From the IMG/VR virus record IMGVR_UViG_3300017971_000283, positions 5,527-69,526 of that record: a DNA stretch of 64,000 nt; one strand, given 5' to 3'. A model generated the notes under the pieces. It had not been told where the DNA came from, ran no database searches, and worked only from the letters and a program-made list of their open reading frames with translations. Positions 1-64,000 of this stretch are shown piece after piece. Within the stretch, counting starts at the first letter, position 1, and every line of letters starts with the position of its first letter. This DNA comes from a virus. Position numbers and translations under genes: made by a program.

Positions 1-3000
1 ATTGATTAGCAAGAGCAGAAGCATATTCATCGGGTAATTTACCCATTCTATCTAGAGCTTGTTCATTAAAAGTATCATTGATATCATTAATTCCATTTTT
101 ATAGCTAGCTTCGATCATAGCATACCAATGCATATCATCAGTAATTTCTGTTTCTTTTAATCTGGAGGCAAACCCTTTATCTCTACTCCAAGATTGATCT
201 TCCATATAAGTTTGGACATCTTCTTGTTTTCCTAAGTCTCCAAATCGATAAAAATTTTCTTTATTTAATCCAAAAGCATCACCTATAAAAGAATTTTTTC
301 CAAGTATTGCTGATGTTCCTAAAAGTCCTGATGTAGAAAGTAGTTTTCCAAAACCACCTAATTCGTCTGATGCCCACTTAGAAAGTAATGCTCCACCTGG
401 ATCAGTCCATTCGGCAACAGCAGCACCTCCTGATTTCCATCTTCCCTCAACATCTCCACTTTTCATTGCTGCTGCAAATTGCTGACCTCCTGTCCTATAA
501 TTCTCACCAAATAATTTTTGACTCGCATAAACCATTGCAGGATCAGCAGAATAATCACCAGTACTTACATCTCCAACCTCTACCCATTTGCCGCCTGATA
601 CCATACCTCCCTCAGTTCTTTCAGTCATACCTCTACCGGCTTGCCAACCGACATTAACAAGACTCCCAACCCATCCCATTTGACCAAGACCTTCTGCAAC
701 TTTATCTAATTTTTTTTGAGTTTCCGTTTGTGCTGCTCCCTCAATTCTAAATCTATATGAAAAATGTTCTGCTATATCTGCAAAAGCACCTTTATTTGCA
801 ATGAGAAATTCTTTCATTTCTCCCATTGAAAGCCCATCTTTAAAAGCACCACCAAGTTTCCCGATTAATGACGTAAAGTTTTCTTTTAAATTTTCATCAA
901 GATCACTTAAAAAAGTGTCCATTAATAATTCAATAGTTGGCCCATATCTTTTTTGTCCCTCTAATCCTTCAATTCTCCATTCTCCCTTTTGTCTAACAGC
1001 TTGTTTTTCAGGGGAATCTCCTCGACCATATAAATTATTAAGTTCTTCTTCAAGTTGCCCCTTTAACCCTTCAACATAAGAGTCAATTTCGTTACCATCT
1101 AAAATTCCACCTCTAAAACTTTTTTTAGCTTTTTCAAGTTCTTCTTTATCTTTTTTTGCCCTTTCCTCATCTTCAAAAAGAATCATTTGCGCTCTTTTTG
1201 AAGCTTCTTCTTTTCCTCCCATTAATGGATCTTCTTTTACTCCCTTTTCATATTTTTTCATTAATTTTTCTTGTTCTTTTAAAGCCTTTTCCCTTGCCCT
1301 TACTTCATGATCAAGTTGCTTATCAACTATTGTCATATGTTTGTCATAATATAAATCCCAAAGGGCATCCCAGTCTTGGGCATATTGTTCTTGATCAGTA
1401 AACCATCTGTCAAGATTATCCAATTCCTTTTCATATTTATTCATACCCATTTGAGCTATTTCAATATTTAATTTATCATTTATTTCTTTTTTCTTTTTAT
1501 TTTCCTTTTCAGCAATTTTAATTAATTCTTTTGAAAGTTTTTCTTCTCTTATTTTTTTTTCTTTTACTGCTTTTTCTTCTATTTCTTTTTGTTTTTTTAT
1601 AGATTCCGATAATAACTTATCAGATTTTTCTTTTGCCTTTGCTCTAGCTTCTTCAAGTGTCATTACTTTTTTTACAGAGTCACCCTTTTTAAACATTGCT
1701 TCTGCTTCTTTCATACTTGATTCATAAGTTCTTTTATTCAAATCAAGCTCTTTTCTTTTTTGCTCATCAAGTTTTTTTAAGTTTTCTAAATATTGTTTTG
1801 TTGCATTTTCATTTATTCCCATTCTTTCTTTTTCAGCTTTTATTGTTGCTTCAGCTTTTTGTTTGATTTCTTCTTTTGTTCTTTTTGATTCCTCTCTTAA
1901 TTTTCTTGTGACATCGAGGAAACTTTCACTGCCTCCAATGGCGTCTTTCATCGCCCCTGAAAAACCCTTTAAACTTTTAGCTAAATCATCTTGTCCAATA
2001 AAACTTAATGCTTTGGCAAGTGTATTTACAAAAGTTGCCATATTTTCCAATATAGTATCGAAAAAACCAAGAAAAACGGATTTCATTCCTTCAACTGTTA
2101 CAGCACCTATATATTTGATCGATTCCCAAAAAGAAGCAAATGAGGCAGATGCACCATGAGTTTTTTCAATAATATATTCAGCAAAACCTTCCATCCCATA
2201 ATTAATTGTTTCAAAAGCCTTTTTCCCGGAATATTCAACTTCAATCCATGCTTTGGAAAAAGAATTAATTATTTCAATCATTGTTGCTCTTACACCTTCA
2301 ACATTTTCATCTAGCCATCTTCCTAATTGAAATCCGGCTACTGCTGCCATTAAAACACCAAGGGCAACCTGGATCATTGTGATTGATCCAGCGGCAACTT
2401 GAGCCCTTACACTATTTGTAGCCAGTACTTTATTAAAAGAGCTAAAAAGACCTGTTCCGGTAGCTACAGAAACATTATTAGCTTGAATAGCCGTATTATA
2501 TAACCATGTTGCTGCTGTTGTTGCTGCTGTAATAGTTTTTAATGTCGTCATTATTGCTATATAGGCCAAAACTCCTTGGCCTAATTTAACAAAAAAATCT
2601 GCAAGTTTTAAAATATTATCAGCATGATCTTTAATAAAACTTGCAGTATCTTTTAATGCCCCATAGATTGAGGCCTTATACTCATCAAAAACATTGATTG
2701 CTTGGTCTTGTAAAACTGAACTCAATTCTTTAAAAGCACCAGAAACAGTTGAAGACATTATACCGGCAAGCTCTTCAGTTTCACCACCAACATTATTAAG
2801 TTTTTCTTTTAAATCATCATATGTAGACAAGCTGTCTTTAATAATTAAAGCACTTGAAACCTGTTCTCTTCCAAATGCTTTTTCCATTTCTGTTGCTGTC
2901 CATCCAGCTTCAGATGCTTTTTCAAAAACTAATCTTAACTTATCTTGAGATGAATTAAGCTCATCAGTTGAAATACCAAGCATACCGGCAGCTTTCCCGG

Positions 3001-3958
3001 TACTTAGCATAATACCTTTCAACATATTACCTGCTTGACTGGCTTTGATACCACCATTGGCCATAGTGCCTAAGTATGCTGAAAGTGATTCAACTTCAAT
3101 ACCCATACCCTTTGCTACTGGTGCAGCATATTTAAAGGCTTCACCAAGCATATTGATATCTGTATTTGCTCTTGTACTCGTACTAACTAAAATATCAGTA
3201 AATCTTGAAAGGTCATTTACACCCAATCCCATTGCTGTCATAGAATCGGTTACAATATCAGAAGCCCTACCAAGTTCAAGTTCACCGGCAGTTGCAAGAT
3301 TTAAAATTTTAGGTAATGATGCTATTGAAGTTGCACTATCCCAACCGGCCAAAGCCATATATTTCAACGCTGTTCCTGCTTCTGTAGCACTAAATTTCGT
3401 CGTACTTCCTGCCTCTCTTGCTGCTTTTTGTAAGTCTTTAAATGCCTGCCCACCACCTTCAACACTCATATTGATATCAGACATAATACCGCCAACAGTA
3501 GTCATAGTCTGCTGGAAGGCTGAACCAATACTTAAAATTTCTTTGACCATATATTGTGCTGAAAATCCAGCAGCAAACCCCATCACCATACTTTTAAAAG
3601 AGGCTTTTATTTTATCAAATGATTTGCTTGTAGATGTGGCTTGGCTTTTAATTTTTTCAAAAGAAGAAGTAATGGTTTTTGTACCTCTTTCAATATTTGC
3701 AGTATCTAATTGAGGTCTTTTAATTTTTTCAAGTGAGGTTTGAGTTTTTATAGCACTTTTTTTAATTTGATCAAAAGAAGAAGTAACAATTTTCGTATTG
3801 GATTGAACTTTTGCAGTGTCTACTGAAGGGTCAATTTTATCAAAAGTTTTTTGCGTAGAATCAGCATCTTTCTGAATTTTACTTAAAGATTCAGAAATTA
3901 CTTTTTGACCTTTTACAAAATCAGAAGTATCTAGACTTACTTTAATTGGAGAGGGCAT
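1..3958 (-). CDS. Tail tape measure protein (TP901-type); 3' end lies outside the window
   Basis: ATG at 3956-3958 after AAGGA. Manual translation gives MPSPIKVSLDT...AAREAGSTTKFSATEAGTALKYMALAGW...ILNLATAGELELGRASDIVTD...MLGEAFKYAAPVAK, the TP901 TMP core. The frame is still open at the left edge, which explains its absence from the ORF track. Confidence 0.93.
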   Translation of the reverse strand, partial: MPSPIKVSLDTSDFVKGQKVISESLSKIQKDADSTQKTFDKIDPSVDTAKVQSNTKIVTSSFDQIKKSAIKTQTSLEKIKRPQLDTANIERGTKTITSSFEKIKSQATSTSKSFDKIKASFKSMVMGFAAGFSAQYMVKEILSIGSAFQQTMTTVGGIMSDINMSVEGGGQAFKDLQKAAREAGSTTKFSATEAGTALKYMALAGWDSATSIASLPKILNLATAGELELGRASDIVTDSMTAMGLGVNDLSRFTDILVSTSTRANTDINMLGEAFKYAAPVAKGMGIEVESLSAYLGTMANGGIKASQAGNMLKGIMLSTGKAAGMLGISTDELNSSQDKLRLVFEKASEAGWTATEMEKAFGREQVSSALIIKDSLSTYDDLKEKLNNVGGETEELAGIMSSTVSGAFKELSSVLQDQAINVFDEYKASIYGALKDTASFIKDHADNILKLADFFVKLGQGVLAYIAIMTTLKTITAATTAATWLYNTAIQANNVSVATGTGLFSSFNKVLATNSVRAQVAAGSITMIQVALGVLMAAVAGFQLGRWLDENVEGVRATMIEIINSFSKAWIEVEYSGKKAFETINYGMEGFAEYIIEKTHGASASFASFWESIKYIGAVTVEGMKSVFLGFFDTILENMATFVNTLAKALSFIGQDDLAKSLKGFSGAMKDAIGGSESFLDVTRKLREESKRTKEEIKQKAEATIKAEKERMGINENATKQYLENLKKLDEQKRKELDLNKRTYESSMKEAEAMFKKGDSVKKVMTLEEARAKAKEKSDKLLSESIKKQKEIEEKAVKEKKIREEKLSKELIKIAEKENKKKKEINDKLNIEIAQMGMNKYEKELDNLDRWFTDQEQYAQDWDALWDLYYDKHMTIVDKQLDHEVRAREKALKEQEKLMKKYEKGVKEDPLMGGKEEASKRAQMILFEDEERAKKDKEELEKAKKSFRGGILDGNEIDSYVEGLKGQLEEELNNLYGRGDSPEKQAVRQKGEWRIEGLEGQKRYGPTIELLMDTFLSDLDENLKENFTSLIGKLGGAFKDGLSMGEMKEFLIANKGAFADIAEHFSYRFRIEGAAQTETQKKLDKVAEGLGQMGWVGSLVNVGWQAGRGMTERTEGGMVSGGKWVEVGDVSTGDYSADPAMVYASQKLFGENYRTGGQQFAAAMKSGDVEGRWKSGGAAVAEWTDPGGALLSKWASDELGGFGKLLSTSGLLGTSAILGKNSFIGDAFGLNKENFYRFGDLGKQEDVQTYMEDQSWSRDKGFASRLKETEITDDMHWYAMIEASYKNGINDINDTFNEQALDRMGKLPDEYASALANQ

Positions 3959-4004
3959 ATCCGATCCTTATCGAATGAATATGACCCTCTCATTTTGGGG
4001 TTCA

Positions 4005-4370
4005 TTAAGTAGTTTTACTTGCTTGCCATTCCATGTGAACATTATCTAATGCTTTCACGAAACGACGAATTTTTTGTCTTTCTTCAAAATCCATTATTTG
4101 GTTCTCATCCAAATATCCGGTGATAGTTTGATAATCAATAGTTGAGGCTGAAAAGCCATCGCCGGTTTTATATAGACATAGTTCGCAATATATTTTGTAA
4201 ATATGTTGTACTCTTTCAAAATCTTGTTTAAGAGGTAATCTATCAACTTTCTTTTTACAGAGTCCATGTCCTTCATTTGCTTTTTTGATCCATTCTTGTA
4301 AGCCGCCAAAAGTATCTTCACCGGTTTTTTTATTTTTAATTTCTAAAATTACTCTGTAATAATCAGTGAG
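4005..4370 (-). CDS. Tail assembly chaperone extension (gpT-like), in frame with the upstream chaperone across a TGA
   Basis: 121 open codons LTDYYRVILE...STIDYQTITGYLDENQIMDFEERQKIRRFVKALDNVHMEWQASKTT*. It has no Met near its start and lies directly before the TMP gene. Confidence 0.75.
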   Translation of the reverse strand, partial: LTDYYRVILEIKNKKTGEDTFGGLQEWIKKANEGHGLCKKKVDRLPLKQDFERVQHIYKIYCELCLYKTGDGFSASTIDYQTITGYLDENQIMDFEERQKIRRFVKALDNVHMEWQASKTT

Positions 4371-4868
4371 TCAAGATTCTTCAAAATTATCTTTCTGAAT
4401 TTGAAAAATTTCTCTTTCAAGACTCATACTCAAAACAAATTCTTTAAATGCTTCAAGTTCAGGATCAGAAAGCCATTCATAGGCAGTTTTTACAGAGTAA
4501 GGAACCCAAGCATCAGGATTAGTAATTGTTTTTTTTGTAAAACTTTCACTTTCATCTTCAATAAAAAGTCGATTATAAATTTCCTCATGATTATCGGATG
4601 GCATATTTTCCCAATTCAAAATAATATGGGTTGCCGTTGCTTTATTTATATTTTCATTTACTACACTGTCAGGAATACTTTGTCCGAACCTAAGAGTTTT
4701 TAGATAAGGTTTGTTTAATTTTTTTACATAATCCTCATAATTTTTATTCCCATGCTTTGCAATTAGCACCTTGCTTCCATATTCTTCCATACCTGGAACC
4801 GGAACCCAAACGCCTTTTTCTGCCATTTTAAGATCATGACCCATTACTTTTTTGAGAGGATTTGCCAT
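4371..4868 (-). CDS. Tail assembly chaperone (gpG-like)
   Basis: Lies between the tail tube and TMP genes. True start MANPLKK follows AAGGAG. Contains GVWV, ILNWEN and PYS motifs typical of this chaperone class. Confidence 0.8.
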   Translation of the reverse strand: MANPLKKVMGHDLKMAEKGVWVPVPGMEEYGSKVLIAKHGNKNYEDYVKKLNKPYLKTLRFGQSIPDSVVNENINKATATHIILNWENMPSDNHEEIYNRLFIEDESESFTKKTITNPDAWVPYSVKTAYEWLSDPELEAFKEFVLSMSLEREIFQIQKDNFEES

Positions 4869-4941
4869 TGTTAATCTCCTTATTTTTTCTTTTTGATTTA
4901 GATTTAATAAAAATAATACTGTTAATAAAAAAAATATTTTA

Positions 4942-4996
4942 AAAAATGGACAGTGATAGTTAATTAAAAAAATATCTTCTATCACTGTCTATTTTT
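4942..4996 (-). terminator. Stem-loop after tail tube gene
   Basis: AAAATGGACAGTGATAG...CTATCACTGTCTATTTT inverted repeat followed by a U-run on the minus strand. Confidence 0.6.
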
Positions 4997-5000
4997 CCCT

Positions 5001-6383
5001 TTAATTACTTTTCTGAAACATAATCTGATAGTCATTTGTAGCTGAAACGCTTGCCTTCCAGGTCATGTTTTGCATAACATCAGCATTAACTCCTGTAGCT
5101 TGCCCACCAGGATTTTGCTGAATTTTTAGTCTTGGAATATATACTGCAATACTTTCGCCATCATTCCCAACAGACCTTACGGAAATTGAAAGTGCAGTAT
5201 TATTAATAAATTTTTCATAATATGTTTGACCATCAAAAAACATATTGAGATTACCAGTAATAGCAGAAAAACCAAACCCTACACCGGCATTACCTAACAC
5301 TCCAATACCAGACTGTCCTCTTGCATTATTGTTTAAAGTAAAGTTAAACTCTGAAATCAGAGTAGTGCCAAAAACAACTGGCGTATTGTCAATACTTAAA
5401 CTTGCAACATCTGATGTTGCATTCAAGGATTCATTAGTAGGCGCAGCAACAAGAGTACTATGAAAGGCTGAAGTATCAACATCAGTCGATACAAGATCAG
5501 CACCAATAAACTCCATACTCCCAGTAATAATAGCTTTACTTGTAAAAGTAAGAGTCATTTGACTTGGAGTCATTCCTCTAAAAAGAGTATATGCCCCAAC
5601 ATCATTATTAATTCGCTCAATACTAAAACTCTTTTTTGTTACTCCATCTTTCAAAAATGCAAATGGTACAAGATATCCGCTTGCAGCAACTTCATCGGTC
5701 AATGTTTCTTCTACTGTCAAATCAGTTGCCGTAACAGCAGATACAGTGACAACTTTATTATTAGTTGAAGTTGTGAATCCAACTAAAGTAATACACATTC
5801 CAACTTCAACTAGTGTTGTAAAATCATAAAGTGCTGCACTATTAATTTTCCCCGAAGCAATAGAAAGGTCACCCGGATCAATTACCCATCTTACATTTCC
5901 ATCAACAGTTTCAGTTGCAAGCGTATCATTCATTGTAAGTACAGTATCAGTCAATGAAAGAATTTCAAGAGAACCGGTATTTAGTGTTGAGCCTACAATT
6001 TGGACAAATTCACCGGCAGTAAATCTTTTTGTAAGATCAGTTACGCCAGCAATTTCAATTGTATCTGCTGTTACAGTACTTGTGACAGATCCCTGTGCTT
6101 TCCCATAAAAAGAATGAGCAAAAACACCTTCCAAAAGATCTTCATTCAAATTCTCAGTTGAAAGTTCAAAACTAACTGAACCTGATGGATTAGCTCCTAC
6201 AACAACCGCATCAAGACTTTTTCTATCACTCCTGATAGTATTTGAATCAGTTGTTTCAACGCCATGAGAAAGGCTTTCAGATGTAATACCGATTGATTTC
6301 ATTGTAGGTGTAGTTGGCAAAACACCAAAAGTAGTTTCTTTAATAACTGCAATATCAATTTGATTAGTTTCTGCAAAAGACAT
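5001..6383 (-). CDS. Major tail tube protein with internal accessory domains
   Basis: 460 aa. N-terminal ETTFG..P / SNTIRSDR / GSVSFEL and C-terminal FTLNNN / ITGNL.MFF / IPRLK motifs, strong AGGAGG SD, and position in the tail cluster. Confidence 0.8.
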   Translation of the reverse strand: MSFAETNQIDIAVIKETTFGVLPTTPTMKSIGITSESLSHGVETTDSNTIRSDRKSLDAVVVGANPSGSVSFELSTENLNEDLLEGVFAHSFYGKAQGSVTSTVTADTIEIAGVTDLTKRFTAGEFVQIVGSTLNTGSLEILSLTDTVLTMNDTLATETVDGNVRWVIDPGDLSIASGKINSAALYDFTTLVEVGMCITLVGFTTSTNNKVVTVSAVTATDLTVEETLTDEVAASGYLVPFAFLKDGVTKKSFSIERINNDVGAYTLFRGMTPSQMTLTFTSKAIITGSMEFIGADLVSTDVDTSAFHSTLVAAPTNESLNATSDVASLSIDNTPVVFGTTLISEFNFTLNNNARGQSGIGVLGNAGVGFGFSAITGNLNMFFDGQTYYEKFINNTALSISVRSVGNDGESIAVYIPRLKIQQNPGGQATGVNADVMQNMTWKASVSATNDYQIMFQKSN

Positions 6384-6385
6384 TT

Positions 6386-6550
6386 TTATTCCTCCTTAAT
6401 TCCAAAGATAATTAATTTTTTACACCTAGAACATTTTATTTGTAATTCAATAAGCGTAAAAACTTTTTGGATGTCGGAAGCTTTTTTTTTATACTTAAAA
6501 AGGAGCCTTCTGCAAAACTGACATCTAAAGTCTTTCAATTCATTGTCCAT
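6386..6550 (-). CDS. Mu Com-like zinc-finger protein (54 aa, below the ORF track cutoff)
   Basis: MDNELKDFRCQFCRRLLFKYKKKASDIQKVFTLIELQIKCSRCKKLIIFGIKEE matches the Com-family pattern RCxxCxxLL...IKCxRC. Confidence 0.7.
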   Translation of the reverse strand: MDNELKDFRCQFCRRLLFKYKKKASDIQKVFTLIELQIKCSRCKKLIIFGIKEE

Positions 6551-6583
6551 ATTATTACCTATTTTTTCTTTATTGTCAACTCA

Positions 6584-6994
6584 TTATGAAATATCATCAT
6601 AATAGAATTCAATTGTTATATTTTGTTGAATAAATCTTCCATTTTCACCAATATACCTTATATTTCTTTTTCTAAAAATTATTCCGTTTATATTTTTATT
6701 TCTAAAAATATTCTTTACTTTTGAAGTCAATTCTTGTAGCAATCTTTCACCGGTATCAATCAGAACATAAACAGAAATCATTAAAATACCATAAACCCTA
6801 TTTAGTGAAACATTACCCACATTCTCTTTATCTTCTTCTGAATATCTTACAACTGCCTTCAAAAATGGTTGATCTTGATCATCAACATTTGTAGGGATGT
6901 TCCCCCAAACAATTGGATAATCATTTGGATAAAGTAAAAGCCATTGTGTATTCAGATAAGTTTCAATTTCTTTATTTATTAAATTATAATTCAT
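6584..6994 (-). CDS. Tail terminator / tail completion protein
   Basis: 136 aa, located upstream of the tube gene, with a GILMISVY...GTG-like pattern. Confidence 0.65.
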   Translation of the reverse strand: MNYNLINKEIETYLNTQWLLLYPNDYPIVWGNIPTNVDDQDQPFLKAVVRYSEEDKENVGNVSLNRVYGILMISVYVLIDTGERLLQELTSKVKNIFRNKNINGIIFRKRNIRYIGENGRFIQQNITIEFYYDDIS

Positions 6995-7394
6995 TTAATG
7001 CCTCATTTAATTTATTTTCTAAAATCTGAATATTTGTTTCAACCATTCCAGTTGCAGCAATTTTAGGTGATCCATATTCAACAAAAACTAAGTATTCGAC
7101 ATTGTTTATATATGTAATGATACCACCTAATTTAAAGTTATCAAGTTTTTTTAAGTTTTTAATTGCTATTGCTATTGCTTCACTTTCTGATGATTCTTTT
7201 CCAATTCCTACTGGTTCAATATTTATACCTACATCCCATGAAGACTTTGAAAGACCAGTTTCAATTGGTGTTTCTTCTGCTATTTTACGAAAACCATCAA
7301 AAGCAATTTTTTTTGTAACTAATTCTATTTTTTGAAACTTCTCATCAACTTCTTTTTCTAAGTCATTAATAAAATTTTTAATTTCAATTTTCAT
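6984..7394 (-). CDS. HK97 gp10-like neck / tail-completion protein
   Basis: TPIETGLSKSSW and NNVEYLVFVEYGS motifs. Confidence 0.8.
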   Translation of the reverse strand: MKIEIKNFINDLEKEVDEKFQKIELVTKKIAFDGFRKIAEETPIETGLSKSSWDVGINIEPVGIGKESSESEAIAIAIKNLKKLDNFKLGGIITYINNVEYLVFVEYGSPKIAATGMVETNIQILENKLNEALNEL

Positions 7395-7405
7395 AATTAT
7401 TATTT

Positions 7406-7441
7406 TCCCATACTATAATTAAAAAAATTATAGTATGGGAT
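7406..7441 (-). terminator. Stem-loop
   Basis: TCCCATACTATAATT...AATTATAGTATGGGA inverted repeat between genes. Confidence 0.55.
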
Positions 7442-7447
7442 TCCATA

Positions 7448-7723
7448 TTATTTTTTTGCTTCCATTATTTGCTTAAGGATTTGACCTCTTGCAAGAATAT
7501 TCATACTACCTTCTTTTTCAAAAATCTCTTTAATTAAATTATAATCAGAAGTATCAACTTCAATTTTTTTATCTTTGTTTAACTTTTGAGCAATTTCAAG
7601 AATTTTAATAGCATTCCCATCAGGTCTTGCAACCATATAGTTTGCTGCTATAACTGCCATGTTTGAATCTTTAAGTATTTCACCGTTTAAATTTTTGATA
7701 TCATGATCTAAATCGATTTTCAT
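7448..7723 (-). CDS. Hypothetical virion-cluster protein (possible fibre-associated)
   Basis: 91 aa ORF with SD, in the operon after the fibre gene. Confidence 0.6.
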   Translation of the reverse strand: MKIDLDHDIKNLNGEILKDSNMAVIAANYMVARPDGNAIKILEIAQKLNKDKKIEVDTSDYNLIKEIFEKEGSMNILARGQILKQIMEAKK

Positions 7724-7758
7724 TATTCTTCCCCCTTTACTTTTTATTTCTTTATTTT

Positions 7759-8043
7759 CTAATCTTCTATTTCAAAAGTTAATTCTTCATATGTAACGGT
7801 TTCTTCTGCTGCTCTTTTTCTTACAGATTTTACTTTATTTGTAATTTCTCTTTGCAACATTCTATTAGCAAAATTTTTTTTTGATTCTGGATTTGGAATT
7901 TCTTCCCCTGTTTCTTGATTAATTATAGTTTCCTTATAATTATAATATGTAACATAATCATTGAGCATAACACTTTTTTTTGCATTGTCCCATGATAATG
8001 CGGGTTCCACTGAATTGATAAAGCCTATAATATCAACAGCCAT
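7759..8043 (-). CDS. Hypothetical virion-cluster protein (possible fibre chaperone)
   Basis: 94 aa, AGGAGGT SD, directly after the fibre gene. Confidence 0.6.
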   Translation of the reverse strand: MAVDIIGFINSVEPALSWDNAKKSVMLNDYVTYYNYKETIINQETGEEIPNPESKKNFANRMLQREITNKVKSVRKRAAEETVTYEELTFEIED

Positions 8044-8062
8044 TTTTTACCTCCTTTTTATT

Positions 8063-10435
8063 TTATGTTTCACCTAAATATTCAACTTTTAAATTGCCAT
8101 ATGCAACAGTGAAATTAATTGATCCGGCATTATCATGTCTAGCTCTTATATCAAGATCACTTGATGTTGTTACATCTATTATACCACTCATACTCATAGA
8201 TCCAATATCGTTTGCTGTTGAAATTTTCCTTTTCCAATGAATTTGATCTTGTTCAACCCCACCAAGAAAAGCGGATGCTAAAAATACAACATTAGCAGTT
8301 CCAGATGATCCCGATATCGAACAAACTACAGAATACCTACCCGGTTTTGTAATTGTAATTTTATTATTTGAGGCATCTGCTGTAATATTATTTGATTCGC
8401 CATTATTTGACCATGCCGTTAATTTAGTATATGTCGCACCAGTAGGGATACTTTGGGCAGTACTATTGTCATGGGTATAAATTTCAGCAAATGTACCGGG
8501 ATACGATATCTCACCTCCACTTGGAAGTATACTTAAATTTCCATCACTATCTACTTCAAAGTCAGTATAATCAACTGATAAAGTATTTGTTAATCTTAAT
8601 TGAGGATCGGTATCATTTACAATATTTAAAAAATCTGTGATATCAACTTGTATTTCTCCAGAAGCCTCTGTAATCCTTATTCCTTCAACTCCACCAGCAA
8701 TTAAAGATAATTGATCAGCACCCGCACGACCCATACCAGTATCAAAATCATTAGTAAATAAATGAACAGGTTTGGTAGCATTTGAACTCAATGCTGTTAT
8801 TGCAGCTCCACTACTACTACCTCCCAATAAATAGTATCCTTGTTCAAAAAGAAATCTCTGATACCCATTTAACGAAATACCAATTTTATTTGCTGCCGGT
8901 TGATAAAATCCTGTATTGTCATTGAAAAAAGATATTGATGGATTAGTAGCAGAACCAAGTGGGAAAAATACAGTATTTCCACTTGGAAGTATATTTAAAT
9001 TTCCATTGCTATCTACTTCAAAATCAGTATAGTCAGTTAATAAAGTATTTGTTATTCTCAATTGAGGATCGGTATCATCAACAACTTCAAATTTTCTTGC
9101 AGGGGAATAAGTATTTACTCCTGTATTACCAGCAAAATAATTCTTGTCATTAGAACCAGATTGATAAATACCATAAGCATCACTTATCGTATACATATTT
9201 GACTCTGGAATATTAAGTCCAGAATAACGAGTTACTGATCCAAGATAAATATACGGTGGAAATGCTCTAATTGCTGCTGCATCTACAATTGGATTTACTT
9301 CTGAACGACTAACATCCAATCGACCACCAATGCCAGTAGCTTCCTGCGTAGTTCCTTCAGAATTATTTTTCTGAAATACCCCAATAATACCAGCAGGACC
9401 AATGGTTGTATTAGTTGATACTGCTGTCAAATCATTGTTGGTTTGTACACTTATAAATCCCAAAATACTAAAATATGATGCATCTGAAGAAGATGTTGGT
9501 TGTATAGTTTTGAAAGAGCCAAATGAGTAAGTAAGTCCAGTATTTAAAATATCTGTATCTGCTATATGTAATCTATCTGAAGATGGAGATTGCGTACCAA
9601 TGGATAACCTTTCTGGTATATATACTTCTCCACTACTTGGAAGTATATTCAAATCTCCACCGCTATCTACTTCAAAATCAGTATAGCTTACAGCATCAAC
9701 ATTCGTTAATCTTAATTGAGGGATAAAATTATCAACAACTTCAAATTTTCTATTAGGCGTTTCAATTCCTATACCTAAAAATTTATTTGTATTGTCCCAA
9801 AATAAATCGGATTTACTTATTGGTGACCAAATACTTGTAGTTGCATTCCAATAATTTAATTGGCCTTGGTCTGTTCCATCTTCGATATTTCCACTCCCAC
9901 CACCAACCGGGACACCATTAATTTCAAGATTTTTTGTTGTATTATTATAAGATACTTCATTTAAAACATATCTACTTAAAGCTATATCCCACCAAGGAAT
10001 CGCTCCTTGAAAATACGTATCAGTTGGAGGAGGCACAATGCCTTGTGGAGAATCGCCCTGCTTTCTTATTTGAAAGGTGATTAAGGCCCCATAAGGGTCT
10101 TCAGTCATCTCATCTTCAATAACCCATTGTTGGTTATTATCATCGAACCAATCACCTTTTTTAGGATTGACTGCAAGACCATTATATACAAAATCTTTTT
10201 CAAAACATATTACTTTTCTATCAGATTGTAATATCTCATTGTTTTGTTTTTCTTCTATCGAAAATTCATCAGGAATAAGTCTGACACCTGGTATTTTTGC
10301 TGCCTGTACTGTTGAAGTACCGGTTTCAGGATCATAAACATTACCTATTAATTGAAAAAAACTGACGGTCTTTACAGCATCGCCAGCAATCCCAATTCCA
10401 ACCTCAATAAGGTTTTCAATTTCAGTAATATTCAT
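8063..10435 (-). CDS. Head-closure/head-tail joining domain fused to a repetitive fibre
   Basis: N-terminal ~125 aa (VYDPETG, ILQSDRKVI, DPYGALITFQIRK) resembles head-closure proteins. The remainder has three PQLR(L/I)TN....YTDFEVDS.G.L.ILPS.G repeats, GIG..P motifs and a beta-rich C-terminus. Confidence 0.65.
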   Translation of the reverse strand: MNITEIENLIEVGIGIAGDAVKTVSFFQLIGNVYDPETGTSTVQAAKIPGVRLIPDEFSIEEKQNNEILQSDRKVICFEKDFVYNGLAVNPKKGDWFDDNNQQWVIEDEMTEDPYGALITFQIRKQGDSPQGIVPPPTDTYFQGAIPWWDIALSRYVLNEVSYNNTTKNLEINGVPVGGGSGNIEDGTDQGQLNYWNATTSIWSPISKSDLFWDNTNKFLGIGIETPNRKFEVVDNFIPQLRLTNVDAVSYTDFEVDSGGDLNILPSSGEVYIPERLSIGTQSPSSDRLHIADTDILNTGLTYSFGSFKTIQPTSSSDASYFSILGFISVQTNNDLTAVSTNTTIGPAGIIGVFQKNNSEGTTQEATGIGGRLDVSRSEVNPIVDAAAIRAFPPYIYLGSVTRYSGLNIPESNMYTISDAYGIYQSGSNDKNYFAGNTGVNTYSPARKFEVVDDTDPQLRITNTLLTDYTDFEVDSNGNLNILPSGNTVFFPLGSATNPSISFFNDNTGFYQPAANKIGISLNGYQRFLFEQGYYLLGGSSSGAAITALSSNATKPVHLFTNDFDTGMGRAGADQLSLIAGGVEGIRITEASGEIQVDITDFLNIVNDTDPQLRLTNTLSVDYTDFEVDSDGNLSILPSGGEISYPGTFAEIYTHDNSTAQSIPTGATYTKLTAWSNNGESNNITADASNNKITITKPGRYSVVCSISGSSGTANVVFLASAFLGGVEQDQIHWKRKISTANDIGSMSMSGIIDVTTSSDLDIRARHDNAGSINFTVAYGNLKVEYLGET

Positions 10436-10438
10436 ATT

Positions 10439-11200
10439 TTACCCTCTACCAATTTCAATATTTGATCCACTTATTACTTGACCATAATTTTTTAAGTAAT
10501 CACTTACTTGACTTGGCATTTTCGGAATTGAATCATAATTATTAAAAGCAAAAGCCATTGCTCCAAGTTTCATTGACTTTACTCCTGTTGTCCCTGAAGG
10601 AGCAGTCACATCACTTTTTATTAAAACCAAAGCGTATTCAGCAGTTGCATATTTTATTGCATCATCAATAAAATTAATTGACGTTTCAATTCTTCCAGTG
10701 TCAGTATAAAAATAACAAGCCTTAAAAGTATATTTATTAGGAACCTTATCAAAAATTCTAAAATATAATGCATCGTTTCCAATTGAATCAATATCGCCAG
10801 ATCCATATTCACCTATTTCTAAATAATTGGAAGCTTCAACATATCCTTTTGCAAGTTCAATTCCATCCAAACTTAATTTATCAAAAGTTGGATTACTATC
10901 AAGATAATATAATGAACTATCAACACTTGATTGAGTCCATGTTCCGGTCACATCATCACTATATAAATCTAAAATCGAATTATAAAAAGGTGCAGGTAGC
11001 TTTTGATTTTGATTTAGTGGTGAGCTTGAAAATCTAACTTGTTGAATAATTAAATTAGTTGCCCATATTAATGCTGACTTTTTATCAGCATTAGAGGCAC
11101 CACTCCAATCGCTTTTATGAAGACGATTCGAGTGGTAGTCATCTGCCTCATATAAAGATATAAAACTGTCAGTATCTGGGCCTGCTGTTAGCAGATTCAT
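10439..11200 (-). CDS. Head-tail adaptor (DnaT-like ssDNA-binding family annotation)
   Basis: SFISLYEADDYH..R...W...KKSALIWAT and IKYATAEYAL motifs, located after the capsid genes. Confidence 0.7.
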   Translation of the reverse strand: MNLLTAGPDTDSFISLYEADDYHSNRLHKSDWSGASNADKKSALIWATNLIIQQVRFSSSPLNQNQKLPAPFYNSILDLYSDDVTGTWTQSSVDSSLYYLDSNPTFDKLSLDGIELAKGYVEASNYLEIGEYGSGDIDSIGNDALYFRIFDKVPNKYTFKACYFYTDTGRIETSINFIDDAIKYATAEYALVLIKSDVTAPSGTTGVKSMKLGAMAFAFNNYDSIPKMPSQVSDYLKNYGQVISGSNIEIGRG

Positions 11201-11424
11201 TATTTTACTTTCTTATAAAAAGTATTTACAGTTTTATCAAAATTTGTTCTTATATCGTCTTTTTCAACAAACGTCCCCATCATTGAATCAAAATATCTCG
11301 CAATACAAACTTCAGTTTTTTTTATTTGTTTTTCATCCATACCCATTTCAATTACTTCCGGATTATCTTCAACTTCTTCCAGATTATCTTTAACTTCTTC
11401 AACTTCTTTTTTTAGCCTTGCCAT
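11200..11424 (-). CDS. Hypothetical protein
   Basis: 74 aa ORF with SD, translationally coupled to the adaptor gene. Confidence 0.55.
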   Translation of the reverse strand: MARLKKEVEEVKDNLEEVEDNPEVIEMGMDEKQIKKTEVCIARYFDSMMGTFVEKDDIRTNFDKTVNTFYKKVK

Positions 11425-11481
11425 TTTTTTAACTCCTTTTTAAAAAAGGTTTCTAAGAACTCTCAAATACAGGTAAATTCT

Positions 11482-11886
11482 TTATACAGGCGAATCATCC
11501 AACCATGCGTTTACTTTTCCTGCTGTAGTTGTAGCAGTAGCAATCACATATTTGACTCTCATATACCGTTTTGAAACAAAATTACCATCGAACGGTTTGT
11601 TCATTACTACAGCACCAAGAGTAAGTGCTGTAATTGCAGTTGCAGCAACAGAATGAATTGTTACCGGTGAAGTAAATATTTCATCAGTGGCATGTTCAAC
11701 AGTGAATGCCACTGTAGCACCAGCACCAACAAAAGCTTCTGAAACTGTAATATGAGTAAAAATAGGTGCGCCAACACCCAGTTTCAGATCAGTTGCAGTT
11801 TGAAGGTCAAGTACATTACTATAATATGTCCCTGCAACCTGAGCCAAATCTTGATTATCACTCATTGTCAATTTAAGGTCTTTCAT
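11482..11886 (-). CDS. Capsid cement/decoration protein (Bbp16-like)
   Basis: SNVLDL...GVG.P...V.EAF...KRYMRVKY...TAGKVNAWL pattern, immediately after the MCP. Confidence 0.8.
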   Translation of the reverse strand: MKDLKLTMSDNQDLAQVAGTYYSNVLDLQTATDLKLGVGAPIFTHITVSEAFVGAGATVAFTVEHATDEIFTSPVTIHSVAATAITALTLGAVVMNKPFDGNFVSKRYMRVKYVIATATTTAGKVNAWLDDSPV

Positions 11887-11944
11887 GAAACCTCCTTATT
11901 ATTAAAAAATTAATTTATTAATCAAAAATAATTAAAAACCAATA

Positions 11945-12892
11945 TTAAGTTACTGCACTTTCAGCGACCAAAGCTTCCATTTTCTTGACCGGCGTACCCT
12001 GATACATAGCTACCTGACGACCAAAAGGATTATTTACATCGTAAGAAACATTGGTTTTGTCCCGAGCAAATACATCAAAATAACCGAGCAATTCTTTAGG
12101 AGCATAAATTACTGAACCTGCCCCATCATTAGGCATATTTCGAAGTGCAATACTCAATTTTTGGGAAGCTGCATCAAGTTTTGTAATATCGATATTACAA
12201 ACCCTTTGAACTTTCCTATCATCACGAACAACAATACCGGGACGAACAGAAAACTGAGTTTCATAGGCTTTATATTTGGCGCTATTAGCATCTGTTACAT
12301 CGACAAGTCCATTGTCTCGCTGCCTAATACCAAGCATAGGATCATTTTTCGGATATACTAGATGAACATCAATACCCCATTGAATAATCCAAAAAGAATA
12401 CATTGTACCTGACCCACCAGCACTATGAACATTATCAAGTGCAAGAGCATTATATCGATTAGCAAAGCCTGTAATCTGATTGGGATTCACTGCTCGGTTT
12501 CCATAAACCATTGCAGATGCAAGGGTCTGCCCCATACCTTCAAGGAAGGCAAGATCTTCAATTGCTCTATATTGAGCTTTGTCAGGTGCAGAATTGACTT
12601 CATGTTCATCAATCTGGCTATAGCCTTCCAGAAGTCCAATAGGTTCTTCTTCCATAACTGTATGAGATCTTTCACGGGCAACACCCTGATTCAACGCTCG
12701 CCAAGTTCCAGAAGGCAAACTTGTTCTCTTACCAAAAGAATGAGAATTTTCAGAACTTGATGCCAACCAAGGAGCATCGTCCCACATAGCATTTGTTTTA
12801 TTAAGAGTCTCAACAATTGGAGTAAGTACTCCATTATTGATTCTCTTAGCAAAATCAAGAATTGTCAACATATTACTAATAATTGTACTCAT
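11945..12892 (-). CDS. Major capsid protein (BPP-1/epsilon15-like HK97 fold)
   Basis: LTILDFAKR, IVETLNKTN, RTSLPSGTWRALNQGV, EDLAFLEGMGQ, VQRVCNID motifs. Confidence 0.88.
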   Translation of the reverse strand: MSTIISNMLTILDFAKRINNGVLTPIVETLNKTNAMWDDAPWLASSSENSHSFGKRTSLPSGTWRALNQGVARERSHTVMEEEPIGLLEGYSQIDEHEVNSAPDKAQYRAIEDLAFLEGMGQTLASAMVYGNRAVNPNQITGFANRYNALALDNVHSAGGSGTMYSFWIIQWGIDVHLVYPKNDPMLGIRQRDNGLVDVTDANSAKYKAYETQFSVRPGIVVRDDRKVQRVCNIDITKLDAASQKLSIALRNMPNDGAGSVIYAPKELLGYFDVFARDKTNVSYDVNNPFGRQVAMYQGTPVKKMEALVAESAVT

Positions 12893-12904
12893 ATTATATC
12901 TCCT

Positions 12905-13699
12905 TTATTGCATAGTTGGATACATTTGACCCAACAATGTTTGAGGATCAGGAGCATCGGATGTTCCACCTTGACCTGATCCACTGGGTTTGTTATTTTT
13001 CAAAAAAGCATCCTTTGATGGATGTGATTTGACCAAAAGTTCAACCAATTCATCTCCTACAGCAGGCTCACCTGGAGTTTTTTGCGAAAGGATATCAAGA
13101 TCATTTTGACCGACTCCATATATAGTTCTTTTTCCATTTTCTTCTCTAATCCTAATTTGATCAGAAAAAGCTTTGTAAGCTATATCAGGAGGCATATGCG
13201 TTTCATCTTTAATGAAAGACGAATTGAAAAAAAGTCTTTCAACCAAATAATTATCAAAATCAGTTTTTGTTTTTTTGATCTGAGCATCTCTTTCTTCAAT
13301 TTCTTTTTTATACATTTCCTCTTGTGCTGTTATCTTGCTTTTCCAAGCATCATCTGTTAGCTTTCGCTTTTCTTCAAGTTCTGCTGCTGTTTTTGTTTCT
13401 TTATCACTTAAACCATCGATAGTTGCACGATCTGTTAATGCTTGTTCCTTGAACTTAGCAAAATCTTCAATATCGCCCATCAACTCTTTAAGCTTTGTCA
13501 ATTCATCGCTCATTTCTTTCTTTGCTTTTCTTGCTTCTGCCTCAATCTCTCTTTGCTTCTTCATTGTTGCCATGACCCTATCTCCATCATGCGGAGCTTC
13601 ATTTTGATTTTCAGGATCAATGAGAATAGGCAAAATAAGTCCATCTTCTGTTTTTACAGTTACAAGTCCTTGACCATCTTCTGTAAGTTTATACGGCAT
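12905..13699 (-). CDS. Capsid scaffolding protein
   Basis: Coiled-coil, acidic, ends SGSG...LYPTM-like, directly upstream of the MCP. Confidence 0.75.
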   Translation of the reverse strand: MPYKLTEDGQGLVTVKTEDGLILPILIDPENQNEAPHDGDRVMATMKKQREIEAEARKAKKEMSDELTKLKELMGDIEDFAKFKEQALTDRATIDGLSDKETKTAAELEEKRKLTDDAWKSKITAQEEMYKKEIEERDAQIKKTKTDFDNYLVERLFFNSSFIKDETHMPPDIAYKAFSDQIRIREENGKRTIYGVGQNDLDILSQKTPGEPAVGDELVELLVKSHPSKDAFLKNNKPSGSGQGGTSDAPDPQTLLGQMYPTMQ

Positions 13700-13788
13700 T
13701 TTCTTTTCCTTTTTTAATGGTTATCGTTTACCTTGAAACGACATAAATTATTTTACTTTTTACCTTGAAAAAGTTAGACAATAGTTTA

Positions 13789-13862
13789 TTAACATATGTT
13801 AAGAATTAACATATGTTAAATTTAATATATAAGTGCATTAACACATGTTAAGTTTGTTGTCA
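13789..13862 (-). promoter_or_regulatory. Putative capsid-operon promoter with three palindromic operators
   Basis: TTAACATATGTTAA at 13789-13802 and 13806-13819, TTAACACATGTTAA at 13838-13851, and a minus-strand TTGACA at 13857-13862. Confidence 0.55.
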
Positions 13863-13937
13863 AGTTATTTGAATTTAATAGTTAAACTTTTCGATTTTTA
13901 TTGGTGAAGTTAAAGAGGAAAAGGAAACTTGGTTCAA

Positions 13938-15065
13938 TTAAAGATCTTTAATTGGTACTAAATCTCCTTTATTTGTTACCAAATCATCAAGGGAGATTTT
14001 TTTTGATTTCCATAAATCATATCTTACCGGACCAAGAGTATTTCTTTGATATACATCTGGCCTATCAATAAACCAACTTTTATAGTCCCCTTGATGAAAT
14101 CCGGTTTCCAATATTTTAGCTTGATTACCCTTTCCAATATTACTATATAGTCTTTTTCCTTCTTTAGTAATCTTGCCCCTTTCATAATATACTCTGTAAG
14201 CATCATCAATTTCTTCTATATCAAGTCCTAAGTCTTTGAAAGTAGGAGTAACAGGAACAAGTATACACCTACAATTGGGATGTAATGGGCAAGGTGGAGG
14301 GTCTGGTAAATTACTTTTTTTACTTCCATTATTAAATTTTTGTCCATCTAAAAAAGCACATCTCAAACAGGTACCCCTACCTGTTTTCTTTTGTCCTCCT
14401 TCCAATGTTGCTGACCATTTTAATGCAATTACAATATCCTTATTTTTTTTAAAAACATCTTTTTGGGCATTTACATTTGCTGATTGAATATAAGTTCTTG
14501 TTAATGTTGTCAATTCTCTTTTAGTAATATCCAAAGTTTCATTTAGCCTATCAATTATTTTTCTTGTACTTTCTCCTTTTAATCTGCCTGTTAAAATTTC
14601 CTCTCTAATAATGCCTTTTGTTTTAATATCAAAGGATTTTGTTACCCAATTATTTAAAAGATCACCACCAACTTTTGTTTTTAAGGCAAATTGTGAAAGT
14701 TGATTTGATGATAATCCTACTGTTTTGAAACCAGAAACTTCACCATCAAAACTTAATATATTATTTGTATCAATATATGATTTTGCACCAACTTCACCAT
14801 AAGTTTTTGCTATATCCCCGGTAATTTCATTCTGGATTCCTATCGTCAAATCAGATAGTTCATCTAACACCGCCAGAAGTCGTTCTTCAGCATAATCCTT
14901 AATAGATGATCCTTTATACATAATAAAGTCATACATCTCATCCTCCGCTTTTTTAACAGCCTTGCTGATACGCTTCAATGTTCTTACAGTATACTTTTCA
15001 AGATCGTATTCAGCAGCAATAAAACGAATAAGCATTACCAGATCTTTTTTTTCATCAGGAGTCAT
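13938..15065 (-). CDS. Minor head protein (SPP1 gp7 / Mu gpF family)
   Basis: WSATLE...TCLRCAFLDG...PPCPLHPNCRCILVP motif. Confidence 0.88.
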   Translation of the reverse strand: MTPDEKKDLVMLIRFIAAEYDLEKYTVRTLKRISKAVKKAEDEMYDFIMYKGSSIKDYAEERLLAVLDELSDLTIGIQNEITGDIAKTYGEVGAKSYIDTNNILSFDGEVSGFKTVGLSSNQLSQFALKTKVGGDLLNNWVTKSFDIKTKGIIREEILTGRLKGESTRKIIDRLNETLDITKRELTTLTRTYIQSANVNAQKDVFKKNKDIVIALKWSATLEGGQKKTGRGTCLRCAFLDGQKFNNGSKKSNLPDPPPCPLHPNCRCILVPVTPTFKDLGLDIEEIDDAYRVYYERGKITKEGKRLYSNIGKGNQAKILETGFHQGDYKSWFIDRPDVYQRNTLGPVRYDLWKSKKISLDDLVTNKGDLVPIKDL

Positions 15066-15266
15066 TATATCTCCATATTTTTATTATTTTTATTCATCGA
15101 CAACACCTAAAGTTAAGGCATTACATGAAGTTTTTTGATGTCTAATGGAAAAATTATAATAATTACAATTATTTAACTTTTTATTTGTTTTCTATAACTT
15201 TATTTGCAATTTCCCGCATCTCACTTTTCGGTATTCCACTTATTTTAGAAAGAATTTTAACCATTA

Positions 15267-15878
15267 TTAATTTCCTCGTTTATGAAATACCCAAAAATAA
15301 CTATGATGTTTTCTTGCAAAATTTTGTTTTTTCCATTTTCCTGATTTTAACCTATTTTCTTTTAAAAATAAAAATAAATCTTTAGCAATAAACCCTCTTG
15401 ATACTGCTATATTAAAAACATCAATATGAATAAAATTATTTAAACTACCATTAACAACATCTTGACATTTAAAAAATAAAACTCCATCTTTTTTCAATAC
15501 TCTATAAGCTTCACCAATTGCCAACTTATAAAAATATAACAATTTTTTTTTGTTTTTAAATAAAGTAAATCTCGATATGATTATATTACAATTCTTTTTT
15601 ATTACTTTTAATGATTTACCACTACTCCATAAAAAAGGAGGATCAATCATTATTGACTTAAAAGTATTTCTTTTAAATGGCATATTGCACATATCCGAAA
15701 AAAATAATGGATTACCTATTGAAAAATCAGAATAAAATTTAGGTTTTTTTATATTCTTATAAAAATTTCCTTTCGAAAAAGTTGGATCATAATCAATCTG
15801 CCCATTTCCATGTAATTCTATCATTTCTTTTAATAATAAATCATGATTAAAATTATATGACTTTATACCTAAATACAT
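15267..15878 (-). CDS. Putative DNA amino-methyltransferase (m6A/m4C)
   Basis: DPTFSKGNFY SAM-binding-like motif, SIMIDPPF catalytic motif, EAYRVLK.DGVL.FKCQD. Confidence 0.7.
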   Translation of the reverse strand: MYLGIKSYNFNHDLLLKEMIELHGNGQIDYDPTFSKGNFYKNIKKPKFYSDFSIGNPLFFSDMCNMPFKRNTFKSIMIDPPFLWSSGKSLKVIKKNCNIIISRFTLFKNKKKLLYFYKLAIGEAYRVLKKDGVLFFKCQDVVNGSLNNFIHIDVFNIAVSRGFIAKDLFLFLKENRLKSGKWKKQNFARKHHSYFWVFHKRGN

Positions 15879-15887
15879 TTGTTTTCC

Positions 15888-16286
15888 TTATTTATTAATT
15901 TCGCCTTTTGTACTATCTTTTGCTGAACTTTTACCAAATATTCTAACTGCCCAATAAACCCATAATGCTCTTATTTTCCACATTCCATATTGAATACATT
16001 CTTTATACAAAAATTTATCAGCTTTTATTCTTAAACTTAATGGCAATTTTTTCTCTCTAAATAATTGATAAAAAGCATCATGAACAAGACTTGCTTTTAT
16101 AAATGCCTCAGTATCAATAGTTGGACCACTTGGGCCATCCCAAGAATATCCCTGAAAAATTACCATATTTCCGGTTTTATTTAAACCAATAAACTTATTG
16201 TTAGCAGAAAAACCGGTTATATTTGTTTCAACAAAATAGTTTTCAGTTAGCTGATACTTATATTTCCTGAGTTTCCTGTATTTCAT
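15888..16286 (-). CDS. DUF1353-like protein
   Basis: GYSWDGPS...ASLVHDAFYQ...AD..L...G...RA...YWAVR.FG. Confidence 0.7.
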   Translation of the reverse strand: MKYRKLRKYKYQLTENYFVETNITGFSANNKFIGLNKTGNMVIFQGYSWDGPSGPTIDTEAFIKASLVHDAFYQLFREKKLPLSLRIKADKFLYKECIQYGMWKIRALWVYWAVRIFGKSSAKDSTKGEINK

Positions 16287-17757
16287 TGTCTTCCTCCTTT
16301 CCTACTATACTATCATTTCTCCAATCCAATGCCATATCACTATTCTCCTTTTGTTCTGCTTTTACTTTTTCTTCTTCTTCTTCAGGTGTCCAACCTTCGG
16401 GAAATGGGATTTCACCTTGTCGCAAAATATATCGAATAGTTTCTTTGCTTAATATATTACTCCTGTTTAAGCCATCCAAAGCATTAATTAATTCAGATGA
16501 TATCTCATTAGGATCAAAATCTTGATTATATTGTATAGTATTTTTTGAACTTTTATTTAACCATAAATTAAAAATATCCCAACATCTTTTTTCTTTTTCT
16601 GAACATCTTAAACTAAATTCAGCAAGTTGTGTTATTAATTGTTGTTTATCCATTTTTTTTGCTTCATAAGTCTCACCAACCGCTGTATCTGGCCTTGTCA
16701 TTCTAAGAGCGATTTCTTTAATGGCTGTTTCAGTTTCCTTAATTGTTGTTCTAATAGTTTCAAAAGATACGTTTCCAGGTTCAATATACCCCAATTTTGC
16801 TTCTGGATTTCCAGGGAAAAGTCCGTTTGATGTTGCCTTAATAAAACCCTTATATTCATCTTCTGTAAGTCCTGAGCCAAAAAGTAATGGAACAGCACAA
16901 TCAAATTCAGCCTTATCAAGTTCTGATAATTTCCAATACATTTTGAGTGCAAGCATATCAATATCTGATAATACAGATGAACCAACCATTTCTACTTCTC
17001 TTTCAAAATAAAAAGGAACAATGGGAACAATTCCAAGATTATGATCGCCTTCCATTAAATTTCCATGTTCATCTTTTACTATCCCATAGTTTGTTTTATT
17101 TCCATCTTGATCAATAAAAGCTATATCACCATTTTCTATATTTTTAAGTACTGCCCATTTTTTAGTATCCCAGTATCTTAAAATTGGAAATGATTCTTGT
17201 TTTTGAAATGGTTTCGATTCTAATACCATTAAATCTTTGATACAGATATATGTTAGAGTTCCATTTTCATCTCCCCAATCAATTAAATTTTCGCAAGAAA
17301 TAATTGTAAAGAATGGTCTTATACCTTCATCTTTATAATCTTTTTGAGTATTAAGTGGTTTTGTTGATCGTGTTGCATTTACTAAAACAAAACTTATTCC
17401 TTGATACAAAGCCCTTTTTGATACCCAGGAAAAAAATAAATCAGCATTATTTTGATAAAGATCAACATTATCAAAATAATTCATAGCTTCAGTATCTAAT
17501 TCTCTTTCAGGTTTTTTTCTCCAAATGGCTGAGTTAAAAACTTTTACTATTGGCCCACAGGCATTTCTGTAAACTGCTCTTGCCTTTCTTATTTTCCACT
17601 GAGCATCAGATTCAAATGGATGTCTCTGAAGATAAGGTTTTTTGATTATATAATCACCACCTTTGTATAAATCCCTCCAAAACCTATACTTTTCAATCAT
17701 TATTTTATACGATTTATTTTCTTTAAAAAGTCCATCATTTTTATTTTGAGTTGTCAT
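16258..17757 (-). CDS. Portal protein
   Basis: 499 aa after TerL. YL.RHPFES...RKARAVY, HNLGIVPIVP, LSKET motifs (DUF4055/SPP1-like). Confidence 0.85.
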   Translation of the reverse strand: MTTQNKNDGLFKENKSYKIMIEKYRFWRDLYKGGDYIIKKPYLQRHPFESDAQWKIRKARAVYRNACGPIVKVFNSAIWRKKPERELDTEAMNYFDNVDLYQNNADLFFSWVSKRALYQGISFVLVNATRSTKPLNTQKDYKDEGIRPFFTIISCENLIDWGDENGTLTYICIKDLMVLESKPFQKQESFPILRYWDTKKWAVLKNIENGDIAFIDQDGNKTNYGIVKDEHGNLMEGDHNLGIVPIVPFYFEREVEMVGSSVLSDIDMLALKMYWKLSELDKAEFDCAVPLLFGSGLTEDEYKGFIKATSNGLFPGNPEAKLGYIEPGNVSFETIRTTIKETETAIKEIALRMTRPDTAVGETYEAKKMDKQQLITQLAEFSLRCSEKEKRCWDIFNLWLNKSSKNTIQYNQDFDPNEISSELINALDGLNRSNILSKETIRYILRQGEIPFPEGWTPEEEEEKVKAEQKENSDMALDWRNDSIVGKEEDNEIQETQEI

Positions 17758-17772
17758 TTTATTTTTCCTTTA

Positions 17773-19221
17773 TTATCCTTGTATTGATCCATAAAAACAT
17801 GAATATGATTTACTTAAAATTTCATATCTTACTGCATCCCACATATGATCTTCACTATCACTATCAACATCATCCATATTTGAAGGATTTCTGGGGATAT
17901 TTGGAACAGTTCTTAGAAATTGCTCACAATTATTAAAAACAAAAAAACCTGGATATTCCATACTTCCTTTAGTAATTAAATCATTTGAGCTTTCTAATAA
18001 ATCCCTCATAAGCTCTACGCCTTGAACTCTTGAGTGAGGTTTTTTATTTGCCCATTCCCAAGTAATATTACAACCATCAATTTTTAGCTCTGCCATTTTA
18101 TCAGCAATTGTTCTTTCCCCCGGTGACGAGCTAAAAATCTGATTATCTGCTGGTCCTGGTCTTATCCTACCAATATTGAATTTTTTTTTCAATATTTTTT
18201 CTTTAATCAATATTGATTCAGCTATTTTTTTTGGAGTATGGTTGACCCCTTTATTTTCCTTGCCTGTCCATCCGTAAACTTCATCAATTAAAAATAAAGT
18301 CCCTTTTGGAAATGATCTTATTTTATTATTTATTTTTACCGGCGTACCATCTGACTCAGCAAAAAATGGTACTGCATAAGGGGCTGACGACCCCCAATCA
18401 AACGATCTTTCAACTTTCCAATAGGTAGGTATATCAAAGGGCTCAACTACGTGGATTTCAGGTGCCCAGAGATCACTAAATGCCCCTCCTGCTACAATAT
18501 CCCAGGAACCTTCATACCATGCTTTTCTTTTATTTGGATCAGTTATTGATTTTAACTTATTAATATATTTTGGATCATTTTTAAGTAAAATTTTATTCTC
18601 TTGTACATTCCCATGGATTCTTACTCTTCTATTTTCATCCTTATCTGTAATAATTTTTCCGGCTGGTGCTGGATCAACAAAATACTTTTTTACCCACGCA
18701 TGACCAACTCCATAACTATTTGTTGTAGATCTTGTTCTTGGGATAATTCCTGGGCCGCTTGCTCTCAAACAAGATTTATTCATTGACTCATAACATTCAA
18801 TATCTTTCCAGTTTGTTAATTCCTCCCATCCAATCCAACTAAATTCTTTTCCATGATATACCGCATAATCCTGAATATTCCTCATATAAGAAAGAAAAAG
18901 AACTTCACCTTCAGGAAAAGTCCATGACATAGCTGAAGCATTAAATTTTGCCCTTGGCTCAATTAATGAAAACCACTTTTTTGTTTTAAGTACAATATCA
19001 CTTAACTGTTTGTATGTATTTCTAAAAAGTATTCCTCTCCAATCAGACTTAAACCCCTTATTACAGTCTTGATAAAAATCCATTATTAGTGAATCAGTTT
19101 TTCCATTGCCTCTTGTCCCATCAAAAAGAACTTCTTCTATAGGACAAGAAAGAAAAAACAATTGAGAACCAGCTTGTGGTACCCATACTGCATCTTTTAT
19201 ATAATTACTATAATCATTCAT
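17773..19221 (-). CDS. terL: Terminase large subunit
   Basis: Walker A GTRGNGKT, Walker B IGWEEL, nuclease SFDWG and EDHMWDAVRY. Confidence 0.93.
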   Translation of the reverse strand: MNDYSNYIKDAVWVPQAGSQLFFLSCPIEEVLFDGTRGNGKTDSLIMDFYQDCNKGFKSDWRGILFRNTYKQLSDIVLKTKKWFSLIEPRAKFNASAMSWTFPEGEVLFLSYMRNIQDYAVYHGKEFSWIGWEELTNWKDIECYESMNKSCLRASGPGIIPRTRSTTNSYGVGHAWVKKYFVDPAPAGKIITDKDENRRVRIHGNVQENKILLKNDPKYINKLKSITDPNKRKAWYEGSWDIVAGGAFSDLWAPEIHVVEPFDIPTYWKVERSFDWGSSAPYAVPFFAESDGTPVKINNKIRSFPKGTLFLIDEVYGWTGKENKGVNHTPKKIAESILIKEKILKKKFNIGRIRPGPADNQIFSSSPGERTIADKMAELKIDGCNITWEWANKKPHSRVQGVELMRDLLESSNDLITKGSMEYPGFFVFNNCEQFLRTVPNIPRNPSNMDDVDSDSEDHMWDAVRYEILSKSYSCFYGSIQG

Positions 19222-20041
19222 TATTTAATCTTTTCCAATATGTTGGCCTATTATTCCAAAGTCTTGTTTTTATCTTTTCATATCCTAAGGATCGCATTTC
19301 TCTATTAAATATTCGAGATATTTTATCATTAGTTATAAATGCTCCATGTTTATCAGCATATATATTAAAGTGTCCTATAGCTCTAGTGTTAAATGAATTT
19401 GCAATCAAGAAATACCTTGGAGACAATTTTCTAACAATTTCGTGTAAATGATAAATTGGATATTGTATATGTTCAAAATATTCTGATGCAAAAATTAAAT
19501 CAATATCTTTTGAAATATTATCGATTTCGTAACAAATGTCAAATTGATATTTATTTTTTATAACTTCAATAAATTTGGATTGTTTTGTAAATTCAATATT
19601 TGTTCCAATTACATTTGAATTAGGGAAAGTTAATTTTAATGCGGCAGATGTATATCCAATACCACATCCCAAATCAACAATATTTTTAACTTTTTCTAAA
19701 TCTTTTTTTATAGAAGTATCAAATAATGACTTTCTATCTGATATTGCCATTATATATTTCCGTGAATATACTCTCCAGCATGCCCATAATTCAGATAGAT
19801 AATAATCGTGGTCATATAAATTAAAATCAGGGTTGTTATTTTCTAATGATTTATACCATAAATTTTCAAGTTGTTGACTTTCTTTTAAACTTTTTCTTAT
19901 ATTACCATTTCCATTTAAGTATCTTATAGTATTTTTTGCAATATTATAAATCCTACCTATTTTTGCTTCTGGATTTATTTTTTTATAGATCAATAAAAAT
20001 CTTTTTAATCCATCATCTGATCTTTCATTTAATATATTCAT
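19214..20041 (-). CDS. Class I SAM-dependent methyltransferase
   Basis: IVDLGCGIG SAM motif and DLIFASEYFEHI motif. Overlaps both neighbouring genes. Confidence 0.8.
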   Translation of the reverse strand: MNILNERSDDGLKRFLLIYKKINPEAKIGRIYNIAKNTIRYLNGNGNIRKSLKESQQLENLWYKSLENNNPDFNLYDHDYYLSELWACWRVYSRKYIMAISDRKSLFDTSIKKDLEKVKNIVDLGCGIGYTSAALKLTFPNSNVIGTNIEFTKQSKFIEVIKNKYQFDICYEIDNISKDIDLIFASEYFEHIQYPIYHLHEIVRKLSPRYFLIANSFNTRAIGHFNIYADKHGAFITNDKISRIFNREMRSLGYEKIKTRLWNNRPTYWKRLNNE

Positions 20042-20874
20042 TTTTTCTTCAACTCCATATTGTAATTATCTATACCCTTTTCTATTTTTACACCTTCTTT
20101 TTTTATTAACTTATTTTTTTTAAATTGACTATAATTTACTGAATGTTGCCATCTTCCCCATTTTCTTACAACTTTTGTAACATCAGGATGTTGTCTTTGT
20201 AATGATCTTGCCATTTCAAGCCTACCATCAAAATTAGAGTCTTGTTTATAAAGTTCATCAGTATTCCCACCTTTCATTACCATTGTTGTTGTTTTTTCAA
20301 CTAGAAATGCATTAAATAAAATTGTACACCATCCTCCCTTTAAAGCTCTTAAACATAAGTCAGTATCTTCATTATATTTTCCTCTCCATCTATATTTCAA
20401 ACTATTATTTACTAAGATGCAAGAATAAATACGAGTATTTATTCTAAATGGCACATCTTTCCATTTTTGCCTAACAAACATAAAGTATTGTGGGCCTGAA
20501 AAAGCAATATTTGTATATCTATCTGTGAAATCTTCCATTGCTTTAAATATCATAGGTGAAAATACTTTTAATTTTCTATTTTTATTCCACCTATGAAATC
20601 CTCTCATATTATCATCCATTATCCAATGTCTTTCATGACCTTCTTCTAAAGAATGTTTCCAAACAAAATTTCTTGCTGGTATTGATCCCTTTCCCAAATT
20701 ACTAAAAGGCAAAACTATTATTTTTTTTGGATCAATAACATTAGAATATTCGTCAAATTCTTGAGGCTCAATAACTATTCTATAAGGACAATTCATCTTT
20801 TCAAGAGCTTTACTTGTTAATCTGCTTTCCCATCGTCCTTTAGAAATAATGTATATTGGATATTTATTTTTCAT
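20038..20874 (-). CDS. GT-A fold glycosyltransferase (TET-associated/GREB1-like type)
   Basis: PIYIISKGRW, IVIEPQE, ARNFVW, WIMDDN, NEDTDLCLR, MKGGNT motifs. Confidence 0.8.
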   Translation of the reverse strand: MKNKYPIYIISKGRWESRLTSKALEKMNCPYRIVIEPQEFDEYSNVIDPKKIIVLPFSNLGKGSIPARNFVWKHSLEEGHERHWIMDDNMRGFHRWNKNRKLKVFSPMIFKAMEDFTDRYTNIAFSGPQYFMFVRQKWKDVPFRINTRIYSCILVNNSLKYRWRGKYNEDTDLCLRALKGGWCTILFNAFLVEKTTTMVMKGGNTDELYKQDSNFDGRLEMARSLQRQHPDVTKVVRKWGRWQHSVNYSQFKKNKLIKKEGVKIEKGIDNYNMELKKK

Positions 20875-21565
20875 CGTAATATTCAGTTGTCATATCTATT
20901 TTTTTTGCTTCTGGATACCAAATCGATCTTGTTTTTTCTGTAATTTTTTGATCAATAAATGTAGCAAAAGAATTAAGATCATCAATACTCAAAAAATTTA
21001 CTGTTATTGAAAATTTTGCCCCTAAATCTTCATTTTCACATTCCGGCATACCCTCCCATTCTTCAATATAATTAATTTCTTCATCTTCATCTTCATCTTC
21101 ATCTTCATTATTAAAATTAAAATCAATCATTTCCCATTCTTCATCAATACCATATTCGCTTAATTCTTCAATTGTAAAATTATCAGATAGCTTTTCTACT
21201 TCCTCATTAAGTAAATCAAGATCCCAATCTGATTCCCCGGATCTGTTATCAACAATCCTTGCAAGCCTTACCTGTTCTTCTGTCAAATCATCTCTTATAA
21301 CTACAGGAAAAGCCTTCATATTAAGCTCATATGCTGCCTTAAGCCTTCCATGCCCTTTGATAATCATATTATCTTCTTCCCAGATTACAATGGGCTGATC
21401 TGGTTTAATTACTTTTTCTCTTTCCTTATCACTCATATTTTGAACATCTTCTTTAGTCAAACCAGTACCAATGAGAATTGAATTTATGATCCAATCAACA
21501 TTATGATTCTTTGCATTTTTTGGATATGGAATTATATCATCTAATTTTCTTTTTATAACTTTCAT
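20864..21565 (-). CDS. ParB/Srx N-terminal domain protein
   Basis: IIPYPKNAKNH, QPIVI, IIKGHGRLKAA, RIVDNR..ES.WD motifs, plus an acidic linker and EWEGMPE C-terminal module. Confidence 0.85.
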   Translation of the reverse strand: MKVIKRKLDDIIPYPKNAKNHNVDWIINSILIGTGLTKEDVQNMSDKEREKVIKPDQPIVIWEEDNMIIKGHGRLKAAYELNMKAFPVVIRDDLTEEQVRLARIVDNRSGESDWDLDLLNEEVEKLSDNFTIEELSEYGIDEEWEMIDFNFNNEDEDEDEDEEINYIEEWEGMPECENEDLGAKFSITVNFLSIDDLNSFATFIDQKITEKTRSIWYPEAKKIDMTTEYYDEK

Positions 21566-21595
21566 TTTACTTTTCTCCTTACTTATTTGTTTTTA

Positions 21596-21799
21596 TTATT
21601 CTCCAAAACTACCCATTGGCAATTCTTCATCTGTCTTACCATTAATAATTGTTATTTTTTCAGGCTTTTTAATTGGATCGATATCTTCAATTCCAATTGG
21701 CTTGTCGGGAATAATACCCGAATCATCAGGAACTATTTTATTTGAAGCGGCACACCCAATCATACAAAATGATATAGTAATGATAAAAAATATTTTCAT
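21596..21799 (-). CDS. Small lipoprotein
   Basis: Hydrophobic signal with lipobox MIGC. Confidence 0.55.
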   Translation of the reverse strand: MKIFFIITISFCMIGCAASNKIVPDDSGIIPDKPIGIEDIDPIKKPEKITIINGKTDEELPMGSFGE

Positions 21800-21800
21800 T

Positions 21801-22460
21801 TTAATTTTCTCCTATACTATCAAAAATTATTGGGACTTGTTTTTTTACATCTTCTAAGCAATTTTTCATTAATTTTCTTATTTGTGGATGAGCTTGTTTT
21901 GAAGTTCTTAATTTAAAAATATGTTTCCACTCTCTTAAATTTGCAGTCATAATTATTTCGGTTTTCAAACTGTTGGGCAATACTTCTCTCGCTTGTTCCG
22001 GTCTCCATCCATTATTAATTAAATTATTATAATCAAATTTTGAATTAAGACAAGATTGAAGAAAAACTTTGTGGGTGAAAGGGATATCATCTTTAAAAAA
22101 AATACATGAAGTTTCTTTATACTTTCCCAAATACTTTTTATCCATCCAAACAGGGAGAATGAAAAGTATATCTCGGTTTTTGTAATTAATATAACGGGTT
22201 GACTCAACAGATAAAGAACAAATCCTATGTCTTGCAATCTCCTGTAAGACTCCTCGATTTGTAATAAACTTAATAGTAATTATAGCATGTTCAATTACCG
22301 ATTCATGTCCCTTATTGATAATCATTTTAGTAAATTTTTCAGATGATTCTTTATTAATTTTGGACTCGCTTTTATAGCAAGTCCGTCCAGCTTTCTCAAT
22401 TAATTCAAGAGGACAATTATCAATTTTTATAATTTTATGACTTTGTTCAATTATCTCCAT
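21801..22460 (-). CDS. thyX: FAD-dependent thymidylate synthase
   Basis: AGRTCYKS, GHESVIEH, RHRICSLSVESTRY, AREVLP, NLREW, AHPQIR. Confidence 0.95.
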   Translation of the reverse strand: MEIIEQSHKIIKIDNCPLELIEKAGRTCYKSESKINKESSEKFTKMIINKGHESVIEHAIITIKFITNRGVLQEIARHRICSLSVESTRYINYKNRDILFILPVWMDKKYLGKYKETSCIFFKDDIPFTHKVFLQSCLNSKFDYNNLINNGWRPEQAREVLPNSLKTEIIMTANLREWKHIFKLRTSKQAHPQIRKLMKNCLEDVKKQVPIIFDSIGEN

Positions 22461-22492
22461 ATATGTTCTCCTTAATTAATTTCTTTTATTTA

Positions 22493-22879
22493 TTATTTTT
22501 TGAAATCTTTTGCTTGTTCGTATTCCCTTATTTGTATATTCATATTTTGCATAAGTTCTATTCCAATGGGAAGGATTCCAATAATAGCATTGATAAATAA
22601 ATTGGGGTCTGTTTTACTTGCAAAATTAACATTATCGATACCATCTTTTATTGGACCGTATTGTTTGCGTATTTCATCATCAAATTTTTTAAGTAATTCC
22701 CAATCATCCTTTGATAAATGATGTTTTCTCGCTATAATCTGATCCCTGAAAAGATTATAGTTAAGTTGCAGATTTGCATCTGCAACTTTTAATTCATATA
22801 TCGATTCTTGAAGGTCGTTATTAAAAAATGAACAACCGCTAATCAATAAAGACATAGCAATAATAAAAAACTTTTTCAT
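22493..22879 (-). CDS. Lipoprotein
   Basis: Start MKKFFIIAMSLLISGC after GGAGGT; lipobox present. Confidence 0.65.
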   Translation of the reverse strand: MKKFFIIAMSLLISGCSFFNNDLQESIYELKVADANLQLNYNLFRDQIIARKHHLSKDDWELLKKFDDEIRKQYGPIKDGIDNVNFASKTDPNLFINAIIGILPIGIELMQNMNIQIREYEQAKDFKK

Positions 22880-23379
22880 ATAACACCTCCATATTTCCTT
22901 TTTACAGTACCGCATCCGCCGGGACATATATTATATGGATCATAATTTATTGTTTCTAACATCGCTTCAAAAAAATACTCAGAAATCATTTCAGGCGTAT
23001 ATCTTGTATTATCGCAAGCATTTAACATAGTCATAGAATTTCTATAATGAAGAAAAACTGTTTCATAATCAAAACATTGATCAATTGCTGAAAGAGAATG
23101 CTCATATATTCTATTTGCAACCTTACCCGGTTCATAACTAATCATTCCATCTTCATCATACAAAACTACTGTTACAGCTACACTTTCAAAGTCATATTTT
23201 CCTTGACAAGGAAAATATATCAGATCCTCATCCACTTCATCATCAATACCTCTATCTGTATCCGTTACTTCATCTGTATTTTCTTCTGGCAATACATAAT
23301 TACTTTCATCACCACATCCAATAAAAACTATAGTAGCAAAAAACATAATAAAAACAATCAATACTTTTTTCATTTCCAT
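22876..23379 (-). CDS. Lipoprotein, acidic and Cys-containing
   Basis: MKKVLIVFIMFFATIVFIGC lipobox. Confidence 0.65.
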   Translation of the reverse strand: MEMKKVLIVFIMFFATIVFIGCGDESNYVLPEENTDEVTDTDRGIDDEVDEDLIYFPCQGKYDFESVAVTVVLYDEDGMISYEPGKVANRIYEHSLSAIDQCFDYETVFLHYRNSMTMLNACDNTRYTPEMISEYFFEAMLETINYDPYNICPGGCGTVKRKYGGVI

Positions 23380-23476
23380 TTTCTTTTCTCCTTTTTAAAA
23401 TTAAGTTTATAAAATATACATACAAAACACCATACAATATATTTTCCTTTTTTTCAAGTCTTTTGAATTCAAATAA

Positions 23477-23545
23477 AAAACCCGATATGGATTTTCTCCA
23501 ATACCGGGTCAAAATCGAGCTTATTGGGGTGTAGAATCGATTTTC
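23477..23545. repeat. Dispersed repeat copy A (inverted relative to 57008-57077)
   Basis: 23501-23545 is the exact reverse complement of 57008-57052; the flanking hairpin is similar. Confidence 0.9.
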
Positions 23546-23566
23546 TTTTTATTTGAATATAAAGCC

Positions 23567-23845
23567 TTATCCAAAGGCTTCAGACAGTTTTAATCTTTCC
23601 TTATCTTTTTGATACTGTTTTTCTAAATTCATCCAAAATCTACTTGGTCTTTTAAAAATTTTTGCAAAAGAAATAGCAATTTCACGGGTAATAGGTTCTT
23701 CCCCTTTTAAGATTCCGTTGATAATTTTTACATCAATATTAATTCTATCCGATAATTCAATTGGAAGTAAATTAAAATAATTAAGATCTTCAATCAAAAT
23801 ATCACCTGGAGAAACTAAATAATTTGGATAATATTTATTTTTCAT
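23567..23845 (-). CDS. HigA/VapI-family XRE antitoxin-like protein
   Basis: SPGDILIE...ELS.RI....INGILKG..PIT.EIA...F......FWMNLEKQY. Confidence 0.8.
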   Translation of the reverse strand: MKNKYYPNYLVSPGDILIEDLNYFNLLPIELSDRINIDVKIINGILKGEEPITREIAISFAKIFKRPSRFWMNLEKQYQKDKERLKLSEAFG

Positions 23846-24398
23846 TTCTCTTCTCCTTTAAAATTTCAATTCTTTTTTTTATACTTTCAAGAAATGCCAA
23901 TTCACTTTCACAATATTCTTTTGTATATTTTATATTATTTATTCTTATTGGTGTTTTTGATTTTACTCTATAATAAAAGTTTTGATTTGCAATAAGAATT
24001 TCCTCTGCTCCTTTTAACCAAGAATTTTCTATATTATCTGGAATATAGTGCAAGTTGCCTTTGTAATTTATTGGATAAGGAATAAAAACTTCACAACCTA
24101 TATCATTTTTATAAAAATGATATGCAGTCTCGCTTTTATTAATATTTTTTGTAAGCTCTTTAAAGTTTTTTTCTGTCATTGTAATTTCAGGAACATTTTT
24201 TTCTTTTACTTTTTCATCAAGTATTTGTATTTGTCCAGACTCCTTATGCCAAGTATATCCATTTCCAACAATATTAAATAAATGATCTAAAACAAATAAT
24301 CTTGAATTTTTAAAAGTTCGATGTAAAAATAATATAGGCCATTCTAATATATTTTTTGTTATTTGTTTTTCAAGATTCATATTTTCTCCTAATCTCAT
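23835..24398 (-). CDS. Hypothetical protein
   Basis: Long ORF overlapping the next gene. Confidence 0.55.
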   Translation of the reverse strand: MRLGENMNLEKQITKNILEWPILFLHRTFKNSRLFVLDHLFNIVGNGYTWHKESGQIQILDEKVKEKNVPEITMTEKNFKELTKNINKSETAYHFYKNDIGCEVFIPYPINYKGNLHYIPDNIENSWLKGAEEILIANQNFYYRVKSKTPIRINNIKYTKEYCESELAFLESIKKRIEILKEKRNEK

Positions 24399-24446
24399 CT
24401 TTCATTCTGATTTTTCTGCATTTCAATTTCTTTATTTTTCAACTCT

Positions 24447-24672
24447 TGTTTAATACGCATCATTTAAACAATCTCTTCCATTGAATGTTTTAAGTTTTGT
24501 TTTATATTTTTCAAATCCCATTTTTACTCTTGCTTCAATATCTTTTATTACAGCCTTTTTTAATATAGACGACTCAAAAGCAAAACCAATGTCCTTGATT
24601 ACTTCTGGCACAACTTCTTTTTCCTTTTATTGGATCTGGTTCCGGGGTTGCTGCTTTAATATTTAATTTCAT
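24447..24672 (-). pseudogene. Degenerate MazG-like (GRD..DAY) phage gene
   Basis: MKLNIKAATPEPDPIKG, then a frameshift in GGAAAAAG to EVVPEVIKD...DIEARVKMGFEKYKTKLKTFNGRDCLNDAY* with a premature stop. Confidence 0.5.
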
Positions 24673-24811
24673 ATCAAATTACCTTTTATTAAAGTTTAAT
24701 TTTCAAAACTTGACTATGTAGATGTTAAATATCTCAACTAAGATTAGTATATCATAAAAACAAAAAAGGTGTTGTAAAAAATCGATATTTTTAGAAAAAA
24801 CTAGAGATTGA

Positions 24812-25039
24812 CTATTTGAATGGATCTTCCATCTTATCAATATCAGTTTTAATAAAAGCAATAATTCCCTTCAATCTTCCTTCAATATGTTTCAATGTTA
24901 TTCCATTTTCATAAAATTTTATTATTACTTTTATTAAATCTCTATGGAAACTTGGTATTTCATAATCTTCATTTTTCATTAATTTTACTATTTGAGAATA
25001 ATGTTTTGGTTTTAGCCTATAACAAAATTGATTATTCAT
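24812..25039 (-). CDS. Small protein, possible regulator divergent from the plus-strand operon
   Basis: 75 aa with AAGGGAG SD, transcribed divergently from 25281. Confidence 0.5.
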   Translation of the reverse strand: MNNQFCYRLKPKHYSQIVKLMKNEDYEIPSFHRDLIKVIIKFYENGITLKHIEGRLKGIIAFIKTDIDKMEDPFK

Positions 25040-25280
25040 TGTTATTAACTCCCTTATTTTGAATAAATATCAATTCTTATAAGTTACTAATTATAATTTT
25101 GTCAATCTGTTTTGAATTTTTTTGAATTCAATCGAAAACCTATAGATTTTTTCAGAATAACTTGAATTCAAAATCTATAACTATATCAATGCGTTATATT
25201 GACGATAATATTTTTATTTGATACCTTTTTAAAAAATCGAAAGGTAAAACCTTCCTGCTACAATAATCATAAGGAGAGAC

Positions 25281-25775
25281 ATGATGACAGACCAACAAGT
25301 AGAAAAGAAAGAGCCCGTCTATATTGAGTCAAACACAAATGATATTTTAAGACAATCTGAAGAAAGGCTTTTAGCTACTCAAAAAGCATTATTTAATGCT
25401 AATATGCGCCAATACCAATTAAACCAGCAATTTCAAAATCCTTATAATCAAAATCCTTATAATCAAAATCCTTATAATCAACAATATAGTAATCAACAGA
25501 ATCAACAACCACAACAACCTAAACCTGAACCACAACCTAAACAAAGACAAGAAAATTTAACACTATCAATGCTTAGTGTTATCGAACAACTCCATGCATT
25601 GCTAGAAATTTATAGTAATATAAATCCGACTATATATCCGGAACATCTAAAAAAACAAACAATAAAAGAAATTGAGCATTTGCGATCCTTTCAAACTCGT
25701 TTTAATGAAAATCCAATAGAGTCAAAAAGGATCTTAACCCTGGTGTCAAATGAAATGGCACCCAAACAAAATTAA
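25281..25775 (+). CDS. Q/N/P-rich low-complexity protein
   Basis: AAGGAG SD and (NPYNQ)x3 encoded by a 15-bp tandem repeat. Confidence 0.75.
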   Translation: MMTDQQVEKKEPVYIESNTNDILRQSEERLLATQKALFNANMRQYQLNQQFQNPYNQNPYNQNPYNQQYSNQQNQQPQQPKPEPQPKQRQENLTLSMLSVIEQLHALLEIYSNINPTIYPEHLKKQTIKEIEHLRSFQTRFNENPIESKRILTLVSNEMAPKQN

Positions 25776-25790
25776 GTAAAGGAGATTGTT

Positions 25791-26693
25791 ATGGACACAA
25801 CACCTGGTGGAAGTATTGGAACTGGAGATGCCGCCGTACTTGCTTTGCTTGCCGACACTGCAAGAGCAGGTAGAGGTGGCGGTTGGGGAGTAGGCGGTTG
25901 GGGAGGTGAAGGTGGAGGTTATGGAAGTGCTTATGGTAATATTGCAAACGCCGTAAGACTTGACCGAAATGCCCAACAAACTGAAGATCAGGCTGATTGT
26001 ACAAGAAATCTTTTCGGGCAAGCTTTTTCGAGTATTCAGAATGCTTTTGAAAATGGTACTCGTGACAGGCAGCAAGCAGCATTGTCCAGTCAGATTACAA
26101 ATGGCGAGTTCAGGATTTCTGACAGACTGCGAGATACTGAACTCAATTCTGTTCGGGAATCTGCTGATTTGGCACGACAGATTGCTGCTTGCTGTTGTGA
26201 TACTCAAAAAGGTTTTCTGGAACAAGCTCTGAGACAGCATGAATGTTGTTGTGAAACTCAAAAAGTAGTAATGCAGGAAAATCAGAAAACTCGTGATCAG
26301 ATTATGGATAATGAATTGCGACGAGCTACTGATGCAAATAACATCAATGCTACTGTAGGAGCAATCAATGGTGCTGCTGCTGCGAATACTGCTGCTATTA
26401 TTGCCGCTATTCGTGAAGGACACCATCATCCTCGTCCATGAAATAACGGACACTGCCCTTGCGGTGGTGGAAACGGTGGTGGCGGGGATAATGTTATGCT
26501 GTGTCATCAACCAGGGACACCAGCTCAACAAACTTTAATCGTACCACCTGAAGCAGTTGAAGGACATTTAAGGCATGGTGACTACTTGGGGGAATGCAGA
26601 CCATTGGCGGTAAACGAGAAAAAGCCGGAAGAAATAAAAAAGCCGGGAACAATAAAGAAAGAAAAACCGTCAATAGTTACAAACCCGAAATAA
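25791..26693 (+). CDS. Gly/Trp- and Cys-rich coiled-coil protein (ends 26441) with probable in-frame UGA readthrough into a CH...HLxHGDYLGxC domain (ends 26693)
   Basis: AAGGAG SD, GGGWGVGGWGG, ACCCDTQK and ECCCETQK. The frame continues HHHPRP*NNGHCPCGGGNGGGGDNVMLCHQPG...HLRHGDYLGEC. Confidence 0.7.
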
Positions 26694-26739
26694 AGTATGG
26701 ATTATGGTTGCTTGCAAGTTAGTTACTAAGTTTTAATTT

Positions 26740-26770
26740 AAGCCCCGGTTGAAATATACCGGGGCTTTTT
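26740..26770 (+). terminator. Intrinsic terminator-like hairpin
   Basis: AAGCCCCGGT-TGAAATAT-ACCGGGGCTTTTT. Confidence 0.75.
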
Positions 26771-26783
26771 AAGGAGGTATTTT

Positions 26784-26861
26784 ATGAAACGATTTATAAT
26801 CCCTCGAATTGCTCATTGTTGTGGCGGAAGTATAATCAACCCCTGTATGTTGAATAATTAA
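26784..26861 (+). CDS. 25-aa Cys/His-containing peptide (possible leader peptide)
   Basis: Perfect AAGGAGGT SD; MKRFIIPRIAHCCGGSIINPCMLNN. Confidence 0.55.
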   Translation: MKRFIIPRIAHCCGGSIINPCMLNN

Positions 26862-26896
26862 GGCATACAGGGGTTAATTTATAGGAGAAAATTATC

Positions 26897-27418
26897 ATGG
26901 AAATTATTATTTCAAAAGAATCAATCCATGCTCTCAACGAAATAATGCATGAACTATATATCGAATCGTACAAAATAAAAGGTATTGGGTGTGCATTATA
27001 TTCAATGGGATTAAAAGGCTTTAATTCTTTTACTAAAAATGAATCACACGAGAGATGGAAATATGGAAGTAAGGTAAAAAAATATATTTTGAATTTTGGT
27101 GGTAGAGTCATTCTCCCTATGATTCCTGAATCCGAAACAAAATACCCTAATGCTCTTGATGCAGTTACGATGATTCAAACTATGGATAGAGGATTGCTTG
27201 AATTTATTAATCAAAAAACTAAAGAAATCGCCGAAAAAAAAGAATGGGTTGTTGTAGATTATATCGGGGAAATTTGTGAAGATATGATAAAAGAATTTAA
27301 TGAAGTATCAGCAGTTGTTGAGAAAACAAAAATGATTGGTCCAGATCTTGTTGGATATGATATTTTTCTTTATGAACATTACCAACCAATGTCTGATAAA
27401 AGAATTGGAAAATATTAA
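26897..27418 (+). CDS. Ferritin-like protein
   Basis: ALNE...EL.....GLKGF..F...ES.ER....KY....GGRV.L..I matches the FtnA four-helix pattern; several ferroxidase residues look substituted. Confidence 0.75.
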   Translation: MEIIISKESIHALNEIMHELYIESYKIKGIGCALYSMGLKGFNSFTKNESHERWKYGSKVKKYILNFGGRVILPMIPESETKYPNALDAVTMIQTMDRGLLEFINQKTKEIAEKKEWVVVDYIGEICEDMIKEFNEVSAVVEKTKMIGPDLVGYDIFLYEHYQPMSDKRIGKY

Positions 27419-27420
27419 AA

Positions 27421-27455
27421 ATAAAGCCTCATGTATTTTATCATGAGGCTTTATT
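27421..27455 (+). terminator. Hairpin after ferritin-like gene
   Basis: ATAAAGCCTCATG...CATGAGGCTTTAT. Confidence 0.65.
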
Positions 27456-27468
27456 ACTGGAGGTAAAA

Positions 27469-27681
27469 ATGGAAAATGATAATAAAGAAATAAATATAAA
27501 TCTTACAAAAAAACAATTTTTTAATTTACTTTCAAAACTAGGAATAAGAAATTATCAATTAGGTAAAGATGAAAAAGAATTTGTAAATTTCCTTAATAAT
27601 GGAACTGTTGAAACAACCAAAAGTGATGGTATTACTTCTGAAGATGCCGGAACATTATCTCTTATTTTTAAGATAAGATAA
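27469..27681 (+). CDS. Hypothetical protein
   Basis: GGAGGT SD, 70 aa. Confidence 0.6.
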   Translation: MENDNKEININLTKKQFFNLLSKLGIRNYQLGKDEKEFVNFLNNGTVETTKSDGITSEDAGTLSLIFKIR

Positions 27682-29409
27682 ATTTATTCATCAATAATTT
27701 TTTTTATTCTTAATATATTCCATTCCTTCTATTATTTCGATATTCAGCATAACATTGCTCACAAACATTTAAGAGTTGCCCTCTCATTTTACAAACAATT
27801 CTCCTGAAAACTTGCACTCCACAGTTTTCGCATCGGTATTCTTTGGGTTTCAATCTTCTATACTCCTTTATTATTTTAATTTATCTAAAAAACCCTCATA
27901 TACTACCACACCCTTACATAACATTTCCCTTCCTTGTTTCTCCACAAAATATACAAACATCACCTTTCCACATATGACCTGAAGGACGGTTACTGCACCA
28001 TTGCTTCTTCTGACATGCTGAACAAAGCTGACCTTCTTGATAATATCCATCAAATAAAAAAGTATTACAATTTGAACAATGAATCTTTATTTTATTATTC
28101 ATTATTTTCCTTTTCTCCTCCTTACTTTACATAAATATATTCATAAGCAGCTTTTATTAACTCATTTATCAATACATTATCAAGTATGATATTCTTACTA
28201 TCGAAAACCATATTCCATTGATCTTTCATTGATTGATTTTCCGGTTTGGTTTTTACAACATCAATAATTTGTTCGATATGATTTTCAGGAGTACCACAAC
28301 TAATAAGAATTTGTTTCATTCTCTCTGTAACCGTCATTTTACTCACCTGTTATAATATCACAAAAGATGTTTTCAGACTTTTTCCATAAATTCGTTTTAT
28401 TTGTTTCCTTTTCTTTTATTTTAACATTATCTGATATTAAAACAGTATCTGTTTTAATATCATAAAAAAAAGAAAATATAACATCTCTTTTCAAAAAAGA
28501 GATGTTTATTTTTTCTAACTTTACCACCCTACATTTTCTTTGAGGTTCAGGAACTTCTTTTTTATATATAACTTTTGTTTTTTGATATGGCGAAAAAATA
28601 GGTAAAAGAATCGAATGCCGATAATTCCCGGTAATAATCTTATTTTTTCTTTTCTCTATTAGCCATTCAAGAATTCTCTTATGATACTCAATACCAGTTT
28701 CCCAAAAGAAATAAGTTTTAATACCTCTTTTTAAAACTTTTACTTTAGTTTTATTATTAATATTTTGATAACGGATTTGAAAATTTTTTAAGATTTGAAT
28801 AGTTATTGTTTCAGAGCAATTTTTATTAAAAAAATCATAAAGGTCTTTATTCATTTTTTCTCCTTTAGTTAAATAATCAATATTTTACCTGTGAATAATA
28901 CTTTCAATCGTCCATTATAATATTACAAATATAGCCTAAAAAATTTATCTCTTCCTTTTTTTCCTGAGCTTTTTTGTAGGACATTTTTTGAGCATCATAA
29001 AAATTTTTTGTTAATGATAAAGTTTTTCCATTAATAATATTTTTAAAATAGTCATTACCAACTATAATAATACAATTTGCCTTTATATTGTTTCTTATTC
29101 TTTCACCCAATGATTGTTTTTTAATCATCTTTATTCCCTTTCTATATCGCCCCCTGATTAGTTTTATAAGAATCTTCAATTTCTAAAGTTACTTCAAATT
29201 TAACAACTTTCACTGGTACATCAAACTCAAATTCATGGCACCACGCCGGGCAAGCTCCTTCTTTTATTAAATCTCTCTTACTCTGAACTTGAATTAATTC
29301 TTTCTCATCACCCCACCCACATTTCTTTGTTCTCCAACATTTAAGATCATATCCCTCCTATATCGCCCTGATTGCCTTCTAAAATCGATTATTTTCATCG
29401 ATTAACCCT

Positions 29410-29440
29410 AATATATCATAAAAATGAAAAAAGGGTCTAA
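29410..29440 (-). promoter_or_regulatory. Conserved phage promoter motif (copies near 24746, 29410, 30885, 32193, 57332, 59897)
   Basis: Minus-strand consensus CCTTTTTT(G/C)ATTTTTATGATATA with an extended -10-like TGATATAnT, always intergenic and upstream of minus-strand genes. Confidence 0.7.
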
Positions 29441-30808
29441 TCAATCAGTCGTTTTTCCAGGTACAATCCCTATATTTTTTTGCCTTATATTTTGAATCTA
29501 TTTTTATGATATCCAAAAGCCCAAATCTTTTCCCGGTCACACCGCATCTCTTACAAAACATTCTATCAAAAATCCTACCTCTAGACATGACACTCATACC
29601 GTTTGTATATTTTTCCCAAATATGATCATTATTACTTTTATCTAATATAATGACATCAACTAAAATTCTTTTCTTTTCAAATGGCTTTAATGTATAATTG
29701 AAAGTTTTTATAATATCTTTTGCCCATTCCTCAGGACTATCAACCTGTCTATTGTATTTTTCTTCCCAAATTTCTTCCTCACCTTCGTTTTTTACTTTAA
29801 TAATAAAATTCATTGCTACCTCATCATACTTTTATTTAAATAATTAATAAGCTTTTCTAAATAAGTGTTTTCATCTTTTAATTTGTTTATTGCCATTCTC
29901 AACATTTGATTATGCCAAGAATTATGGACGGTGCAAGTTGTTTCGATACAACCTTTAAAATCTCCTTTAAATTTACAATCATCACATTGGTCAATTGGCT
30001 TATTCATTAGTTTTTCTTTCAATTCCCTACCAGCTTTTGCTGATTTATTTAGATCCATTTTGTTTCCTTTGTTTATTTTCCTTAAATTTTTTTTAAATAT
30101 TTTGCTCCCTCTTTAATTTTTTGAGGGAGCATTAATTTTTATTTTAATAAATTAAATAAAAAATCTATTCCTCTTTTCATTAAATAGAGGAATTGTAAAT
30201 TTTATTTATAATTTCACAGAAATGCCGAACGATTACGGCTCAACCACCTCCTTAGATAAAGGAATCTTGATCTGATCCTCTTATTATTTAAATCATTACA
30301 CCTTTCAAATATATCATCACAAGGCTTAATAAAAAAATCTTCGATATTCATTAAAATATCATATGCTATACTTGCAGTCATAGTATTTGAATCAGAATAA
30401 TAAGTGTCTTGCGATGATATATAAAAAGAAACCATTCTTTTCCCTTAAGGCGTACAGGCTGAAATAAAGATAAAAAAAATCAAGATAAGAAAAATACTAT
30501 AATAATTCCATTTCATTATTATCACCTCCTTTGATTTTTTTATATAGTTTACTCTTAATAACTTTTAAGCATTACTCTCCTTTTTTAAGAATTACCATTG
30601 CAGAATATTCCTGAAATTTATCAGGAATAATCTCAACAATTCTTTTTATATCATTTGTATTTTTTTTCTGCTCTTTTTTTATATGACGCAACCAATAAAA
30701 AATATTAGTAAGAATTATCCCTGTTGAAACTATTGAGTTTAGGATAATAAAAATCATAATAAAAGTAATATTTGTATTACACATTATTTTTCCCTTATTT
30801 TAATTTAT

Positions 30809-30869
30809 TGGGCTCGATTGAAAGGACTTCAACTTCCTGATTAACAGTCAGGCGTTATAACAATCGAAC
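30809..30869 (-). ncRNA. Miniature tRNA-Asn(GTT)-like element lacking a D arm
   Basis: GTTCGATTG/CAATCGAGC stem, canonical anticodon arm CCTGA-CTGTTAA-TCAGG, degenerate T arm, 3' CCA, and a promoter motif immediately upstream. Confidence 0.6.
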
Positions 30870-32246
30870 ATCTTCTATAAACTTACTATATCATAAAAAT
30901 CAAAAAAAGGTTCAATTTAATTTTTTGATTTTCCATTTATCCCCATATCCCTTTCCCTTTAGAATTCCAAAACTCGATTCAGCTTCTTCTTTTGTCATGA
31001 TTATACATGATTCTTTTCACAAATCAGACAAACTGTCTTTTTATTAATTATTTTTGTTGATTCTATATCACCTTTCCATCCACATTTTCTTTTTCTAAAG
31101 CATTGCATATCCATATCTGTCTCCTTAATTATGTTTCTTTCTTTTTACTCCCTTCTTTCTCAAGAAATATAAAATATAAAAAAACTTTATAATCAATATT
31201 CAATTCCTTCCCTAATTTTTTTGCTATTCTTAAATTGGCCTGTTCTTCCGACTCTCTAGCTGTCAATGGAACATTACATTTTTTCATTTTCTCTTCCTTG
31301 TTTTCCTCTTGACAAATCAATATCGCCCGTGAGGGTGTTCCCATTTGCCTGAAATCACCTTCTTCGGTTTTCCTGGTACTGTAAATTCGTATTTCATATC
31401 TTTTCAAGCCGTTCGACTAACATATGTATTATCTTATGAGTTAGGGCTTCATCATAACTGCCATCAATTGTGAATTCATCAGTTTTTCTAAACTTGTTTG
31501 ATGAGTTTGAAAGATAGTATTTCGCTCTTTGAATAAGGTATTCGTTTGACCATAAAGTCATGAGTAAGTTACTTTCATAGCTATTGCACCTTTTTGGAAC
31601 ATTCCTTTCCGAAATTGTAACTTTTTTATTATACAGATCGATAAATTCTTGCCTACAATTGGACAAAAATTTTTTCTTCCTTTTATTACTCCATCGCTTT
31701 AAAATTCCCATTCTGACTCCTATTTACTTATCATTCCAGTTTCACGCCATGGTGTACCGGATCTTCATTCAAGATACCTTCCTCCTGTGTTCTTTTGGAG
31801 TTCCTGGACTATTTTCCCAATCTTTGGAGCATCCAGATAAAAAAGATACGGCCATTACAATTATCAAACATATTACTATTTTTTTCATATTACCCCTATT
31901 TTCAAGGTATGCACCTTTTTTGATTTTACTTGGCTGATCGGAGCAAAACGGGCACAAATGTTTATAATCAAACATTGTCCATCCTTTATGATGGATGGAA
32001 TTCAACAAGGCATTTGCACGTTCTATACGACCTGATTTCATCCAATCTTCATAAACCTTTTTATATCTTATTTTGGATAAAAGATCACCTTGCCTTTCTC
32101 CTATATTTTCTTCCATTTCCTATTTCCTCTTGACAAATCCGTAAAAATAGAATATCTGATTCATCAGATATTTCAAAACGCCTTCCATATAGATACTATC
32201 ATAAAAATGAAAAAGGGGATTTCTTATTTCATACAGATAGCCAGAA

Positions 32247-32813
32247 CTATGATTCTTCATCAACTTTAATAACTTTTTTTGATTCTTCTATTTTATTAAT
32301 AACCGGCTCTGCTATTAATTTTTCCCATTCTTCAACAGATAATCTTCCCGGTACAACTAAAGTGCCTTGTGTCCTGATATCGCCTTCAATATTTATATTT
32401 GTTTTGCTTTTGCATTCTTCAGGAAACTTATTTTCCATTATCCAAATGTTAGCTTTTAAATCAGATACCAATGTTCTTTTAATTGTTGATTTCAACCTTC
32501 CTTTTTTATCATATCTTTCTTCAACAACAACTCTACCACCTTTTCCAATCAATCTAATATTATCTAATGTACTGATTAATAGAGATGACTTTGCCGCTTC
32601 CATCTTCTCTAAAAGTTTTCTATACGGACCATACTTTTGTTTTTTCCCAAGTTGCTTCCATTTATATAGTGTATGTTCGCTTACACCTGCAAATTTAGCA
32701 GACTCCTTATCAGATATGCCTCTTGCCTTTGCCTGACATATCCTATCTATTACTTCAGTTGTTAGTTTTAAATCTGCACCTTTAATAAAATCAAGTTGTT
32801 TGAATTTTCCCAT
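32247..32813 (-). CDS. Putative terminase small subunit (HTH)
   Basis: KLT..VID.IC.....G.....A.FAGVS..TLYKW, D.KA.IW..E.KFPEE and a C-terminal VVP..LS.EEWE. Confidence 0.65.
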   Translation of the reverse strand: MGKFKQLDFIKGADLKLTTEVIDRICQAKARGISDKESAKFAGVSEHTLYKWKQLGKKQKYGPYRKLLEKMEAAKSSLLISTLDNIRLIGKGGRVVVEERYDKKGRLKSTIKRTLVSDLKANIWIMENKFPEECKSKTNINIEGDIRTQGTLVVPGRLSVEEWEKLIAEPVINKIEESKKVIKVDEES

Positions 32814-33421
32814 AATACTTTCCTTTTTTTATATAATATTTTTTTTATAACTAATTTTTATTATTACATAAAAAAGGGAATAATGTCAATATACATTAAG
32901 AATAAAATAAAAATAATATTTAATTAATTTAAGTAAAAATTTAAATATTGTCTTTAATATACATCTAACTTGATGATTTCTTCATTATAGTTTTCCTGTT
33001 TTAATATTTTCTTTTTAATAGGAATTTTAATAGGAAGTTGCTTGCCAAAAAAATCTATATAGACATTACTTATTTCAAAAATTACTGGTTTATATTTTAA
33101 GTATTTTTTCTTTATAATAAACTTCATTATTTTTTCTCCTTAACCTCTAATAATTTCTCAAATCTTTCAAGAAGCATATGAATCGATGAATTCTTGCCTA
33201 CAATGTTCAAAAAAATCTTTTTTCCTTCTTTTCTTTTATTCCCTTAAACATTTTTACTTTCCTTTTTTAAATTATTCTTAAGGTTCTAAGGGTATATCAT
33301 ACCTTGGCCTATGGTGGGTGTCTCACCACAAGCCAACAATAGAATTGCTGATATGAATATTAATATTATTTTTTTCATTTTTCCCCTTTACAAGTATCAC
33401 TTCCAGTTTCATATTTAAAAC

Positions 33422-35842
33422 CTATTGAATTTTGTTTATCCCTAAAGCTGATTCTGTTCCCTTCCATTGAATACTACTTATAACTTCAAACCGACCGGGA
33501 CAATCATTCGGACATGATCCAATACCATTTAAACTTACTGTAAAATATGAACAATAAAAGCATTTTAAAATATCAACTTTAATAATAACTTTTTTTATAA
33601 TATTTCCTTTTAATTTACTTAAATTTAGTAAGTCCATTTCAGGTGAAGGTAATTCAACAAGAAATCGTTTATTACAAATCCTACATACAAAAGCGGCAAT
33701 ACAACATTCAAATGGCTGATTACAAATTTGGTACTTTTCTATTTCATTTTATATAACTGTATCATGTTTTTTATCTGAAAACCCATTACAAAACGGACAA
33801 GGGCATCCATTAAAATTTCTATATTATCAAAATAAAATTCATCAGTCATATCAACTCCCTTTTTTATCATATACTAAACCAATTAACTAAAATGTAAGAG
33901 AAAAAAATACCATATGAAAGATAAATTATAGACTCATATAAAAACTCTATTATTTTCATTTCTCTTTTCCTTTTTAAGTTTTAGTTTATTAATTAAATAA
34001 CTTGAATATATAATCAAATAGTCATCAGCAACCCCATTATCAATAGCATTATAAAGATTTGATTTTATTTCAAAAATCTCCAACCTTATTGAAATTGATT
34101 CAAGATTATCTTTATAAGAACCTATAATCTTTGATTTTTCAAAAAGATAATTATGAATTTGATTTATCCATTCTTGCTTTGTATTTGCGTTCATAAATCC
34201 TACCTTAACTTGTTTTATCTACTTCACTTTTACGATATACAGCAGAAACAACATCTATATTAAAATCACGAACCATATGACATGATTTTATTATAATTAC
34301 ATAAATATAATCATATTTCATTTCATTTTAATAAACTTATCAATTTCAATAACATTATTTAAATTTTTCTTTACTGTAAAGAATTTTTGACAAGTAAAAC
34401 ATTCAAAAAGTATTTGAATGTCAGTAATAAGTTTTCCTGTAAAATTGATATTTTTGCAATGTGGGCATTTTACATCCATTATTTTTCATCCCCTTTCATT
34501 ACTCGATCAGTATATTCTCTCATTTTCTTATATGCAAGGCAATTAGGACATAAGATAACCCCATTATATAAAGTACCATTCTTCCTGGGAATTTCCATTG
34601 TACATCCAGAACATTTAGTTTTATTCATTATCTTCTCCTTTGTAAATTACGTTTTTGTTCAAGATATCTTTTATAGTCATCTTTTTTTTGTTCTTTTGTT
34701 CTTGTATCCAGATACCCTGTAATTGGGCTTTGGCCTGTATCATCCCAACAAAAAACTTGATTAGGTTGAGGAACAGACTCATACATTGGTTTAGGCTCAA
34801 TATCTTCAGGATAAATTACATTGTGATACTTCCTCATTATTTTTTTATATGACATATTCCCCCCTTAATAAAAGGTGATTTGATAAAAGAATTTTCATCA
34901 TCACCTTTTATTCTTTCAAAAAATGAGTCTATTTGAGATTCAGATATTACAAAATCAATATCTTTATATTTCTTACATCCAAAATGAACCTGTTTTTATC
35001 CCTCTTTTTTACAAAATCAAGTAAAAGTTTTTTAATATCATTTATATTATATCTCCTTTATTTAGTAAAACATTTTCTACAATAAATACTTTTTCCAACT
35101 CTTTGAAACCCTTTTTCTCTTGAAAATTTCTTTAATTCACTTTTTTTCTTTATATAAAAAGAGGCTTTGTTTTCACAATCTTCAGTATCACATTCAAGTT
35201 CAATATAAATTACATTTTCTTGCTTAATCATTTCATTCTCCTTTATGAATTTTCTTAAAATATAAAAATTTTTCGCCAGATGGTTTAGAAAATTCCAATT
35301 CCTTCCCTTTGAATTTTTTATTAAAATTCTTTGCCCAATTAATTGCTTCTTGTCTTGTTTTGAACTCTGTCTCTATAGACATTCCTGTTGGCACATGTGT
35401 TACTGTAAAAAACTTTTTATTATGAAGAGTTTTATGAACAGCCAAATATTTTCCGATTTTAATCGCATAAATACTTATTTTTTTATGTAATGGATAAAGA
35501 TCCAATTCAACTTTTTCTTTTTTCGGAGTTATATTTTCAAGTTTCATGATCAATCTTTCCATTCCATTAGTTTATATTCCACTGTGGGCATTACATCCTC
35601 AATTCTTCAGGAAATTTACCTTCAAGCCTGATACGCTGCACAATTTTCCAACACACAATGGCTTGTTCTGGACTTACCGAAACATCGTCAGGGAACAAAT
35701 TATTTTCTTTAAAAGAGTACAATGCTTCACTTAAGTGGTCCATCTTGCTTTCAACCGGATCATGCATTTTAATCCACTCCATAAGATATTCTTTTAATCT
35801 ACTCTGATCCATAATATCTCTCCAATATTTTAACATTGTCAT
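33422..35842 (-). other. Small hypothetical ORFs (33422-33637, 33934-34194, 34628-34855, 35233-35562, 35591-35842) and gene remnants
   Basis: Short ORFs with SDs in a very AT-rich, partly decayed region. Confidence 0.45.
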
Positions 35843-35976
35843 TTTTTTTCATAGTCTTTCTCCTATCCTCTCTTAATGCCATTCAAATAAATAGCTAATG
35901 AAAAAAACCATCAATACCAAATATTATTCGTTTAAAAGATTCATCTTTAACAATAAAAAATTTATATAATATCATT

Positions 35977-36492
35977 TCAAAAATCCTTATACATTAAACT
36001 CGGTTGAATACCCTTATTATTCTGGTATTTATTACTTTGGTACTTATCACATTTACCTTCAATTGTATGATAATAAATTTGACAAATTTCAATTCCCGGA
36101 TAAATTCGAACAGGTTCTATACAAAATAATTCTAAAGTCCAGAATCCTTGAAACCCCATATCGCCAAATCCAGCCGTAATGTGAATAAAAAGACCAAGCC
36201 TCCCAATAGATGATCTTCCTTCGATCATAGGAACTAAATTGAATGTCTCTGTATATTCAACAGTTCTTCCCAAATATAATTTATGAGGACTTAAAATCAA
36301 ACCATCTTTTGGAATTGTTATTTTTTGAAATTGGTTTTTTATCTTTATATCAAGATGGGGATTTGTATAAAATAATAACTCATTATGAAGCGATAAATTA
36401 TAACTATTTGGATTGATTTTTCTTTCATCGAATGGATTTATTATTATATCAGAAAGCAGTCTTTCTTTTATTTCATTACCCGATAAAATCAT
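35977..36492 (-). CDS. dcd: dCTP deaminase
   Basis: MILSG.EI, INPNSYNL, LGRTVE, EGRSSIGRLGL, AGFGD.GF.G.WTLE, ICQI, KYQ. Confidence 0.93.
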   Translation of the reverse strand: MILSGNEIKERLLSDIIINPFDERKINPNSYNLSLHNELLFYTNPHLDIKIKNQFQKITIPKDGLILSPHKLYLGRTVEYTETFNLVPMIEGRSSIGRLGLFIHITAGFGDMGFQGFWTLELFCIEPVRIYPGIEICQIYYHTIEGKCDKYQSNKYQNNKGIQPSLMYKDF

Positions 36493-36497
36493 TATTC

Positions 36498-37279
36498 TTA
36501 TCCCTTTAATTTATCTATTATTTCCTTTTCCTTTTCAGTTGCCATTTTTAAAACTTGATCAAAAATTTTCTTATGTGATATCATTTTTTGTAATTGAGAT
36601 CTTACTCCAAATTGCTTATGATAATCAATTAGGCTTAAAAATATTCGAGCAAAAAAGATTGATTCTAATTTTTTCAAATTACTTGTTTCAATACTTTTTT
36701 TAATCCTGTAATCAAGTCTATCAATATTTATTCTATCTTTATTCTCATTCCAATATTTTTTGTTATATTCTCTTATTTCTTTTTTTTTCTTATCACGATA
36801 TTTCTTTTTTCTTTGCTTTGTCCTTTCATCATTATTCATCCTTCTTACCCCACAACAGGATCTTTTGTTTACAATTTTTACAAAACTTTATTCCCGGTAC
36901 AATGAAAACTTTATTTATTTGATTGCATTCAGGACAATAAAAAGATTTTCTTTCCTTATTGATTCCAAAATGTATTCTTGGTTTATTTGAATTATCGATA
37001 TTTTTTTTAACCTTTTTAAGTTTCAATTTAACTCCTTTTTTGTATACTAATTTTAAGAGTAGAAATATCATAACCTCTATTTTTTAATTCTTCAAGAAAA
37101 CTCCCATGAATATAATCAGTACTTTTCTTATTATTTAAAAACCAATGGAATAAATGCACATCTTGTGATTGAAAATCCTTGCCATAAAAATAACAAATAT
37201 TAATTTCACCATTAATATTGCCATATTGTATTTTAATTTCGTTATCATTAGCTTTTGGCTTTCTCCAACGCTTTTTCAC
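36498..37279 (-). other. Three small hypothetical ORFs (36498-36839, 36832-37071, 37028-37279)
   Basis: Overlapping minus-strand ORFs; one has a CPEC...CKNC zinc ribbon. Confidence 0.5.
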
Positions 37280-37289
37280 ATTTTCTCCA

Positions 37290-37321
37290 ATAGCCCGGTA
37301 GCTATATAGCTACCGGGCTAT
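37290..37321. repeat. 32-bp perfect palindrome / terminator after HU gene
   Basis: ATAGCCCGGTAGCTATATAGCTACCGGGCTAT. Confidence 0.85.
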
Positions 37322-37327
37322 AAAAAT

Positions 37328-37687
37328 TTAAATATTTGCTATTGCATCTTTCAAAACTGATGAAGGTTTAAACTTAAGAATATGCTTTGCCTTCACGTTT
37401 ACATTTTCACCTGTTTTTGGATTCCTCCTGATACAAGCATCCTTGGCAATTACCTTAAAATTTCCAAAACCAACAATATTTACATCCTTTCCCTCTAGTA
37501 GATTTTCTTGAATAATATCAAGAATAGTTATAACCGTTTTTTTTGCCTCTGAAGAATTCAAATCAAGTTCAAAAGATACTTCTTCAATAAGTTCTTTTCT
37601 ACTTATAGAATCATTTGTTTCTTTTTTTACTTTTTTTGTTTCTTTTTTTACTTTTTTTGTTTCTTTTTTTGAAGTTTTCTTAGCCAT
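37328..37687 (-). CDS. HU/IHF-family DNA-binding protein with Lys-rich N-terminal repeats
   Basis: SRKELIEEV, V.IVGFGNF, RNPKTGE, KFKPS..LK. Confidence 0.92.
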   Translation of the reverse strand: MAKKTSKKETKKVKKETKKVKKETNDSISRKELIEEVSFELDLNSSEAKKTVITILDIIQENLLEGKDVNIVGFGNFKVIAKDACIRRNPKTGENVNVKAKHILKFKPSSVLKDAIANI

Positions 37688-38011
37688 TTTAATTTTCCTT
37701 TTTATGATTTCGTTTTTGTTTTATTCCAATTCCAATAATACTTTATTTACCTCCTTCCGTTTTTATACTTCTTGAAAATATTTGATTACTTTATCAAGTG
37801 AATTTATATGTCTTTCTCCAAATTCACATTTACCACTATTTAATATATATCCTTTTAACCACCATAAAATATCATTAAGCGCATCAATTTCATGTTGAAC
37901 TATTAGTTCTTTATTTTCATATTCTTTTGAAATTTCTTCTAAGATATAAATTGCCTCTCTTAGTTTCGGACATCCTGTTTGTTCACCACCTCTAAATCCT
38001 TCTAATGAACC

Positions 38012-38061
38012 TCTATATAGCCCTATATTGTTTCACGTGAAACAATATAGGGCTATATAGA
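38012..38061. promoter_or_regulatory. parS site inside a 50-bp perfect palindrome
   Basis: TGTTTCACGTGAAACA at 38029-38044 is the canonical bacterial parS consensus. Confidence 0.85.
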
Positions 38062-38213
38062 TTTTAAATCTGATCCATCAATACCATATCTTCTCCACTA
38101 TATTTACAATCACATATAGAAGAAGGATTTTCATTAACAATACCATCATAACAACAGTTTGCTATTTGTATTTTTCTTAATACTGCTATTTGTTCTTTAT
38201 CCATTTTCAACAT

Positions 38214-38774
38214 TTACTTTTCCTTTAATTCAATAATATTTTCAGTTAAATTTCGAATATTTTCATCATGAGTTAATAAAATAATTTGGAAACCTAATTT
38301 TTTTGATACTTCTTGAATAAAAGAATATGCCATTTCCCTCATTTTACCAAGATGTAAGAATGGTTCATCTAAAAAAATTAACCTTCTTTTTCTAGGGCTT
38401 TCAAAACAAATCATTATGACTCTCAATGCAAAACCTACTATATCAATCGCCCCATCTCCAACCCCATATTTTAAACTACGTTTTTTATTATTATCTAAAA
38501 TATGGGGTTGGAATTCAATTTGGTTTCTTTTAATTTCTGAAACCAATATAAATTTGTAAGTTTCAAAAATATTCTCTAGAGCCTTTGATACCAGAGATTC
38601 TACTTTATTTTTGAAATTTACTTGCGTTTTTTGATTCGCAAGCATTATAATATTCATTGCTCGTTTATTATTATTAACTTTTTTATTCAAACTCTCAATA
38701 GAATCTTGAAAATTCTCTTTTTGAGAATTTAAATGATCGAGCTTCCCTTTTATTTGCTGGATTCTATTTTTCAT
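38214..38774 (-). CDS. SbcC/Rad50-like ATPase, C-terminal half
   Basis: Coiled coil, signature-like GDG..DIV.FALR, Walker B IFLDEPF, QIILLTH. Confidence 0.8.
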   Translation of the reverse strand: MKNRIQQIKGKLDHLNSQKENFQDSIESLNKKVNNNKRAMNIIMLANQKTQVNFKNKVESLVSKALENIFETYKFILVSEIKRNQIEFQPHILDNNKKRSLKYGVGDGAIDIVGFALRVIMICFESPRKRRLIFLDEPFLHLGKMREMAYSFIQEVSKKLGFQIILLTHDENIRNLTENIIELKEK

Positions 38775-39109
38775 TTCTAGGCCACATTTCTCCATCTTCA
38801 AAAATCCTGTAAATTTGTATTTTATTAATAAAAGGATTTTGTCTTCCATTTTCTTAATAATTTGATTCATTTTTTCTTCTGTAAATTCAGATTTAATTAT
38901 TAATTCCCACGGATTTACTGGACCAGAATCTTTGTAGATAAAAAACTCATTTTTTTATCCCTTATAATCAGTATATCTTTTGTGTTTAAACAAATGATCT
39001 TTTGCTCTTACACAAAAACACCCATTTATAAATTTATAATCACATTGATACTCATATTTTCCAGTCCTATTCCACATAAAATTATTGTATATCCATTTAA
39101 ATATTTTCA

Positions 39110-39346
39110 TTACTCCTCCATTTCATCTAAAAGTTTTTCTATCTTTGAAAAAAGTTTTTCTATCTTTTTATTTTCATTACCAATGATATCTTCTACTTGC
39201 TTAATATTTTTATTAACATCTTTCTTTAACAACTTTATATCATATTTTTTTTCAATTTCCTTTTTTATTGAAAAAAATTCCTTTTCTATTACTTTTTTTT
39301 GTGCAATTAATTCATCAACTCGTTTTTTTAATCTTACAATATCCAT
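39110..39346 (-). CDS. Small coiled-coil protein of the SbcCD cluster
   Basis: 78 aa helical protein coupled to SbcD. Confidence 0.55.
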   Translation of the reverse strand: MDIVRLKKRVDELIAQKKVIEKEFFSIKKEIEKKYDIKLLKKDVNKNIKQVEDIIGNENKKIEKLFSKIEKLLDEMEE

Positions 39347-40200
39347 TATTCCTTCTCCAGCTCATATATGATTTCTTGAATCTCTTTTGGTTCATTTTCT
39401 ATCGATATCTTTAATATATCATAAAAACCAAAAGAAGTTTCATTTTTCATTTGAATTTCTTCAATAAAATCATCAAAGCCCTGTTTATCAAAGCCTTGAA
39501 GCTCTATTTTTTCTTCAAAAACATCAGAAATAAAAGGGATCTCTATCCTTTTGACATTAGGTTTTTTTTCAATCCAGTCCAAAACATAAAAACAAGGATT
39601 ATGTTTTTTCAATGTAATATCTTTTCTTAGCATTGGTCCGGTATTTAAAATATTATCTTTGAAAAATTCTTTATGGATATCACCACACAAAACAAATCTA
39701 AAATCTTTTAATTTTTGAAAATCAACTAAATTATGACCATGATAATTTTTTTCTAATGCTATTGGGGAGTGAGCTACTAATAAATTTTTTTGAGTTTTAT
39801 CATTAACCTTTGGAATGTCCTTTTGATTCCATGATTGCCCATAAATAAAAACACTATCAATAAAAACCGGTTGATCATTGAGTATTTTCAAATAACCAGT
39901 TTTATTAAGAATACTCATATTTGTATTTTTTATATTCCTGAAAAGCATATCGTGTTGGCCAGATACACAATAAACAGAAAAACTATATTTTGATAAAAGC
40001 TCCATAAAATCTTCAAGCAGGCGATATGATCTTGGCTTATCAAACATATCTCCTGCTTGAAAAATATATTCAATATCATTTTTTTTTGCATAATCAAAAA
40101 TGAATTTAAGTTTTTCGAACTGAGTTTGATATGTATCATCCTTCCGGGAAAATATGGGCCTGTCAATTAAATGTAAATCAGATATAAGAATTGCTTCCAT
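39346..40200 (-). CDS. SbcD/Mre11-like metallophosphoesterase nuclease
   Basis: SDLH, AGDMFD, GQHD, AH, CGDIH, NTG motifs. Confidence 0.88.
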   Translation of the reverse strand: MEAILISDLHLIDRPIFSRKDDTYQTQFEKLKFIFDYAKKNDIEYIFQAGDMFDKPRSYRLLEDFMELLSKYSFSVYCVSGQHDMLFRNIKNTNMSILNKTGYLKILNDQPVFIDSVFIYGQSWNQKDIPKVNDKTQKNLLVAHSPIALEKNYHGHNLVDFQKLKDFRFVLCGDIHKEFFKDNILNTGPMLRKDITLKKHNPCFYVLDWIEKKPNVKRIEIPFISDVFEEKIELQGFDKQGFDDFIEEIQMKNETSFGFYDILKISIENEPKEIQEIIYELEKE

Positions 40201-41219
40201 TAAAATTTCCCTTCGCATATCGGACAAAATTTTTGTTTCTTTTTCTCTTTTTCAAATATCTTCATTTGAACGTCTAATTTGCGATTTAAAGCGTTCAAAT
40301 CCAAAAGTAAGGTCTTAACCTTCCGAAAAAAAGATAATCGATCCTTGGTGTCTTTCAGATCCAATAAACTATCTTTTAACTGATTTGTCTTCTCTAAGAT
40401 TTGATATCGTTCAAATCTTTCCCGGTACTTATTTAAAAATTCAATTTTTTCTTTTTCTTGTTTCTGGTCATTATTTATTTTTTCAACTTGAGATAATAGA
40501 TTCATTACCCTATCCAAATTCTCAAATCTTTTTATCTCGTTTTGTTTTTTTTGATACTGACTTAATAATTGAAGTTTTTCTTTTTGTTGTTTTTGATTAT
40601 CTTTCAACCTTTCATATTTTTTGAAAAATGCTTCAATTATATTAAATTTAGAATACTTTTTAAGTTCATTGTTTATACTTATCAAATCATTTTTTCTAAT
40701 TTCCAACTCCTTTTGTTTTGAATTAATTCTTTTTTTAAGTTTTGAAATCCATTCAAGTGCCTTATCTAATCTCAAAACTGAATTAAAATACCTACCTATT
40801 TCTCCAGCAGATGATTTTGCAAGAAAAACTTCATCAACAGTTCCAAAAACATATTCAGAAAAACCTAAAATATTCAATATTTCTTCTGGAACCTTTCTAT
40901 TCAATACCCTAAATTTTTGATCATTTAAATAATACCACTCATCAATAATTTTTGGTTGATTATCTTTTTGAATTTTTACTTTTTGACATAAACCAAGAAT
41001 CTTATTTTCTACATTTACTTCAATTTCAACATTCCCTTCTTTTAAGTTATCCGGAAAATATTCCTGGATTCCTGGTTTTTTAGTAATTAAAAGTTGAACG
41101 GCTCTTTGGATTGCCGTTTTTCCTGATTGTGATAATCCAATAATTGCCGTAATATCAGAAAAATCAATCTTAAGATTTTTATGACATTGGAAATTTTTTA
41201 TATGAATTGAATCAATCAT
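40200..41219 (-). CDS. SbcC/Rad50-like ATPase, N-terminal half
   Basis: IKNFQCH, Walker A GLSQSGKT, coiled coil ending in the zinc hook CPIC. Confidence 0.85.
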   Translation of the reverse strand: MIDSIHIKNFQCHKNLKIDFSDITAIIGLSQSGKTAIQRAVQLLITKKPGIQEYFPDNLKEGNVEIEVNVENKILGLCQKVKIQKDNQPKIIDEWYYLNDQKFRVLNRKVPEEILNILGFSEYVFGTVDEVFLAKSSAGEIGRYFNSVLRLDKALEWISKLKKRINSKQKELEIRKNDLISINNELKKYSKFNIIEAFFKKYERLKDNQKQQKEKLQLLSQYQKKQNEIKRFENLDRVMNLLSQVEKINNDQKQEKEKIEFLNKYRERFERYQILEKTNQLKDSLLDLKDTKDRLSFFRKVKTLLLDLNALNRKLDVQMKIFEKEKKKQKFCPICEGKF

Positions 41220-41868
41220 TTTATCTCCTCTCCAGCCGAAGAGTCCAGCGCCTTTATTCCTTTAAAATACACATCATCATATAGCGGTGCGCTAAATCGA
41301 ATCTTTCTTTTTCGTCTCTTCGCTTCAAGTTTTTCGCAGATTTTATTTTTTAATTTTTCGAGGGATTGTTTTCTCTTTTTCTTTTGTCTACAAGATATAT
41401 CCTCAATAAAGACAGAAGGATTTTTATCATGTTTTATATAACTGGGTACGCTAAAACTCATCATTCCCCCACAATTTCAATTGTGACATCAACCAAATCG
41501 CTCTTGAGATCCAGATCGTTTTCTATATACCAATCTTCAAACTGAGAATACCTTTCCATACCGTCATCAAATCCACCTGTCCATTGGATCCATGCTACCA
41601 GATTCAATTCGTGGCTTGAATTCGGCATGATTTCTAAAATAACCGACAACGGAGAACCAAAAAACTCTATCAATGCTGACGAGCATTTTTCGAGAATTTC
41701 TTTTGGTGTGAAGTGCCCTCCTGGCAGTTTATTAGGGTCGGAATATCTATTGAGAAAAAGAACTATTTCTTCTTTATTTTTGTCATTTTCAAGGCAAGCG
41801 ATCATCCCCAGAAGTGCAAAACCTTCTGCTAAATCGACATTATTTTTTATATGAATTGAATCAATCAT
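41216..41868 (-). other. Two hypothetical ORFs (41216-41464, 41461-41868), likely a recent insertion
   Basis: Higher GC than flanks. The second ORF starts MIDSIHIKN, identical to the SbcC-N start. Confidence 0.5.
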
Positions 41869-41979
41869 TTTGCCACCCATATTTTTTTTCTTGTTTTTAA
41901 AACATCTTTTTTAAAAATATCTATCGCTTCTTTTGGATTAATTTTAGAAATAGTAAACCATGATGAAAACAATGCATCA

Positions 41980-42462
41980 TTACCACAATCCATTCCTTTT
42001 AAAAGTATCTACAAATCCATCCCAACTTAAAATAACAATTGGCTTACTAAAACTTTTTCTTTTAAAAACTATCATCCAATTTCTATTTGATTTTTTATTA
42101 TTATTTACTTGTTCAATTGTTTTCCCTAAATTTAATTGCTCTGTTGATTTACATTCAATATCATATGGAAAAAGTTTTCCTGCTTCCTCTCTTAGTATTA
42201 TATCGGTTCCGGCTTGCCCCATTTCTCTTGATCTTATTAAACTTTCATCATCAGATTGATCATAAGGAATATTTATCAAATCAGAAATCTTTCTACAAAC
42301 CCATTGTTGAAGATTTCTTCCTTTACTTTTTGCTGATGAAACTTTTATTGGTTTTAGTCTCTTTTCAAATTTCTTTCTTAACTTAATATTTTTATTACTA
42401 TCACAATATTTTATACAATCAATAATTTCTTCAACTTCCTTTTTATTCAATATTATATTCAT
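41980..42462 (-). CDS. Putative Holliday junction resolvase (PD-(D/E)xK)
   Basis: SAKSKGRNLQQWV, MGQAGTDI, FPYDIECK. Confidence 0.8.
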   Translation of the reverse strand: MNIILNKKEVEEIIDCIKYCDSNKNIKLRKKFEKRLKPIKVSSAKSKGRNLQQWVCRKISDLINIPYDQSDDESLIRSREMGQAGTDIILREEAGKLFPYDIECKSTEQLNLGKTIEQVNNNKKSNRNWMIVFKRKSFSKPIVILSWDGFVDTFKRNGLW

Positions 42463-42464
42463 AC

Positions 42465-43304
42465 TTATTTTCCTTTTTTACAAAATAACTTCATCCAATT
42501 TTTCGCATCATTTGAAAAACTATAAAATTCATACTTTTTAAATACTTTCAAAAAATCTTTTATCTTTAATTTTCTTTTTTCATATTTTATTTCTTTAGTT
42601 TTTTTATGTGGTAAACTTACTATTGGAAAATTCCTATCAAAGACATCATTATTTAATATAATATCGCTATATTTTTTTGTTGTTTTTTTCAACTCTTTGT
42701 TTAAGTATTTTATTGCAGTTTTGGGACCAATCCCCTTTACTCCTTGAACCGTATCAGTTTGACATCCTGCCCATGCCTTTACTAATCGCCATGACCATGC
42801 ACTCAAATTATACTCTTCCCAAAAACTTTCATTTGTCATTATATTTCTTGACATTATTGAATATTGTGAAGTTTCTAAATCAAGTAATTGCCAAAGATCA
42901 TTATCAGAACTTATAATAATTTTTTTTTCATATGAATATTGATTACAAAATTGAGCAATTAAATCATCTGCCTCAAGACCTATTTGACGAAAACATTGAA
43001 ACCCCATATCCGGAAGAATTTCTTTTCTTAAAAGTTCAAATTGTCTGTAAGCGTCTTGCAAACTTTCCTTTTCTTCATCAGTCAAATCTTTCCTTCTATC
43101 TTTGTATCCAGGATATTCTTTTTTTCTAAATGATTTTTTACTATCAAAAAAGAAAATGCATTCATTATCTTCAAATTCTTCAACAATACTTTTTACTCTT
43201 AATAAAAATCCATAAATAACTGAAGTATTATTATCGTCTGAAGTTAATTTTGGCATTGAATAATAAACAGAATACCCAATATTGTGGGCATCAAATAAAA
43301 GCAT
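42465..43304 (-). CDS. 5'-3' exonuclease / flap endonuclease
   Basis: LFDAHN, FFDS..SFRK..Y..YK..R, EADDLIA, SSDNDL.QL, D.V.GVKGIGPKTA. Confidence 0.92.
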   Translation of the reverse strand: MLLFDAHNIGYSVYYSMPKLTSDDNNTSVIYGFLLRVKSIVEEFEDNECIFFFDSKKSFRKKEYPGYKDRRKDLTDEEKESLQDAYRQFELLRKEILPDMGFQCFRQIGLEADDLIAQFCNQYSYEKKIIISSDNDLWQLLDLETSQYSIMSRNIMTNESFWEEYNLSAWSWRLVKAWAGCQTDTVQGVKGIGPKTAIKYLNKELKKTTKKYSDIILNNDVFDRNFPIVSLPHKKTKEIKYEKRKLKIKDFLKVFKKYEFYSFSNDAKNWMKLFCKKGK

Positions 43305-43378
43305 TTATACCTCCACTATATTTTTTTTTAAAGCTTCTTCAATTGCCGAAATAAGAGTATTTCCACCGTTATAAAATT

Positions 43379-43594
43379 TTACTTCAAAAGATATCGACCC
43401 ATCTTTATTTTTTTTGATCTAAATATCTCTGTTTCATCAAAATATTCTTTTCTTTCAATAATTTTATATATGTTATTTTCAAAAATTACATAATCTTCAA
43501 AATTACATATACGTTCTTCAAATTCTTCCAAGGCTGTTTTATACCATCTTGTGTTGATTTTTCCTATAATTTTTAAAGCATTTTCTTCAGTCAA
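43379..43594 (-). CDS. Hypothetical protein
   Basis: 71 aa ORF between recA and the exonuclease gene. Confidence 0.4.
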   Translation of the reverse strand: MTEENALKIIGKINTRWYKTALEEFEERICNFEDYVIFENNIYKIIERKEYFDETEIFRSKKIKMGRYLLK

Positions 43595-43597
43595 TAA

Positions 43598-44602
43598 TTA
43601 TATCCTCACTTTTATTTTTCTTGAAACTTTTAATTCTTGTTGTACCTTTCTCCAATAATCTCTTGTTAATTCCCTTAATTTTTTTTCATAATTATTATTT
43701 TCAATATAATCAATTGCAGTTTGAATACTACCTTGTTTATATATTTTATCAATTGCGCAATATTCCCCGGTCAAACTATATATATATTCAAGATTTCCTC
43801 TTACATCATCAATACCATATCCAAAAACTATATTTATCAACCCTTCTCTCAAAGGATCATCAATTGAAGACTTAATAACTTTACATTTTGATATAATACC
43901 TAAAACCTTTTCCACTTTTACCTTTTTCTTTCCTTCAATACTAATTTCTTTTGTTTTGATTATTTTAGATTTTGGGAATGCCGGGTTTATTTTTATTCTC
44001 AAAGAAGAATAATATATAACAGCGTTATTTGTTGTTGCATACTTTCCATTTGGTCCTTCTCTTTCTTGGTTTGAAAATATCAATATCATATTCTTATCTT
44101 CAATTTCTTTTGAAAACTTTCTCATTGCCGCTGAAAAATCTTTACCTCTTTTCATACCCATTTTATCTTCTGAATCTTTTTCAAGATCTGACATAAGTGC
44201 AGCGGCAGAATCAACACAACAAAGATTAATTTTATCAGTAGAAGGTTTCCAATCATATAGTTCTTCAAAAAGCTCATTTATTGTTTTTGGCTTACTGTAC
44301 TCAAAATTCTTTGAAAGATCCATTCCATAAACTTCTGAATATTCTTTATTCAATCGTCCTTCTGGATCTTTAAACTTTACTTGCCCACCATGAATTTGAC
44401 AAGACGCTGCAAGTTCAGCGAGTATTGAAGTTTTGCCACATCCTGAAGGACCAAAAATATCAATAATATTTCCTGAAGGAATACCACCTAATTTATTTAC
44501 TCCACCTGAAATTATCATATCTAAAATTGTAGAACCGGTTGAAAGTGTTATTATCCTTTCTTTAGTTTCTTTTTTCTTTTTTTTTATTTTATTTAAATCC
44601 AT
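43598..44602 (-). CDS. RecA/UvsX-like recombinase
   Basis: STGSTILD, GGIP.G.I.DIFGPSGCGKT, VDSAAAL, NQER, YYSSLRI. Confidence 0.92.
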   Translation of the reverse strand: MDLNKIKKKKKETKERIITLSTGSTILDMIISGGVNKLGGIPSGNIIDIFGPSGCGKTSILAELAASCQIHGGQVKFKDPEGRLNKEYSEVYGMDLSKNFEYSKPKTINELFEELYDWKPSTDKINLCCVDSAAALMSDLEKDSEDKMGMKRGKDFSAAMRKFSKEIEDKNMILIFSNQEREGPNGKYATTNNAVIYYSSLRIKINPAFPKSKIIKTKEISIEGKKKVKVEKVLGIISKCKVIKSSIDDPLREGLINIVFGYGIDDVRGNLEYIYSLTGEYCAIDKIYKQGSIQTAIDYIENNNYEKKLRELTRDYWRKVQQELKVSRKIKVRI

Positions 44603-44707
44603 TGTTTTTCCTTTATTAAAATTTAATGGTCGGTTTTATTTGGCAATCTTTCTGCGAAGGAACCGAAAAACCCGCAGTTCAGCCGGTAGCTATCCGGCAA
44701 CCTTTAT

Positions 44708-46003
44708 TTATTCCTCACTTGCTTTATAACAATCATCAAAAAGATTGCATTCATCACAATTTTCAAAATCACCCAAATCCTTACCAAAAAAACCTCCTTC
44801 AGGGCATTCTTTTTCTTTCTTTTTCCCGGACTTTTTCTTTTTCCCGGACTTTTTCTTTTTTGCTTCCTTTTCTATTTTCTTTTTTTCTTTCTCGCACCCC
44901 TTTTTATTTGGGCATTCTTCACATTCATCATAGTCTCCAAACTCTTTCCCAAAAATTCCGTCCTCTATAAAACATTCATTCGGATCATTTTCAGGCTCTT
45001 CATTTTCAGGCTCTTCATTTTCAGGCTCTTCATTTTCAGGCTCTTCATTTTCAGGCTCTTCATTTTCAGGCTCTTCATTTTCAGGCTCTTCATTTTCAGG
45101 CCCTTCATTTTCAGGCTCTTCATTTTCAGGCTCTTCATTTTCAGGCTCTTCATTTTCAGGTTCCGGTTCTTCTTCAAAATGAGCCTTATATACAATCCTA
45201 TAATACTTTTCAAAATCCCATTTACCATCTTTAATCGGCATATTCAAAAGCATTTCTAATGCTGGTGCTTCCTCATAAACATCCTCTGGAATATCATATT
45301 TTCTACTATCTAATTTATGCCCTATACTTCCGGTATGATCGCCATCCGATCCCTCAAATGATTTTTTTACCCCCTGAAAACTCACTATATTTTCAGAAAG
45401 TCCTTCATATACTGAGATTGTAACTTCTTCATCTTCATCTTCATCATAACCACCCTTTAAGAGAGGATTTAATTCTTTCATCATATAATGATTTGATGAT
45501 TCAAATATCATTGATTTTTTTTCTTTTTTAAACCAAATAAAATATAGTTCTCTTGGCTTAAATTTAAGTTTTGAAAGAACTGTTTTCCAGTCAGCACCAG
45601 TTCTTCTTAGTTCTTGAAAATCTTCGCAAACGGGACAGGGCATATCAAAAGTTTTTTTTGTACAAATAAAAGTTTCATCTCCAATATTAGGATGAGTATA
45701 AAATTCAAGAAAAATATCATAATCATCAACAAACTTTGCACTTTTACCAAAGAACTTTTTTCTTTCCTTACTTACTTCAAAATCATCTTTATCTTTAATA
45801 AAAGAAGGATGAAGAGTCGTCATGGGAAATGGGATAACATTAAATCGATTTGTTCCCATTTGAACAGAATACATTTCCCATGGATCAGCTTTCAAAAGAT
45901 AAGGTTTTGAATTTACCTTTTCTTTTTCAGATTCCTTTTGATCTTTCTTTGCTCGCATCTTTGCCAAAATTTCTTCTCTTCGTGACATTTTTTTCTTCGC
46001 CAT
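44708..46003 (-). CDS. Putative gp32-like single-stranded DNA-binding protein with acidic repeats and two C-terminal Cys4 modules
   Basis: H.NIG..FIC.KKTF..PCPVCE core, about 12 EEPEN repeats, and C....FG.....C..C....C twice. Confidence 0.65.
   Translation of the reverse strand: MAKKKMSRREEILAKMRAKKDQKESEKEKVNSKPYLLKADPWEMYSVQMGTNRFNVIPFPMTTLHPSFIKDKDDFEVSKERKKFFGKSAKFVDDYDIFLEFYTHPNIGDETFICTKKTFDMPCPVCEDFQELRRTGADWKTVLSKLKFKPRELYFIWFKKEKKSMIFESSNHYMMKELNPLLKGGYDEDEDEEVTISVYEGLSENIVSFQGVKKSFEGSDGDHTGSIGHKLDSRKYDIPEDVYEEAPALEMLLNMPIKDGKWDFEKYYRIVYKAHFEEEPEPENEEPENEEPENEEPENEGPENEEPENEEPENEEPENEEPENEEPENEEPENEEPENDPNECFIEDGIFGKEFGDYDECEECPNKKGCEKEKKKIEKEAKKKKSGKKKKSGKKKEKECPEGGFFGKDLGDFENCDECNLFDDCYKASEE
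44986..45166. repeat. 15-bp tandem repeat (about 12 copies) encoding EEPEN
   Basis: CATTTTCAGGCTCTT units with one variant. Confidence 0.95.
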
Positions 46004-46129
46004 TTTGTCTTTCCTTTTGTTTAAAGTTTTCCTTAGTAATAAACCAACTATTAAATATAATCCTTGATAATAAATGAGCTAAAAATAAAACAAAAAATCC
46101 AAATATTAAGTATTCCACTCCTTTCATTT

Positions 46130-46636
46130 TTACCCACTCTTTCTTTTTCCTTTAAATTTATTTTTTTTAGTAATTTGAAAATATTCCTGTCTCCAGAGAT
46201 CAGACAGGTCTTTGATAGCATCCCTCCTTTGTAAAAGTGCAGATTTAATACCATCCCAAAGCTCTTCATTTTTAATTGCTTCTGAAAGTTTTTGGGACAA
46301 TACTTTTTGTACTCGCATTTTTTTTTGAATAAAATCATTAATATCATCGTTTTGACTAACAAAAGCTTCAATACTTTTATCAGTAATTTTGTTTCCAAGA
46401 TTATATTTATCTTGGTTTGTTCTTACATCAAGGGCGAGTTCTGATTTCATTCTTTCAAGTTCAGTTTTAAAAGTAATCTTTTCCTGTCTCAATTTTTCAG
46501 ATAGTTCAAAAGATCTTGATTTCCATCCCGCATATTCCTTTGTTGCTTCAAAAAAAAGTCCCGGTTGAATCTCCCACTCTTCATCTAATTTTGTTTTATC
46601 AGGTTGTAAATATTCTTTTATTTCTTCAGGTGTCAT
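46130..46636 (-). CDS. UvsY-like recombination mediator (putative)
   Basis: LDEEW..QP, KITDKSIE, AL.QRR.AI.DL..LW..EYF pattern. Confidence 0.55.
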   Translation of the reverse strand: MTPEEIKEYLQPDKTKLDEEWEIQPGLFFEATKEYAGWKSRSFELSEKLRQEKITFKTELERMKSELALDVRTNQDKYNLGNKITDKSIEAFVSQNDDINDFIQKKMRVQKVLSQKLSEAIKNEELWDGIKSALLQRRDAIKDLSDLWRQEYFQITKKNKFKGKRKSG

Positions 46637-47393
46637 TTTTTTATTCCTTTTTGTTTATGAAACTCTTCAATATCTCCAGGCGTATCCCAAATCCAAGATA
46701 TTGAAAACGGGTATTTTTTATCAGCAGATTTAAAAAACTTTTTATTTGTTTTTAAATCTGATAAGATTTCTATCCCACCTTTTACATCTTTTATTTTGTA
46801 ATAAAGTTTTTTAGCCATTGTCTCCCTTCCTATGTGTTTTTTCTCCTTCATAAATAAAATTTGCAATGGTAAGCGGCTTGGGACTTCTCACTTCATGTGG
46901 ATCAACGCACACTGTGTATCCTCCTGTTTTTCTTAAAAACATCTTTTAAGTACAGTTCGAGGAAACTTATTTCATACTCTATCTTTCCACCGTATCCATT
47001 TTTAGTGGTTTTCTCAACTGCTTTTTTTATGTCCAGAAATGACTTGTTTTTTCTATATTGCAACCCGTAGGCTGCAATGTATTTTCCGGTTATACCGGAA
47101 AATAGGATTTTTTCACTTAATTTTTTAAAATTAAGTGGTATTCTACCGGGTACTGGTTTTGGTTCTTTTTTTGCTACTCTGTTCATTTTTTTCTCCTTTG
47201 TACCAAAGGCAATTTGTTGCGCTGTCATTACTTGTCCACCAGTCTTCATTCATTATACCCTTATCTTTGCACCTTGTTTCTATTCGATATTCTATATGTA
47301 TCACGAAAACCAAAAACAGTTTTAGATTATTCCATATTTTTTTCGAAAGGATTGCCGTGTAGAATCGATTATCTCTATTCGCCCTATCTTTTC

Positions 47394-50003
47394 TTACCAC
47401 CTATCTGATCCAAACACGTTAAAATCGAAATAAGCTGTATTACCATCTTCCATATCTTTAAAAATCTTTTCAACTTTTTCAGGAATGCTTAAAACTTCTA
47501 ATTTGAAAAAACCTTTTGTTTTTATTGGTGTTGAAATTTTTTCAGCCATAGCGGGACCAATACCTTTTATTTCAATGAACGGTGGAATAATATAATCATT
47601 TTCAATTTTCCAATCATAAGGTAATCCATCTTTTAATGTAGGTGGTTTAAATTCAAGACCACCTTTTATTGATGAATCTATTATTGTTTGTTTTCCTTTT
47701 TTTCCTGCAAACTTTAATGAAGCTAAAATAAACTCATGTGGAAAATAAACCTTTAGCCATGCACACCAATAAGAAAGTACAGAGTATCCAACAGAATGGG
47801 ATAAATTAAATGAATAAGCAGCATGTTCTTCAAAGCCCTTCCAAAGCTCTATAGCTTCTTTTTTTGATAATGTTTTTTCATTCTTACAACCTAAAATAAA
47901 TAATTCTTTATACTTCTCAAATGCTCCTACATCACTTTTTTTAGCAATAATTTTTCTAATTCGATCCGCTGTTGTATAGGGCAATCCTGCAAGCCTGTTA
48001 ATACACTGCATCACTTGTTCTTGATACGCAATACATCCATAAGTATCTTTTGTTATTTCTTCATAAATGGGATGAAGTTTTTTCCATTTTTTTGAAAATT
48101 TTCTTTTAATATATTCTTTAGTCATACCTGAATTCATTGGTCCCGGTCTTACTAAGGCAGTTGTCGCACACATTTCTTTAAAATTATTAACTTGTAAATC
48201 TTTAGAAAGTTTTGTCATGGGCCAAGTATTAAATTGAAAAATTCCTGAAGTATCACCTTTCGCAATTATTCTAAAAATATTTTTATCTTTCAAATCAAGA
48301 GTTGTTAAATCAATTTTATTACCTGATTTTTCTTCAATTAAATTTAAACAATGTTTTATTGTATCCAAGGTATTTAGTGCAAGAATATCAAGTTTTAACA
48401 AACCAAGATATTCACAATCATCTTTATCCCAATTTAACTTTGTCACCCCTTCACTTTCTGATATTACACCTTGGCCAGATAAAGGATTCTTTGATATTAT
48501 TACTCCTGCTGCGTGTTTTGTATATGATCTTATTCTTCCTCTAATTTTATAAGCATAATCAAGATATTCTTTATATTCATTATAAAAATCTTTTGCGATT
48601 TTCTTTATATCATCAAGTTCTTCAATTTGAGTGCTAATAAAATCTGATTGTTTTGGAGAACATAAAGAAAACACTCTACAAATATCCTTAAACGCTGCTC
48701 GATCTTGCATTTTTTGAAAACTTGCTACAACTGCAACTTTATCCTTACCATATTTATTTGATAAGTATTCAAAAATATCTCCTATTCTTAATGATTCGAA
48801 ATCAATATCAATATCCGGATAATCATTCCTATCTTCTGCAATAAATCTTGAAAATAAAAGATCATGTTTTATAGGATTTATTTGAGTTATTCCTAAAATA
48901 TAAGCAACTAAAGAACCGCCCACGCTTCCTCTACCGGGTGAAGTTAAAATATTCTTTTCTTTACAAAATTGAAGTAGATCATATGTGATTAAAAAATAAT
49001 CACATAAACCTTTACTTAAAATGATTCTTTTCTCTTCTTTTATTCTATCTTTATATACTTGAATATTATTTATAAATTCAGCTTGTTTTTCCCTCATACC
49101 TTTTGCTATCAAAATATTAAAAGCCTTTTCACCTGTAAAATTTATTGTACTTATTTCAACTTTTGGTAAGGAAATATTTTTTTCTTTTAATTCAAAATTT
49201 ACCTTATTTTCTATAATACTATTATTTTTAAACATCTGAAAAATTTCAGACTTAGAAAAAATACCTTGTCTTAAAAAACTTAAAAACATTTCCTTTCCTG
49301 ATTTTAACCAATGAGTCCTTTCATCAAATTTCCATCTGTTAGGATTTGCCCAGGTATCACTTCTTTGAATACAAAGAAGTATTTCATGAACTTTTACATC
49401 TTCTTTTAAGACATAATGACAATCATTTGTTCCTATCAATGAAAGATTAAATCTTTTTTGTATTTGTTTTATTTTCAAATTCAAATCTTTTTGAATTTGA
49501 AGTTCCAAAGGCATTACTTCTAAAAATAAATCGTCCTTAAAAGTATTAATTAATTGAGGTAAGTATTCTTCATATAAATTATCATCTTGCAAAAATGAAG
49601 CAATACAGCCGGATAAAATAATTAAGCCCTTTGAATGTTTTTGAAGTATATCAAAATCAATTCTTGGTTTTCTATAATACCCATCAAGATTCGCAATTGA
49701 TAATATTTCACAAAGATTTTTATATCCATATTCATTTTTAACTAGTAATGTTATATGATGTCTTTTTTCTTTCTTTTTAATTAAATGATTTTTTACAAGA
49801 TAAGCTTCGCATCCAAAAATAGGTCTTATACCTTCTTTTTTACAGGCTTTATGAAATCTTACATGACCATCAATATTTCCATGATCTGTTATCGCAAGAA
49901 CCTTTTGATCAAGCTCTTTTGCTCTTTTTACATACTCATCAACTTTACCAAGACCATCTAAAGGAGAGTATTCTGTATGAACATGAAAATGAGTGAAATT
50001 CAT
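47394..50003 (-). CDS. dnaE: DNA polymerase III alpha subunit (C-terminally short)
   Basis: PHP domain HFHVHTEYSPLDG / AITDHG, GRGSVGGSLVAY.LGIT, catalytic PDIDIDF, HAAGVII, KLDILAL, YSFNLSHS. Confidence 0.95.
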   Translation of the reverse strand: MNFTHFHVHTEYSPLDGLGKVDEYVKRAKELDQKVLAITDHGNIDGHVRFHKACKKEGIRPIFGCEAYLVKNHLIKKKEKRHHITLLVKNEYGYKNLCEILSIANLDGYYRKPRIDFDILQKHSKGLIILSGCIASFLQDDNLYEEYLPQLINTFKDDLFLEVMPLELQIQKDLNLKIKQIQKRFNLSLIGTNDCHYVLKEDVKVHEILLCIQRSDTWANPNRWKFDERTHWLKSGKEMFLSFLRQGIFSKSEIFQMFKNNSIIENKVNFELKEKNISLPKVEISTINFTGEKAFNILIAKGMREKQAEFINNIQVYKDRIKEEKRIILSKGLCDYFLITYDLLQFCKEKNILTSPGRGSVGGSLVAYILGITQINPIKHDLLFSRFIAEDRNDYPDIDIDFESLRIGDIFEYLSNKYGKDKVAVVASFQKMQDRAAFKDICRVFSLCSPKQSDFISTQIEELDDIKKIAKDFYNEYKEYLDYAYKIRGRIRSYTKHAAGVIISKNPLSGQGVISESEGVTKLNWDKDDCEYLGLLKLDILALNTLDTIKHCLNLIEEKSGNKIDLTTLDLKDKNIFRIIAKGDTSGIFQFNTWPMTKLSKDLQVNNFKEMCATTALVRPGPMNSGMTKEYIKRKFSKKWKKLHPIYEEITKDTYGCIAYQEQVMQCINRLAGLPYTTADRIRKIIAKKSDVGAFEKYKELFILGCKNEKTLSKKEAIELWKGFEEHAAYSFNLSHSVGYSVLSYWCAWLKVYFPHEFILASLKFAGKKGKQTIIDSSIKGGLEFKPPTLKDGLPYDWKIENDYIIPPFIEIKGIGPAMAEKISTPIKTKGFFKLEVLSIPEKVEKIFKDMEDGNTAYFDFNVFGSDRW

Positions 50004-50162
50004 ATTTAGTCCTTTTATCATTTTTTCAAATTCTTTATAAGAGAAACTAATTCATGCGACCAGTTTGATGGTTTCCTTTTTCCCGTTTTTCAAAATCTTA
50101 TCACCCTTTTTCCCGATCTTAATCTTCCCGGCGCATGGCATGGCAGGTTTAAGTGTTTTCCA

Positions 50163-51089
50163 TCATCTATCCTCACTTAAAAGATAACAAGCATTTATCA
50201 ATCCTGCTTTTTTTGTATATATAAAGCTTTCTGAAAATAAAGATATAATATCTGATACTCTGTTTCTAATACTATTATTATTTTGATTAAGAATAACAAT
50301 ACTCATATATCCAAGTACTGAATACCTTACAGATTCCGCTTCATCTTGAATACTTTTTAATATTAAAGATATCTCTTTCCAAGATTTTTTATAAAGCAAT
50401 GCCTGACAAAGGTCTCTCATTTCTTTTGATTCTGATATTGATAAGTCATTCAAAACATTCCTTACAGCCTTTTCATTCTTCAATTTAATAACTTTATTCA
50501 ATAAAGTTAGAGCCTGTCTTGGTACTCCTTCAGATAATTTAATTATTTTATCAATTGTTTGATTTATTGTTCTTATATTAAAATCAAAATTTTCCTTATC
50601 TATTATTTCTTTCAAAAAATTATCCATATTCTTATCGTTCAAGGGCTTTACTTCCAAAGTAACACATCTATTTTTAATAGTTTTGAGAAGTTTGGATGGG
50701 TCAGTAGTGCAAAGAATAAATCTTGTATTATTTGGTGGCTCTTCCAAAACTTCAAGCATACAATTCTGCCATTCCCTTGTAGCACCCGCAATCTCGTTAA
50801 GTATTATTACTTTCCTTTTTCCAAAAATAGATTTGTATTGAAGTGATTCTATCAAACTTTTTGCAGCATCAATACCTCTTGCATTTGAAAGATTAAGTTC
50901 TTGAATTTCCCCATTTAATTCTTTTGCGATTATCCGGGCAAGTGTAGTTTTCCCACAACCACTTTCACCTTTTAGTAAAATGGTTGATGGAAATTCACTA
51001 TTAAAAAAACCAGTAAGTTCATTTTTCAAATTTTCATTTCCATAAAAATCAGACAAACTATTTGGTCTATATTTTATATTTAGTGACAT
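50163..51089 (-). CDS. Clamp loader, DnaX-like (gamma/tau)
   Basis: KYRP, GESGCGKTTLARI, LEEPP, FILCTTD..K...TI.NRC. Confidence 0.88.
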   Translation of the reverse strand: MSLNIKYRPNSLSDFYGNENLKNELTGFFNSEFPSTILLKGESGCGKTTLARIIAKELNGEIQELNLSNARGIDAAKSLIESLQYKSIFGKRKVIILNEIAGATREWQNCMLEVLEEPPNNTRFILCTTDPSKLLKTIKNRCVTLEVKPLNDKNMDNFLKEIIDKENFDFNIRTINQTIDKIIKLSEGVPRQALTLLNKVIKLKNEKAVRNVLNDLSISESKEMRDLCQALLYKKSWKEISLILKSIQDEAESVRYSVLGYMSIVILNQNNNSIRNRVSDIISLFSESFIYTKKAGLINACYLLSEDR

Positions 51090-51300
51090 TTAATTAACCC
51101 TTTAATAAATCAGTTTTATTTCCATTTTGATTATAAATTAATTCATTTAAATTATTCATTTTAGCAAAAATGATACAACTTCTTATTTCAAGATCATGGA
51201 TATTTTTATCATAATTACTACGATATAATAACTTGCCATTATTAACAATGACCATAAACTTTTTCTCAGGACTTATTAATAATTGAGCCATTTTACCCTC

Positions 51301-52290
51301 CTATTCTGTCAAAGATGCTATATGTTCATGGCAATCAGATATTACATAAACACTCGTCTGATCTTTTGATATCATAACCTTTTTTGATATATTCAAACAA
51401 AATTTAAAAATATCACTTTTTAAAACTACATTTCCTTTCCAAGATACTTTATTTTTTACAACCTCTCTTATATTACCCGACTCACTTTTTGTTTGAATTA
51501 TTAATATTTTCCCTTTTCCTTGAATACTTAATTGATCAAAAAAATCATTATTAAAATCATCCTTACTCTCAAAAAAATCAATCCAATCTTGTTTAAATGC
51601 AGGAATAATAGTTTTTTTATATCCTTCACTACCAAAAAAAGGAGGTATATTTGAATCAAGAATTTTAGAAATAAAAAGAATATTATTACCTCGAAAAACA
51701 ATGTAGTTATCTAAAAACATATACTGGGTATACTTATTTCCTATAATATTTTTTCCAGTTTTTTTAGGAATAAGTATTGGTTTTTTTGTCATTATTTGAT
51801 CAAGACTATATTTTGAAATTCTTACCTCATCACTTGCTATTATCTTATCACGAAAAAGATAAAAAGCTGTCAATCCCTTTAAATCTTTATTGTTTGAAAC
51901 TACTGGTAAGCATTCCTTTAAGCCATCAACAAAATTGCTAGGAATATCTTTCCACTTATTATTTTTAATTTCTTTGAAAAATTCTTGATACTTAAATTCA
52001 ATATCAATAATTTTTAAAGTTGCTTTTCTATTTTTACTTTTGAAAACTATATTATTTTCACCCTGAATAATCTCCAAATCATCCTTTACTTTTGTTTGAA
52101 TGAATTTCAAAAGTAAAATGCCATCAATATATAAAGTTTCTGTTATCGGCAATTCAATCTTATAAAAAGTAAAAAATAAATCATTAAAACCAATAATACC
52201 ATCTTTTTTTAACCCAATAATACTATTGTCTTTATCAATAGTTTTTAAGGATTGAATTGCATTTTCTAATTCAACTTTTTGTATTTTCAT
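51301..52290 (-). CDS. Putative sliding clamp (beta-like)
   Basis: About 330 aa next to the clamp loader, with an IIASD.VRIS motif resembling DnaN ATDxxRL. Confidence 0.6.
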   Translation of the reverse strand: MKIQKVELENAIQSLKTIDKDNSIIGLKKDGIIGFNDLFFTFYKIELPITETLYIDGILLLKFIQTKVKDDLEIIQGENNIVFKSKNRKATLKIIDIEFKYQEFFKEIKNNKWKDIPSNFVDGLKECLPVVSNNKDLKGLTAFYLFRDKIIASDEVRISKYSLDQIMTKKPILIPKKTGKNIIGNKYTQYMFLDNYIVFRGNNILFISKILDSNIPPFFGSEGYKKTIIPAFKQDWIDFFESKDDFNNDFFDQLSIQGKGKILIIQTKSESGNIREVVKNKVSWKGNVVLKSDIFKFCLNISKKVMISKDQTSVYVISDCHEHIASLTE

Positions 52291-52318
52291 AATCATCCCG
52301 GATTTTAAAATGGAGATT

Positions 52319-52382
52319 ATGGGCGGGTAGGAATCGAACCATCAACAGAATATCTTCTGGTTTAACCATAAGAACCGCCCAT
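52319..52382 (-). ncRNA. Miniature tRNA-like element with a collapsed anticodon loop
   Basis: ATGGGCGG/CCGCCCAT stem, D-loop-like TGGTTAA, CAGAA-GATA-TTCTG arm, and T-loop GGTTCGATTCC. Confidence 0.55.
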
Positions 52383-52388
52383 TTTTAA

Positions 52389-52967
52389 TTAATTCTTCAT
52401 CAAACCATTTGTTCTCAATACCTTAAAAACAACCTTAGTATGATACCAGATGTTTTGGAGTGTATTCCTTGCACCTCCAGTCATCTCCTCTAGTTCTTCC
52501 AAAGTAACATCTTCATTTTCGAGAAGTGCATTAACCACTTGAACTCCAATTGGCTTTTTCTTTTCCTTCTTTTCCTTCTTTTCCTTCTTTTCCTTCTTTT
52601 CCTTCTTTTCCTTCTTTTCCTTCTTTTCCTTCTTTTCCTTCTTTTCCTTACCAGGTTTTTTCTTTTTTACTTCTTCCGCTTCTTCAGTTTCAGTTTCAGT
52701 TTCAGTTTCAGTTTCTTCTTTAGATACATATTCAAATTTAGGACAAAATTCTTCTTCTACTTGTCCAAAATAATCTAATACATCTTTTGGCAACTCATCA
52801 GTATCTCCATTAAAATGGATTTCTTGCACTGCAAGACAAAAATCATCATGTAATTTTTTCTTTTTTACTCCTACAGTTTTGATTTTATTTTTAAGTAATC
52901 CTGTTTCATTAATTTGCTTTGCGACATCTTTCAATTCAGACATTTTTAATTCTTCAATATATCCCAT
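52389..52967 (-). CDS. Hypothetical protein with (KEK)n tract and possible C-terminal HTH
   Basis: 9-bp tandem repeat at about 52560-52650 and 6-bp ET repeats. Confidence 0.6.
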   Translation of the reverse strand: MGYIEELKMSELKDVAKQINETGLLKNKIKTVGVKKKKLHDDFCLAVQEIHFNGDTDELPKDVLDYFGQVEEEFCPKFEYVSKEETETETETETEEAEEVKKKKPGKEKKEKKEKKEKKEKKEKKEKKEKKEKKEKKKPIGVQVVNALLENEDVTLEELEEMTGGARNTLQNIWYHTKVVFKVLRTNGLMKN

Positions 52968-53243
52968 TTTTCTTTTCCTTTTTAATCAATGTTGTTATTT
53001 TTTACTTTTTCCTCATTCTCTCTTAAAAAACATAACTTACATTTCTCAGGCAACTCATAATATGCTTTTGCTTCATATCTTTCCCTATTTATTTGATACC
53101 CACAAGTAGCATCTGAACATCTTCTTTGTATTTGGGGTATTCTCAATCTATCACCTCCCTTTTAATTTTCAAGATAATTGGCTCCTTTGTGCTCCCTCTC
53201 GGGGGTGGTTGGTTAATATAGAGTTATCTTTTCTTCTCCTTTA

Positions 53244-54803
53244 TTATTCCTCAAAAGTTTTTAAATCTCTGCTTATATACTCACTATCAATATTCACATA
53301 CGCTGAATCCAAAGCCATGAGTACCATCACTTGATAATTTTTCTTCCCTTTTCCGGATCTGTTAAAAAGATTTGAAATCCGAACAACTCCATCTTCAGAT
53401 TCTTGACGCCCTTGATTTAAGCCAATTTTACGATTAAGATGTGCAGTGATAGATTTACTGCCATCCCAATCTGTTTCTTTTAAATGCATTCTGTTTTGTG
53501 CATCTGCCTTTGCCTGATCACCAGTTATATAACATAAATCATATTCATCCGCAAGTCTTTTTGCCTTTTTCCACGTTATATCTATATTTGACCTTTCATT
53601 TGTTGCTTCAGGTTCCCATCCATGAATACCTAAATAATCATCAACTATTACATCAGGAACAAAATTTTGTTTTTCAAGTATTTCTAAGTCTTTATAAATT
53701 TGATCAAAAGTAATAGTAAAATTTGAGTATTTTTTAAATACCAATTTTCCTTTCCAATTTTTTTGAAAATTCTTTAATTTCTTATTTAATATTTTCTTAT
53801 TCAATATTTTTGGGTTTTTAAGTTTTTTGAACCAATAAGAAGTTTTAAACGCATAATTACCTCTACAAAGGGTACAAGGTTTATATTTCATATCTAGTCT
53901 AAAACTTGGTTTCCTTCCCTTCTTGTCTAAAAGTATTTCTTTATTTTTTCTTATACTTTTTAAACAATCTCCCGACTGATTAAGATCACAATCAAAAACT
54001 GGAACAATAAACAAACCATTGTTATCCTGATAATGCTTATCTAGCATTGTTCCAGTCATTCTTGGATAAAATCTCTCTTTTATTTGGTATTCATCCATTT
54101 CATTTGAATACCAAAGAACTTTCCTATTTGCTTCCAATGCTGCTATCACCGCAGCTTGAAGCATAAAAGATTTTTTTCCTTTTTCAGGTGCAGTAAAAGT
54201 GACTAATTCTTTTCTTTCAAAAGCACCTAAATATTCACCAAGCTTACCATCAAATAGAAAAAGCCCATCTTCTTTTTCTATTTGTTGAAGGAAAAATTTG
54301 TCGACTTCTGATCCATCAAAAAAGTCAATAAACCCTCCTGTTTCAAATTCTACTTTTGGCCTTTCTAATAAAAGTTTTTCAGCCTTATCATATCTTCCAA
54401 GATCGACTAGCTTTTTTCCTTTAGTATATATTTTTTTGAGCCCTTGATTTTTGGCCCACTCTCTTGTTTTATCAATATAAAAACTTGAATTTTCTGAATT
54501 TTTTTCATTTATTGAAAAATCCGATAAATTAAGCAAATAATTTCCAACAATACTTATTTTTTCTTCAGACATTTTTTCTTTCTCAATTGAAAAAATATCT
54601 TGGATTTTTTCTTTAATCGGATTTTTATATTTTAAGTAATATTCTTTTGTCCATTGAAAAATAACTTGTTCAAAATCTTGTTCAAAATATTCCTTTTTTA
54701 AAAAATCAAAAGCGCTTAAACAAAATTCTTGATCGATAATAAGCAGAGAAAGTATTTTTTTTTCAAAAGGTAATTGCTCAATAGTTATTTTTTTAAACGA
54801 CAT
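53244..54803 (-). CDS. Replicative DnaB-like helicase with Cys-rich insertion
   Basis: Variant Walker A APEKGKKS, YSNEM, PDVIVDDYL, GDQ, and an inserted C..C..C..C segment. Confidence 0.75.
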   Translation of the reverse strand: MSFKKITIEQLPFEKKILSLLIIDQEFCLSAFDFLKKEYFEQDFEQVIFQWTKEYYLKYKNPIKEKIQDIFSIEKEKMSEEKISIVGNYLLNLSDFSINEKNSENSSFYIDKTREWAKNQGLKKIYTKGKKLVDLGRYDKAEKLLLERPKVEFETGGFIDFFDGSEVDKFFLQQIEKEDGLFLFDGKLGEYLGAFERKELVTFTAPEKGKKSFMLQAAVIAALEANRKVLWYSNEMDEYQIKERFYPRMTGTMLDKHYQDNNGLFIVPVFDCDLNQSGDCLKSIRKNKEILLDKKGRKPSFRLDMKYKPCTLCRGNYAFKTSYWFKKLKNPKILNKKILNKKLKNFQKNWKGKLVFKKYSNFTITFDQIYKDLEILEKQNFVPDVIVDDYLGIHGWEPEATNERSNIDITWKKAKRLADEYDLCYITGDQAKADAQNRMHLKETDWDGSKSITAHLNRKIGLNQGRQESEDGVVRISNLFNRSGKGKKNYQVMVLMALDSAYVNIDSEYISRDLKTFEE

Positions 54804-55007
54804 TATCATTACTTTCAGTTTTATTATTACCCCTTAACATTTTATCAATATCATCAATAATAGAAAGTAACACTCTATTTGGAAAAATAATTAGCATTGC
54901 TGATAATTTAATATCTTCATCATATTTGTAAGGTCTTTACAAATATTGATTACGTTTTGTTCTGCTTGTTTCACAAAACTTTTATTTTTTTTCATTTCAT
55001 TTTTTCC

Positions 55008-55208
55008 TCAATGAATAGTTAAACAACCAACTTGATAAATTTTTTCACCAACCTTGCAATAAGAAATATTTTTTAAACACCCACATTCTTTTCCTAAAAC
55101 ATTTTCAAAAATTTCATCATGATTTTTTGTATGGGAACAATCATCGCATTTTTCAAACCGATAAGCAAAAATGCATTTTACTTTATTTTTTTCTTCTATT
55201 TTTATCAT
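55008..55208 (-). CDS. Small Cys-rich protein, paralogue of 56726-56914
   Basis: KV.CI..Y.FE.C..C.H.K.H.E.FENVLGK.CGC...S.C.VGE.IY.V.CL.IH shared with the paralogue. Confidence 0.6.
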   Translation of the reverse strand: MIKIEEKNKVKCIFAYRFEKCDDCSHTKNHDEIFENVLGKECGCLKNISYCKVGEKIYQVGCLTIH

Positions 55209-55254
55209 GTTTTGGCCTACTCTTTTTTGTTGTTGATTTCAAAAATGCCCTTAT

Positions 55255-56148
55255 TTAAAACAATTCAGGTCTTAATTCTTTGATTTTAAGAATAGTTAAG
55301 TTAAGTAAAGTTTTAAAATTAATAGTTGGATTTTTCATTTTTTTAACAATATCCCAAATTTCTTCACTTACCAAGTCATGATAAACAGTATTTAGCAACC
55401 TTGGAATATATTTTGAATTCCATCCTTCCATTTCATTAACTATTTTTGAATATACCTTACCAACAAAAAATGAATCAATAAATTTATCAACAATTTCTTG
55501 TTCAATTAAATTTCTAAATTTCTTATCAGTAGGTCCCATTTCTTTCTGATGTTTTTCTTTAAAATTAGTTACAATTTTAGCAAAACATAATCTACCAAAC
55601 TTGTTTTGATAATCATAATTTTTAACAACAATACCCTCGCCTACCCCTGCACCATCACGAATCAAGAATTTGTTGTTTTGAAGTTCTATAAGTAAATTAT
55701 CATAAGTAGAATTTCGTATAATCGACATTGCTGGAATATAATCAATCCCAAATTCTTCCAAAAGCGGTTGGTAATCACTATAATTAAGATATTTGTCTGT
55801 CAAATCACTATAGACATCAAATACATAAAATTTTCGCCAAGCTTCATCTTTATATGTTTTTAGACTATGAGGAACCAACCACTCACCATAAAGACGCAAT
55901 TCAGAGTGTTCGAGAAAAAACATTTTAATATTTTCATTTTTCTCCATAGTAGCAAGAAAACCAGCATTATCATCTTCAAGAGTTAATTCTCTTGTTCTAC
56001 TTCCAGCCATCAACAAACCGCCTATACCCGACCACAAACTTGCATTCGTTCCGTCAATTTTAGGAAAAATGTAACACAATCCTAATTCGATCCCTTCCAC
56101 TTCATCATTCCCAAACCTTTCAAGATGCATATATTTTTTAAAATTCAT
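55255..56148 (-). CDS. RNA ligase (Rnl2-like nucleotidyltransferase)
   Basis: KIDGTN motif I, GSR, LYGEW, FYVFDV, GEGIVVK, AKIV. Confidence 0.85.
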   Translation of the reverse strand: MNFKKYMHLERFGNDEVEGIELGLCYIFPKIDGTNASLWSGIGGLLMAGSRTRELTLEDDNAGFLATMEKNENIKMFFLEHSELRLYGEWLVPHSLKTYKDEAWRKFYVFDVYSDLTDKYLNYSDYQPLLEEFGIDYIPAMSIIRNSTYDNLLIELQNNKFLIRDGAGVGEGIVVKNYDYQNKFGRLCFAKIVTNFKEKHQKEMGPTDKKFRNLIEQEIVDKFIDSFFVGKVYSKIVNEMEGWNSKYIPRLLNTVYHDLVSEEIWDIVKKMKNPTINFKTLLNLTILKIKELRPELF

Positions 56149-56200
56149 TTCTACCCTCCTTCTCTCTATATTTAATTGTCATCATAAATCCTCCATTTTC

Positions 56201-56626
56201 TCATTCCATAACAATTCCCACCTCTTGAAGAATTTTAGTTGTAAAAGAAAGAAGATCGCCAAAACAATAAAAAAATGATAAATGATCTAAAAAACCCTCT
56301 TTTCTATTTTCTCCCAAAACTTCTTGAAAAATTATTTCTGAAATTCTATCATTTGGGAGATCGAAAGTTTTAAAAAGATCTTGTTTAAAACTTTCAAGTA
56401 ATCTTTTTTTATCTTGAGAAAACAAAATAAAATCCTTTTTGTTTTTCTTCAAGGCTTCAAAATAATCCATCCCAACATTTCTTCCACATCTTGAACAAAA
56501 ATTATCACCATGTAAAAAAACTTTATTACATCTTTTACATTCTCTTTTTGGGTCTTTAGGGATTTTTAATTTTGTAGTGTATTTTCCATTTTTAATATCT
56601 TTTTCCATTTCTATCCTCCCTTTCAA
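56201..56626 (-). CDS. Zinc-ribbon protein
   Basis: CKRC...NFCSRCG. Confidence 0.55.
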   Translation of the reverse strand: MKGRIEMEKDIKNGKYTTKLKIPKDPKRECKRCNKVFLHGDNFCSRCGRNVGMDYFEALKKNKKDFILFSQDKKRLLESFKQDLFKTFDLPNDRISEIIFQEVLGENRKEGFLDHLSFFYCFGDLLSFTTKILQEVGIVME

Positions 56627-56725
56627 AAACGCCCTTATTCATGCCAAATTCAAGACTTCTATCTTCAACCTTTTTCCCATGCCTTTTTGAATTCAGAAAA
56701 ATTAGTTAAATAAATTTAAACTTTC

Positions 56726-56914
56726 TCAATGAATAGATAAACAATTCACTATATAAATTCTTTCACCAACAATACATCTTGAACTATTTTCTGAACACCC
56801 ACATTTTTTACCTAAAACATTTTCAAAAACCTCCTCATGAATTTTTGCATGAGGACAAAATTGACAATTTTCAAATTCATAAGACAAAATACATCTTACT
56901 TTTTTATTTCGCAA
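56726..56914 (-). CDS. Small Cys-rich protein, paralogue of 55008-55208
   Basis: High similarity to 55008-55208; flanked by ~40-bp direct repeats. Confidence 0.55.
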   Translation of the reverse strand: MRNKKVRCILSYEFENCQFCPHAKIHEEVFENVLGKKCGCSENSSRCIVGERIYIVNCLSIH

Positions 56915-57007
56915 TTTAATCCTCCCAATTGTTTTTAATTTCGCCCTTATTTATGCCAAATTCGAGACTTCTATCCTTGACCTGTATCTCAGTATAACCA
57001 AAGTTTT

Positions 57008-57077
57008 GAAAATCGATTCTACACCCCAATAAGCTCGATTTTGACCCGGTATCGGAAAGAATCCGATACCGGGTTTT
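57008..57077. repeat. Dispersed repeat copy B with perfect hairpin
   Basis: Reverse complement of 23477-23545; ACCCGGTATCGGA-AAGAA-TCCGATACCGGGT. Confidence 0.9.
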
Positions 57078-57363
57078 AAATTTTCAATCTCCTTCGTTTT
57101 CTTTTTCATTGTAAAAAAGAGACATCAAAAAAAACTTTTTTACAATAGCGGCAATACGAACAAAGGTTGGTAGACCCCGGCAGATTGAGTACCGGTCGAA
57201 AGGATGCCGCTTCATGAATATTTAAAAATAATTCTCGAACATCATATCCCCTTCACTTTCCGTCATTTCCATTGGCTTCTCCTTTTTTGATTGTTTTCAA
57301 AAAATCATTCGTTTTTTGCCCCGATATTTTGAATATATCACGAAAATCAAAAAAGGTTCAAAA

Positions 57364-58848
57364 TTAATTTAAAAAAAGTTGATTTTGTTGTAGATGAGGG
57401 ATGAATCTTGAGTTTTGATGATTGTCAGAAAGGAAGTAATGCAGTTTCATATCAGGTTGTTCCGCTGATTTAAAAAGCTCATCAATTAATTTTGGAATCC
57501 CAAAACGCCCTTTTAAATTTTCGGCCAAATTATCTTCATATTCCTCATAAAATTCTTTTATTTTTTCCCCTATCCTGGCACAAGTGTTTTCGTTATGGGT
57601 TGATTTTAAAGGCTCTATTTGAAATTCATTACAATATTCTTCCCAACATTCCCAAACAATTTCTGAATATCTTGATTTTTTCTTTTTTAAAAAAAGTTTT
57701 TCGATATGTTCTTCCCCTTTCAAAAATTCCTCTAAAAGTGAATTTATTTTACCATATGCATTTTTTATTGTTTTTGTTCTCCCTCTAAAAAAATCCGATT
57801 CAAATTTGATGAAGTTTGAAATCGAAACTTTAAAAACATTTGTTGGAGAAATCTTTGAATCATGTGTTCTCATTGTTTTTTGATAAAGTGTCATTGCATT
57901 CATAATTTCTTCAGAAGAATGTTTTTTCAAAAATGATTTTATTAATTTTCTTGCTTTTGATTCGAGTTTTGTGCCGGTTCTATGTTTTTGAATCACCAAG
58001 CTATTCCAGTGCTCCCAAATAGTTTTGAAATCATCTGGAACATTAATTTCTTTAAAAAAACCTTTGCATTTCTTGTTAAAATTTTTGTTTTGTTCTTCTT
58101 TTCTGATTAATTTAAGTTTTTTAAGTTTCTTTTCTCTTATATCGCGCCCGCACGTTCTAGAATTATTATTATTATTATTATTATTATTTATATAACTAGC
58201 CTTCTTTTTAAAATTATAAGAATACGGAGTATTCTTATAATTATTATAAAAGAAGTTTTTTCTAAACATATTATACTCCGTAGGAGTATAATATTTTAGA
58301 AAAAAGTTATTTAAATCTATGATATTATTATATCTTGATATATTATAATATAAGGCGAAATCATTTTTGGATATAACTTGTTGATTTTGTTCGTTCATTT
58401 TTGGAAAGATTTTTTGATATTTCGATATTTCTAGAGAAGTCGTTTTGGTCGTTACTGTAGGATTTTTTTGGTCGTTGCAGTTGAAATCATTAGGGATATC
58501 ATCTTTGCATAGTAAGTCCGAAAAGTCATTGCTATTGATATTATTAGATATTTTTTCATTATTTATTAAACTTGAAGAATAATATGGAAGAATTTTTGAT
58601 AGTATTAGAAAAATATATGTTTTTGCAGGAAATTTTTCTTGTTTAGTGAATAAAAGTCTGTCTTCAGTAAAAGTTTTTATTATTTGAGATTGTATTTTTG
58701 GTGATAACCCAATTTCCTTTTCAATTTCATTAGGAACAAATAAAATTTTACGACTCTTTAAAATACTTGCTTTTTCAATTATTAGGGACATCCAAAGCCC
58801 TTCATTGACGCCATAATCCTGAATCAATTCTTTAGAAACTGAAAGCAT
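57364..58848 (-). CDS. Putative replication initiator / helicase loader
   Basis: N-terminal wHTH-like V.KELI..YG.NE....S.I...EIGLS, AT-rich low-complexity middle with poly-N, located between primase and helicase. Confidence 0.5.
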   Translation of the reverse strand: MLSVSKELIQDYGVNEGLWMSLIIEKASILKSRKILFVPNEIEKEIGLSPKIQSQIIKTFTEDRLLFTKQEKFPAKTYIFLILSKILPYYSSSLINNEKISNNINSNDFSDLLCKDDIPNDFNCNDQKNPTVTTKTTSLEISKYQKIFPKMNEQNQQVISKNDFALYYNISRYNNIIDLNNFFLKYYTPTEYNMFRKNFFYNNYKNTPYSYNFKKKASYINNNNNNNNNSRTCGRDIREKKLKKLKLIRKEEQNKNFNKKCKGFFKEINVPDDFKTIWEHWNSLVIQKHRTGTKLESKARKLIKSFLKKHSSEEIMNAMTLYQKTMRTHDSKISPTNVFKVSISNFIKFESDFFRGRTKTIKNAYGKINSLLEEFLKGEEHIEKLFLKKKKSRYSEIVWECWEEYCNEFQIEPLKSTHNENTCARIGEKIKEFYEEYEDNLAENLKGRFGIPKLIDELFKSAEQPDMKLHYFLSDNHQNSRFIPHLQQNQLFLN

Positions 58849-58961
58849 ATATACACCTCTTCTTGTATTTAATTAAATTTTTTATAGCCTGATGGAATTC
58901 AATTATGATTCTCTCCCAAAAACCATAATCTATTTCGAACCAAAAAAACAATAGATTTCCA

Positions 58962-59858
58962 TTACTTTTTTAATAAGTACTTAATTTTATTCAAACAATT
59001 TTGGTCTTGTTCTGCCGGATCACCTCTTAAAAGACTTAAAATTTCAACATTAGTAAAATTTCGAATCCTGTTTGCAATATCCTTTGCCTGTTCAATTGCA
59101 TCAGGATCAAGGAGAATATAAACTTTTTTGGGATTATGCTCTAAAAGTAATATCTCTTGATCTGGTGTAAGTTGTTTGCCTGATAAAGCAACTGCCCCAT
59201 CTCCTATGGCCCAAACATCCGTAACACCCTCAACTAACATTATATTTTTACTACAAAATTCAAGGCCATAAAGAACTTGCTTTGGAGTTCTTATACATTT
59301 TTTTTCTGATAGATGGAAATATTTTAGTTTTGGATTTTCTGAAATTGATCTTCCTGAATATGTAATAATTTTCTTTTTATCAAAATATGGGATTATTATT
59401 CTGTGTTTCCAATCTCCAACATTATAAATTTTTGGAGTTGAAAGATTATACTTCCATTGTAAAAAATCTGGGTTGAATTTTCTTTTTTCAAGATATTTTT
59501 TATGTGGTGATGGTAAAAATTTTTCATTTAATGGGGGCATGACGGTATCCCAGGAAATTGAAACCGGCTGGCAAGACCGGGCAGGAGAACCATGACTTTC
59601 TGAGATACCGTCATATTTAGAAGAGGTTTTGATTGCTTCTCTTTTCGAAACAGAAAGAAGATCCACAATCAATGAAATCATATTACCACGTTCGCCGCAC
59701 TTTAGGCAATAAAAAACTCCATTATTTTTTTTGATCGCCAAATGATTAGATTTATCATTACAATATATGCATTTTATCCCAATATTACCCTTACCGATAT
59801 TCTTCCCTTTTGTTTTAAATTCAATATCATGATCAAATAAAAAATCCTCTATTCTCAT
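58962..59858 (-). CDS. DNA primase (zinc finger + TOPRIM)
   Basis: CIYC...H...CLKCG, YLEKR, RIIIP, GRS, VEGVTDV, LLDPDA. Confidence 0.9.
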   Translation of the reverse strand: MRIEDFLFDHDIEFKTKGKNIGKGNIGIKCIYCNDKSNHLAIKKNNGVFYCLKCGERGNMISLIVDLLSVSKREAIKTSSKYDGISESHGSPARSCQPVSISWDTVMPPLNEKFLPSPHKKYLEKRKFNPDFLQWKYNLSTPKIYNVGDWKHRIIIPYFDKKKIITYSGRSISENPKLKYFHLSEKKCIRTPKQVLYGLEFCSKNIMLVEGVTDVWAIGDGAVALSGKQLTPDQEILLLEHNPKKVYILLDPDAIEQAKDIANRIRNFTNVEILSLLRGDPAEQDQNCLNKIKYLLKK

Positions 59859-59924
59859 ATATCATACCCCCATTTTTATTTTAAGTTATCTAAATTGATT
59901 ATATCATAAAATGTAAAAATAGGA

Positions 59925-60146
59925 TCATATAAAATAAAAAAGCCCTTCTGAATTCAATCCAGAAGGGCTTTTAATTACTTTATTCTTTCTATCATAGGCC
60001 AATGTTCCGTGCCTTATAAAATGCCTTCCATGTGGGCAAGTGAATTCGTTATACGTCATAAGTTCGCATTCTTTTTCCATTTCTGGAAGGTTCATAAACC
60101 AAACCTTTCCTTGACTTCCTTGCCAAAACTCCGCTTTAAATTTCAT
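59925..60146 (-). CDS. Hypothetical protein
   Basis: 73 aa with AGGAG SD. Confidence 0.5.
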   Translation of the reverse strand: MKFKAEFWQGSQGKVWFMNLPEMEKECELMTYNEFTCPHGRHFIRHGTLAYDRKNKVIKSPSGLNSEGLFYFI

Positions 60147-60235
60147 TTTAATTCTCCTTTTTTAAAATCAAAAGATAGTTGTTTTATTACTTCCGGAATT
60201 TCAACATCTTTTACTGCCTCAAATCTTTCGTAAAT

Positions 60236-61657
60236 TTATCCATTGTTTTTCTCCTTTTTCATAGTTATTATCCATTTCATTTTTTTATACTCACTTATTC
60301 TTTTATTGCTATGTTTCAACAAGTAATATCCCCCGTCATTAAAATCAATGACGGTACATTTCTTTTTCCCTTTAAATGTCCGGACCATACGTCCTATACT
60401 CTGCATGATCTTTCTATAACTTTTTCCAACATCTGCTAAAATACCACAATCGAGGGAAGGAATATCAATCCCTTCTTTCCAAATTGTACTAATGACAATT
60501 TTTCTTTTTTTCGATAATAGTTTTTTTACATTATTTCTTTTTTCTGAACTGCTATTACCAGTAAGAAAACTAAAATATTTTAAGTCTTCTTTTTTAATAC
60601 ATTTTTTTAATTCAATAATATGTTCAACTAGAGAACAAAATACTAAAACAGACTCGCCCTTTTTAAATTTATTAAGTGCTATTTTAATGATTTTTTTGTT
60701 TCTTTGTTTATTGTTAATTAATCCGGAATAAAATTCATTAGTATAATCTTTTGAGAAATCCCCGGTTCTTTTCGTTTCAATATCATCAATTAGATAAATT
60801 TCAACATAAGGGGGAACAACGAAGCCCTTTTTTACCCCTTCAGACAGTGTGAAATCGTGTATAACAGGCCCAATTAATCCTTCAAGGGCTAAGGCTTCTT
60901 TTTTTGCTTTCGGAGGTGTAGCCGTTAAACCAAGGACAAATCCAGCATTAATATTTGATATTATTTTCCATTGCCCATTAATACCGGTAATATTATGGGC
61001 TTCATCTACAATAATCAAATTAAAATTAATAGGTATTTTTTTGATATTTTTTAGAGTTTGTATAGTTGCTATACAAACTTTTTTATTAGGATAAAATATT
61101 TTGTTTCCATCTCCAATTTTATAACAAGAGAACCATTTTGAAAAATCTTTGTAAGCCTGATGTAAAAGATCTGTTGAATTCACAACAAATAGGCAAGGAT
61201 AATCAACTCCTGCCATTAGCCCTCCGGCAACATGAGTTTTTCCATACCCAGTATGAGCAATGAGGATACCTCTTTTATTTTTAAGGCCTGACAATATCAT
61301 TTTGATTTGATCCGGTCTAAAAGTTACCCCTTTAATCTTTGGATATTTAATTTTATATGTTGGGGATTTTTCTTTTATTTCTAAGTTAGGAAATTCTTTT
61401 TTAATTCTATCTAAAAAACCTAAAAGACAATGGCCATTTTTTAAATAAGAATCGGAAAATGTACAAAACTTTTTTAATTTTTTTGAATATATTGAATCAG
61501 TAAAAGAAAGAAGATTATATATTTTCCCCCTTTCTTTTACTGGAACTTCAATATAGTTTTTTTTGATTATTAACATATTAATACTTTCTATAATAATGGG
61601 TTGTGCCATCTTCGCTATATTTTTATTTTTCCGACTTACTTCGCCATAATCTTCCAT
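60236..61657 (-). CDS. Superfamily 2 DNA helicase (UvsW-like)
   Basis: RPDQ, HTGYGKT, VDEAH, GLTATP, EGIDIPSLD, QSIGRMVR. Confidence 0.92.
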   Translation of the reverse strand: MEDYGEVSRKNKNIAKMAQPIIIESINMLIIKKNYIEVPVKERGKIYNLLSFTDSIYSKKLKKFCTFSDSYLKNGHCLLGFLDRIKKEFPNLEIKEKSPTYKIKYPKIKGVTFRPDQIKMILSGLKNKRGILIAHTGYGKTHVAGGLMAGVDYPCLFVVNSTDLLHQAYKDFSKWFSCYKIGDGNKIFYPNKKVCIATIQTLKNIKKIPINFNLIIVDEAHNITGINGQWKIISNINAGFVLGLTATPPKAKKEALALEGLIGPVIHDFTLSEGVKKGFVVPPYVEIYLIDDIETKRTGDFSKDYTNEFYSGLINNKQRNKKIIKIALNKFKKGESVLVFCSLVEHIIELKKCIKKEDLKYFSFLTGNSSSEKRNNVKKLLSKKRKIVISTIWKEGIDIPSLDCGILADVGKSYRKIMQSIGRMVRTFKGKKKCTVIDFNDGGYYLLKHSNKRISEYKKMKWIITMKKEKNNG

Positions 61658-61758
61658 TTTCCTTTCCTTATGCCCGGTATATTTCAACCGGGCATTTAAA
61701 GTTTATGGCTTTCGATATTTCCAGGGATTTCGAAAGCAGATTGAACCCCTTCTAATCT

Positions 61759-62654
61759 TTAAGCGAATACCATGAAATGGGCATCAGGATTTTTCCCAAT
61801 CAACTCCTGACATTCTTTTGTTCTTGCAAATTTTTTCTCGATTTCAGTTCTTTCAAATTCAGCCTCAAAATAACCGATATGAATAGAAAAACCGACTGAA
61901 TTTCTATCAGCAATTCCATTCTTTATTGTTCCCGGACCACCATTTTGAATAAACCTTAATTCCTTATTTTTTTTGGAAACTTTGGAAAAAAAAGTTTGAA
62001 CCTCTTTTGGAATATCATTTTCTTCATAATACAAAATTTCTCTTCTAATATTTTCCAAAAGTTTTTCTTTTTTTACCCCTACCCACCTTATTTGTGAACC
62101 AAAAGTTTTTCTCATTTCGTTTACGACTTCTTTCATTTCTGTTATTTTTGGTTCTTCATTTGACATTGCTACTTTTACTTTTTCTGCCTTGATGTGTCTT
62201 TTCATTTTAATTCTCCTTTTTAGTATAACATAAAATTGATTTAAGACAAATATATTTGTCTTAAATCATCATCCAAAAGGAATTTATCTTGATTAACAAA
62301 TTCAGAAAGCTCCTTTTTAATTCTTTCCTTTTTGTTTTTATCACTAACTCCCACCCAATTTAGTATTTTTGGAATTAGTTTTTTTCCTTTTTCTTTTCTT
62401 GTTTTTGTTTCAAAGGGATTTGTATCTCCTATAAATTCCAAAAATTCAAAAGGGGATTTTAATATAACCCTTATGACTTCTTTGGCTTCTTTTGAAAGAG
62501 AGTTGAAAGGAGTTTCAACTTTTTTATCAAAATGAATAAGAGAATTTGGAGTAAGTTTTTTTTTAGACATTTCTTGATTTTCAGAATAATTAGAAATGTC
62601 TTCTATATCATCAAGTTTTTTTATTCGATAAATATCCAATAGTGTTATTGTCAT
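61759..62654 (-). other. Two hypothetical ORFs (61759-62205, 62241-62654)
   Basis: Intact minus-strand ORFs. Confidence 0.55.
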
Positions 62655-62791
62655 CTTTTCGCTTTCAACACTCTAAACATTAATTCCCATTGACTTTGCA
62701 AAATCAATCCGGGGTTAATAATTCTTTTTTTTGGTGTCATGATCTTTCCTCCTTTTAATGATTAATTGAGTGATTCGATAAAAGTTAAAAA

Positions 62792-63496
62792 TTATTTTTT
62801 ATTAAGAGAAAAGAGAAAATCCTCATTTTCCTCATCAAATTCATTATTAAAATCTCCTTCTTCTGAAAGATAAGTAAGAAGTTCCCAACTCATTTCAAGA
62901 GCTTTTAAAACAAGTTCCTTGTTTTGAGCGGTAAGTTTTCCACGGTCATTAAAAACAAGATTTTCTACTTTTTCTTGTACTTCTTCGAACGTTTTGTTTT
63001 CCTTTGATTTAAGAGCAGAAATAATCTGCTCAGTGATTTTAATATAATTTCTTTTTTTTCTTGGTTTTGGTTCTTTTTTTGGTTTTCCTTCCTTTTCTTT
63101 TTGAATTGCTTTTGCAAGTCGGTCAGGTTTTTCTTCAGGTTTTTCTTCAGGTTTTTCTTCAGGTTTTTCTTCAGGTTTTTCTTCAGGTTTTTCTTCAGGT
63201 TTTTCTTCAGGTTTTTTTGATTCAATCAGATTTATAAGTTCTTGTTTTGTACTTTTAGTTGTAAAGTCTTTACCTTTCTGAAATCCTTCTTTTATGACTA
63301 TTCTCAAAAGATCGCTTTTCTTTTTATCAATCAGTTTTTCGTCTTCTTTTTTTGGTTCAACTCCCATTTTTATTGCTAACATAACTTTTGCCACTCCTTC
63401 TTTCCTGTTATTAAAATCACTCGATTCAAATCCATATCCCGCTGCCACTTTACAAAAATTTACATCAGTCATTTTTTGCAATTCTTTTCTAGTCAT
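62792..63496 (-). CDS. Hypothetical protein with (EEKP)n repeat
   Basis: 12-bp tandem repeat at about 63123-63215. Confidence 0.6.
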   Translation of the reverse strand: MTRKELQKMTDVNFCKVAAGYGFESSDFNNRKEGVAKVMLAIKMGVEPKKEDEKLIDKKKSDLLRIVIKEGFQKGKDFTTKSTKQELINLIESKKPEEKPEEKPEEKPEEKPEEKPEEKPEEKPDRLAKAIQKEKEGKPKKEPKPRKKRNYIKITEQIISALKSKENKTFEEVQEKVENLVFNDRGKLTAQNKELVLKALEMSWELLTYLSEEGDFNNEFDEENEDFLFSLNKK

Positions 63497-64000
63497 GTCA
63501 TTCTCCCTTTTTTATTATTATCGGCATATTTATTTTTTGTTGAGGTGGTATTGTTTTTAATGCATTACCTACTTTCAGATTATTATCAAGAGCAAGTCCA
63601 TCAAAACAACTACCGATAGGAAATAGCTCTTTCCATTAAAAACCCGCCTTTTTCAAGTCGCCCATGAACTCCGTAAGATCAATCATCTTAAAAAAGATTA
63701 GTCAATTTTTTCAAGAAAACTTTTGGTAACTTCGAAACATGATAATGCATCAAATTCATTGTCAGAACAATTAATAATAACATGCAAAAACGGACTATTG
63801 ATTCTTGGTGATAATCCTCGTACAAACACATGCCCCAAATCATTTCTATATTTCCATATCGGAACATTCAGATTGTTATTAAATTCAGATGGCATATTAT
63901 TATAAATATACATCTTGAAATTATAAATATTACCAACTTTGTTAAACCCCTTAGGCATACCAAGAAATATTTTCCCACCAGGATACAAGACCGTTCCTGG

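Follow-up and report, generated by a model that had tools for sequence, protein, structure and literature searches.

How does a tail assembly chaperone reach its long form when T does not lie in a shifted frame behind G? In lambda, G and GT are required at about 30:1, with G and the G part of GT binding the tape measure protein and T binding the tube protein, and the G-T frameshift is widely conserved in long-tailed phages; this is the account given in the passages of PMC5009743 that treat these proteins. Here, G and T are an in-frame pair parted only by UGA-C, with neither a slippery site nor an independent start for T. The long form is probably made by occasional readthrough, because T lies directly behind an in-frame UGA and not in a shifted frame. 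We give a probability of a little under 60% to the reading that low-level UGA readthrough would make GT in place of a frameshift, in one lineage whose relatives in the collections searched are at most 38% identical to it.

The G/T pair and its setting

The window, which is the whole stretch of DNA that was analysed, comprises 64 kb of a linear, 69.5-kb IMG/VR virus record with an estimated completeness of 77%. It has a G+C content of about 30% and carries nearly all of its genes on the minus strand. The G/T pair belongs to the last part of a structural module that is ordinary for a siphovirus and runs in the order terminase, portal, head morphogenesis protein, scaffold, major head protein, adaptors, tail terminator, tail tube, chaperone and tape measure. 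As in lambda-like pairs, G and T are flanked by the genes for the tube and the tape measure, the latter starting at 3958. The features of this region are:

5001 to 6383, minus strand: tail tube gene, 460 aa, directly upstream of the chaperone (PF18906 Phage_tube_2, E=1.7e-34; phrog_290, E=1.3e-49).
4943 to 4995, minus strand: stable hairpin plus U-run separating the tube stop from the G start (-16.9 kcal/mol, z=-5.18; none of 200 shuffles folded as well).
4876 to 4881, minus strand: Shine-Dalgarno sequence AAGGAG, 7 nt upstream of the G start (sequence; anti-SD duplex of -9.3 kcal/mol).
4374 to 4868, minus strand: G, tail assembly chaperone, 165 codons (phrog_8233, E=1.7e-14; phrog_313, E=3e-7; family HMM, E=4.1e-43).
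4371 to 4373, minus strand: in-frame UGA followed by C at 4370, the proposed readthrough site (sequence; unchanged in Logan contigs).
4005 to 4370, minus strand: T-domain extension, open in the frame of G for 121 codons up to the TAA at 4007-4005 (T profile, phrog_3817, P0109 and codon usage).
2 to 3958, minus strand: tape measure gene, 2245 aa over the whole record, of which 1319 aa fall within the window (phrog_1533, E=2.8e-62; PF10145, E=2.3e-34).

The alignment of the upstream ORF, G, with homologues of 130-165 aa spans their whole length, and the stop of G falls at the usual C-terminus of the family. The predicted start is the ATG at 4868-4866 (minus strand), which yields 165 aa and is favoured over a GTG at 4985 by the homologue alignment and by the AAGGAG at 4881-4876. 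The anti-SD duplex energy for G (-9.3 kcal/mol) can be compared with -6.0 for the tape measure gene and with a median of -5.9 over 53 gene starts. The database gene call, P0001, is 204 aa long and begins at the GTG, which is located within the hairpin at 4943-4995. This record also carries a precomputed Pfam label, PF27119, that is absent from the local Pfam search results.

The hairpin itself looks like a terminator or attenuator and probably reduces how strongly the chaperone and tape measure genes are expressed compared with the tube gene. A simple terminator scan did not list it, probably because the composition of its loop and stem falls outside the rules of the scan.

Three other genes in the window deserve a brief description. 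The first encodes a 790-aa protein (8063-10435, minus strand) whose N-terminus matches head-closure proteins (Hc1) and which also matches a tail-fibre family weakly and, below the Pfam cutoff, the BclA C-terminal domain; for a neck protein it is unusually long, and it may bear a fibre or whisker. The second, an ORF of 132 aa (15888-16286, minus strand), has the portal gene on one side and a DNA methyltransferase gene on the other and matches phrog_1158, labelled 'tail assembly chaperone', with E=4e-22. It is distant from the tail genes, and either the label or the function is doubtful. The third is a DnaE-like DNA polymerase (47394-50021, minus strand) that is about 35% identical to the enzymes of large Streptomyces phages. 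A search with this polymerase gave no close phage relative, and matches to Streptomyces phages at about 35% are uninformative on the host.

At the junction, G ends ...GAA GAA TCT TGA (4373-4371) and the same frame goes on with CTC ACT GAT TAT.... The earlier note had read the locus in this way, with 121 codons running to the TAA at 4005, and both sequence and translation confirm it; the translation also contains the peptide that the note quoted. The base after the UGA, at position +4, is C. Also borne out is the statement that no X_XXY_YYZ site precedes the stop, as the last 39 codons of G contain no such heptamer in frame. The shifted frames are closed: the -1 frame has just 5 open codons across the junction, between TGA 4383-4381 and TGA 4365-4363, and the +1 frame meets a stop 7 codons beyond that of G. 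No stable RNA structure was found 3' of the UGA (z = 0.37, 0.15 and 0.68).

Two other routes around the stop were considered and rejected. The sequence T_AAT_TTT occurs 9 nt before the G stop, where a subgroup of relatives (L009-L011) has the heptamer A_AAT_TTG; a -1 slip there would at once meet the -1-frame TGA at 4383-4381. Stop-hopping would require a nearby in-frame Ser codon on which the P-site tRNA could land. There is none, and landing on the out-of-frame UCA would put the ribosome in the +1 frame, which is closed.

The extension as a T domain

The sequence past the UGA is a true T domain, as judged by homology and by coding statistics. A profile built from the shifted-frame T ORFs of 63 distinct relatives matches the extension with E=6e-11, over residues 21-119 of 121. 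When this profile was run against the six-frame translation of the window (910 open segments, each 30 aa or longer), the frame-0 extension was the sole match. In addition, there is a weak match to phrog_3817, 'tail chaperonin' (E=5.7e-5), and the stand-alone T-like protein P0109 is 44% identical to the extension over 50 aa. A codon-usage score trained on 37 long genes gives the extension +29.0 in frame 0 vs -30.1 and -73.2 in the other frames, and the same is seen for its first 20 codons (+7.2 vs -9.3 and -20.0). The T region also holds an open stretch of 82 codons in the +1 frame (4097-4342, minus strand), which starts past the G stop. This stretch has no route from G and a negative codon-usage score, and it is taken as chance.

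Homology begins at the first codon after the UGA, and the gpT-like character ascribed to the extension in the earlier note holds. The junction here, ...EES-UGA-LTDYYRVILEI, can be set against the predicted -1 products of relatives, in which ...[G/K]N is followed by L[T/I]xxLxWxLxWG (in L073, VKN is followed by LTDVLRFSL). The similarity starts directly behind the UGA, and the readthrough product would be collinear with the fusions of the relatives, plus one residue.

An alternative is that T is translated by itself, from a non-canonical start or by reinitiation after the UGA, and acts unfused to G. The candidate starts would be ATT codons at positions 8 and 11 of the extension, and the alignment to the profile proper begins only at residue 21. 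Upstream of the two ATTs, however, there is no SD-like pairing (+0.4 and -2.4 kcal/mol vs the median of -5.9), and nowhere upstream of extension codons 1-24 is pairing stronger than -3.0 kcal/mol. The first ATG, GTG or TTG does not appear until codon 87, which agrees with the earlier statement that T has no start of its own near its beginning. Against separate translation stand also the similarity to relatives from the first codon past the stop (LTD...) and the fact that in 66 of 66 relatives T overlaps G and has no independent route. Finally, T is tethered to the tape measure protein in lambda by way of the G part of GT, according to the passages of PMC5009743 on that phage. Separate translation is thus very unlikely.

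Frames and slippery sites among relatives

An exhaustive HMMER search with the readthrough product had 162 protein matches at E<=1e-3, almost all of which are G-only and about 130-165 aa long. The closest homologue of G other than itself is 38% identical. Both halves were present in one ORF in none of the 150 matches listed (of 162), and a GN/KN footprint of the heptamer lies within the last 30 residues in 115 of those 150. Close relatives were absent from scans of viral contigs with G or with the tube protein, and a word-indexed protein search returned the phage's own protein alone. One family member, in the record of Caulobacter phage BL57, is annotated as a two-piece join.

A family alignment search then provided the loci themselves: 107 IMG/VR loci were confirmed and 80 kept, two GenBank phages were added, and two loci cut before the G stop were dropped. 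Among the 80 relatives' loci, 78 have the T-length ORF in the -1 frame, where it overlaps the end of G, and two (L035 and L045) have it in +1. Removal of duplicates left 63 distinct loci, comprising 28 with A_AAA_AAC, 28 with G_GGA_AAC, 2 with A_AAA_AAG, 1 with A_AAT_TTG and 4 that lack a canonical heptamer. The latter are the two +1 loci together with L027 and L084, which have T in the -1 frame and the non-canonical sites G_GAA_AAC and G_GAA_AAA, respectively, at the end of G. The G stop directly follows the heptamer in 25 of the 59 heptamer loci. Three more distinct loci came from other queries (L085; L086, which equals L087; and L088), each with A_AAA_AAC plus stop and with T in -1. This makes 66 distinct relatives, with T in the -1 frame in 64, in +1 in 2 and in frame 0 in none. 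Canonical heptamers are located at or near the G stop in 62 of them (31 A_AAA_AAC, 28 G_GGA_AAC, 2 A_AAA_AAG and 1 A_AAT_TTG).

The earlier note had named slippery sites in relatives as grounds for giving up readthrough. Such sites are there in 62 of 66 relatives, as just described. They are not taken as refuting readthrough because the present locus is without a site and has T in a different frame.

Only one other homologue, P0023, has an acidic tail and is without the K/N footprint. Its gene was not found in viral contigs, and one metagenome scan gave only a 38%-identical, ordinary -1 locus (L085). With P0109 as the query, three loci were recovered and all are of the ordinary -1 type.

The two +1 loci have AAA_AGY just before the G stop (L035, about 2840-3270, and L045, about 2830-3300, both from IMG/VR). 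The sites read ...AAT AAA AGT TAA and ...AAA AGC GAG TGA, and about a dozen of the protein matches end in ...KS.... Together, these loci and proteins suggest a subgroup that uses +1 (or -2) frameshifting. A further observation concerns P0002, a protein of 2180 aa in which 23 separate stretches match residues ~58-92 of G (E=2.4e-15). It seems to contain a repeated motif resembling part of the chaperone.

The position of this G within the family was explored using a quick maximum-likelihood tree of 64 G sequences with a midpoint root. The branch that leads to this G is long, at 1.2 changes per column, and arises among -1 members whose grouping is unresolved. Most forks are unsupported; L035 and L045 form a supported pair. 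The frame-0 state is most simply derived from a frameshifting ancestor, of which the tree is no proof. To reach frame 0, loss of the heptamer and a net +1 change of frame were both required, and it is therefore not a one-step lesion. So far, the in-frame UGA arrangement is a singleton, known from one metagenomic lineage.

A rival explanation is a defective or transient genotype, or an error in the consensus. On that account an indel or substitution would have put T in frame 0 behind a stop, and GT would be absent or too rare and have no programmed role. It is favoured by the single lineage, by a layout common to no relative and by the missing stimulatory RNA structure 3' of the UGA. The sequence of the locus speaks against it: the heptamer is absent and not displaced, the shifted frames are closed, and several changes separate the locus from any canonical one. 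With the heptamer gone and both shifted frames closed, it is therefore no one-step mutant of a canonical locus. In addition, T has stayed open for 121 codons at 30% G+C, with frame-0 codon usage and full-length homology to the profile. The other ORFs of the record are densely packed and intact, which counts against a decaying element.

The error variant of this explanation can be set against the contigs. Logan contigs from two runs span 3800-5100 at a word depth of ~13 and carry the same TGA, with no difference from the window, and thus two assemblies agree. As these contigs are identical in extent and coordinates, they may be the source data of the window and perhaps one data set, so they count as a second assembly and not as independent sampling. 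Overall, a defective genotype or a consensus error is unlikely.

Possible decoding of the in-frame UGA

If the UGA is decoded, the use of this codon elsewhere in the record should be informative. The survey of stops covered 68 minus-strand ORFs of at least 80 aa ending at a stop, of which 46 end in TAA, 17 in TGA and 5 in TAG. Only the stop of G precedes a long in-frame open stretch that is without its own ATG, namely the 121 codons of T. Three other long stretches past a stop (206, 319 and 791 codons) are each the next gene with its own ATG. The remaining ones are 72 codons or less, and the 16 other TGA stops are followed by 0-36 open codons. By this survey, the profile match and the codon usage, the open extension behind G goes beyond chance. 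The tape measure ORF contains no TGA in 2245 codons.

These counts bear first on the idea that UGA is a sense codon here, either for selenocysteine or in a reassigned code (table 4 or 25). Low G+C, as found in many UGA-reassigned lineages, is in its favour. Against this, the Trp codons in G are all TGG, and a TGA such as that of G occurs once in 68 ORFs. As 16 other ORFs end at UGA, at plausible gene ends, and the 2245-aa tape measure is free of TGA, the codon is not reassigned. For selenocysteine, the locus has no Rfam match (the best, to an unrelated miRNA model, has E = 0.49) and no stable hairpin 3' of the UGA, hence no SECIS. Both forms of this idea are highly improbable.

A dedicated opal suppressor tRNA is a different proposal. 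It would decode the UGA efficiently and come from the missing 23% of the genome or from the host, and GT could then be plentiful or turned on at a late stage. With the record at 77% completeness, there is room for such a gene. A suppressor would also be tolerable, since the other UGA-ended ORFs would gain just 0-36 residues. However, ARAGORN found no tRNA or tmRNA genes in the window or in the whole 69.5-kb record, and the genome has a single in-frame UGA of this kind. A further argument against it is that an excess of GT is harmful in lambda. For these reasons a suppressor is distinctly unlikely.

The preferred reading remains low-level readthrough without special machinery, through which both forms of the chaperone would be made from one reading frame. 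Most ribosomes would terminate at UGA-C and release G. A small fraction, perhaps a few percent, would decode the UGA using a near-cognate tRNA and continue into T, giving G-X-T. By analogy with other cases of bacterial UGA readthrough, the decoding tRNA is probably tRNA-Trp. On the lambda model, the G part would form a coat on the tape measure protein, and recruitment of the tube protein would fall to the rare T part. The G:GT ratio would then be set by the leakiness of termination and not by a -1 slip. Of the earlier proposal that readthrough sets this ratio, the anatomy (no slippery site, no start) holds, whereas the occurrence of readthrough, its level and the inserted residue are what we infer from the sequence. 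After every computational test that was run, readthrough remains the simplest way to make GT.

About 30 G per GT is within the natural range of UGA leakiness, a range that may not be that of the host of this phage. In some bacteria UGA is read by tRNA-Trp at a few percent, and readthrough of UGA is favoured when the penultimate residue is acidic. For a mammalian system, UGA_C has been described as a weaker terminator. In bacteria, UGA followed by C is reported to be the weakest termination signal, a finding attributed to Poole et al. in 1995. If the points regarding UGA-C, tRNA-Trp and the acidic residue hold, basal leakiness alone could give a lambda-like ratio. This would fit with the lack of RNA structure.

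The broader claim goes a step further: that a siphovirus lineage has replaced the near-universal G-T frameshift by programmed UGA readthrough, with the efficiency of termination at UGA-C alone setting the ratio and without a slippery site or RNA structure. From the sequence evidence, we judge this to be slightly better than an even bet.

Comparison with known systems shows what is shared and what is not. The first is gpG/gpGT of lambda and the G-T proteins of other long-tailed phages (Levin 1993, Xu 2004 and 2013, as summarised in the relevant passages of PMC5009743), which have the same order of tube, G, T and tape measure. As in lambda, T has no start of its own and the long form includes the whole of G; a role for a many-to-one G:GT ratio in tail assembly is presumed here. 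Unlike lambda and its kin, in which T is in the -1 frame overlapping G and is reached by a -1 slip on a heptamer, the locus lacks a heptamer and has T in frame 0, with a UGA between G and T.

The second is the protein's own family, which includes the 'pre-tape measure chaperone' of Caulobacter phage BL57, Mesorhizobium phage Cp1R7A-A1 and 64 distinct metagenomic loci. Shared with this family are the matches to the G HMM (E=4e-43) and the T HMM (E=6e-11) and the position beside a tube gene of the T5-pb6 type. The family differs in having A_AAA_AAC or G_GGA_AAC, often abutting the G stop, or in two cases +1 with AAA_AGY, and its members have at most 38% identity to this G.

Two further parallels come from outside the tailed phages. 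In Q-beta, a leaky UGA ends the abundant coat protein and yields the minor, extended A1 protein, which is required for infectivity and needs no special tRNA. The likeness is one in-frame UGA followed by a coding extension, which here is 121 codons with homology and frame-0 codon usage. Unlike this phage, Q-beta is an RNA phage. Its A1 is a component of the virion instead of a chaperone for assembly, and there is no relationship between the proteins. For retroviral Gag-Pol, the part of PMC5009743 that discusses it contrasts the frameshift of HIV with the in-frame UAG readthrough of MuLV. The resemblance is that related viruses answer the need for an extended fusion at a fixed, low ratio either by frameshifting or by readthrough. 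Gag-Pol differs in being eukaryotic, and MuLV needs a downstream pseudoknot, of which none was found here.

The earlier note had supposed that readthrough was an undescribed route for tail chaperones. A full-text literature search, which had most subscription journals outside it, gave no report of stop-codon readthrough in a tail assembly chaperone, and the passages of the PRFect paper on tail chaperone genes consider -1 and +1 shifts only. The G/GT system and bacterial UGA readthrough are both known, and it is their combination that appears to be new.

The G-T frameshift is a textbook case of conserved recoding in phages, and annotation pipelines seek slippery sites only. If the readthrough reading is true, this would be the first case of readthrough in a tail chaperone and a dsDNA-phage parallel to the retroviral Gag-Pol alternatives. 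Annotators would be warned that a 'missing' T ORF may sit in frame past a stop, and the recoding field would have a simple bacterial readthrough signal to test. Taken with the -1 and +1 members, a single protein family would display three interchangeable recoding solutions. What is conserved would then be the low ratio of the fused form and not the frameshift, and tail assembly in this phage would be tied to the RF2 activity and tRNA pool of its host.

Follow-up and report, generated by a model that had tools for sequence, protein, structure and literature searches.

The chaperone locus and its in-frame UGA

The window analyzed here is a stretch of 64,000 nucleotides from a 69,526-bp viral record (IMGVR_UViG_3300017971_000283), and its minus strand carries, in this order, genes for a tail tube protein, a tail assembly chaperone and a tape measure protein. 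The tube gene (5001..6383, minus strand) is T5 pb6-like (PF18906 Phage_tube_2, E 1.7e-34; phrog_290, E 1.3e-49) and adjoins the chaperone gene directly upstream, while the tape measure gene (2..3958, minus strand; phrog_1533, E 2.8e-62; PF10145, E 2.3e-34) runs off the window. The short form of the chaperone, called G (4374..4868, minus strand), has 165 aa and matches phrog_8233 (E 1.7e-14) and phrog_313 (E 3e-7). It runs from an ATG at 4868, with AGGAG 8 nt upstream, to a TGA at 4373-4371. The program-made ORF list gives G as a 204-aa form starting at GTG 4985. We found 162 homologues of G at E <= 1e-3, nearly all of 125-190 aa and aligning to G residues 1-165, and the C-termini of 19 homologues align with the C-terminus of G. 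The family of one homologue, P0070, is present in 262 GenBank phage records.

The TGA (4371..4373, minus strand; context TCT TGA CTC), which we propose to be a leaky stop at the G-T junction, is followed in frame 0 by 121 sense codons, called T (4008..4370, minus strand), ending at TAA TGA (4007-4002). T matches phrog_3817, annotated 'tail chaperonin' (E 5.7e-5), as well as the T-type ORF P0172 (E 1.9e-4 in a search of 1.84 billion proteins; pairwise 4e-15) and the T ORF of the IMG/VR locus L006 (pairwise E 4e-4); by BLASTP, the similarity to T ORFs of relatives spans about the last 50 residues. The first ATG, GTG or TTG of T is codon 86 of 121. As in G/GT-type chaperone pairs, G and T are placed between the tube and tape measure genes. 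Judged from homology and gene order, G/T is the tail assembly chaperone pair of a T5-tube-type siphophage.

The codon usage of T is of the coding type, scoring +0.34 in frame 0 vs -0.49 and -1.31 in the other two frames; on this scale 74 coding windows gave 0.55 +/- 0.15, none of them falling below 0.146, and all off-frame values were <= -0.32. The chance of finding 121 open codons lies between 6e-5, using the gentler off-frame stop frequency, and 8e-6, using base composition. T, which also has no start codon until codon 86, is thus open beyond what chance would give. We also looked for other routes into T. No slip heptamer X_XXY_YYZ was seen before the G stop in the window sequence, no alternative frame overlaps the end of G, and no terminator-like site was found between G and T. 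Downstream of the chaperone UGA there is no stimulatory RNA structure (fold z +0.15). The base following the stop is C, which is rare in this genome, being found in 2/23 TGA-ending ORFs, the chaperone gene among them; UGA followed by C is a weak termination context in E. coli. The UGA is also present in an independently assembled Logan contig (depth about 13) that shows 0 differences from the window at positions 1-1475 and 1603-20000. The two runs behind the Logan contigs gave contigs equal in length and almost equal in depth; they are probably one data set, maybe that of the source sample, and the UGA thus rests on one population.

Comparison with frameshifting relatives

In G/GT pairs, T is usually in the -1 frame, rarely in +1/-2, and ribosomes reach it through a slip heptamer close to where G ends. 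This tail-assembly-chaperone frameshift is described as conserved in long-tailed phages (Levin 1993; Xu, Hendrix and Duda 2004, 2013, 2014, cited in PMC5009743). We compared the locus with 18 relatives, namely 16 GenBank phages sampled from the 262 records and the IMG/VR loci L006 and L008. Results showed that the T frame is -1 in all 18, staying open for 95-152 codons past the G stop. A slip site lies zero or one codon before the G stop in most of them, as A_AAA_AAC in 7/18 and G_GGA_AAC in 8/18, and the remaining 3/18 must slip further upstream. A joined CDS is annotated in 4 of the 16 GenBank relatives. The search for close relatives in IMG/VR gave 0 loci with each of G, T and the tube protein.

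The MAFFT alignment gives a -1-frame junction of K-K-L-T-E-Y in L006 and K-K-L-I-E-V in L008, and S-stop-L-T-D-Y in the window, suggesting that the UGA is located at the junction itself; this likeness is a short one, concerning the first four extension residues. The lambda gpG/gpGT system has the same order of tube, G, T and tape measure genes, and an abundant short product next to a rare C-terminally extended one whose extension lacks a start of its own, as we propose here. The window G and T are, moreover, homologous to those of frameshifting relatives. Unlike in lambda, T here follows a UGA in frame 0 and no slip heptamer is found, so that the locus departs from the -1-frame pattern of G/GT pairs and its recoding would be readthrough. 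What we find at the chaperone UGA is the arrangement expected of programmed readthrough, a single in-frame stop followed by a long, coding-like and conserved extension.

A second system worth comparing is Q-beta coat/A1, in which tRNA-Trp decodes a UGA in a few percent of cases. Here too, a single leaky UGA would stand between an abundant structural-type protein and a rare, functionally required extended form. Q-beta, however, is an RNA phage and its extended form a virion product, whereas the window belongs to a dsDNA phage and the product would be an assembly chaperone, whose lambda counterpart is absent from virions; the sequences are unrelated.

UGA usage in the genome and the CCC-protein module

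The initial annotation had pointed out two genes on opposite strands, each with an in-frame extension behind a single UGA, and had proposed a phage-wide control of translation. Both extensions are present, of 121 sense codons for the chaperone and 83 for a plus-strand gene discussed below. The same reading took the genome not to be recoded, in agreement with our counts. In a rough set of 100 ORFs, the stops are TAA in 70, TGA in 23 and TAG in 7, and 21 of the 23 TGA-ending ORFs have extensions <= 38 codons (<= 2 codons in 5/23), from which we conclude that UGA is not generally read as sense. The UGAs at 20038, 35977 and 59925, cited as real stops, are indeed real stops, with in-frame extensions of 2, 4 and 6 codons. 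Scanning the 23 TGA-terminated ORFs for further extensions revealed no third case. Open in-frame extensions >= 40 codons occur in 12/100 ORFs, and 10 of these 12 lie behind TAA or TAG; 7 of those 10 simply continue as the next gene, which starts 0-5 codons past the stop.

ARAGORN detected 0 tRNA genes in the window and, even with relaxed settings, 0 in the complete 69,526-bp record, and Rfam gave 0 matches at gathering scores over the 69.5-kb record. The tRNA-like mini RNAs suggested earlier were not confirmed, and neither a suppressor tRNA nor a known RNA family is present in the record; the record is 77% complete by CheckV, and the missing 23% could hold one. Recoding of TAG/TGA in late genes, with suppressor tRNAs, is described for crAss-like, Lak and other phages. 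In those phages, as proposed here, a stop is read as sense in a late phage gene, but their in-frame stops are numerous and usually accompanied by a suppressor tRNA, while the window has one such site (at most two) and 0 tRNAs. With 23/100 ORFs ending in TGA and no tRNA gene, the genome does not resemble one using an alternative code. Two further genes had been linked to the control of decoding. The RNA ligase was correctly recognized, as a gene of the PF09414 family is located at 55255-56148 (E 8.2e-16). The Com-like zinc finger corresponds to an ORF at 6389-6550 on the minus strand whose zinc ribbon is borderline, its PF10122 match (E 8.5e-5) reaching 22.4 bits against a cut-off of 22.9. None of our results connected either gene with stop-codon decoding. 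Selenocysteine insertion needs a SECIS hairpin directly 3' of the UGA, and none was found: there is no stable fold 3' of the chaperone UGA, and the second UGA does have a hairpin, but no SECIS family was matched at either UGA and the hairpin is missing from the relative L004.

The second UGA extension belongs to a three-gene module on the plus strand. Its first gene (25281..25775, plus strand) is Q/N/P-rich and conserved in the loci L004 and L005, with 34% identity to the L005 homologue. The second gene (25791..26441, plus strand) encodes a Gly-rich coiled-coil protein of 216 aa with two CCC motifs and a His-rich tail, from ATG 25791 to TGA 26439-26441 (context CCA TGA A), and the 83 sense codons past this stop (26442-26690) end at TAA 26691-26693. 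We found 61 homologues of this CCC protein, of 175-251 aa; all 61 end at the UGA position, every one covers <= 74% of the 300-aa read-through form, and 18 aligned homologues stop no more than about 10 residues away from the His-rich tail. Distant homologues end at TAA and are not followed by the small ORF described next. Some distant homologues have Cys/Gly/Pro-rich tails.

The extension consists of an 18-codon G-rich spacer, open in frame (26442..26495, plus strand), and of a small ORF of 65 aa with its own ATG (26496..26693, plus strand; 'MLCH...HGD..GEC'), whose start is extension codon 18 after the CCC-protein TGA. The spacer is 55% GC and rich in Gly codons, like the N-terminus of the CCC gene. 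It contains an SD-like GGGGAT (26484-26489), which in the predicted fold (-36.5 kcal/mol, z -1.70, 9/200 shuffles as stable) is paired with ATCCTC(G) (26428-26434), where the upstream gene ends. A hairpin and T-run, read from the sequence, follow the small ORF at 26742-26770. The only relative carrying the CCC module, L004, is a 24,993-bp fragment with no detectable chaperone gene. It has a homologous small ORF at the same position (pairwise E 2e-5), with ATG-GTG at the aligned place, and its CCC gene also ends in TGA (then C), in frame and open for 7 codons up to the small ORF; the spacer hairpin is absent from L004.

Translational coupling of adjacent genes by hairpins masking the SD is a general feature of bacterial and phage operons. 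In the CCC module, too, the spacer is short, the small ORF has an ATG of its own, and its weak SD-like motif is predicted to be paired with the end of the upstream ORF, although the fold is only weakly better than shuffles and the L004 spacer is different and shorter. Most likely, the CCC protein and the small ORF are distinct genes that are in the same frame by coincidence, considering that 61/61 homologues are unextended, that the small-ORF start is conserved and that 10/100 ORFs are continuous in frame behind TAA or TAG. The CCC-protein extension is not beyond chance. Translation of the small ORF would start at its own ATG and may be coupled to upstream termination through the hairpin hiding the SD-like motif.

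Readthrough as a proposed source of the long chaperone form

As no other route to T is found, and a leaky UGA is the sole visible way to a G-T fusion, our best reading of the sequence is that programmed UGA readthrough takes the place of the conserved -1 frameshift at the chaperone junction. Most ribosomes would terminate at the UGA (4373-4371) and release the short G, while a small fraction would decode it as sense and add 121 codons, giving G-X-T. The likeliest decoder would be a near-cognate tRNA-Trp acting at the weak UGA-C context. By analogy with lambda gpGT, the T domain may bring the tube protein to the complex of tape measure and G, and the outcome would be the same low long:short ratio that relatives reach by -1 frameshifting. 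According to PMC5009743, the lambda G:GT ratio is 30:1 and GT is needed for tail assembly; according to PMC7918605, UGA readthrough reaches 6% in wild-type B. subtilis, and Trp is inserted in enterobacteria. The initial idea that UGA decoding tunes late isoform ratios is thus probably right for one late protein, the chaperone, and fails as a phage-wide statement, with the CCC case better explained by two genes. Taken as a whole, a long chaperone form made by readthrough, two genes in the CCC module and no genome-wide layer is the picture that we find rather probable. It is slightly better than an even bet that a lineage of dsDNA tailed phages has swapped the near-universal chaperone frameshift for programmed UGA readthrough, with the stop at the junction position. 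We found no precedent for a readthrough-type G/GT system in the literature searched, and this would be the first, so far as that literature shows.

The chaperone pair could also be a dead end, in which the frameshift site was lost (by mutation, in a defective variant or through a consensus error) and the phage makes no T. The -1 frame of all 18 relatives examined, a UGA resting on what is probably one data set and the missing downstream stimulatory structure are all consistent with such a loss. We nevertheless consider it unlikely: the absence of any slip-heptamer remnant means that the loss would not be recent, yet T is still open for 121 codons in 30%-GC DNA and retains coding-type codon usage and family motifs. 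A one-base error would moreover shift T into another frame instead of leaving it precisely in phase after a stop, no variant is listed at the UGA at depth about 13, and lambda tail assembly is reported to require GT (PMC5009743). Similarly unlikely, in our view, is a dedicated UGA decoder, be it a suppressor tRNA (encoded by the host or by the missing 23%), weak or absent RF2 activity of the host, or selenocysteine insertion. The incomplete record and the known suppressor-tRNA phages with stop-codon recoding leave room for it, but 0 tRNAs are found in 69.5 kb, efficient decoding of UGA would lengthen many proteins, given 23 TGA-ending ORFs, and the hairpin and SECIS family required for selenocysteine are lacking.

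For the CCC protein, true readthrough into a minor 300-aa form fused to a small Cys/His domain is doubtful, even if several observations point that way. The window and L004 share the TGA and a stop-free in-frame spacer (18 and 7 codons, the lengths differing by whole codons), the SD of the small ORF is weak in both, the window spacer resembles coding DNA, and the tails of some distant homologues are Cys/Gly/Pro-rich. These are, however, two loci of shared ancestry, with a rough chance of 0.05-0.2 for the relative alone; the spacer is conserved neither in length nor in sequence, whereas the small-ORF start codon is conserved. The domain fusion is seen in 0/61 homologues, and the G-rich spacer can alternatively be the 3' arm of an SD-masking hairpin. 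In the boldest version of our proposal, the CCC-protein/small-ORF pair would be a second readthrough unit and the phage would exploit a host with leaky UGA more than once. A single phage-wide layer joining leaky UGAs, the Com-like zinc ribbon, masking hairpins, small RNAs and the RNA ligase is not supported and appears very improbable. Its components exist in part, since two UGA extensions, a TGA with open spacer in L004, a borderline Com-like ORF, a ligase-family gene and a hairpin that may mask the small-ORF SD-like motif are all present. Against it, there is no third case, the two UGAs lie in different contexts (TCT TGA C vs CCA TGA A), tRNAs and Rfam families are absent, the small ORF has its own start behind a protein unextended in 61 homologues, in-frame continuity is common behind other stops, and Com and ligase stay unconnected to termination in all results.

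The G/GT frameshift is among the most conserved recoding events known and, to our knowledge, annotation tools seek G/GT as a frame change only. In packed phage genomes such as this one, about one ORF in ten runs in frame into the next gene, and a single-stop extension by itself is therefore weak evidence. If readthrough at the chaperone junction is true, it can stand in for frameshifting, and selection would act on the proportion in which two nested products are made, not on the recoding mechanism. Phage annotators should then also check the zero frame past the chaperone stop, and TCT UGA C with no downstream structure would offer a natural bacterial readthrough signal for measurement.

In-frame extensions behind stop codons

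Two genes carry single-UGA in-frame extensions, as the initial annotation had reported, and both extensions are present in the sequence. On the minus strand, a tail assembly chaperone gene runs from ATG 4868 to TGA 4373-4371 and encodes a protein of 165 aa (G), after which 121 sense codons (the T extension) continue to 4008, followed by TAA and TGA. On the plus strand, a gene encoding a coiled-coil protein with CCC motifs runs from ATG 25791 to TGA 26439-26441 (216 aa), with 83 sense codons behind it to 26690 and then TAA. The three UGA codons that had been named as real stops behave as such, with just 2, 4 and 6 open codons behind them. Together with the stop usage of a rough set of 100 ORFs (TAA 70, TGA 23, TAG 7), these short extensions indicate that UGA is used as a stop in this genome.

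An open in-frame stretch of at least 40 codons was found behind the stop in 12 of the 100 ORFs, 10 of which end in TAA or TAG; in 7 of these 10, the start of the next gene lies 0-5 codons behind the stop. The ORF at 10439..11200, which runs into a 790-aa gene, is an example of such an in-frame neighbour. With genes packed this tightly, open frames behind stops are frequent, and therefore a single-stop extension is of interest only if the downstream frame cannot be translated alone. This is the case for the chaperone gene, whose first ATG, GTG or TTG is found at extension codon 86, while the CCC gene has an ATG already at extension codon 18.

The chaperone gene and its UGA codon

The minus-strand gene is a tail assembly chaperone: its neighbours are the tube gene (PF18906, E 1.7e-34) on one side and the tape measure gene (phrog_1533, E 2.8e-62) on the other, and G matches the chaperone families phrog_8233 (E 1.7e-14) and phrog_313 (E 3e-7). 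When 1.84 billion proteins were searched in full with HMMER, 162 homologues of G were obtained at E <= 1e-3, nearly all of them 125-190 aa long and aligned to query residues 1-165. The C-terminus of G aligns with those of its homologues, so that G naturally ends at the UGA. The T extension in turn matches the "tail chaperonin" family phrog_3817 (E 5.7e-5) and the homologous T-type ORF P0172 (E 1.9e-4 library-wide, 4e-15 pairwise). In a log-likelihood test of codon usage, for which 23 long genes served as training set, T scored +0.34 in frame 0 and -0.49 and -1.31 in the other frames; 74 genuine 121-codon coding windows, taken as reference, scored 0.55 +/- 0.15 (minimum 0.146), and their off-frames never exceeded -0.32. 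The probability of 121 open codons by chance is 6e-5 to 8e-6.

We also noticed an insertion of about 28 residues in G (residues about 93-121), before a conserved "PYS" motif, which has no counterpart in 16 of 19 aligned homologues, the remaining three carrying different ones. No close relative was obtained from IMG/VR scans with G, with its best homologue P0066, with T or with the tube protein. Scans with the T family gave the same three distant loci and nothing else, and a word-index protein search returned the window's own protein as its sole match.

The arrangement of G and T was compared in 18 distinct relatives: the IMG/VR loci L006 and L008, each with a G and a T homologous to those of the window, and 16 GenBank phages, namely BL57, Cp1R7A-A1 and 14 others spread down the listing of 262 records holding the family (L007 and L011-L013 were left out as duplicates of L006-L008). 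All 18 carry their long open stretch past the stop of G (95-152 codons) in the -1 frame, where it overlaps the end of G. A slip heptamer is placed zero or one codon before the stop in most of them, A_AAA_AAC in 7 and G_GGA_AAC in 8 of the 18. FP1, Clover and Sonora have neither heptamer in the last 12 bases, so that in these phages the shift must occur further upstream. Behind the relatives' stops, the zero frame stays open over 0-101 codons, and the longest of these stretches are in GC-rich DNA. The joined product is annotated in 4 of the 16 GenBank records, meaning that most of them under-annotate the fusion.

The window is organized differently from these relatives. The slip heptamer is absent before its G stop (GAA GAA TCT TGA CTC), and the end of G is overlapped by no other frame among stop-to-stop ORFs. 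Directly behind the slip site, L006 has K-K-L-T-E-Y and L008 has K-K-L-I-E-V in the -1 frame, whereas the window's junction reads E-E-S-stop-L-T-D-Y; the stop codon thus occupies the place of the relatives' junction lysine, and T is in register immediately. In both IMG/VR relatives, the fusion continues with K-L-[TI]-E.

We considered whether the stop is genuine. The same G protein, with the same last residue, is found in the ENA, JGI and Logan gene calls, and a Logan contig of 23,065 nt (depth about 13) has zero differences to window positions 1-1475 and 1603-20000. This agreement excludes an assembler artefact and is not an independent biological replication, the two runs with this contig looking like one data set filed twice that may be the source sample. 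Among the sequencing runs listed as containing the sequence, none is an RNA run. The gene could alternatively have lost its frameshift site recently, leaving T behind; this is unlikely, because the trace of the heptamer is gone while T is still open and coding-like.

Decoding of the UGA is the only visible route to a putative G-T fusion. A +1 slip at TCT TGA C was rejected since that frame stops after 8 codons, an A7 run at 4334-4328 since it is located behind the stop, and initiation within T since neither a start codon nor a Shine-Dalgarno (SD) sequence is present. A C directly behind the stop is rare here, as it occurs at 2 of 23 TGA stops and at 3 of 100 stops overall; in E. coli, RF2 acts most weakly on UGA-C, which is also the context of the prfB recoding site. 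RNA structure 3' of the UGA was not significant (z +0.15), so that neither a SECIS element nor a stimulator is evident, and no terminator-like site was found between G and T. The amount of fusion needed is small; the lambda requirement is described as a G:GT ratio of about 30:1 (PMC5009743). UGA readthrough is given as 6% for wild-type B. subtilis in a report that also documents background readthrough by tRNA-Trp (PMC7918605). Considering the UGA-C context, the lack of another route and of a terminator, and the small output needed, we propose that a programmed, low-level UGA readthrough would yield the G-T fusion. By analogy with lambda, its T domain would bind the tube protein; a complex prediction for the two (score 0.00) gave no verdict for or against such binding.

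Full-text searches of the main texts of open-access articles returned no tail chaperone made by readthrough. Where they treat tail chaperone genes, the PRFect paper (PMC10274946) and the Atkins review (PMC5009743) mention frameshifts alone. The chaperone gene is a credible new form of a classic recoding system.

The CCC gene and its downstream small ORF

Gly-rich at its N-terminus and His-rich in its tail, the 216-aa protein also contains a coiled coil and two CCC motifs. Its 61 homologues (175-251 aa) each cover at most 74% of the 300-aa readthrough form, and 18 aligned homologues terminate no more than about 10 residues from the His-rich tail, indicating that here too the UGA is the natural end of the protein. 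The 300-aa form has no match in GenBank phages. The family, mostly from metagenome assemblies, shows invariant AACCC..Q and CCCETQ motifs and a His-rich C-terminus; no Pfam family corresponds to it, and its nearest ESM Atlas clusters are unnamed viral ones. The CCC protein may be a metal-binding coiled coil.

Downstream, a 65-aa ORF (26496-26693) has its own ATG, and a hairpin with a T-run lies behind it (26742-26770). A word search found no database relative of this ORF, and a scan with the gene upstream of the CCC gene gave no relative. The IMG/VR and JGI metagenome scans for relatives of this case yielded one locus each, which proved to be the same contig (L004), while a genome scan gave two loci, distant and near-identical to each other. 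L004, the only informative relative, carries the same three-gene module. Its CCC homologue ends in TGA, followed by C, with 7 open in-frame codons before ATG-GTG; its small ORF is homologous to that of the window (pairwise E 2e-5), and the two starts align within one codon. GGGGAT or GGGAAT is found 6-8 nt upstream of both starts. Two more distant CCC homologues have a TAA stop and lack the small ORF.

Readthrough into the small ORF keeps a low probability, as both loci (2 of 2) match in stop type and frame, but the two are related by descent, their spacers show no conservation and in-frame neighbours have a high base rate. In the structure predicted for 26425-26530 (-36.5 kcal/mol, z -1.70; 9 of 200 shuffles were equally stable), the SD-like GGGGAT (26484-26489) base-pairs with ATCCTC(G) (26428-26434), which belongs to the final codons of the gene upstream. 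This weakly suggests translational coupling of the small ORF to that gene. Such masking of the SD-like sequence would also explain the G-rich spacer.

The module lies in the window's only plus-strand island (25281-27681), of higher GC and opposite GC skew, which contains a Q/N/P-rich protein, the CCC protein, the small Cys/His ORF, a ferritin-like protein (26897-27418, plus strand; PF00210, E 1.4e-12) and a 70-aa ORF. Its first three genes recur together in L004, and the island looks like an acquired module.

The proposed UGA layer and the phage background

The initial annotation had inferred a phage-wide translational control layer built on leaky UGA stops. The layer as such is unsupported, as no third UGA case, no tRNA (in the window or in the whole 69,526-bp record) and no Rfam match were found; its first component, the chaperone gene, is credible. 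The record behind L004, where both cases might have been seen together, has no chaperone match. A Com-like RNA-binding zinc finger had been counted among the parts of this layer. The ORF exists (6389-6550, minus strand; 54 aa with a double CxxC zinc ribbon), while its match to PF10122 is borderline (E 8.5e-5, just below cut-off). No result ties this ORF or the RNA ligase to termination. The ORF is squeezed in between the genes for the tail terminator and the tube, its stop 2 nt before the tube ATG, and, resembling Com of Mu, it could be a translational activator of the tube, chaperone and tape-measure block.

The window covers bases 5527-69526 of an IMG/VR virus record of 69,526 bp that is estimated to be 77% complete. 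It has a GC content of about 30% and nearly all its genes on the minus strand. Pfam and PHROG scans of the window revealed a siphophage gene set, with a T5-type tube protein, tape measure, GP7-type capsid, portal and terminase, as well as its own replisome (Pol III alpha, clamp loader, DnaB-like helicase, RecA, FEN), nucleotide and DNA-modification genes (ThyX, dCTP deaminase-like, TET-associated glycosyltransferase, methyltransferases) and an RNA-ligase-family gene. GenBank phages gave no nucleotide-level match and a protein identity of 24-36% only, the capsid protein being at most 36% identical to those of cultured phages. Alignments A1, A4 and A8 were too diverse to be scanned for patterns. 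The bacterial-type replisome (47394-54809, minus strand), comprising Pol III alpha with a PHP domain, a clamp-loader subunit and a DnaB-like helicase, with a weak beta-clamp-like match in the same region, is unusual at a genome size of about 90 kb. The TET-associated glycosyltransferase (20038-20874, E 1.8e-46), a SAM methyltransferase (19214-20041), ThyX (21801-22460) and the dCTP-deaminase-like gene (35977-36492), all on the minus strand, are neighbours of one another and jointly suggest hypermodified DNA bases.

What the first reader, a model, noticed from the sequence alone, without database searches (positions are those of the whole stretch)
25791..26693. Second in-frame UGA: Cys/Gly-rich protein extends into a CH...HGDYLGxC domain (readthrough or selenocysteine)
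Seen: ...CAT CCT CGT CCA TGA AAT AAC GGA CAC TGC CCT TGC GGT GGT GGA AAC GGT GGT GGC GGG GAT AAT GTT ATG CTG TGT CAT... The 18 codons between the stop (26439-26441) and the ORF at 26496 are in frame and read as a protein linker (NNGHCPCGGGNGGGGDNV). The Met at 26496 falls inside a V-x-x-C-H...H-L-x-H-G-D-Y-L-G-x-C motif. A 6-bp hairpin CACTGC-CCTT-GCGGTG starts about 9 nt after the UGA, where bacterial SECIS or readthrough stimulators sit, although its loop lacks the usual SECIS G. Inference: short and long isoforms are made, as with the Qbeta coat/A1 pair. The His/Cys context makes Sec possible.
Basis: partly seen in the sequence, partly recalled or inferred. Interest (0 to 1): 0.8.

Follow-up and report, generated by a model that had tools for sequence, protein, structure and literature searches.

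The report
Leaky UGA extends phage coiled-coil protein
A phage gene ends in a UGA stop that, as in eight distant relatives, runs on in frame into a small Cys/His domain, so the phage most likely makes a short and a long form of one protein from one message.

Summary
ORF 25791-26441 (216 aa) ends in TGA. The frame stays open for 83 more codons to TAA at 26691-26693 and carries a C-H...H-x2-H-G-D-x2-G-x-C motif.

The window alone would not be convincing, but comparison is. Eight other distinct loci, 27-50% identical, show the same layout. Each has a His-rich end, always TGA, then 88-180 stop-free in-frame codons, ended by TAA or TAG. Seven of the nine loci carry the mini-domain. In one relative the first mini-domain lies upstream of any start codon.

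Four sister loci end in TAG instead and keep the extension open in the -1 frame. Three of these have an X_XXY_YYZ slippery site 2-3 codons before the stop.

TGA is otherwise an ordinary stop in this 69.5-kb phage. I found no SECIS, no tRNA-Sec and no Cys-containing homologue.

Best reading: programmed UGA readthrough giving two isoforms, as with Qbeta coat/A1. Selenocysteine is unlikely.

The protein is a long coiled coil with two CCC triplets. It usually sits next to a phage ferritin-like gene, and its function is unknown.

The same phage joins its tail-chaperone G and T parts by an in-frame UGA. Unchecked AI notes from this scan report UGA readthrough candidates in other tailed phages, on other genes.

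The parts
25779..25784 (+). Shine-Dalgarno AAGGAG, 6 nt before ATG 25791
   Evidence: Read. 38 of 58 ORFs of 100 aa or more in this phage have an SD 4-mer core upstream, against 8% at random positions.
25791..26438 (+). Short isoform (216 aa): short helix, Gly-rich disordered stretch, one long helix (residues 52-209) with two CCC triplets, and a His-rich tail HHHPRP
   Evidence: 61 homologues of the N part; AlphaFold2: H11-25, H52-209. Weak match to phrog_16490, E 1.1e-7.
26439..26441 (+). In-frame UGA, the proposed readthrough site. It lies in a segment predicted disordered (model residues 209-231)
   Evidence: TGA sits at the equivalent place in 8 other distinct loci.
26451..26466 (+). 6-bp hairpin CACUGC/CCUU/GCGGUG, 9 nt after the UGA. 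It may stimulate readthrough, but this is not shown
   Evidence: Present in the MFE fold. The fold is not better than shuffles (z -0.33, -0.54). No structure is shared across 7 loci.
26442..26690 (+). Readthrough extension, 83 codons: Gly/Cys linker, mini-domain, Lys/Pro-rich tail
   Evidence: The other two frames have 6 and 5 stops here. GC is 0.46, like the N part (0.45), against 0.30 for the window.
26490..26603 (+). Cys/His mini-domain NVMLCH...GHLRHGDYLGECRP, predicted strand-strand-helix
   Evidence: alignment A5: C, G and C invariant. AlphaFold2 pLDDT is 90.5 on the 18-row alignment. No Pfam family. No PDB sequence match. No clear fold match (best Z 3.3).
26691..26693 (+). TAA, the true end of the long isoform
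   Evidence: The second stop is TAA in 8 of 9 loci and TAG in 1.
26741..26770 (+). Terminator-like hairpin AGCCCCGG / 10-nt loop / CCGGGGCT followed by a T run. It lies after the second stop, not after the UGA
   Evidence: Read directly. The scan did not list it because its loop limit is 8 nt.
26897..27418 (+). Ferritin-like gene, a conserved neighbour of the family
   Evidence: Pfam PF00210, E 1.4e-12. A ferritin-like gene is also adjacent in L003, L006, L038 and L045.

Best explanation
This is a programmed UGA readthrough site in a gene of a 69.5-kb tailed dsDNA phage. Most ribosomes stop at UGA 26439-26441 and release a 216-aa protein: a Gly-rich head, a roughly 160-residue continuous helix with two CCC triplets, and a His-rich tail. 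A minority decode the UGA with a near-cognate tRNA, most likely tRNA-Trp (inferred). They then translate 83 more codons to UAA. This adds a flexible Gly/Cys linker, a 35-residue Cys/His strand-strand-helix mini-domain and a basic tail. One mRNA therefore gives a short major and a long minor isoform in a set ratio, the logic of Qbeta coat/A1. What is shown here: the in-frame UGA is conserved, the extension evolves as protein, sister lineages use a -1 frame instead, and TGA is otherwise a normal stop. What is inferred: that readthrough happens, its level, the residue inserted, and any role for the 3' hairpin. The protein's role is unknown. Its usual neighbour is a phage ferritin-like gene, and elsewhere the mini-domain occurs as a repeat in large proteins. 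Of eight such proteins scanned, three carry outer-membrane or Ig/cadherin-like domains, and the copies found in loci sit in proteins that begin with signal-peptide-like hydrophobic N-termini. My guess is that the long form displays a binding or metal-coordinating module at the end of a coiled-coil rod.
For: 1) Conservation. Nine distinct loci have an N-domain homologue ending in a His-rich tail, then TGA, then 83, 180, 89, 114, 96, 144, 88, 131 and 154 stop-free in-frame codons. These are the window, L003, L005, L007, L011, L018, L029, L038 and L045, 27-50% identical to the window over the read-through protein. The second stop is TAA in 8 and TAG in 1. The other frames hold 3-8 and 1-32 stops.
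2) All 9 first stops are TGA, although TGA ends only 26 of 97 greedy ORFs in this phage.
3) The extension is coding. The mini-domain is in frame in 7 of 9 loci. An alternating VNVTVN / IDIDV segment is shared by L003, L007, L018, L029, L038 and L045. The mini-domain folds at pLDDT 90.5.
4) No independent start. In L003 the first ATG/GTG/TTG after the TGA is at codon 83, but the first mini-domain starts at codon 60. L038 and L045 have a single GTG (codon 19 and 22) before domains at codons 82 and 85. In the window, ATG 26496 has no SD core, whereas the other three starts of the + strand module printed there (25281, 25791, 26897) have one, as do 38 of 58 long ORFs. An AAGGAGG also precedes the small ORF that starts at 26784 (read).
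5) An alternative recoding route in sister loci. Four TAG-ending loci (L006, L044, L025, L022) keep the -1 frame open for 135, at least 46, at least 15 and 99 codons. L044 and L025 have C_CCC_CCT and L022 has A_AAC_CCT, 2-3 codons before the stop. The nine TGA loci have no such heptamer in their last 25 codons, and their -1 frame closes within 10 codons or fewer.
6) No fused form. None of the 61 hits covers more than 74% of the query. Of the best 150 profile hits in 1.84 billion representatives, 85 are N-only and end where the TGA lies, 64 carry only the mini-domain repeats, and 1 spans the junction.
7) The N part can stand alone. L008/L009 and L021 end in TAA with no extension.
8) Standard code. 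Large ORFs have 0 in-frame TGA. 25 of the 26 TGA-ended ORFs have 38 or fewer open codons after the stop.
9) The same phage joins a tail assembly chaperone (phrog_8233, E 1.7e-14) to a chaperone T-like part (phrog_3817, E 5.7e-5) by an in-frame UGA. The first start codon there is at codon 86 of 121, and there is no slippery site.
10) The terminator-like hairpin follows the second stop, not the UGA.
Against: No protein or ribosome data exist, so readthrough and its level are inferred. The window's own linker is only 18 codons, and an ATG sits just before the mini-domain, so independent initiation cannot be excluded for this phage alone. Four of the nine loci have a Met within three residues of the domain's first Cys. 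No 3' context or structure is conserved across the family. The +4 base is A, A, C, G, G, G, G, C, G. Fold z-scores for the 60 nt after the UGA range from +0.87 to -4.32, and the RNAalifold consensus is only -0.6 kcal/mol. L006, one of the four -1 frame loci, has no slippery heptamer and has an ATG in the -1 frame; L044 also has one. Those loci could therefore be overlapping separate genes. The host is unknown.
Confidence: 0.72

Rival explanations
1. The UGA encodes selenocysteine. A SECIS hairpin just downstream recruits host SelB, and the full-length 300-aa selenoprotein is the functional product.
For: The stop is always UGA (9 of 9). The surroundings are His/Cys-rich. Five of nine loci have a Cys within 5 residues after the UGA. 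A hairpin starts 9-15 nt after the UGA in several loci. L038 and L045 pass a generic bacterial-SECIS-like filter whose criteria I recalled from memory.
Against: No SECIS family appears in an E-value scan of 25000-27500. The SECIS-like filter is met in only 2 of 9 loci, and there 41 of 300 and 117 of 300 shuffles also pass. No shared structure is found. The UGA lies in a low-complexity linker predicted disordered, and no redox motif such as CxxU or UxxC is conserved. Four of nine loci have no Cys nearby. None of 86 N-domain-bearing hits has Cys at that place. Sister loci reach the extension through a -1 frame with no UGA at all. N-only forms end in TAA. The same phage has an in-frame UGA in its tail chaperone, where Sec makes little sense. 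No tRNA-Sec was found in this phage (no tRNA or tmRNA gene at all) or in 5 related records (0 of 5).
Confidence: 0.05
2. These are two separate genes. UGA is a full stop, and the 65-aa Cys/His protein is started on its own at ATG 26496 or by termination-reinitiation. The shared frame is incidental.
For: ATG 26496 sits just before the domain. Gene callers list the 65-aa ORF separately. Met occurs near the domain start in 4 of 9 loci. The linker is short in the window (18 codons).
Against: 9 of 9 loci are in frame (chance about (1/3)^9) with stop-free linkers of 2 to 85 codons before the domain (20 in the window). L003, L038 and L045 have no ATG before the domain, and L003 has no start codon of any kind. 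There is no SD core before 26496 in a phage that uses SD at most genes. Linker segments are conserved as protein. Starting at 26496 would cut into the first predicted strand.
Confidence: 0.08
3. UGA is decoded efficiently here, because of context, a weak host RF2 or a phage factor. The long form is then the main product and the short form is a by-product. This is obligatory rather than leaky readthrough.
For: No fused stop-less form exists, yet the extension is strongly conserved. A second gene of the same phage depends on UGA readthrough. Pro or His codons precede the stop. The review read notes that C-terminal proline sequences prolong termination pauses.
Against: 25 of 26 other TGA stops in the phage are followed by short, closed frames, so termination at UGA must generally work. 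N-only homologues with TAA exist. Sister loci use -1 slippery sites, which typically give minority products (the typical level is recalled, not tested).
Confidence: 0.1
4. This is a decaying fusion gene: a nonsense mutation split a once-continuous ORF, and the extension is a relic.
For: None beyond the presence of a stop.
Against: The same stop codon occurs at the same domain boundary in 9 loci that share only 27-50% identity, with intact extensions and a confidently folding domain.
Confidence: 0.02

Closest known systems
Qbeta (ssRNA coliphage) coat protein / A1 readthrough protein
   Same: A UGA at the end of a complete protein is followed by an in-frame extension, giving a major short and a minor long isoform from one message. 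The details of Qbeta (decoding by tRNA-Trp at a few percent) are recalled, not checked here.
   Different: This is a dsDNA tailed phage and the gene is not a coat gene. The gene family, the extension and the host are unrelated. No product has been observed.
Retroviral gag-pol: in-frame UAG readthrough in MuLV versus -1 frameshift in other retroviruses
   Same: Related lineages reach the same downstream module either by stop-codon readthrough or by -1 frameshifting (review passages read). Here there are 9 TGA in-frame loci against 4 TAG loci with the extension in the -1 frame.
   Different: The stop is UGA, not UAG. No pseudoknot was identified. This is a bacterial system, and the frameshift in the sister loci is itself only inferred.
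Lambda gpG/gpGT tail assembly chaperone and C-terminal accessory domains added to phage structural proteins by programmed frameshift
   Same: A fixed-ratio C-terminal extension of a phage protein is made by recoding (G/GT described in the passage read). The addition of Ig-like domains by frameshift is recalled from Fraser et al. 2006 and was not read here.
   Different: The recoding event is readthrough, not a frameshift. The added module is a 35-residue Cys/His domain with no Pfam family. Whether the carrier protein is in the virion is unknown.
Bacterial selenoprotein genes (for example fdhF)
   Same: An in-frame UGA with a hairpin a few nucleotides downstream.
   Different: There is no SECIS-like conserved structure, no Cys homologues and no redox motif. 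The UGA lies at a domain boundary in a disordered linker.

Membership tests
Programmed stop-codon readthrough (Qbeta A1 type) | An in-frame stop followed by an open extension, conserved in homologues | tested here: met
   9 of 9 loci with an in-frame extension have TGA followed by 83-180 open codons.
Programmed stop-codon readthrough (Qbeta A1 type) | The extension evolves as protein | tested here: met
   The mini-domain is conserved in 7 of 9 loci. Linker segments are shared. pLDDT is 90.5.
Programmed stop-codon readthrough (Qbeta A1 type) | The extension has no start of its own | tested here: inconclusive
   This is clear in L003, L038 and L045. In the window an ATG without an SD core precedes the domain.
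Programmed stop-codon readthrough (Qbeta A1 type) | Both isoforms are detected and a near-cognate residue is found at the stop | not testable with these tools
   Needs western blot or mass spectrometry.
Bacterial selenoprotein gene | A SECIS hairpin at the right distance with a conserved loop | tested here: not met
   No Rfam SECIS match. The generic filter passes in 2 of 9 loci, at rates that shuffles also reach. No consensus structure.
Bacterial selenoprotein gene | Cys-containing homologues at the Sec position | tested here: not met
   0 of 86 N-domain-bearing hits among the best 150. The one spanning hit has W.
Bacterial selenoprotein gene | The host has selA, selB, selC and selD | not testable with these tools
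   The host is unknown and the record is a virus contig. No tRNA-Sec in 5 related virus records.
Stop-codon reassignment (tables 4 and 25, or late-gene recoding in phages) | TGA is frequent inside genes and is not used as a stop | tested here: not met
   Large ORFs have 0 in-frame TGA. TGA ends 26 of 97 ORFs. There is no suppressor tRNA.
Programmed -1 ribosomal frameshift | An X_XXY_YYZ heptamer, with the downstream ORF in the -1 frame | tested here: not met
   The window has no heptamer in its last 25 codons, and its -1 frame closes 2 codons after the stop. Sister loci L044, L025 and L022 do meet this.
Ferritin-like superfamily (neighbouring gene 26897-27418) | Match to Pfam PF00210 above the curated cut-off | tested here: met
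   48.2 bits against a cut-off of 24.5, E 1.4e-12.
Known fold or family for the Cys/His mini-domain | A match to a Pfam family or a solved structure | tested here: inconclusive
   No Pfam match. No PDB sequence match. Foldseek best E is 2.6. VIA-align best Z is 3.3.

The most novel reading that the evidence does not exclude
This phage uses UGA readthrough as a general expression device. It replaces the canonical -1 frameshift of the tail chaperone G/GT pair, and it also sets the ratio of a coiled-coil ferritin partner with and without a displayed Cys/His module. Across the family the same extension is reached either by UGA readthrough or by -1 frameshifting. As far as my library searches show, this would be the first such pair of interchangeable recoding routes described for a gene family of tailed dsDNA phages. 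A covarying stem-loop about 13 nt after the UGA in one subgroup (L038, L007, L045) may be a bacterial readthrough stimulator.
Probability: 0.35. Interest if true: 0.78.

Novelty: new member of a known kind. Interest (0 to 1): 0.64.

Why it matters
Programmed stop-codon readthrough is textbook for RNA phages and for eukaryotic viruses. My searches of the held library found no description of it for tailed dsDNA phages or for this gene family. This family offers a natural comparison for study: 9 UGA readthrough loci, 4 loci with the extension in the -1 frame, and 2 without an extension. The same phage also has a second readthrough candidate in its tail chaperone. If confirmed, three things follow. 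Gene callers systematically truncate such proteins: 85 of the 86 N-domain hits among the best 150 end at the UGA position. An uncharacterised, widespread 35-residue Cys/His domain gains a first functional context. A link between a phage ferritin-like gene and a Cys/His-rich coiled-coil protein becomes testable.

Tried and rejected
Genome-wide TGA reassignment was rejected. Large ORFs have no in-frame TGA, and TGA ends 26 of 97 ORFs.

A phage suppressor tRNA or tRNA-Sec was not found. There are no tRNAs in the window or the genome. The five related records hold one tRNA-Thr and one odd tRNA-like gene, and no tRNA-Sec.

SECIS tests found no support: Rfam E-value scan, single folds and alignment fold.

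A -1 frameshift in the window itself was rejected: there is no heptamer and the -1 frame is closed.

Function of the N part gave little. There is no Pfam match and only a weak phrog_16490 match of unknown function. The ESM Atlas gave only viral hypothetical clusters and generic coiled-coil look-alikes. tblastn against 50,697 GenBank phage records found nothing.

The fold of the mini-domain has no clear match, and the Atlas rows were weak.

Host identification led nowhere. The nearest TerL relatives are Xanthomonas and Stenotrophomonas siphophages at 47% identity, which is uninformative for a phage of 30% GC.

Relatives of the G/GT chaperone were not found in viral contigs, so conservation of that second UGA is untested.

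I could not decide whether the W in the spanning protein P0071 is TGG or a TGA called under table 4. Its 1,391-nt contig could not be reached.

Literature. Searches gave search listings and abstract starts only. From PMC5009743 I read passages found by term. No supplements were opened. These searches found no paper describing this family, a dsDNA-phage UGA readthrough extension or a phage selenoprotein. Subscription journals are not in the library.

Tools not used: the look-up of sequencing runs, read laying, complex prediction.
Full report
THE OBSERVATION. The window is 64,000 bases of a single 69,526-base virus record of 30% GC. On the + strand, ORF 25791-26441 encodes 216 aa and ends ...HHHPRP-TGA. 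The same frame stays open for 18 codons (NNGHCPCGGGNGGGGDNV) up to ATG 26496, then continues to TAA at 26691-26693. The hairpin is in the minimum-energy fold, but the region folds no better than shuffles (z -0.33). Both parts lie in one GC-rich island (0.41-0.47, against 0.21-0.35 in the flanks). A terminator-like hairpin with a T run at 26741-26770 follows the second stop, not the UGA (read; the scan missed it because its loop is 10 nt).

IS TGA A STOP IN THIS PHAGE? Yes. Large ORFs contain no in-frame TGA. In a greedy ORF set, 64 ORFs end in TAA, 26 in TGA and 7 in TAG. One member of that set is an antisense artefact over the target, and it displaced the target's own ORF. Of the 26 TGA-ended ORFs, 25 have at most 38 open codons after the stop. 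The phage has no tRNA gene. Genome-wide recoding is therefore excluded.

COMPARATIVE EVIDENCE. A word-indexed search found 61 homologues of 175-251 aa. All cover only the N part, with at most 74% of the read-through query covered. Their C-termini are His-rich. From viral, metagenome and genome contigs I obtained DNA for 15 distinct family loci.
- Nine loci (the window, L003, L005, L007, L011, L018, L029, L038 and L045) end the N domain with a His-rich tail and TGA. They then run on in frame for 83, 180, 89, 114, 96, 144, 88, 131 and 154 codons, ending at TAA in 8 and TAG in 1.
- Over the same stretches the +1 frame has 3-8 stops and the +2 frame has 1-32.
- These read-through proteins are only 27-50% identical to the window's.
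- Seven of the nine extensions carry the Cys/His mini-domain; L003 has three copies.
- Six extensions share an alternating VNVTVN / IDIDV segment, including the two that lack the mini-domain.
- In L003 no ATG, GTG or TTG occurs in the first 83 codons after the TGA, yet the first mini-domain begins at codon 60. L038 and L045 have one GTG each, far upstream of the domain.
- In the window, ATG 26496 has no Shine-Dalgarno core. The other starts of this + strand module do, as do 38 of 58 long ORFs, against 8% at random positions.

A SECOND ROUTE TO THE SAME EXTENSION. Four sister loci (L006, L044, L025, L022) end in TAG. They keep the -1 frame open for 135, at least 46, at least 15 and 99 codons; two of these loci end at the contig edge. 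In L006 and L044 the -1 frame carries the mini-domain. In L022 it carries a linker-like segment and a basic tail. L044 and L025 have C_CCC_CCT and L022 has A_AAC_CCT, 2-3 codons before the stop. The nine TGA loci have no such heptamer, and their -1 frame closes within 10 codons. L006 has no heptamer, and both L006 and L044 have an ATG in the -1 frame, so separate overlapping genes cannot be excluded there. Two further loci (L008/L009 and L021) end in TAA with no extension, which shows that the N part can work alone.

A profile of the nine read-through proteins, searched against 1.84 billion representatives, gave 3,734 hits. Of the best 150, 85 are N-only proteins whose match ends at the protein's end, at the profile position just before the UGA. 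A further 64 contain only mini-domain repeats, and 1 (P0071, 353 aa) spans the junction. P0071 reads ...HGHHGGR-W-KCDSEP.... It comes from a 1,391-nt contig. I could not see its DNA, so the W is either a true TGG or a TGA called under table 4.

SELENOCYSTEINE. An E-value Rfam scan of 25000-27500 gave five weak matches, none to a SECIS family. Folds of 81 nt around the UGA in seven loci gave z from -0.07 to -1.12. Folds of the 60 nt after the UGA in all nine gave z from +0.87 to -4.32. A generic bacterial-SECIS-like filter, whose criteria I recalled from memory, passed only in L038 and L045, where 41 and 117 of 300 shuffles also pass. RNAalifold on seven loci gave -0.6 kcal/mol. No redox motif is conserved around the UGA, and four of nine loci have no Cys nearby. 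The UGA lies in a segment predicted disordered (model residues 209-231). No Cys-containing homologue was seen. No tRNA-Sec occurs in five related records. Together with the -1 frame sister loci and the TAA-ended N-only forms, this makes Sec unlikely, at about 5%.

One point deserves follow-up. L038, L007 and L045 share a stem-loop about 13 nt after the UGA. Two of its base pairs covary (CC/GG against UU/AA) through non-conservative amino-acid changes, and an identical 10-mer lies just downstream. With three sequences this is only a lead for a readthrough stimulator.

WHAT THE PROTEIN IS. AlphaFold2 on the nine-row alignment has low overall confidence (mean pLDDT 61). It predicts a short helix (11-25), a disordered Gly-rich stretch, one long helix (52-209) that holds both CCC triplets, a disordered linker containing the UGA, and then a compact unit at pLDDT 80-90. 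Folded alone with 18 aligned copies, the mini-domain reaches pLDDT 90.5, with two strands and a helix. It has no Pfam family, no PDB sequence relative and no clear fold match (Foldseek best E 2.6; VIA-align best Z 3.3, rmsd 2.7 over 42 residues). The same module occurs inside ordinary continuous proteins. Some begin with a hydrophobic, signal-peptide-like N-terminus (my reading of the sequences; no predictor was run). Others are large proteins with up to 20 copies, and a few of the eight I scanned carry outer-membrane or Ig/cadherin-like domains. The N part matches only phrog_16490, of unknown function.

A ferritin-like gene (PF00210) lies next to the family gene in the window, L003, L006, L038 and L045. 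A small gene with a weak EncFtn-like match (21.7 bits, below the cut-off of 27) lies nearby in L007, L008/L009 and L011. That makes 8 of 13 loci with usable flanks. A phage lysozyme is also near in L003 and L007. I therefore guess at a coiled-coil rod, with its Cys triplets possibly cross-linked, that works with the phage ferritin. Its minor long form would display a metal-binding or adhesive module. This functional part is inference.

THE SAME PHAGE, A SECOND UGA. The tail assembly chaperone (4371-4868, minus strand; phrog_8233, E 1.7e-14) ends in TGA. It runs on in frame for 121 codons that match a tail chaperone family (phrog_3817, E 5.7e-5). The first start codon is at codon 86, there is no slippery heptamer in the last 40 codons, and the other frames hold 5 and 16 stops. 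I checked it only this far and found no relatives to test conservation. It fits a host in which UGA readthrough reaches useful levels, and it argues against Sec.

COMPARISON AND NOVELTY. The closest known system is Qbeta coat/A1. The split between readthrough and -1 frameshift within one family mirrors retroviral gag-pol, and the outcome mirrors lambda G/GT (passages read). My library searches found no report of this family, of programmed UGA readthrough adding a domain in a tailed dsDNA phage, or of a phage selenoprotein (listings and abstract starts only). The scan itself holds 33 earlier, unchecked AI notes on UGA readthrough candidates in tailed phages, on other genes. I file this as a new member of a known kind of recoding, with good comparative support and no direct protein evidence.

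VERDICT. The readthrough interpretation is supported (confidence about 0.7). Selenocysteine is not supported. Interest is 0.64.

Noticed in passing
window 4005-4868 (minus strand): The tail assembly chaperone (phrog_8233) ends in TGA at 4371-4373. It continues in frame for 121 codons that match a tail chaperone family (phrog_3817). The first start codon is at codon 86 of the extension, and there is no slippery heptamer. This looks like a G/GT pair joined by UGA readthrough instead of a -1 frameshift. No relatives were found to test conservation.
   Followed up: partly
L006 3031-3501; L044 3078-3320; L025 around 3070-3124; L022 around 900-1320: Sister loci of the family end in TAG and carry the extension in the -1 frame. 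C_CCC_CCT (L044, L025) or A_AAC_CCT (L022) lies 2-3 codons before the stop, which suggests a -1 programmed frameshift. L006 has no heptamer.
   Followed up: partly
L038 6943-6970; L007 2978-3005; L045 about 5228-5257 (minus strand): A stem-loop about 13 nt after the UGA is shared by three loci. Its pairs covary (CC/GG against UU/AA) through non-conservative amino-acid changes, and an identical 10-mer, GCCGGGAGCG, lies just downstream. It may be a readthrough stimulator, but there are too few sequences to judge.
   Followed up: partly
window 26784-26861: A 25-codon ORF (MKRFIIPRIAHCCGGSIINPCMLNN) has a strong AAGGAGG Shine-Dalgarno. It sits between the terminator-like hairpin at 26741-26770 and a second hairpin at 26838-26875 (read).
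   Followed up: no
window 25281-25775: A 164-aa Gln/Asn/Pro-rich protein with NPYNQ repeats heads the same + strand module. It has only a weak match to phrog_22773.
   Followed up: no
proteins P0066, P0070 and other hits; L033, L035, L039, L041, L046: The 35-residue C-H...H-x2-H-G-D-T-L-G-P-C module is a widespread repeat with no Pfam family. It has up to 20 matched stretches in a 1,652-aa protein, and some of the proteins scanned also carry outer-membrane barrel or Ig/cadherin-like domains.
   Followed up: partly
L048 1500-1571: The complete related phage record G004 carries a tRNA-like gene above the Rfam tRNA cut-off (38.5 bits). Its anticodon loop appears to have only 4 nt, and ARAGORN could not name an anticodon.
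   Followed up: partly
window 1-3958 (minus strand; the ORF runs off the window start): A 2,245-aa ORF lies directly downstream of the chaperone pair and is presumably the tape measure protein. It explains why the + strand ORFs with many in-frame TGA at 2667-4049 are antisense artefacts.
   Followed up: no
window 25700-26750: A GC island (0.41-0.47 against 0.21-0.35 around it) covers the N part and the extension together. It produces a spurious 253-261-aa antisense ORF at 25746-26531.
   Followed up: yes
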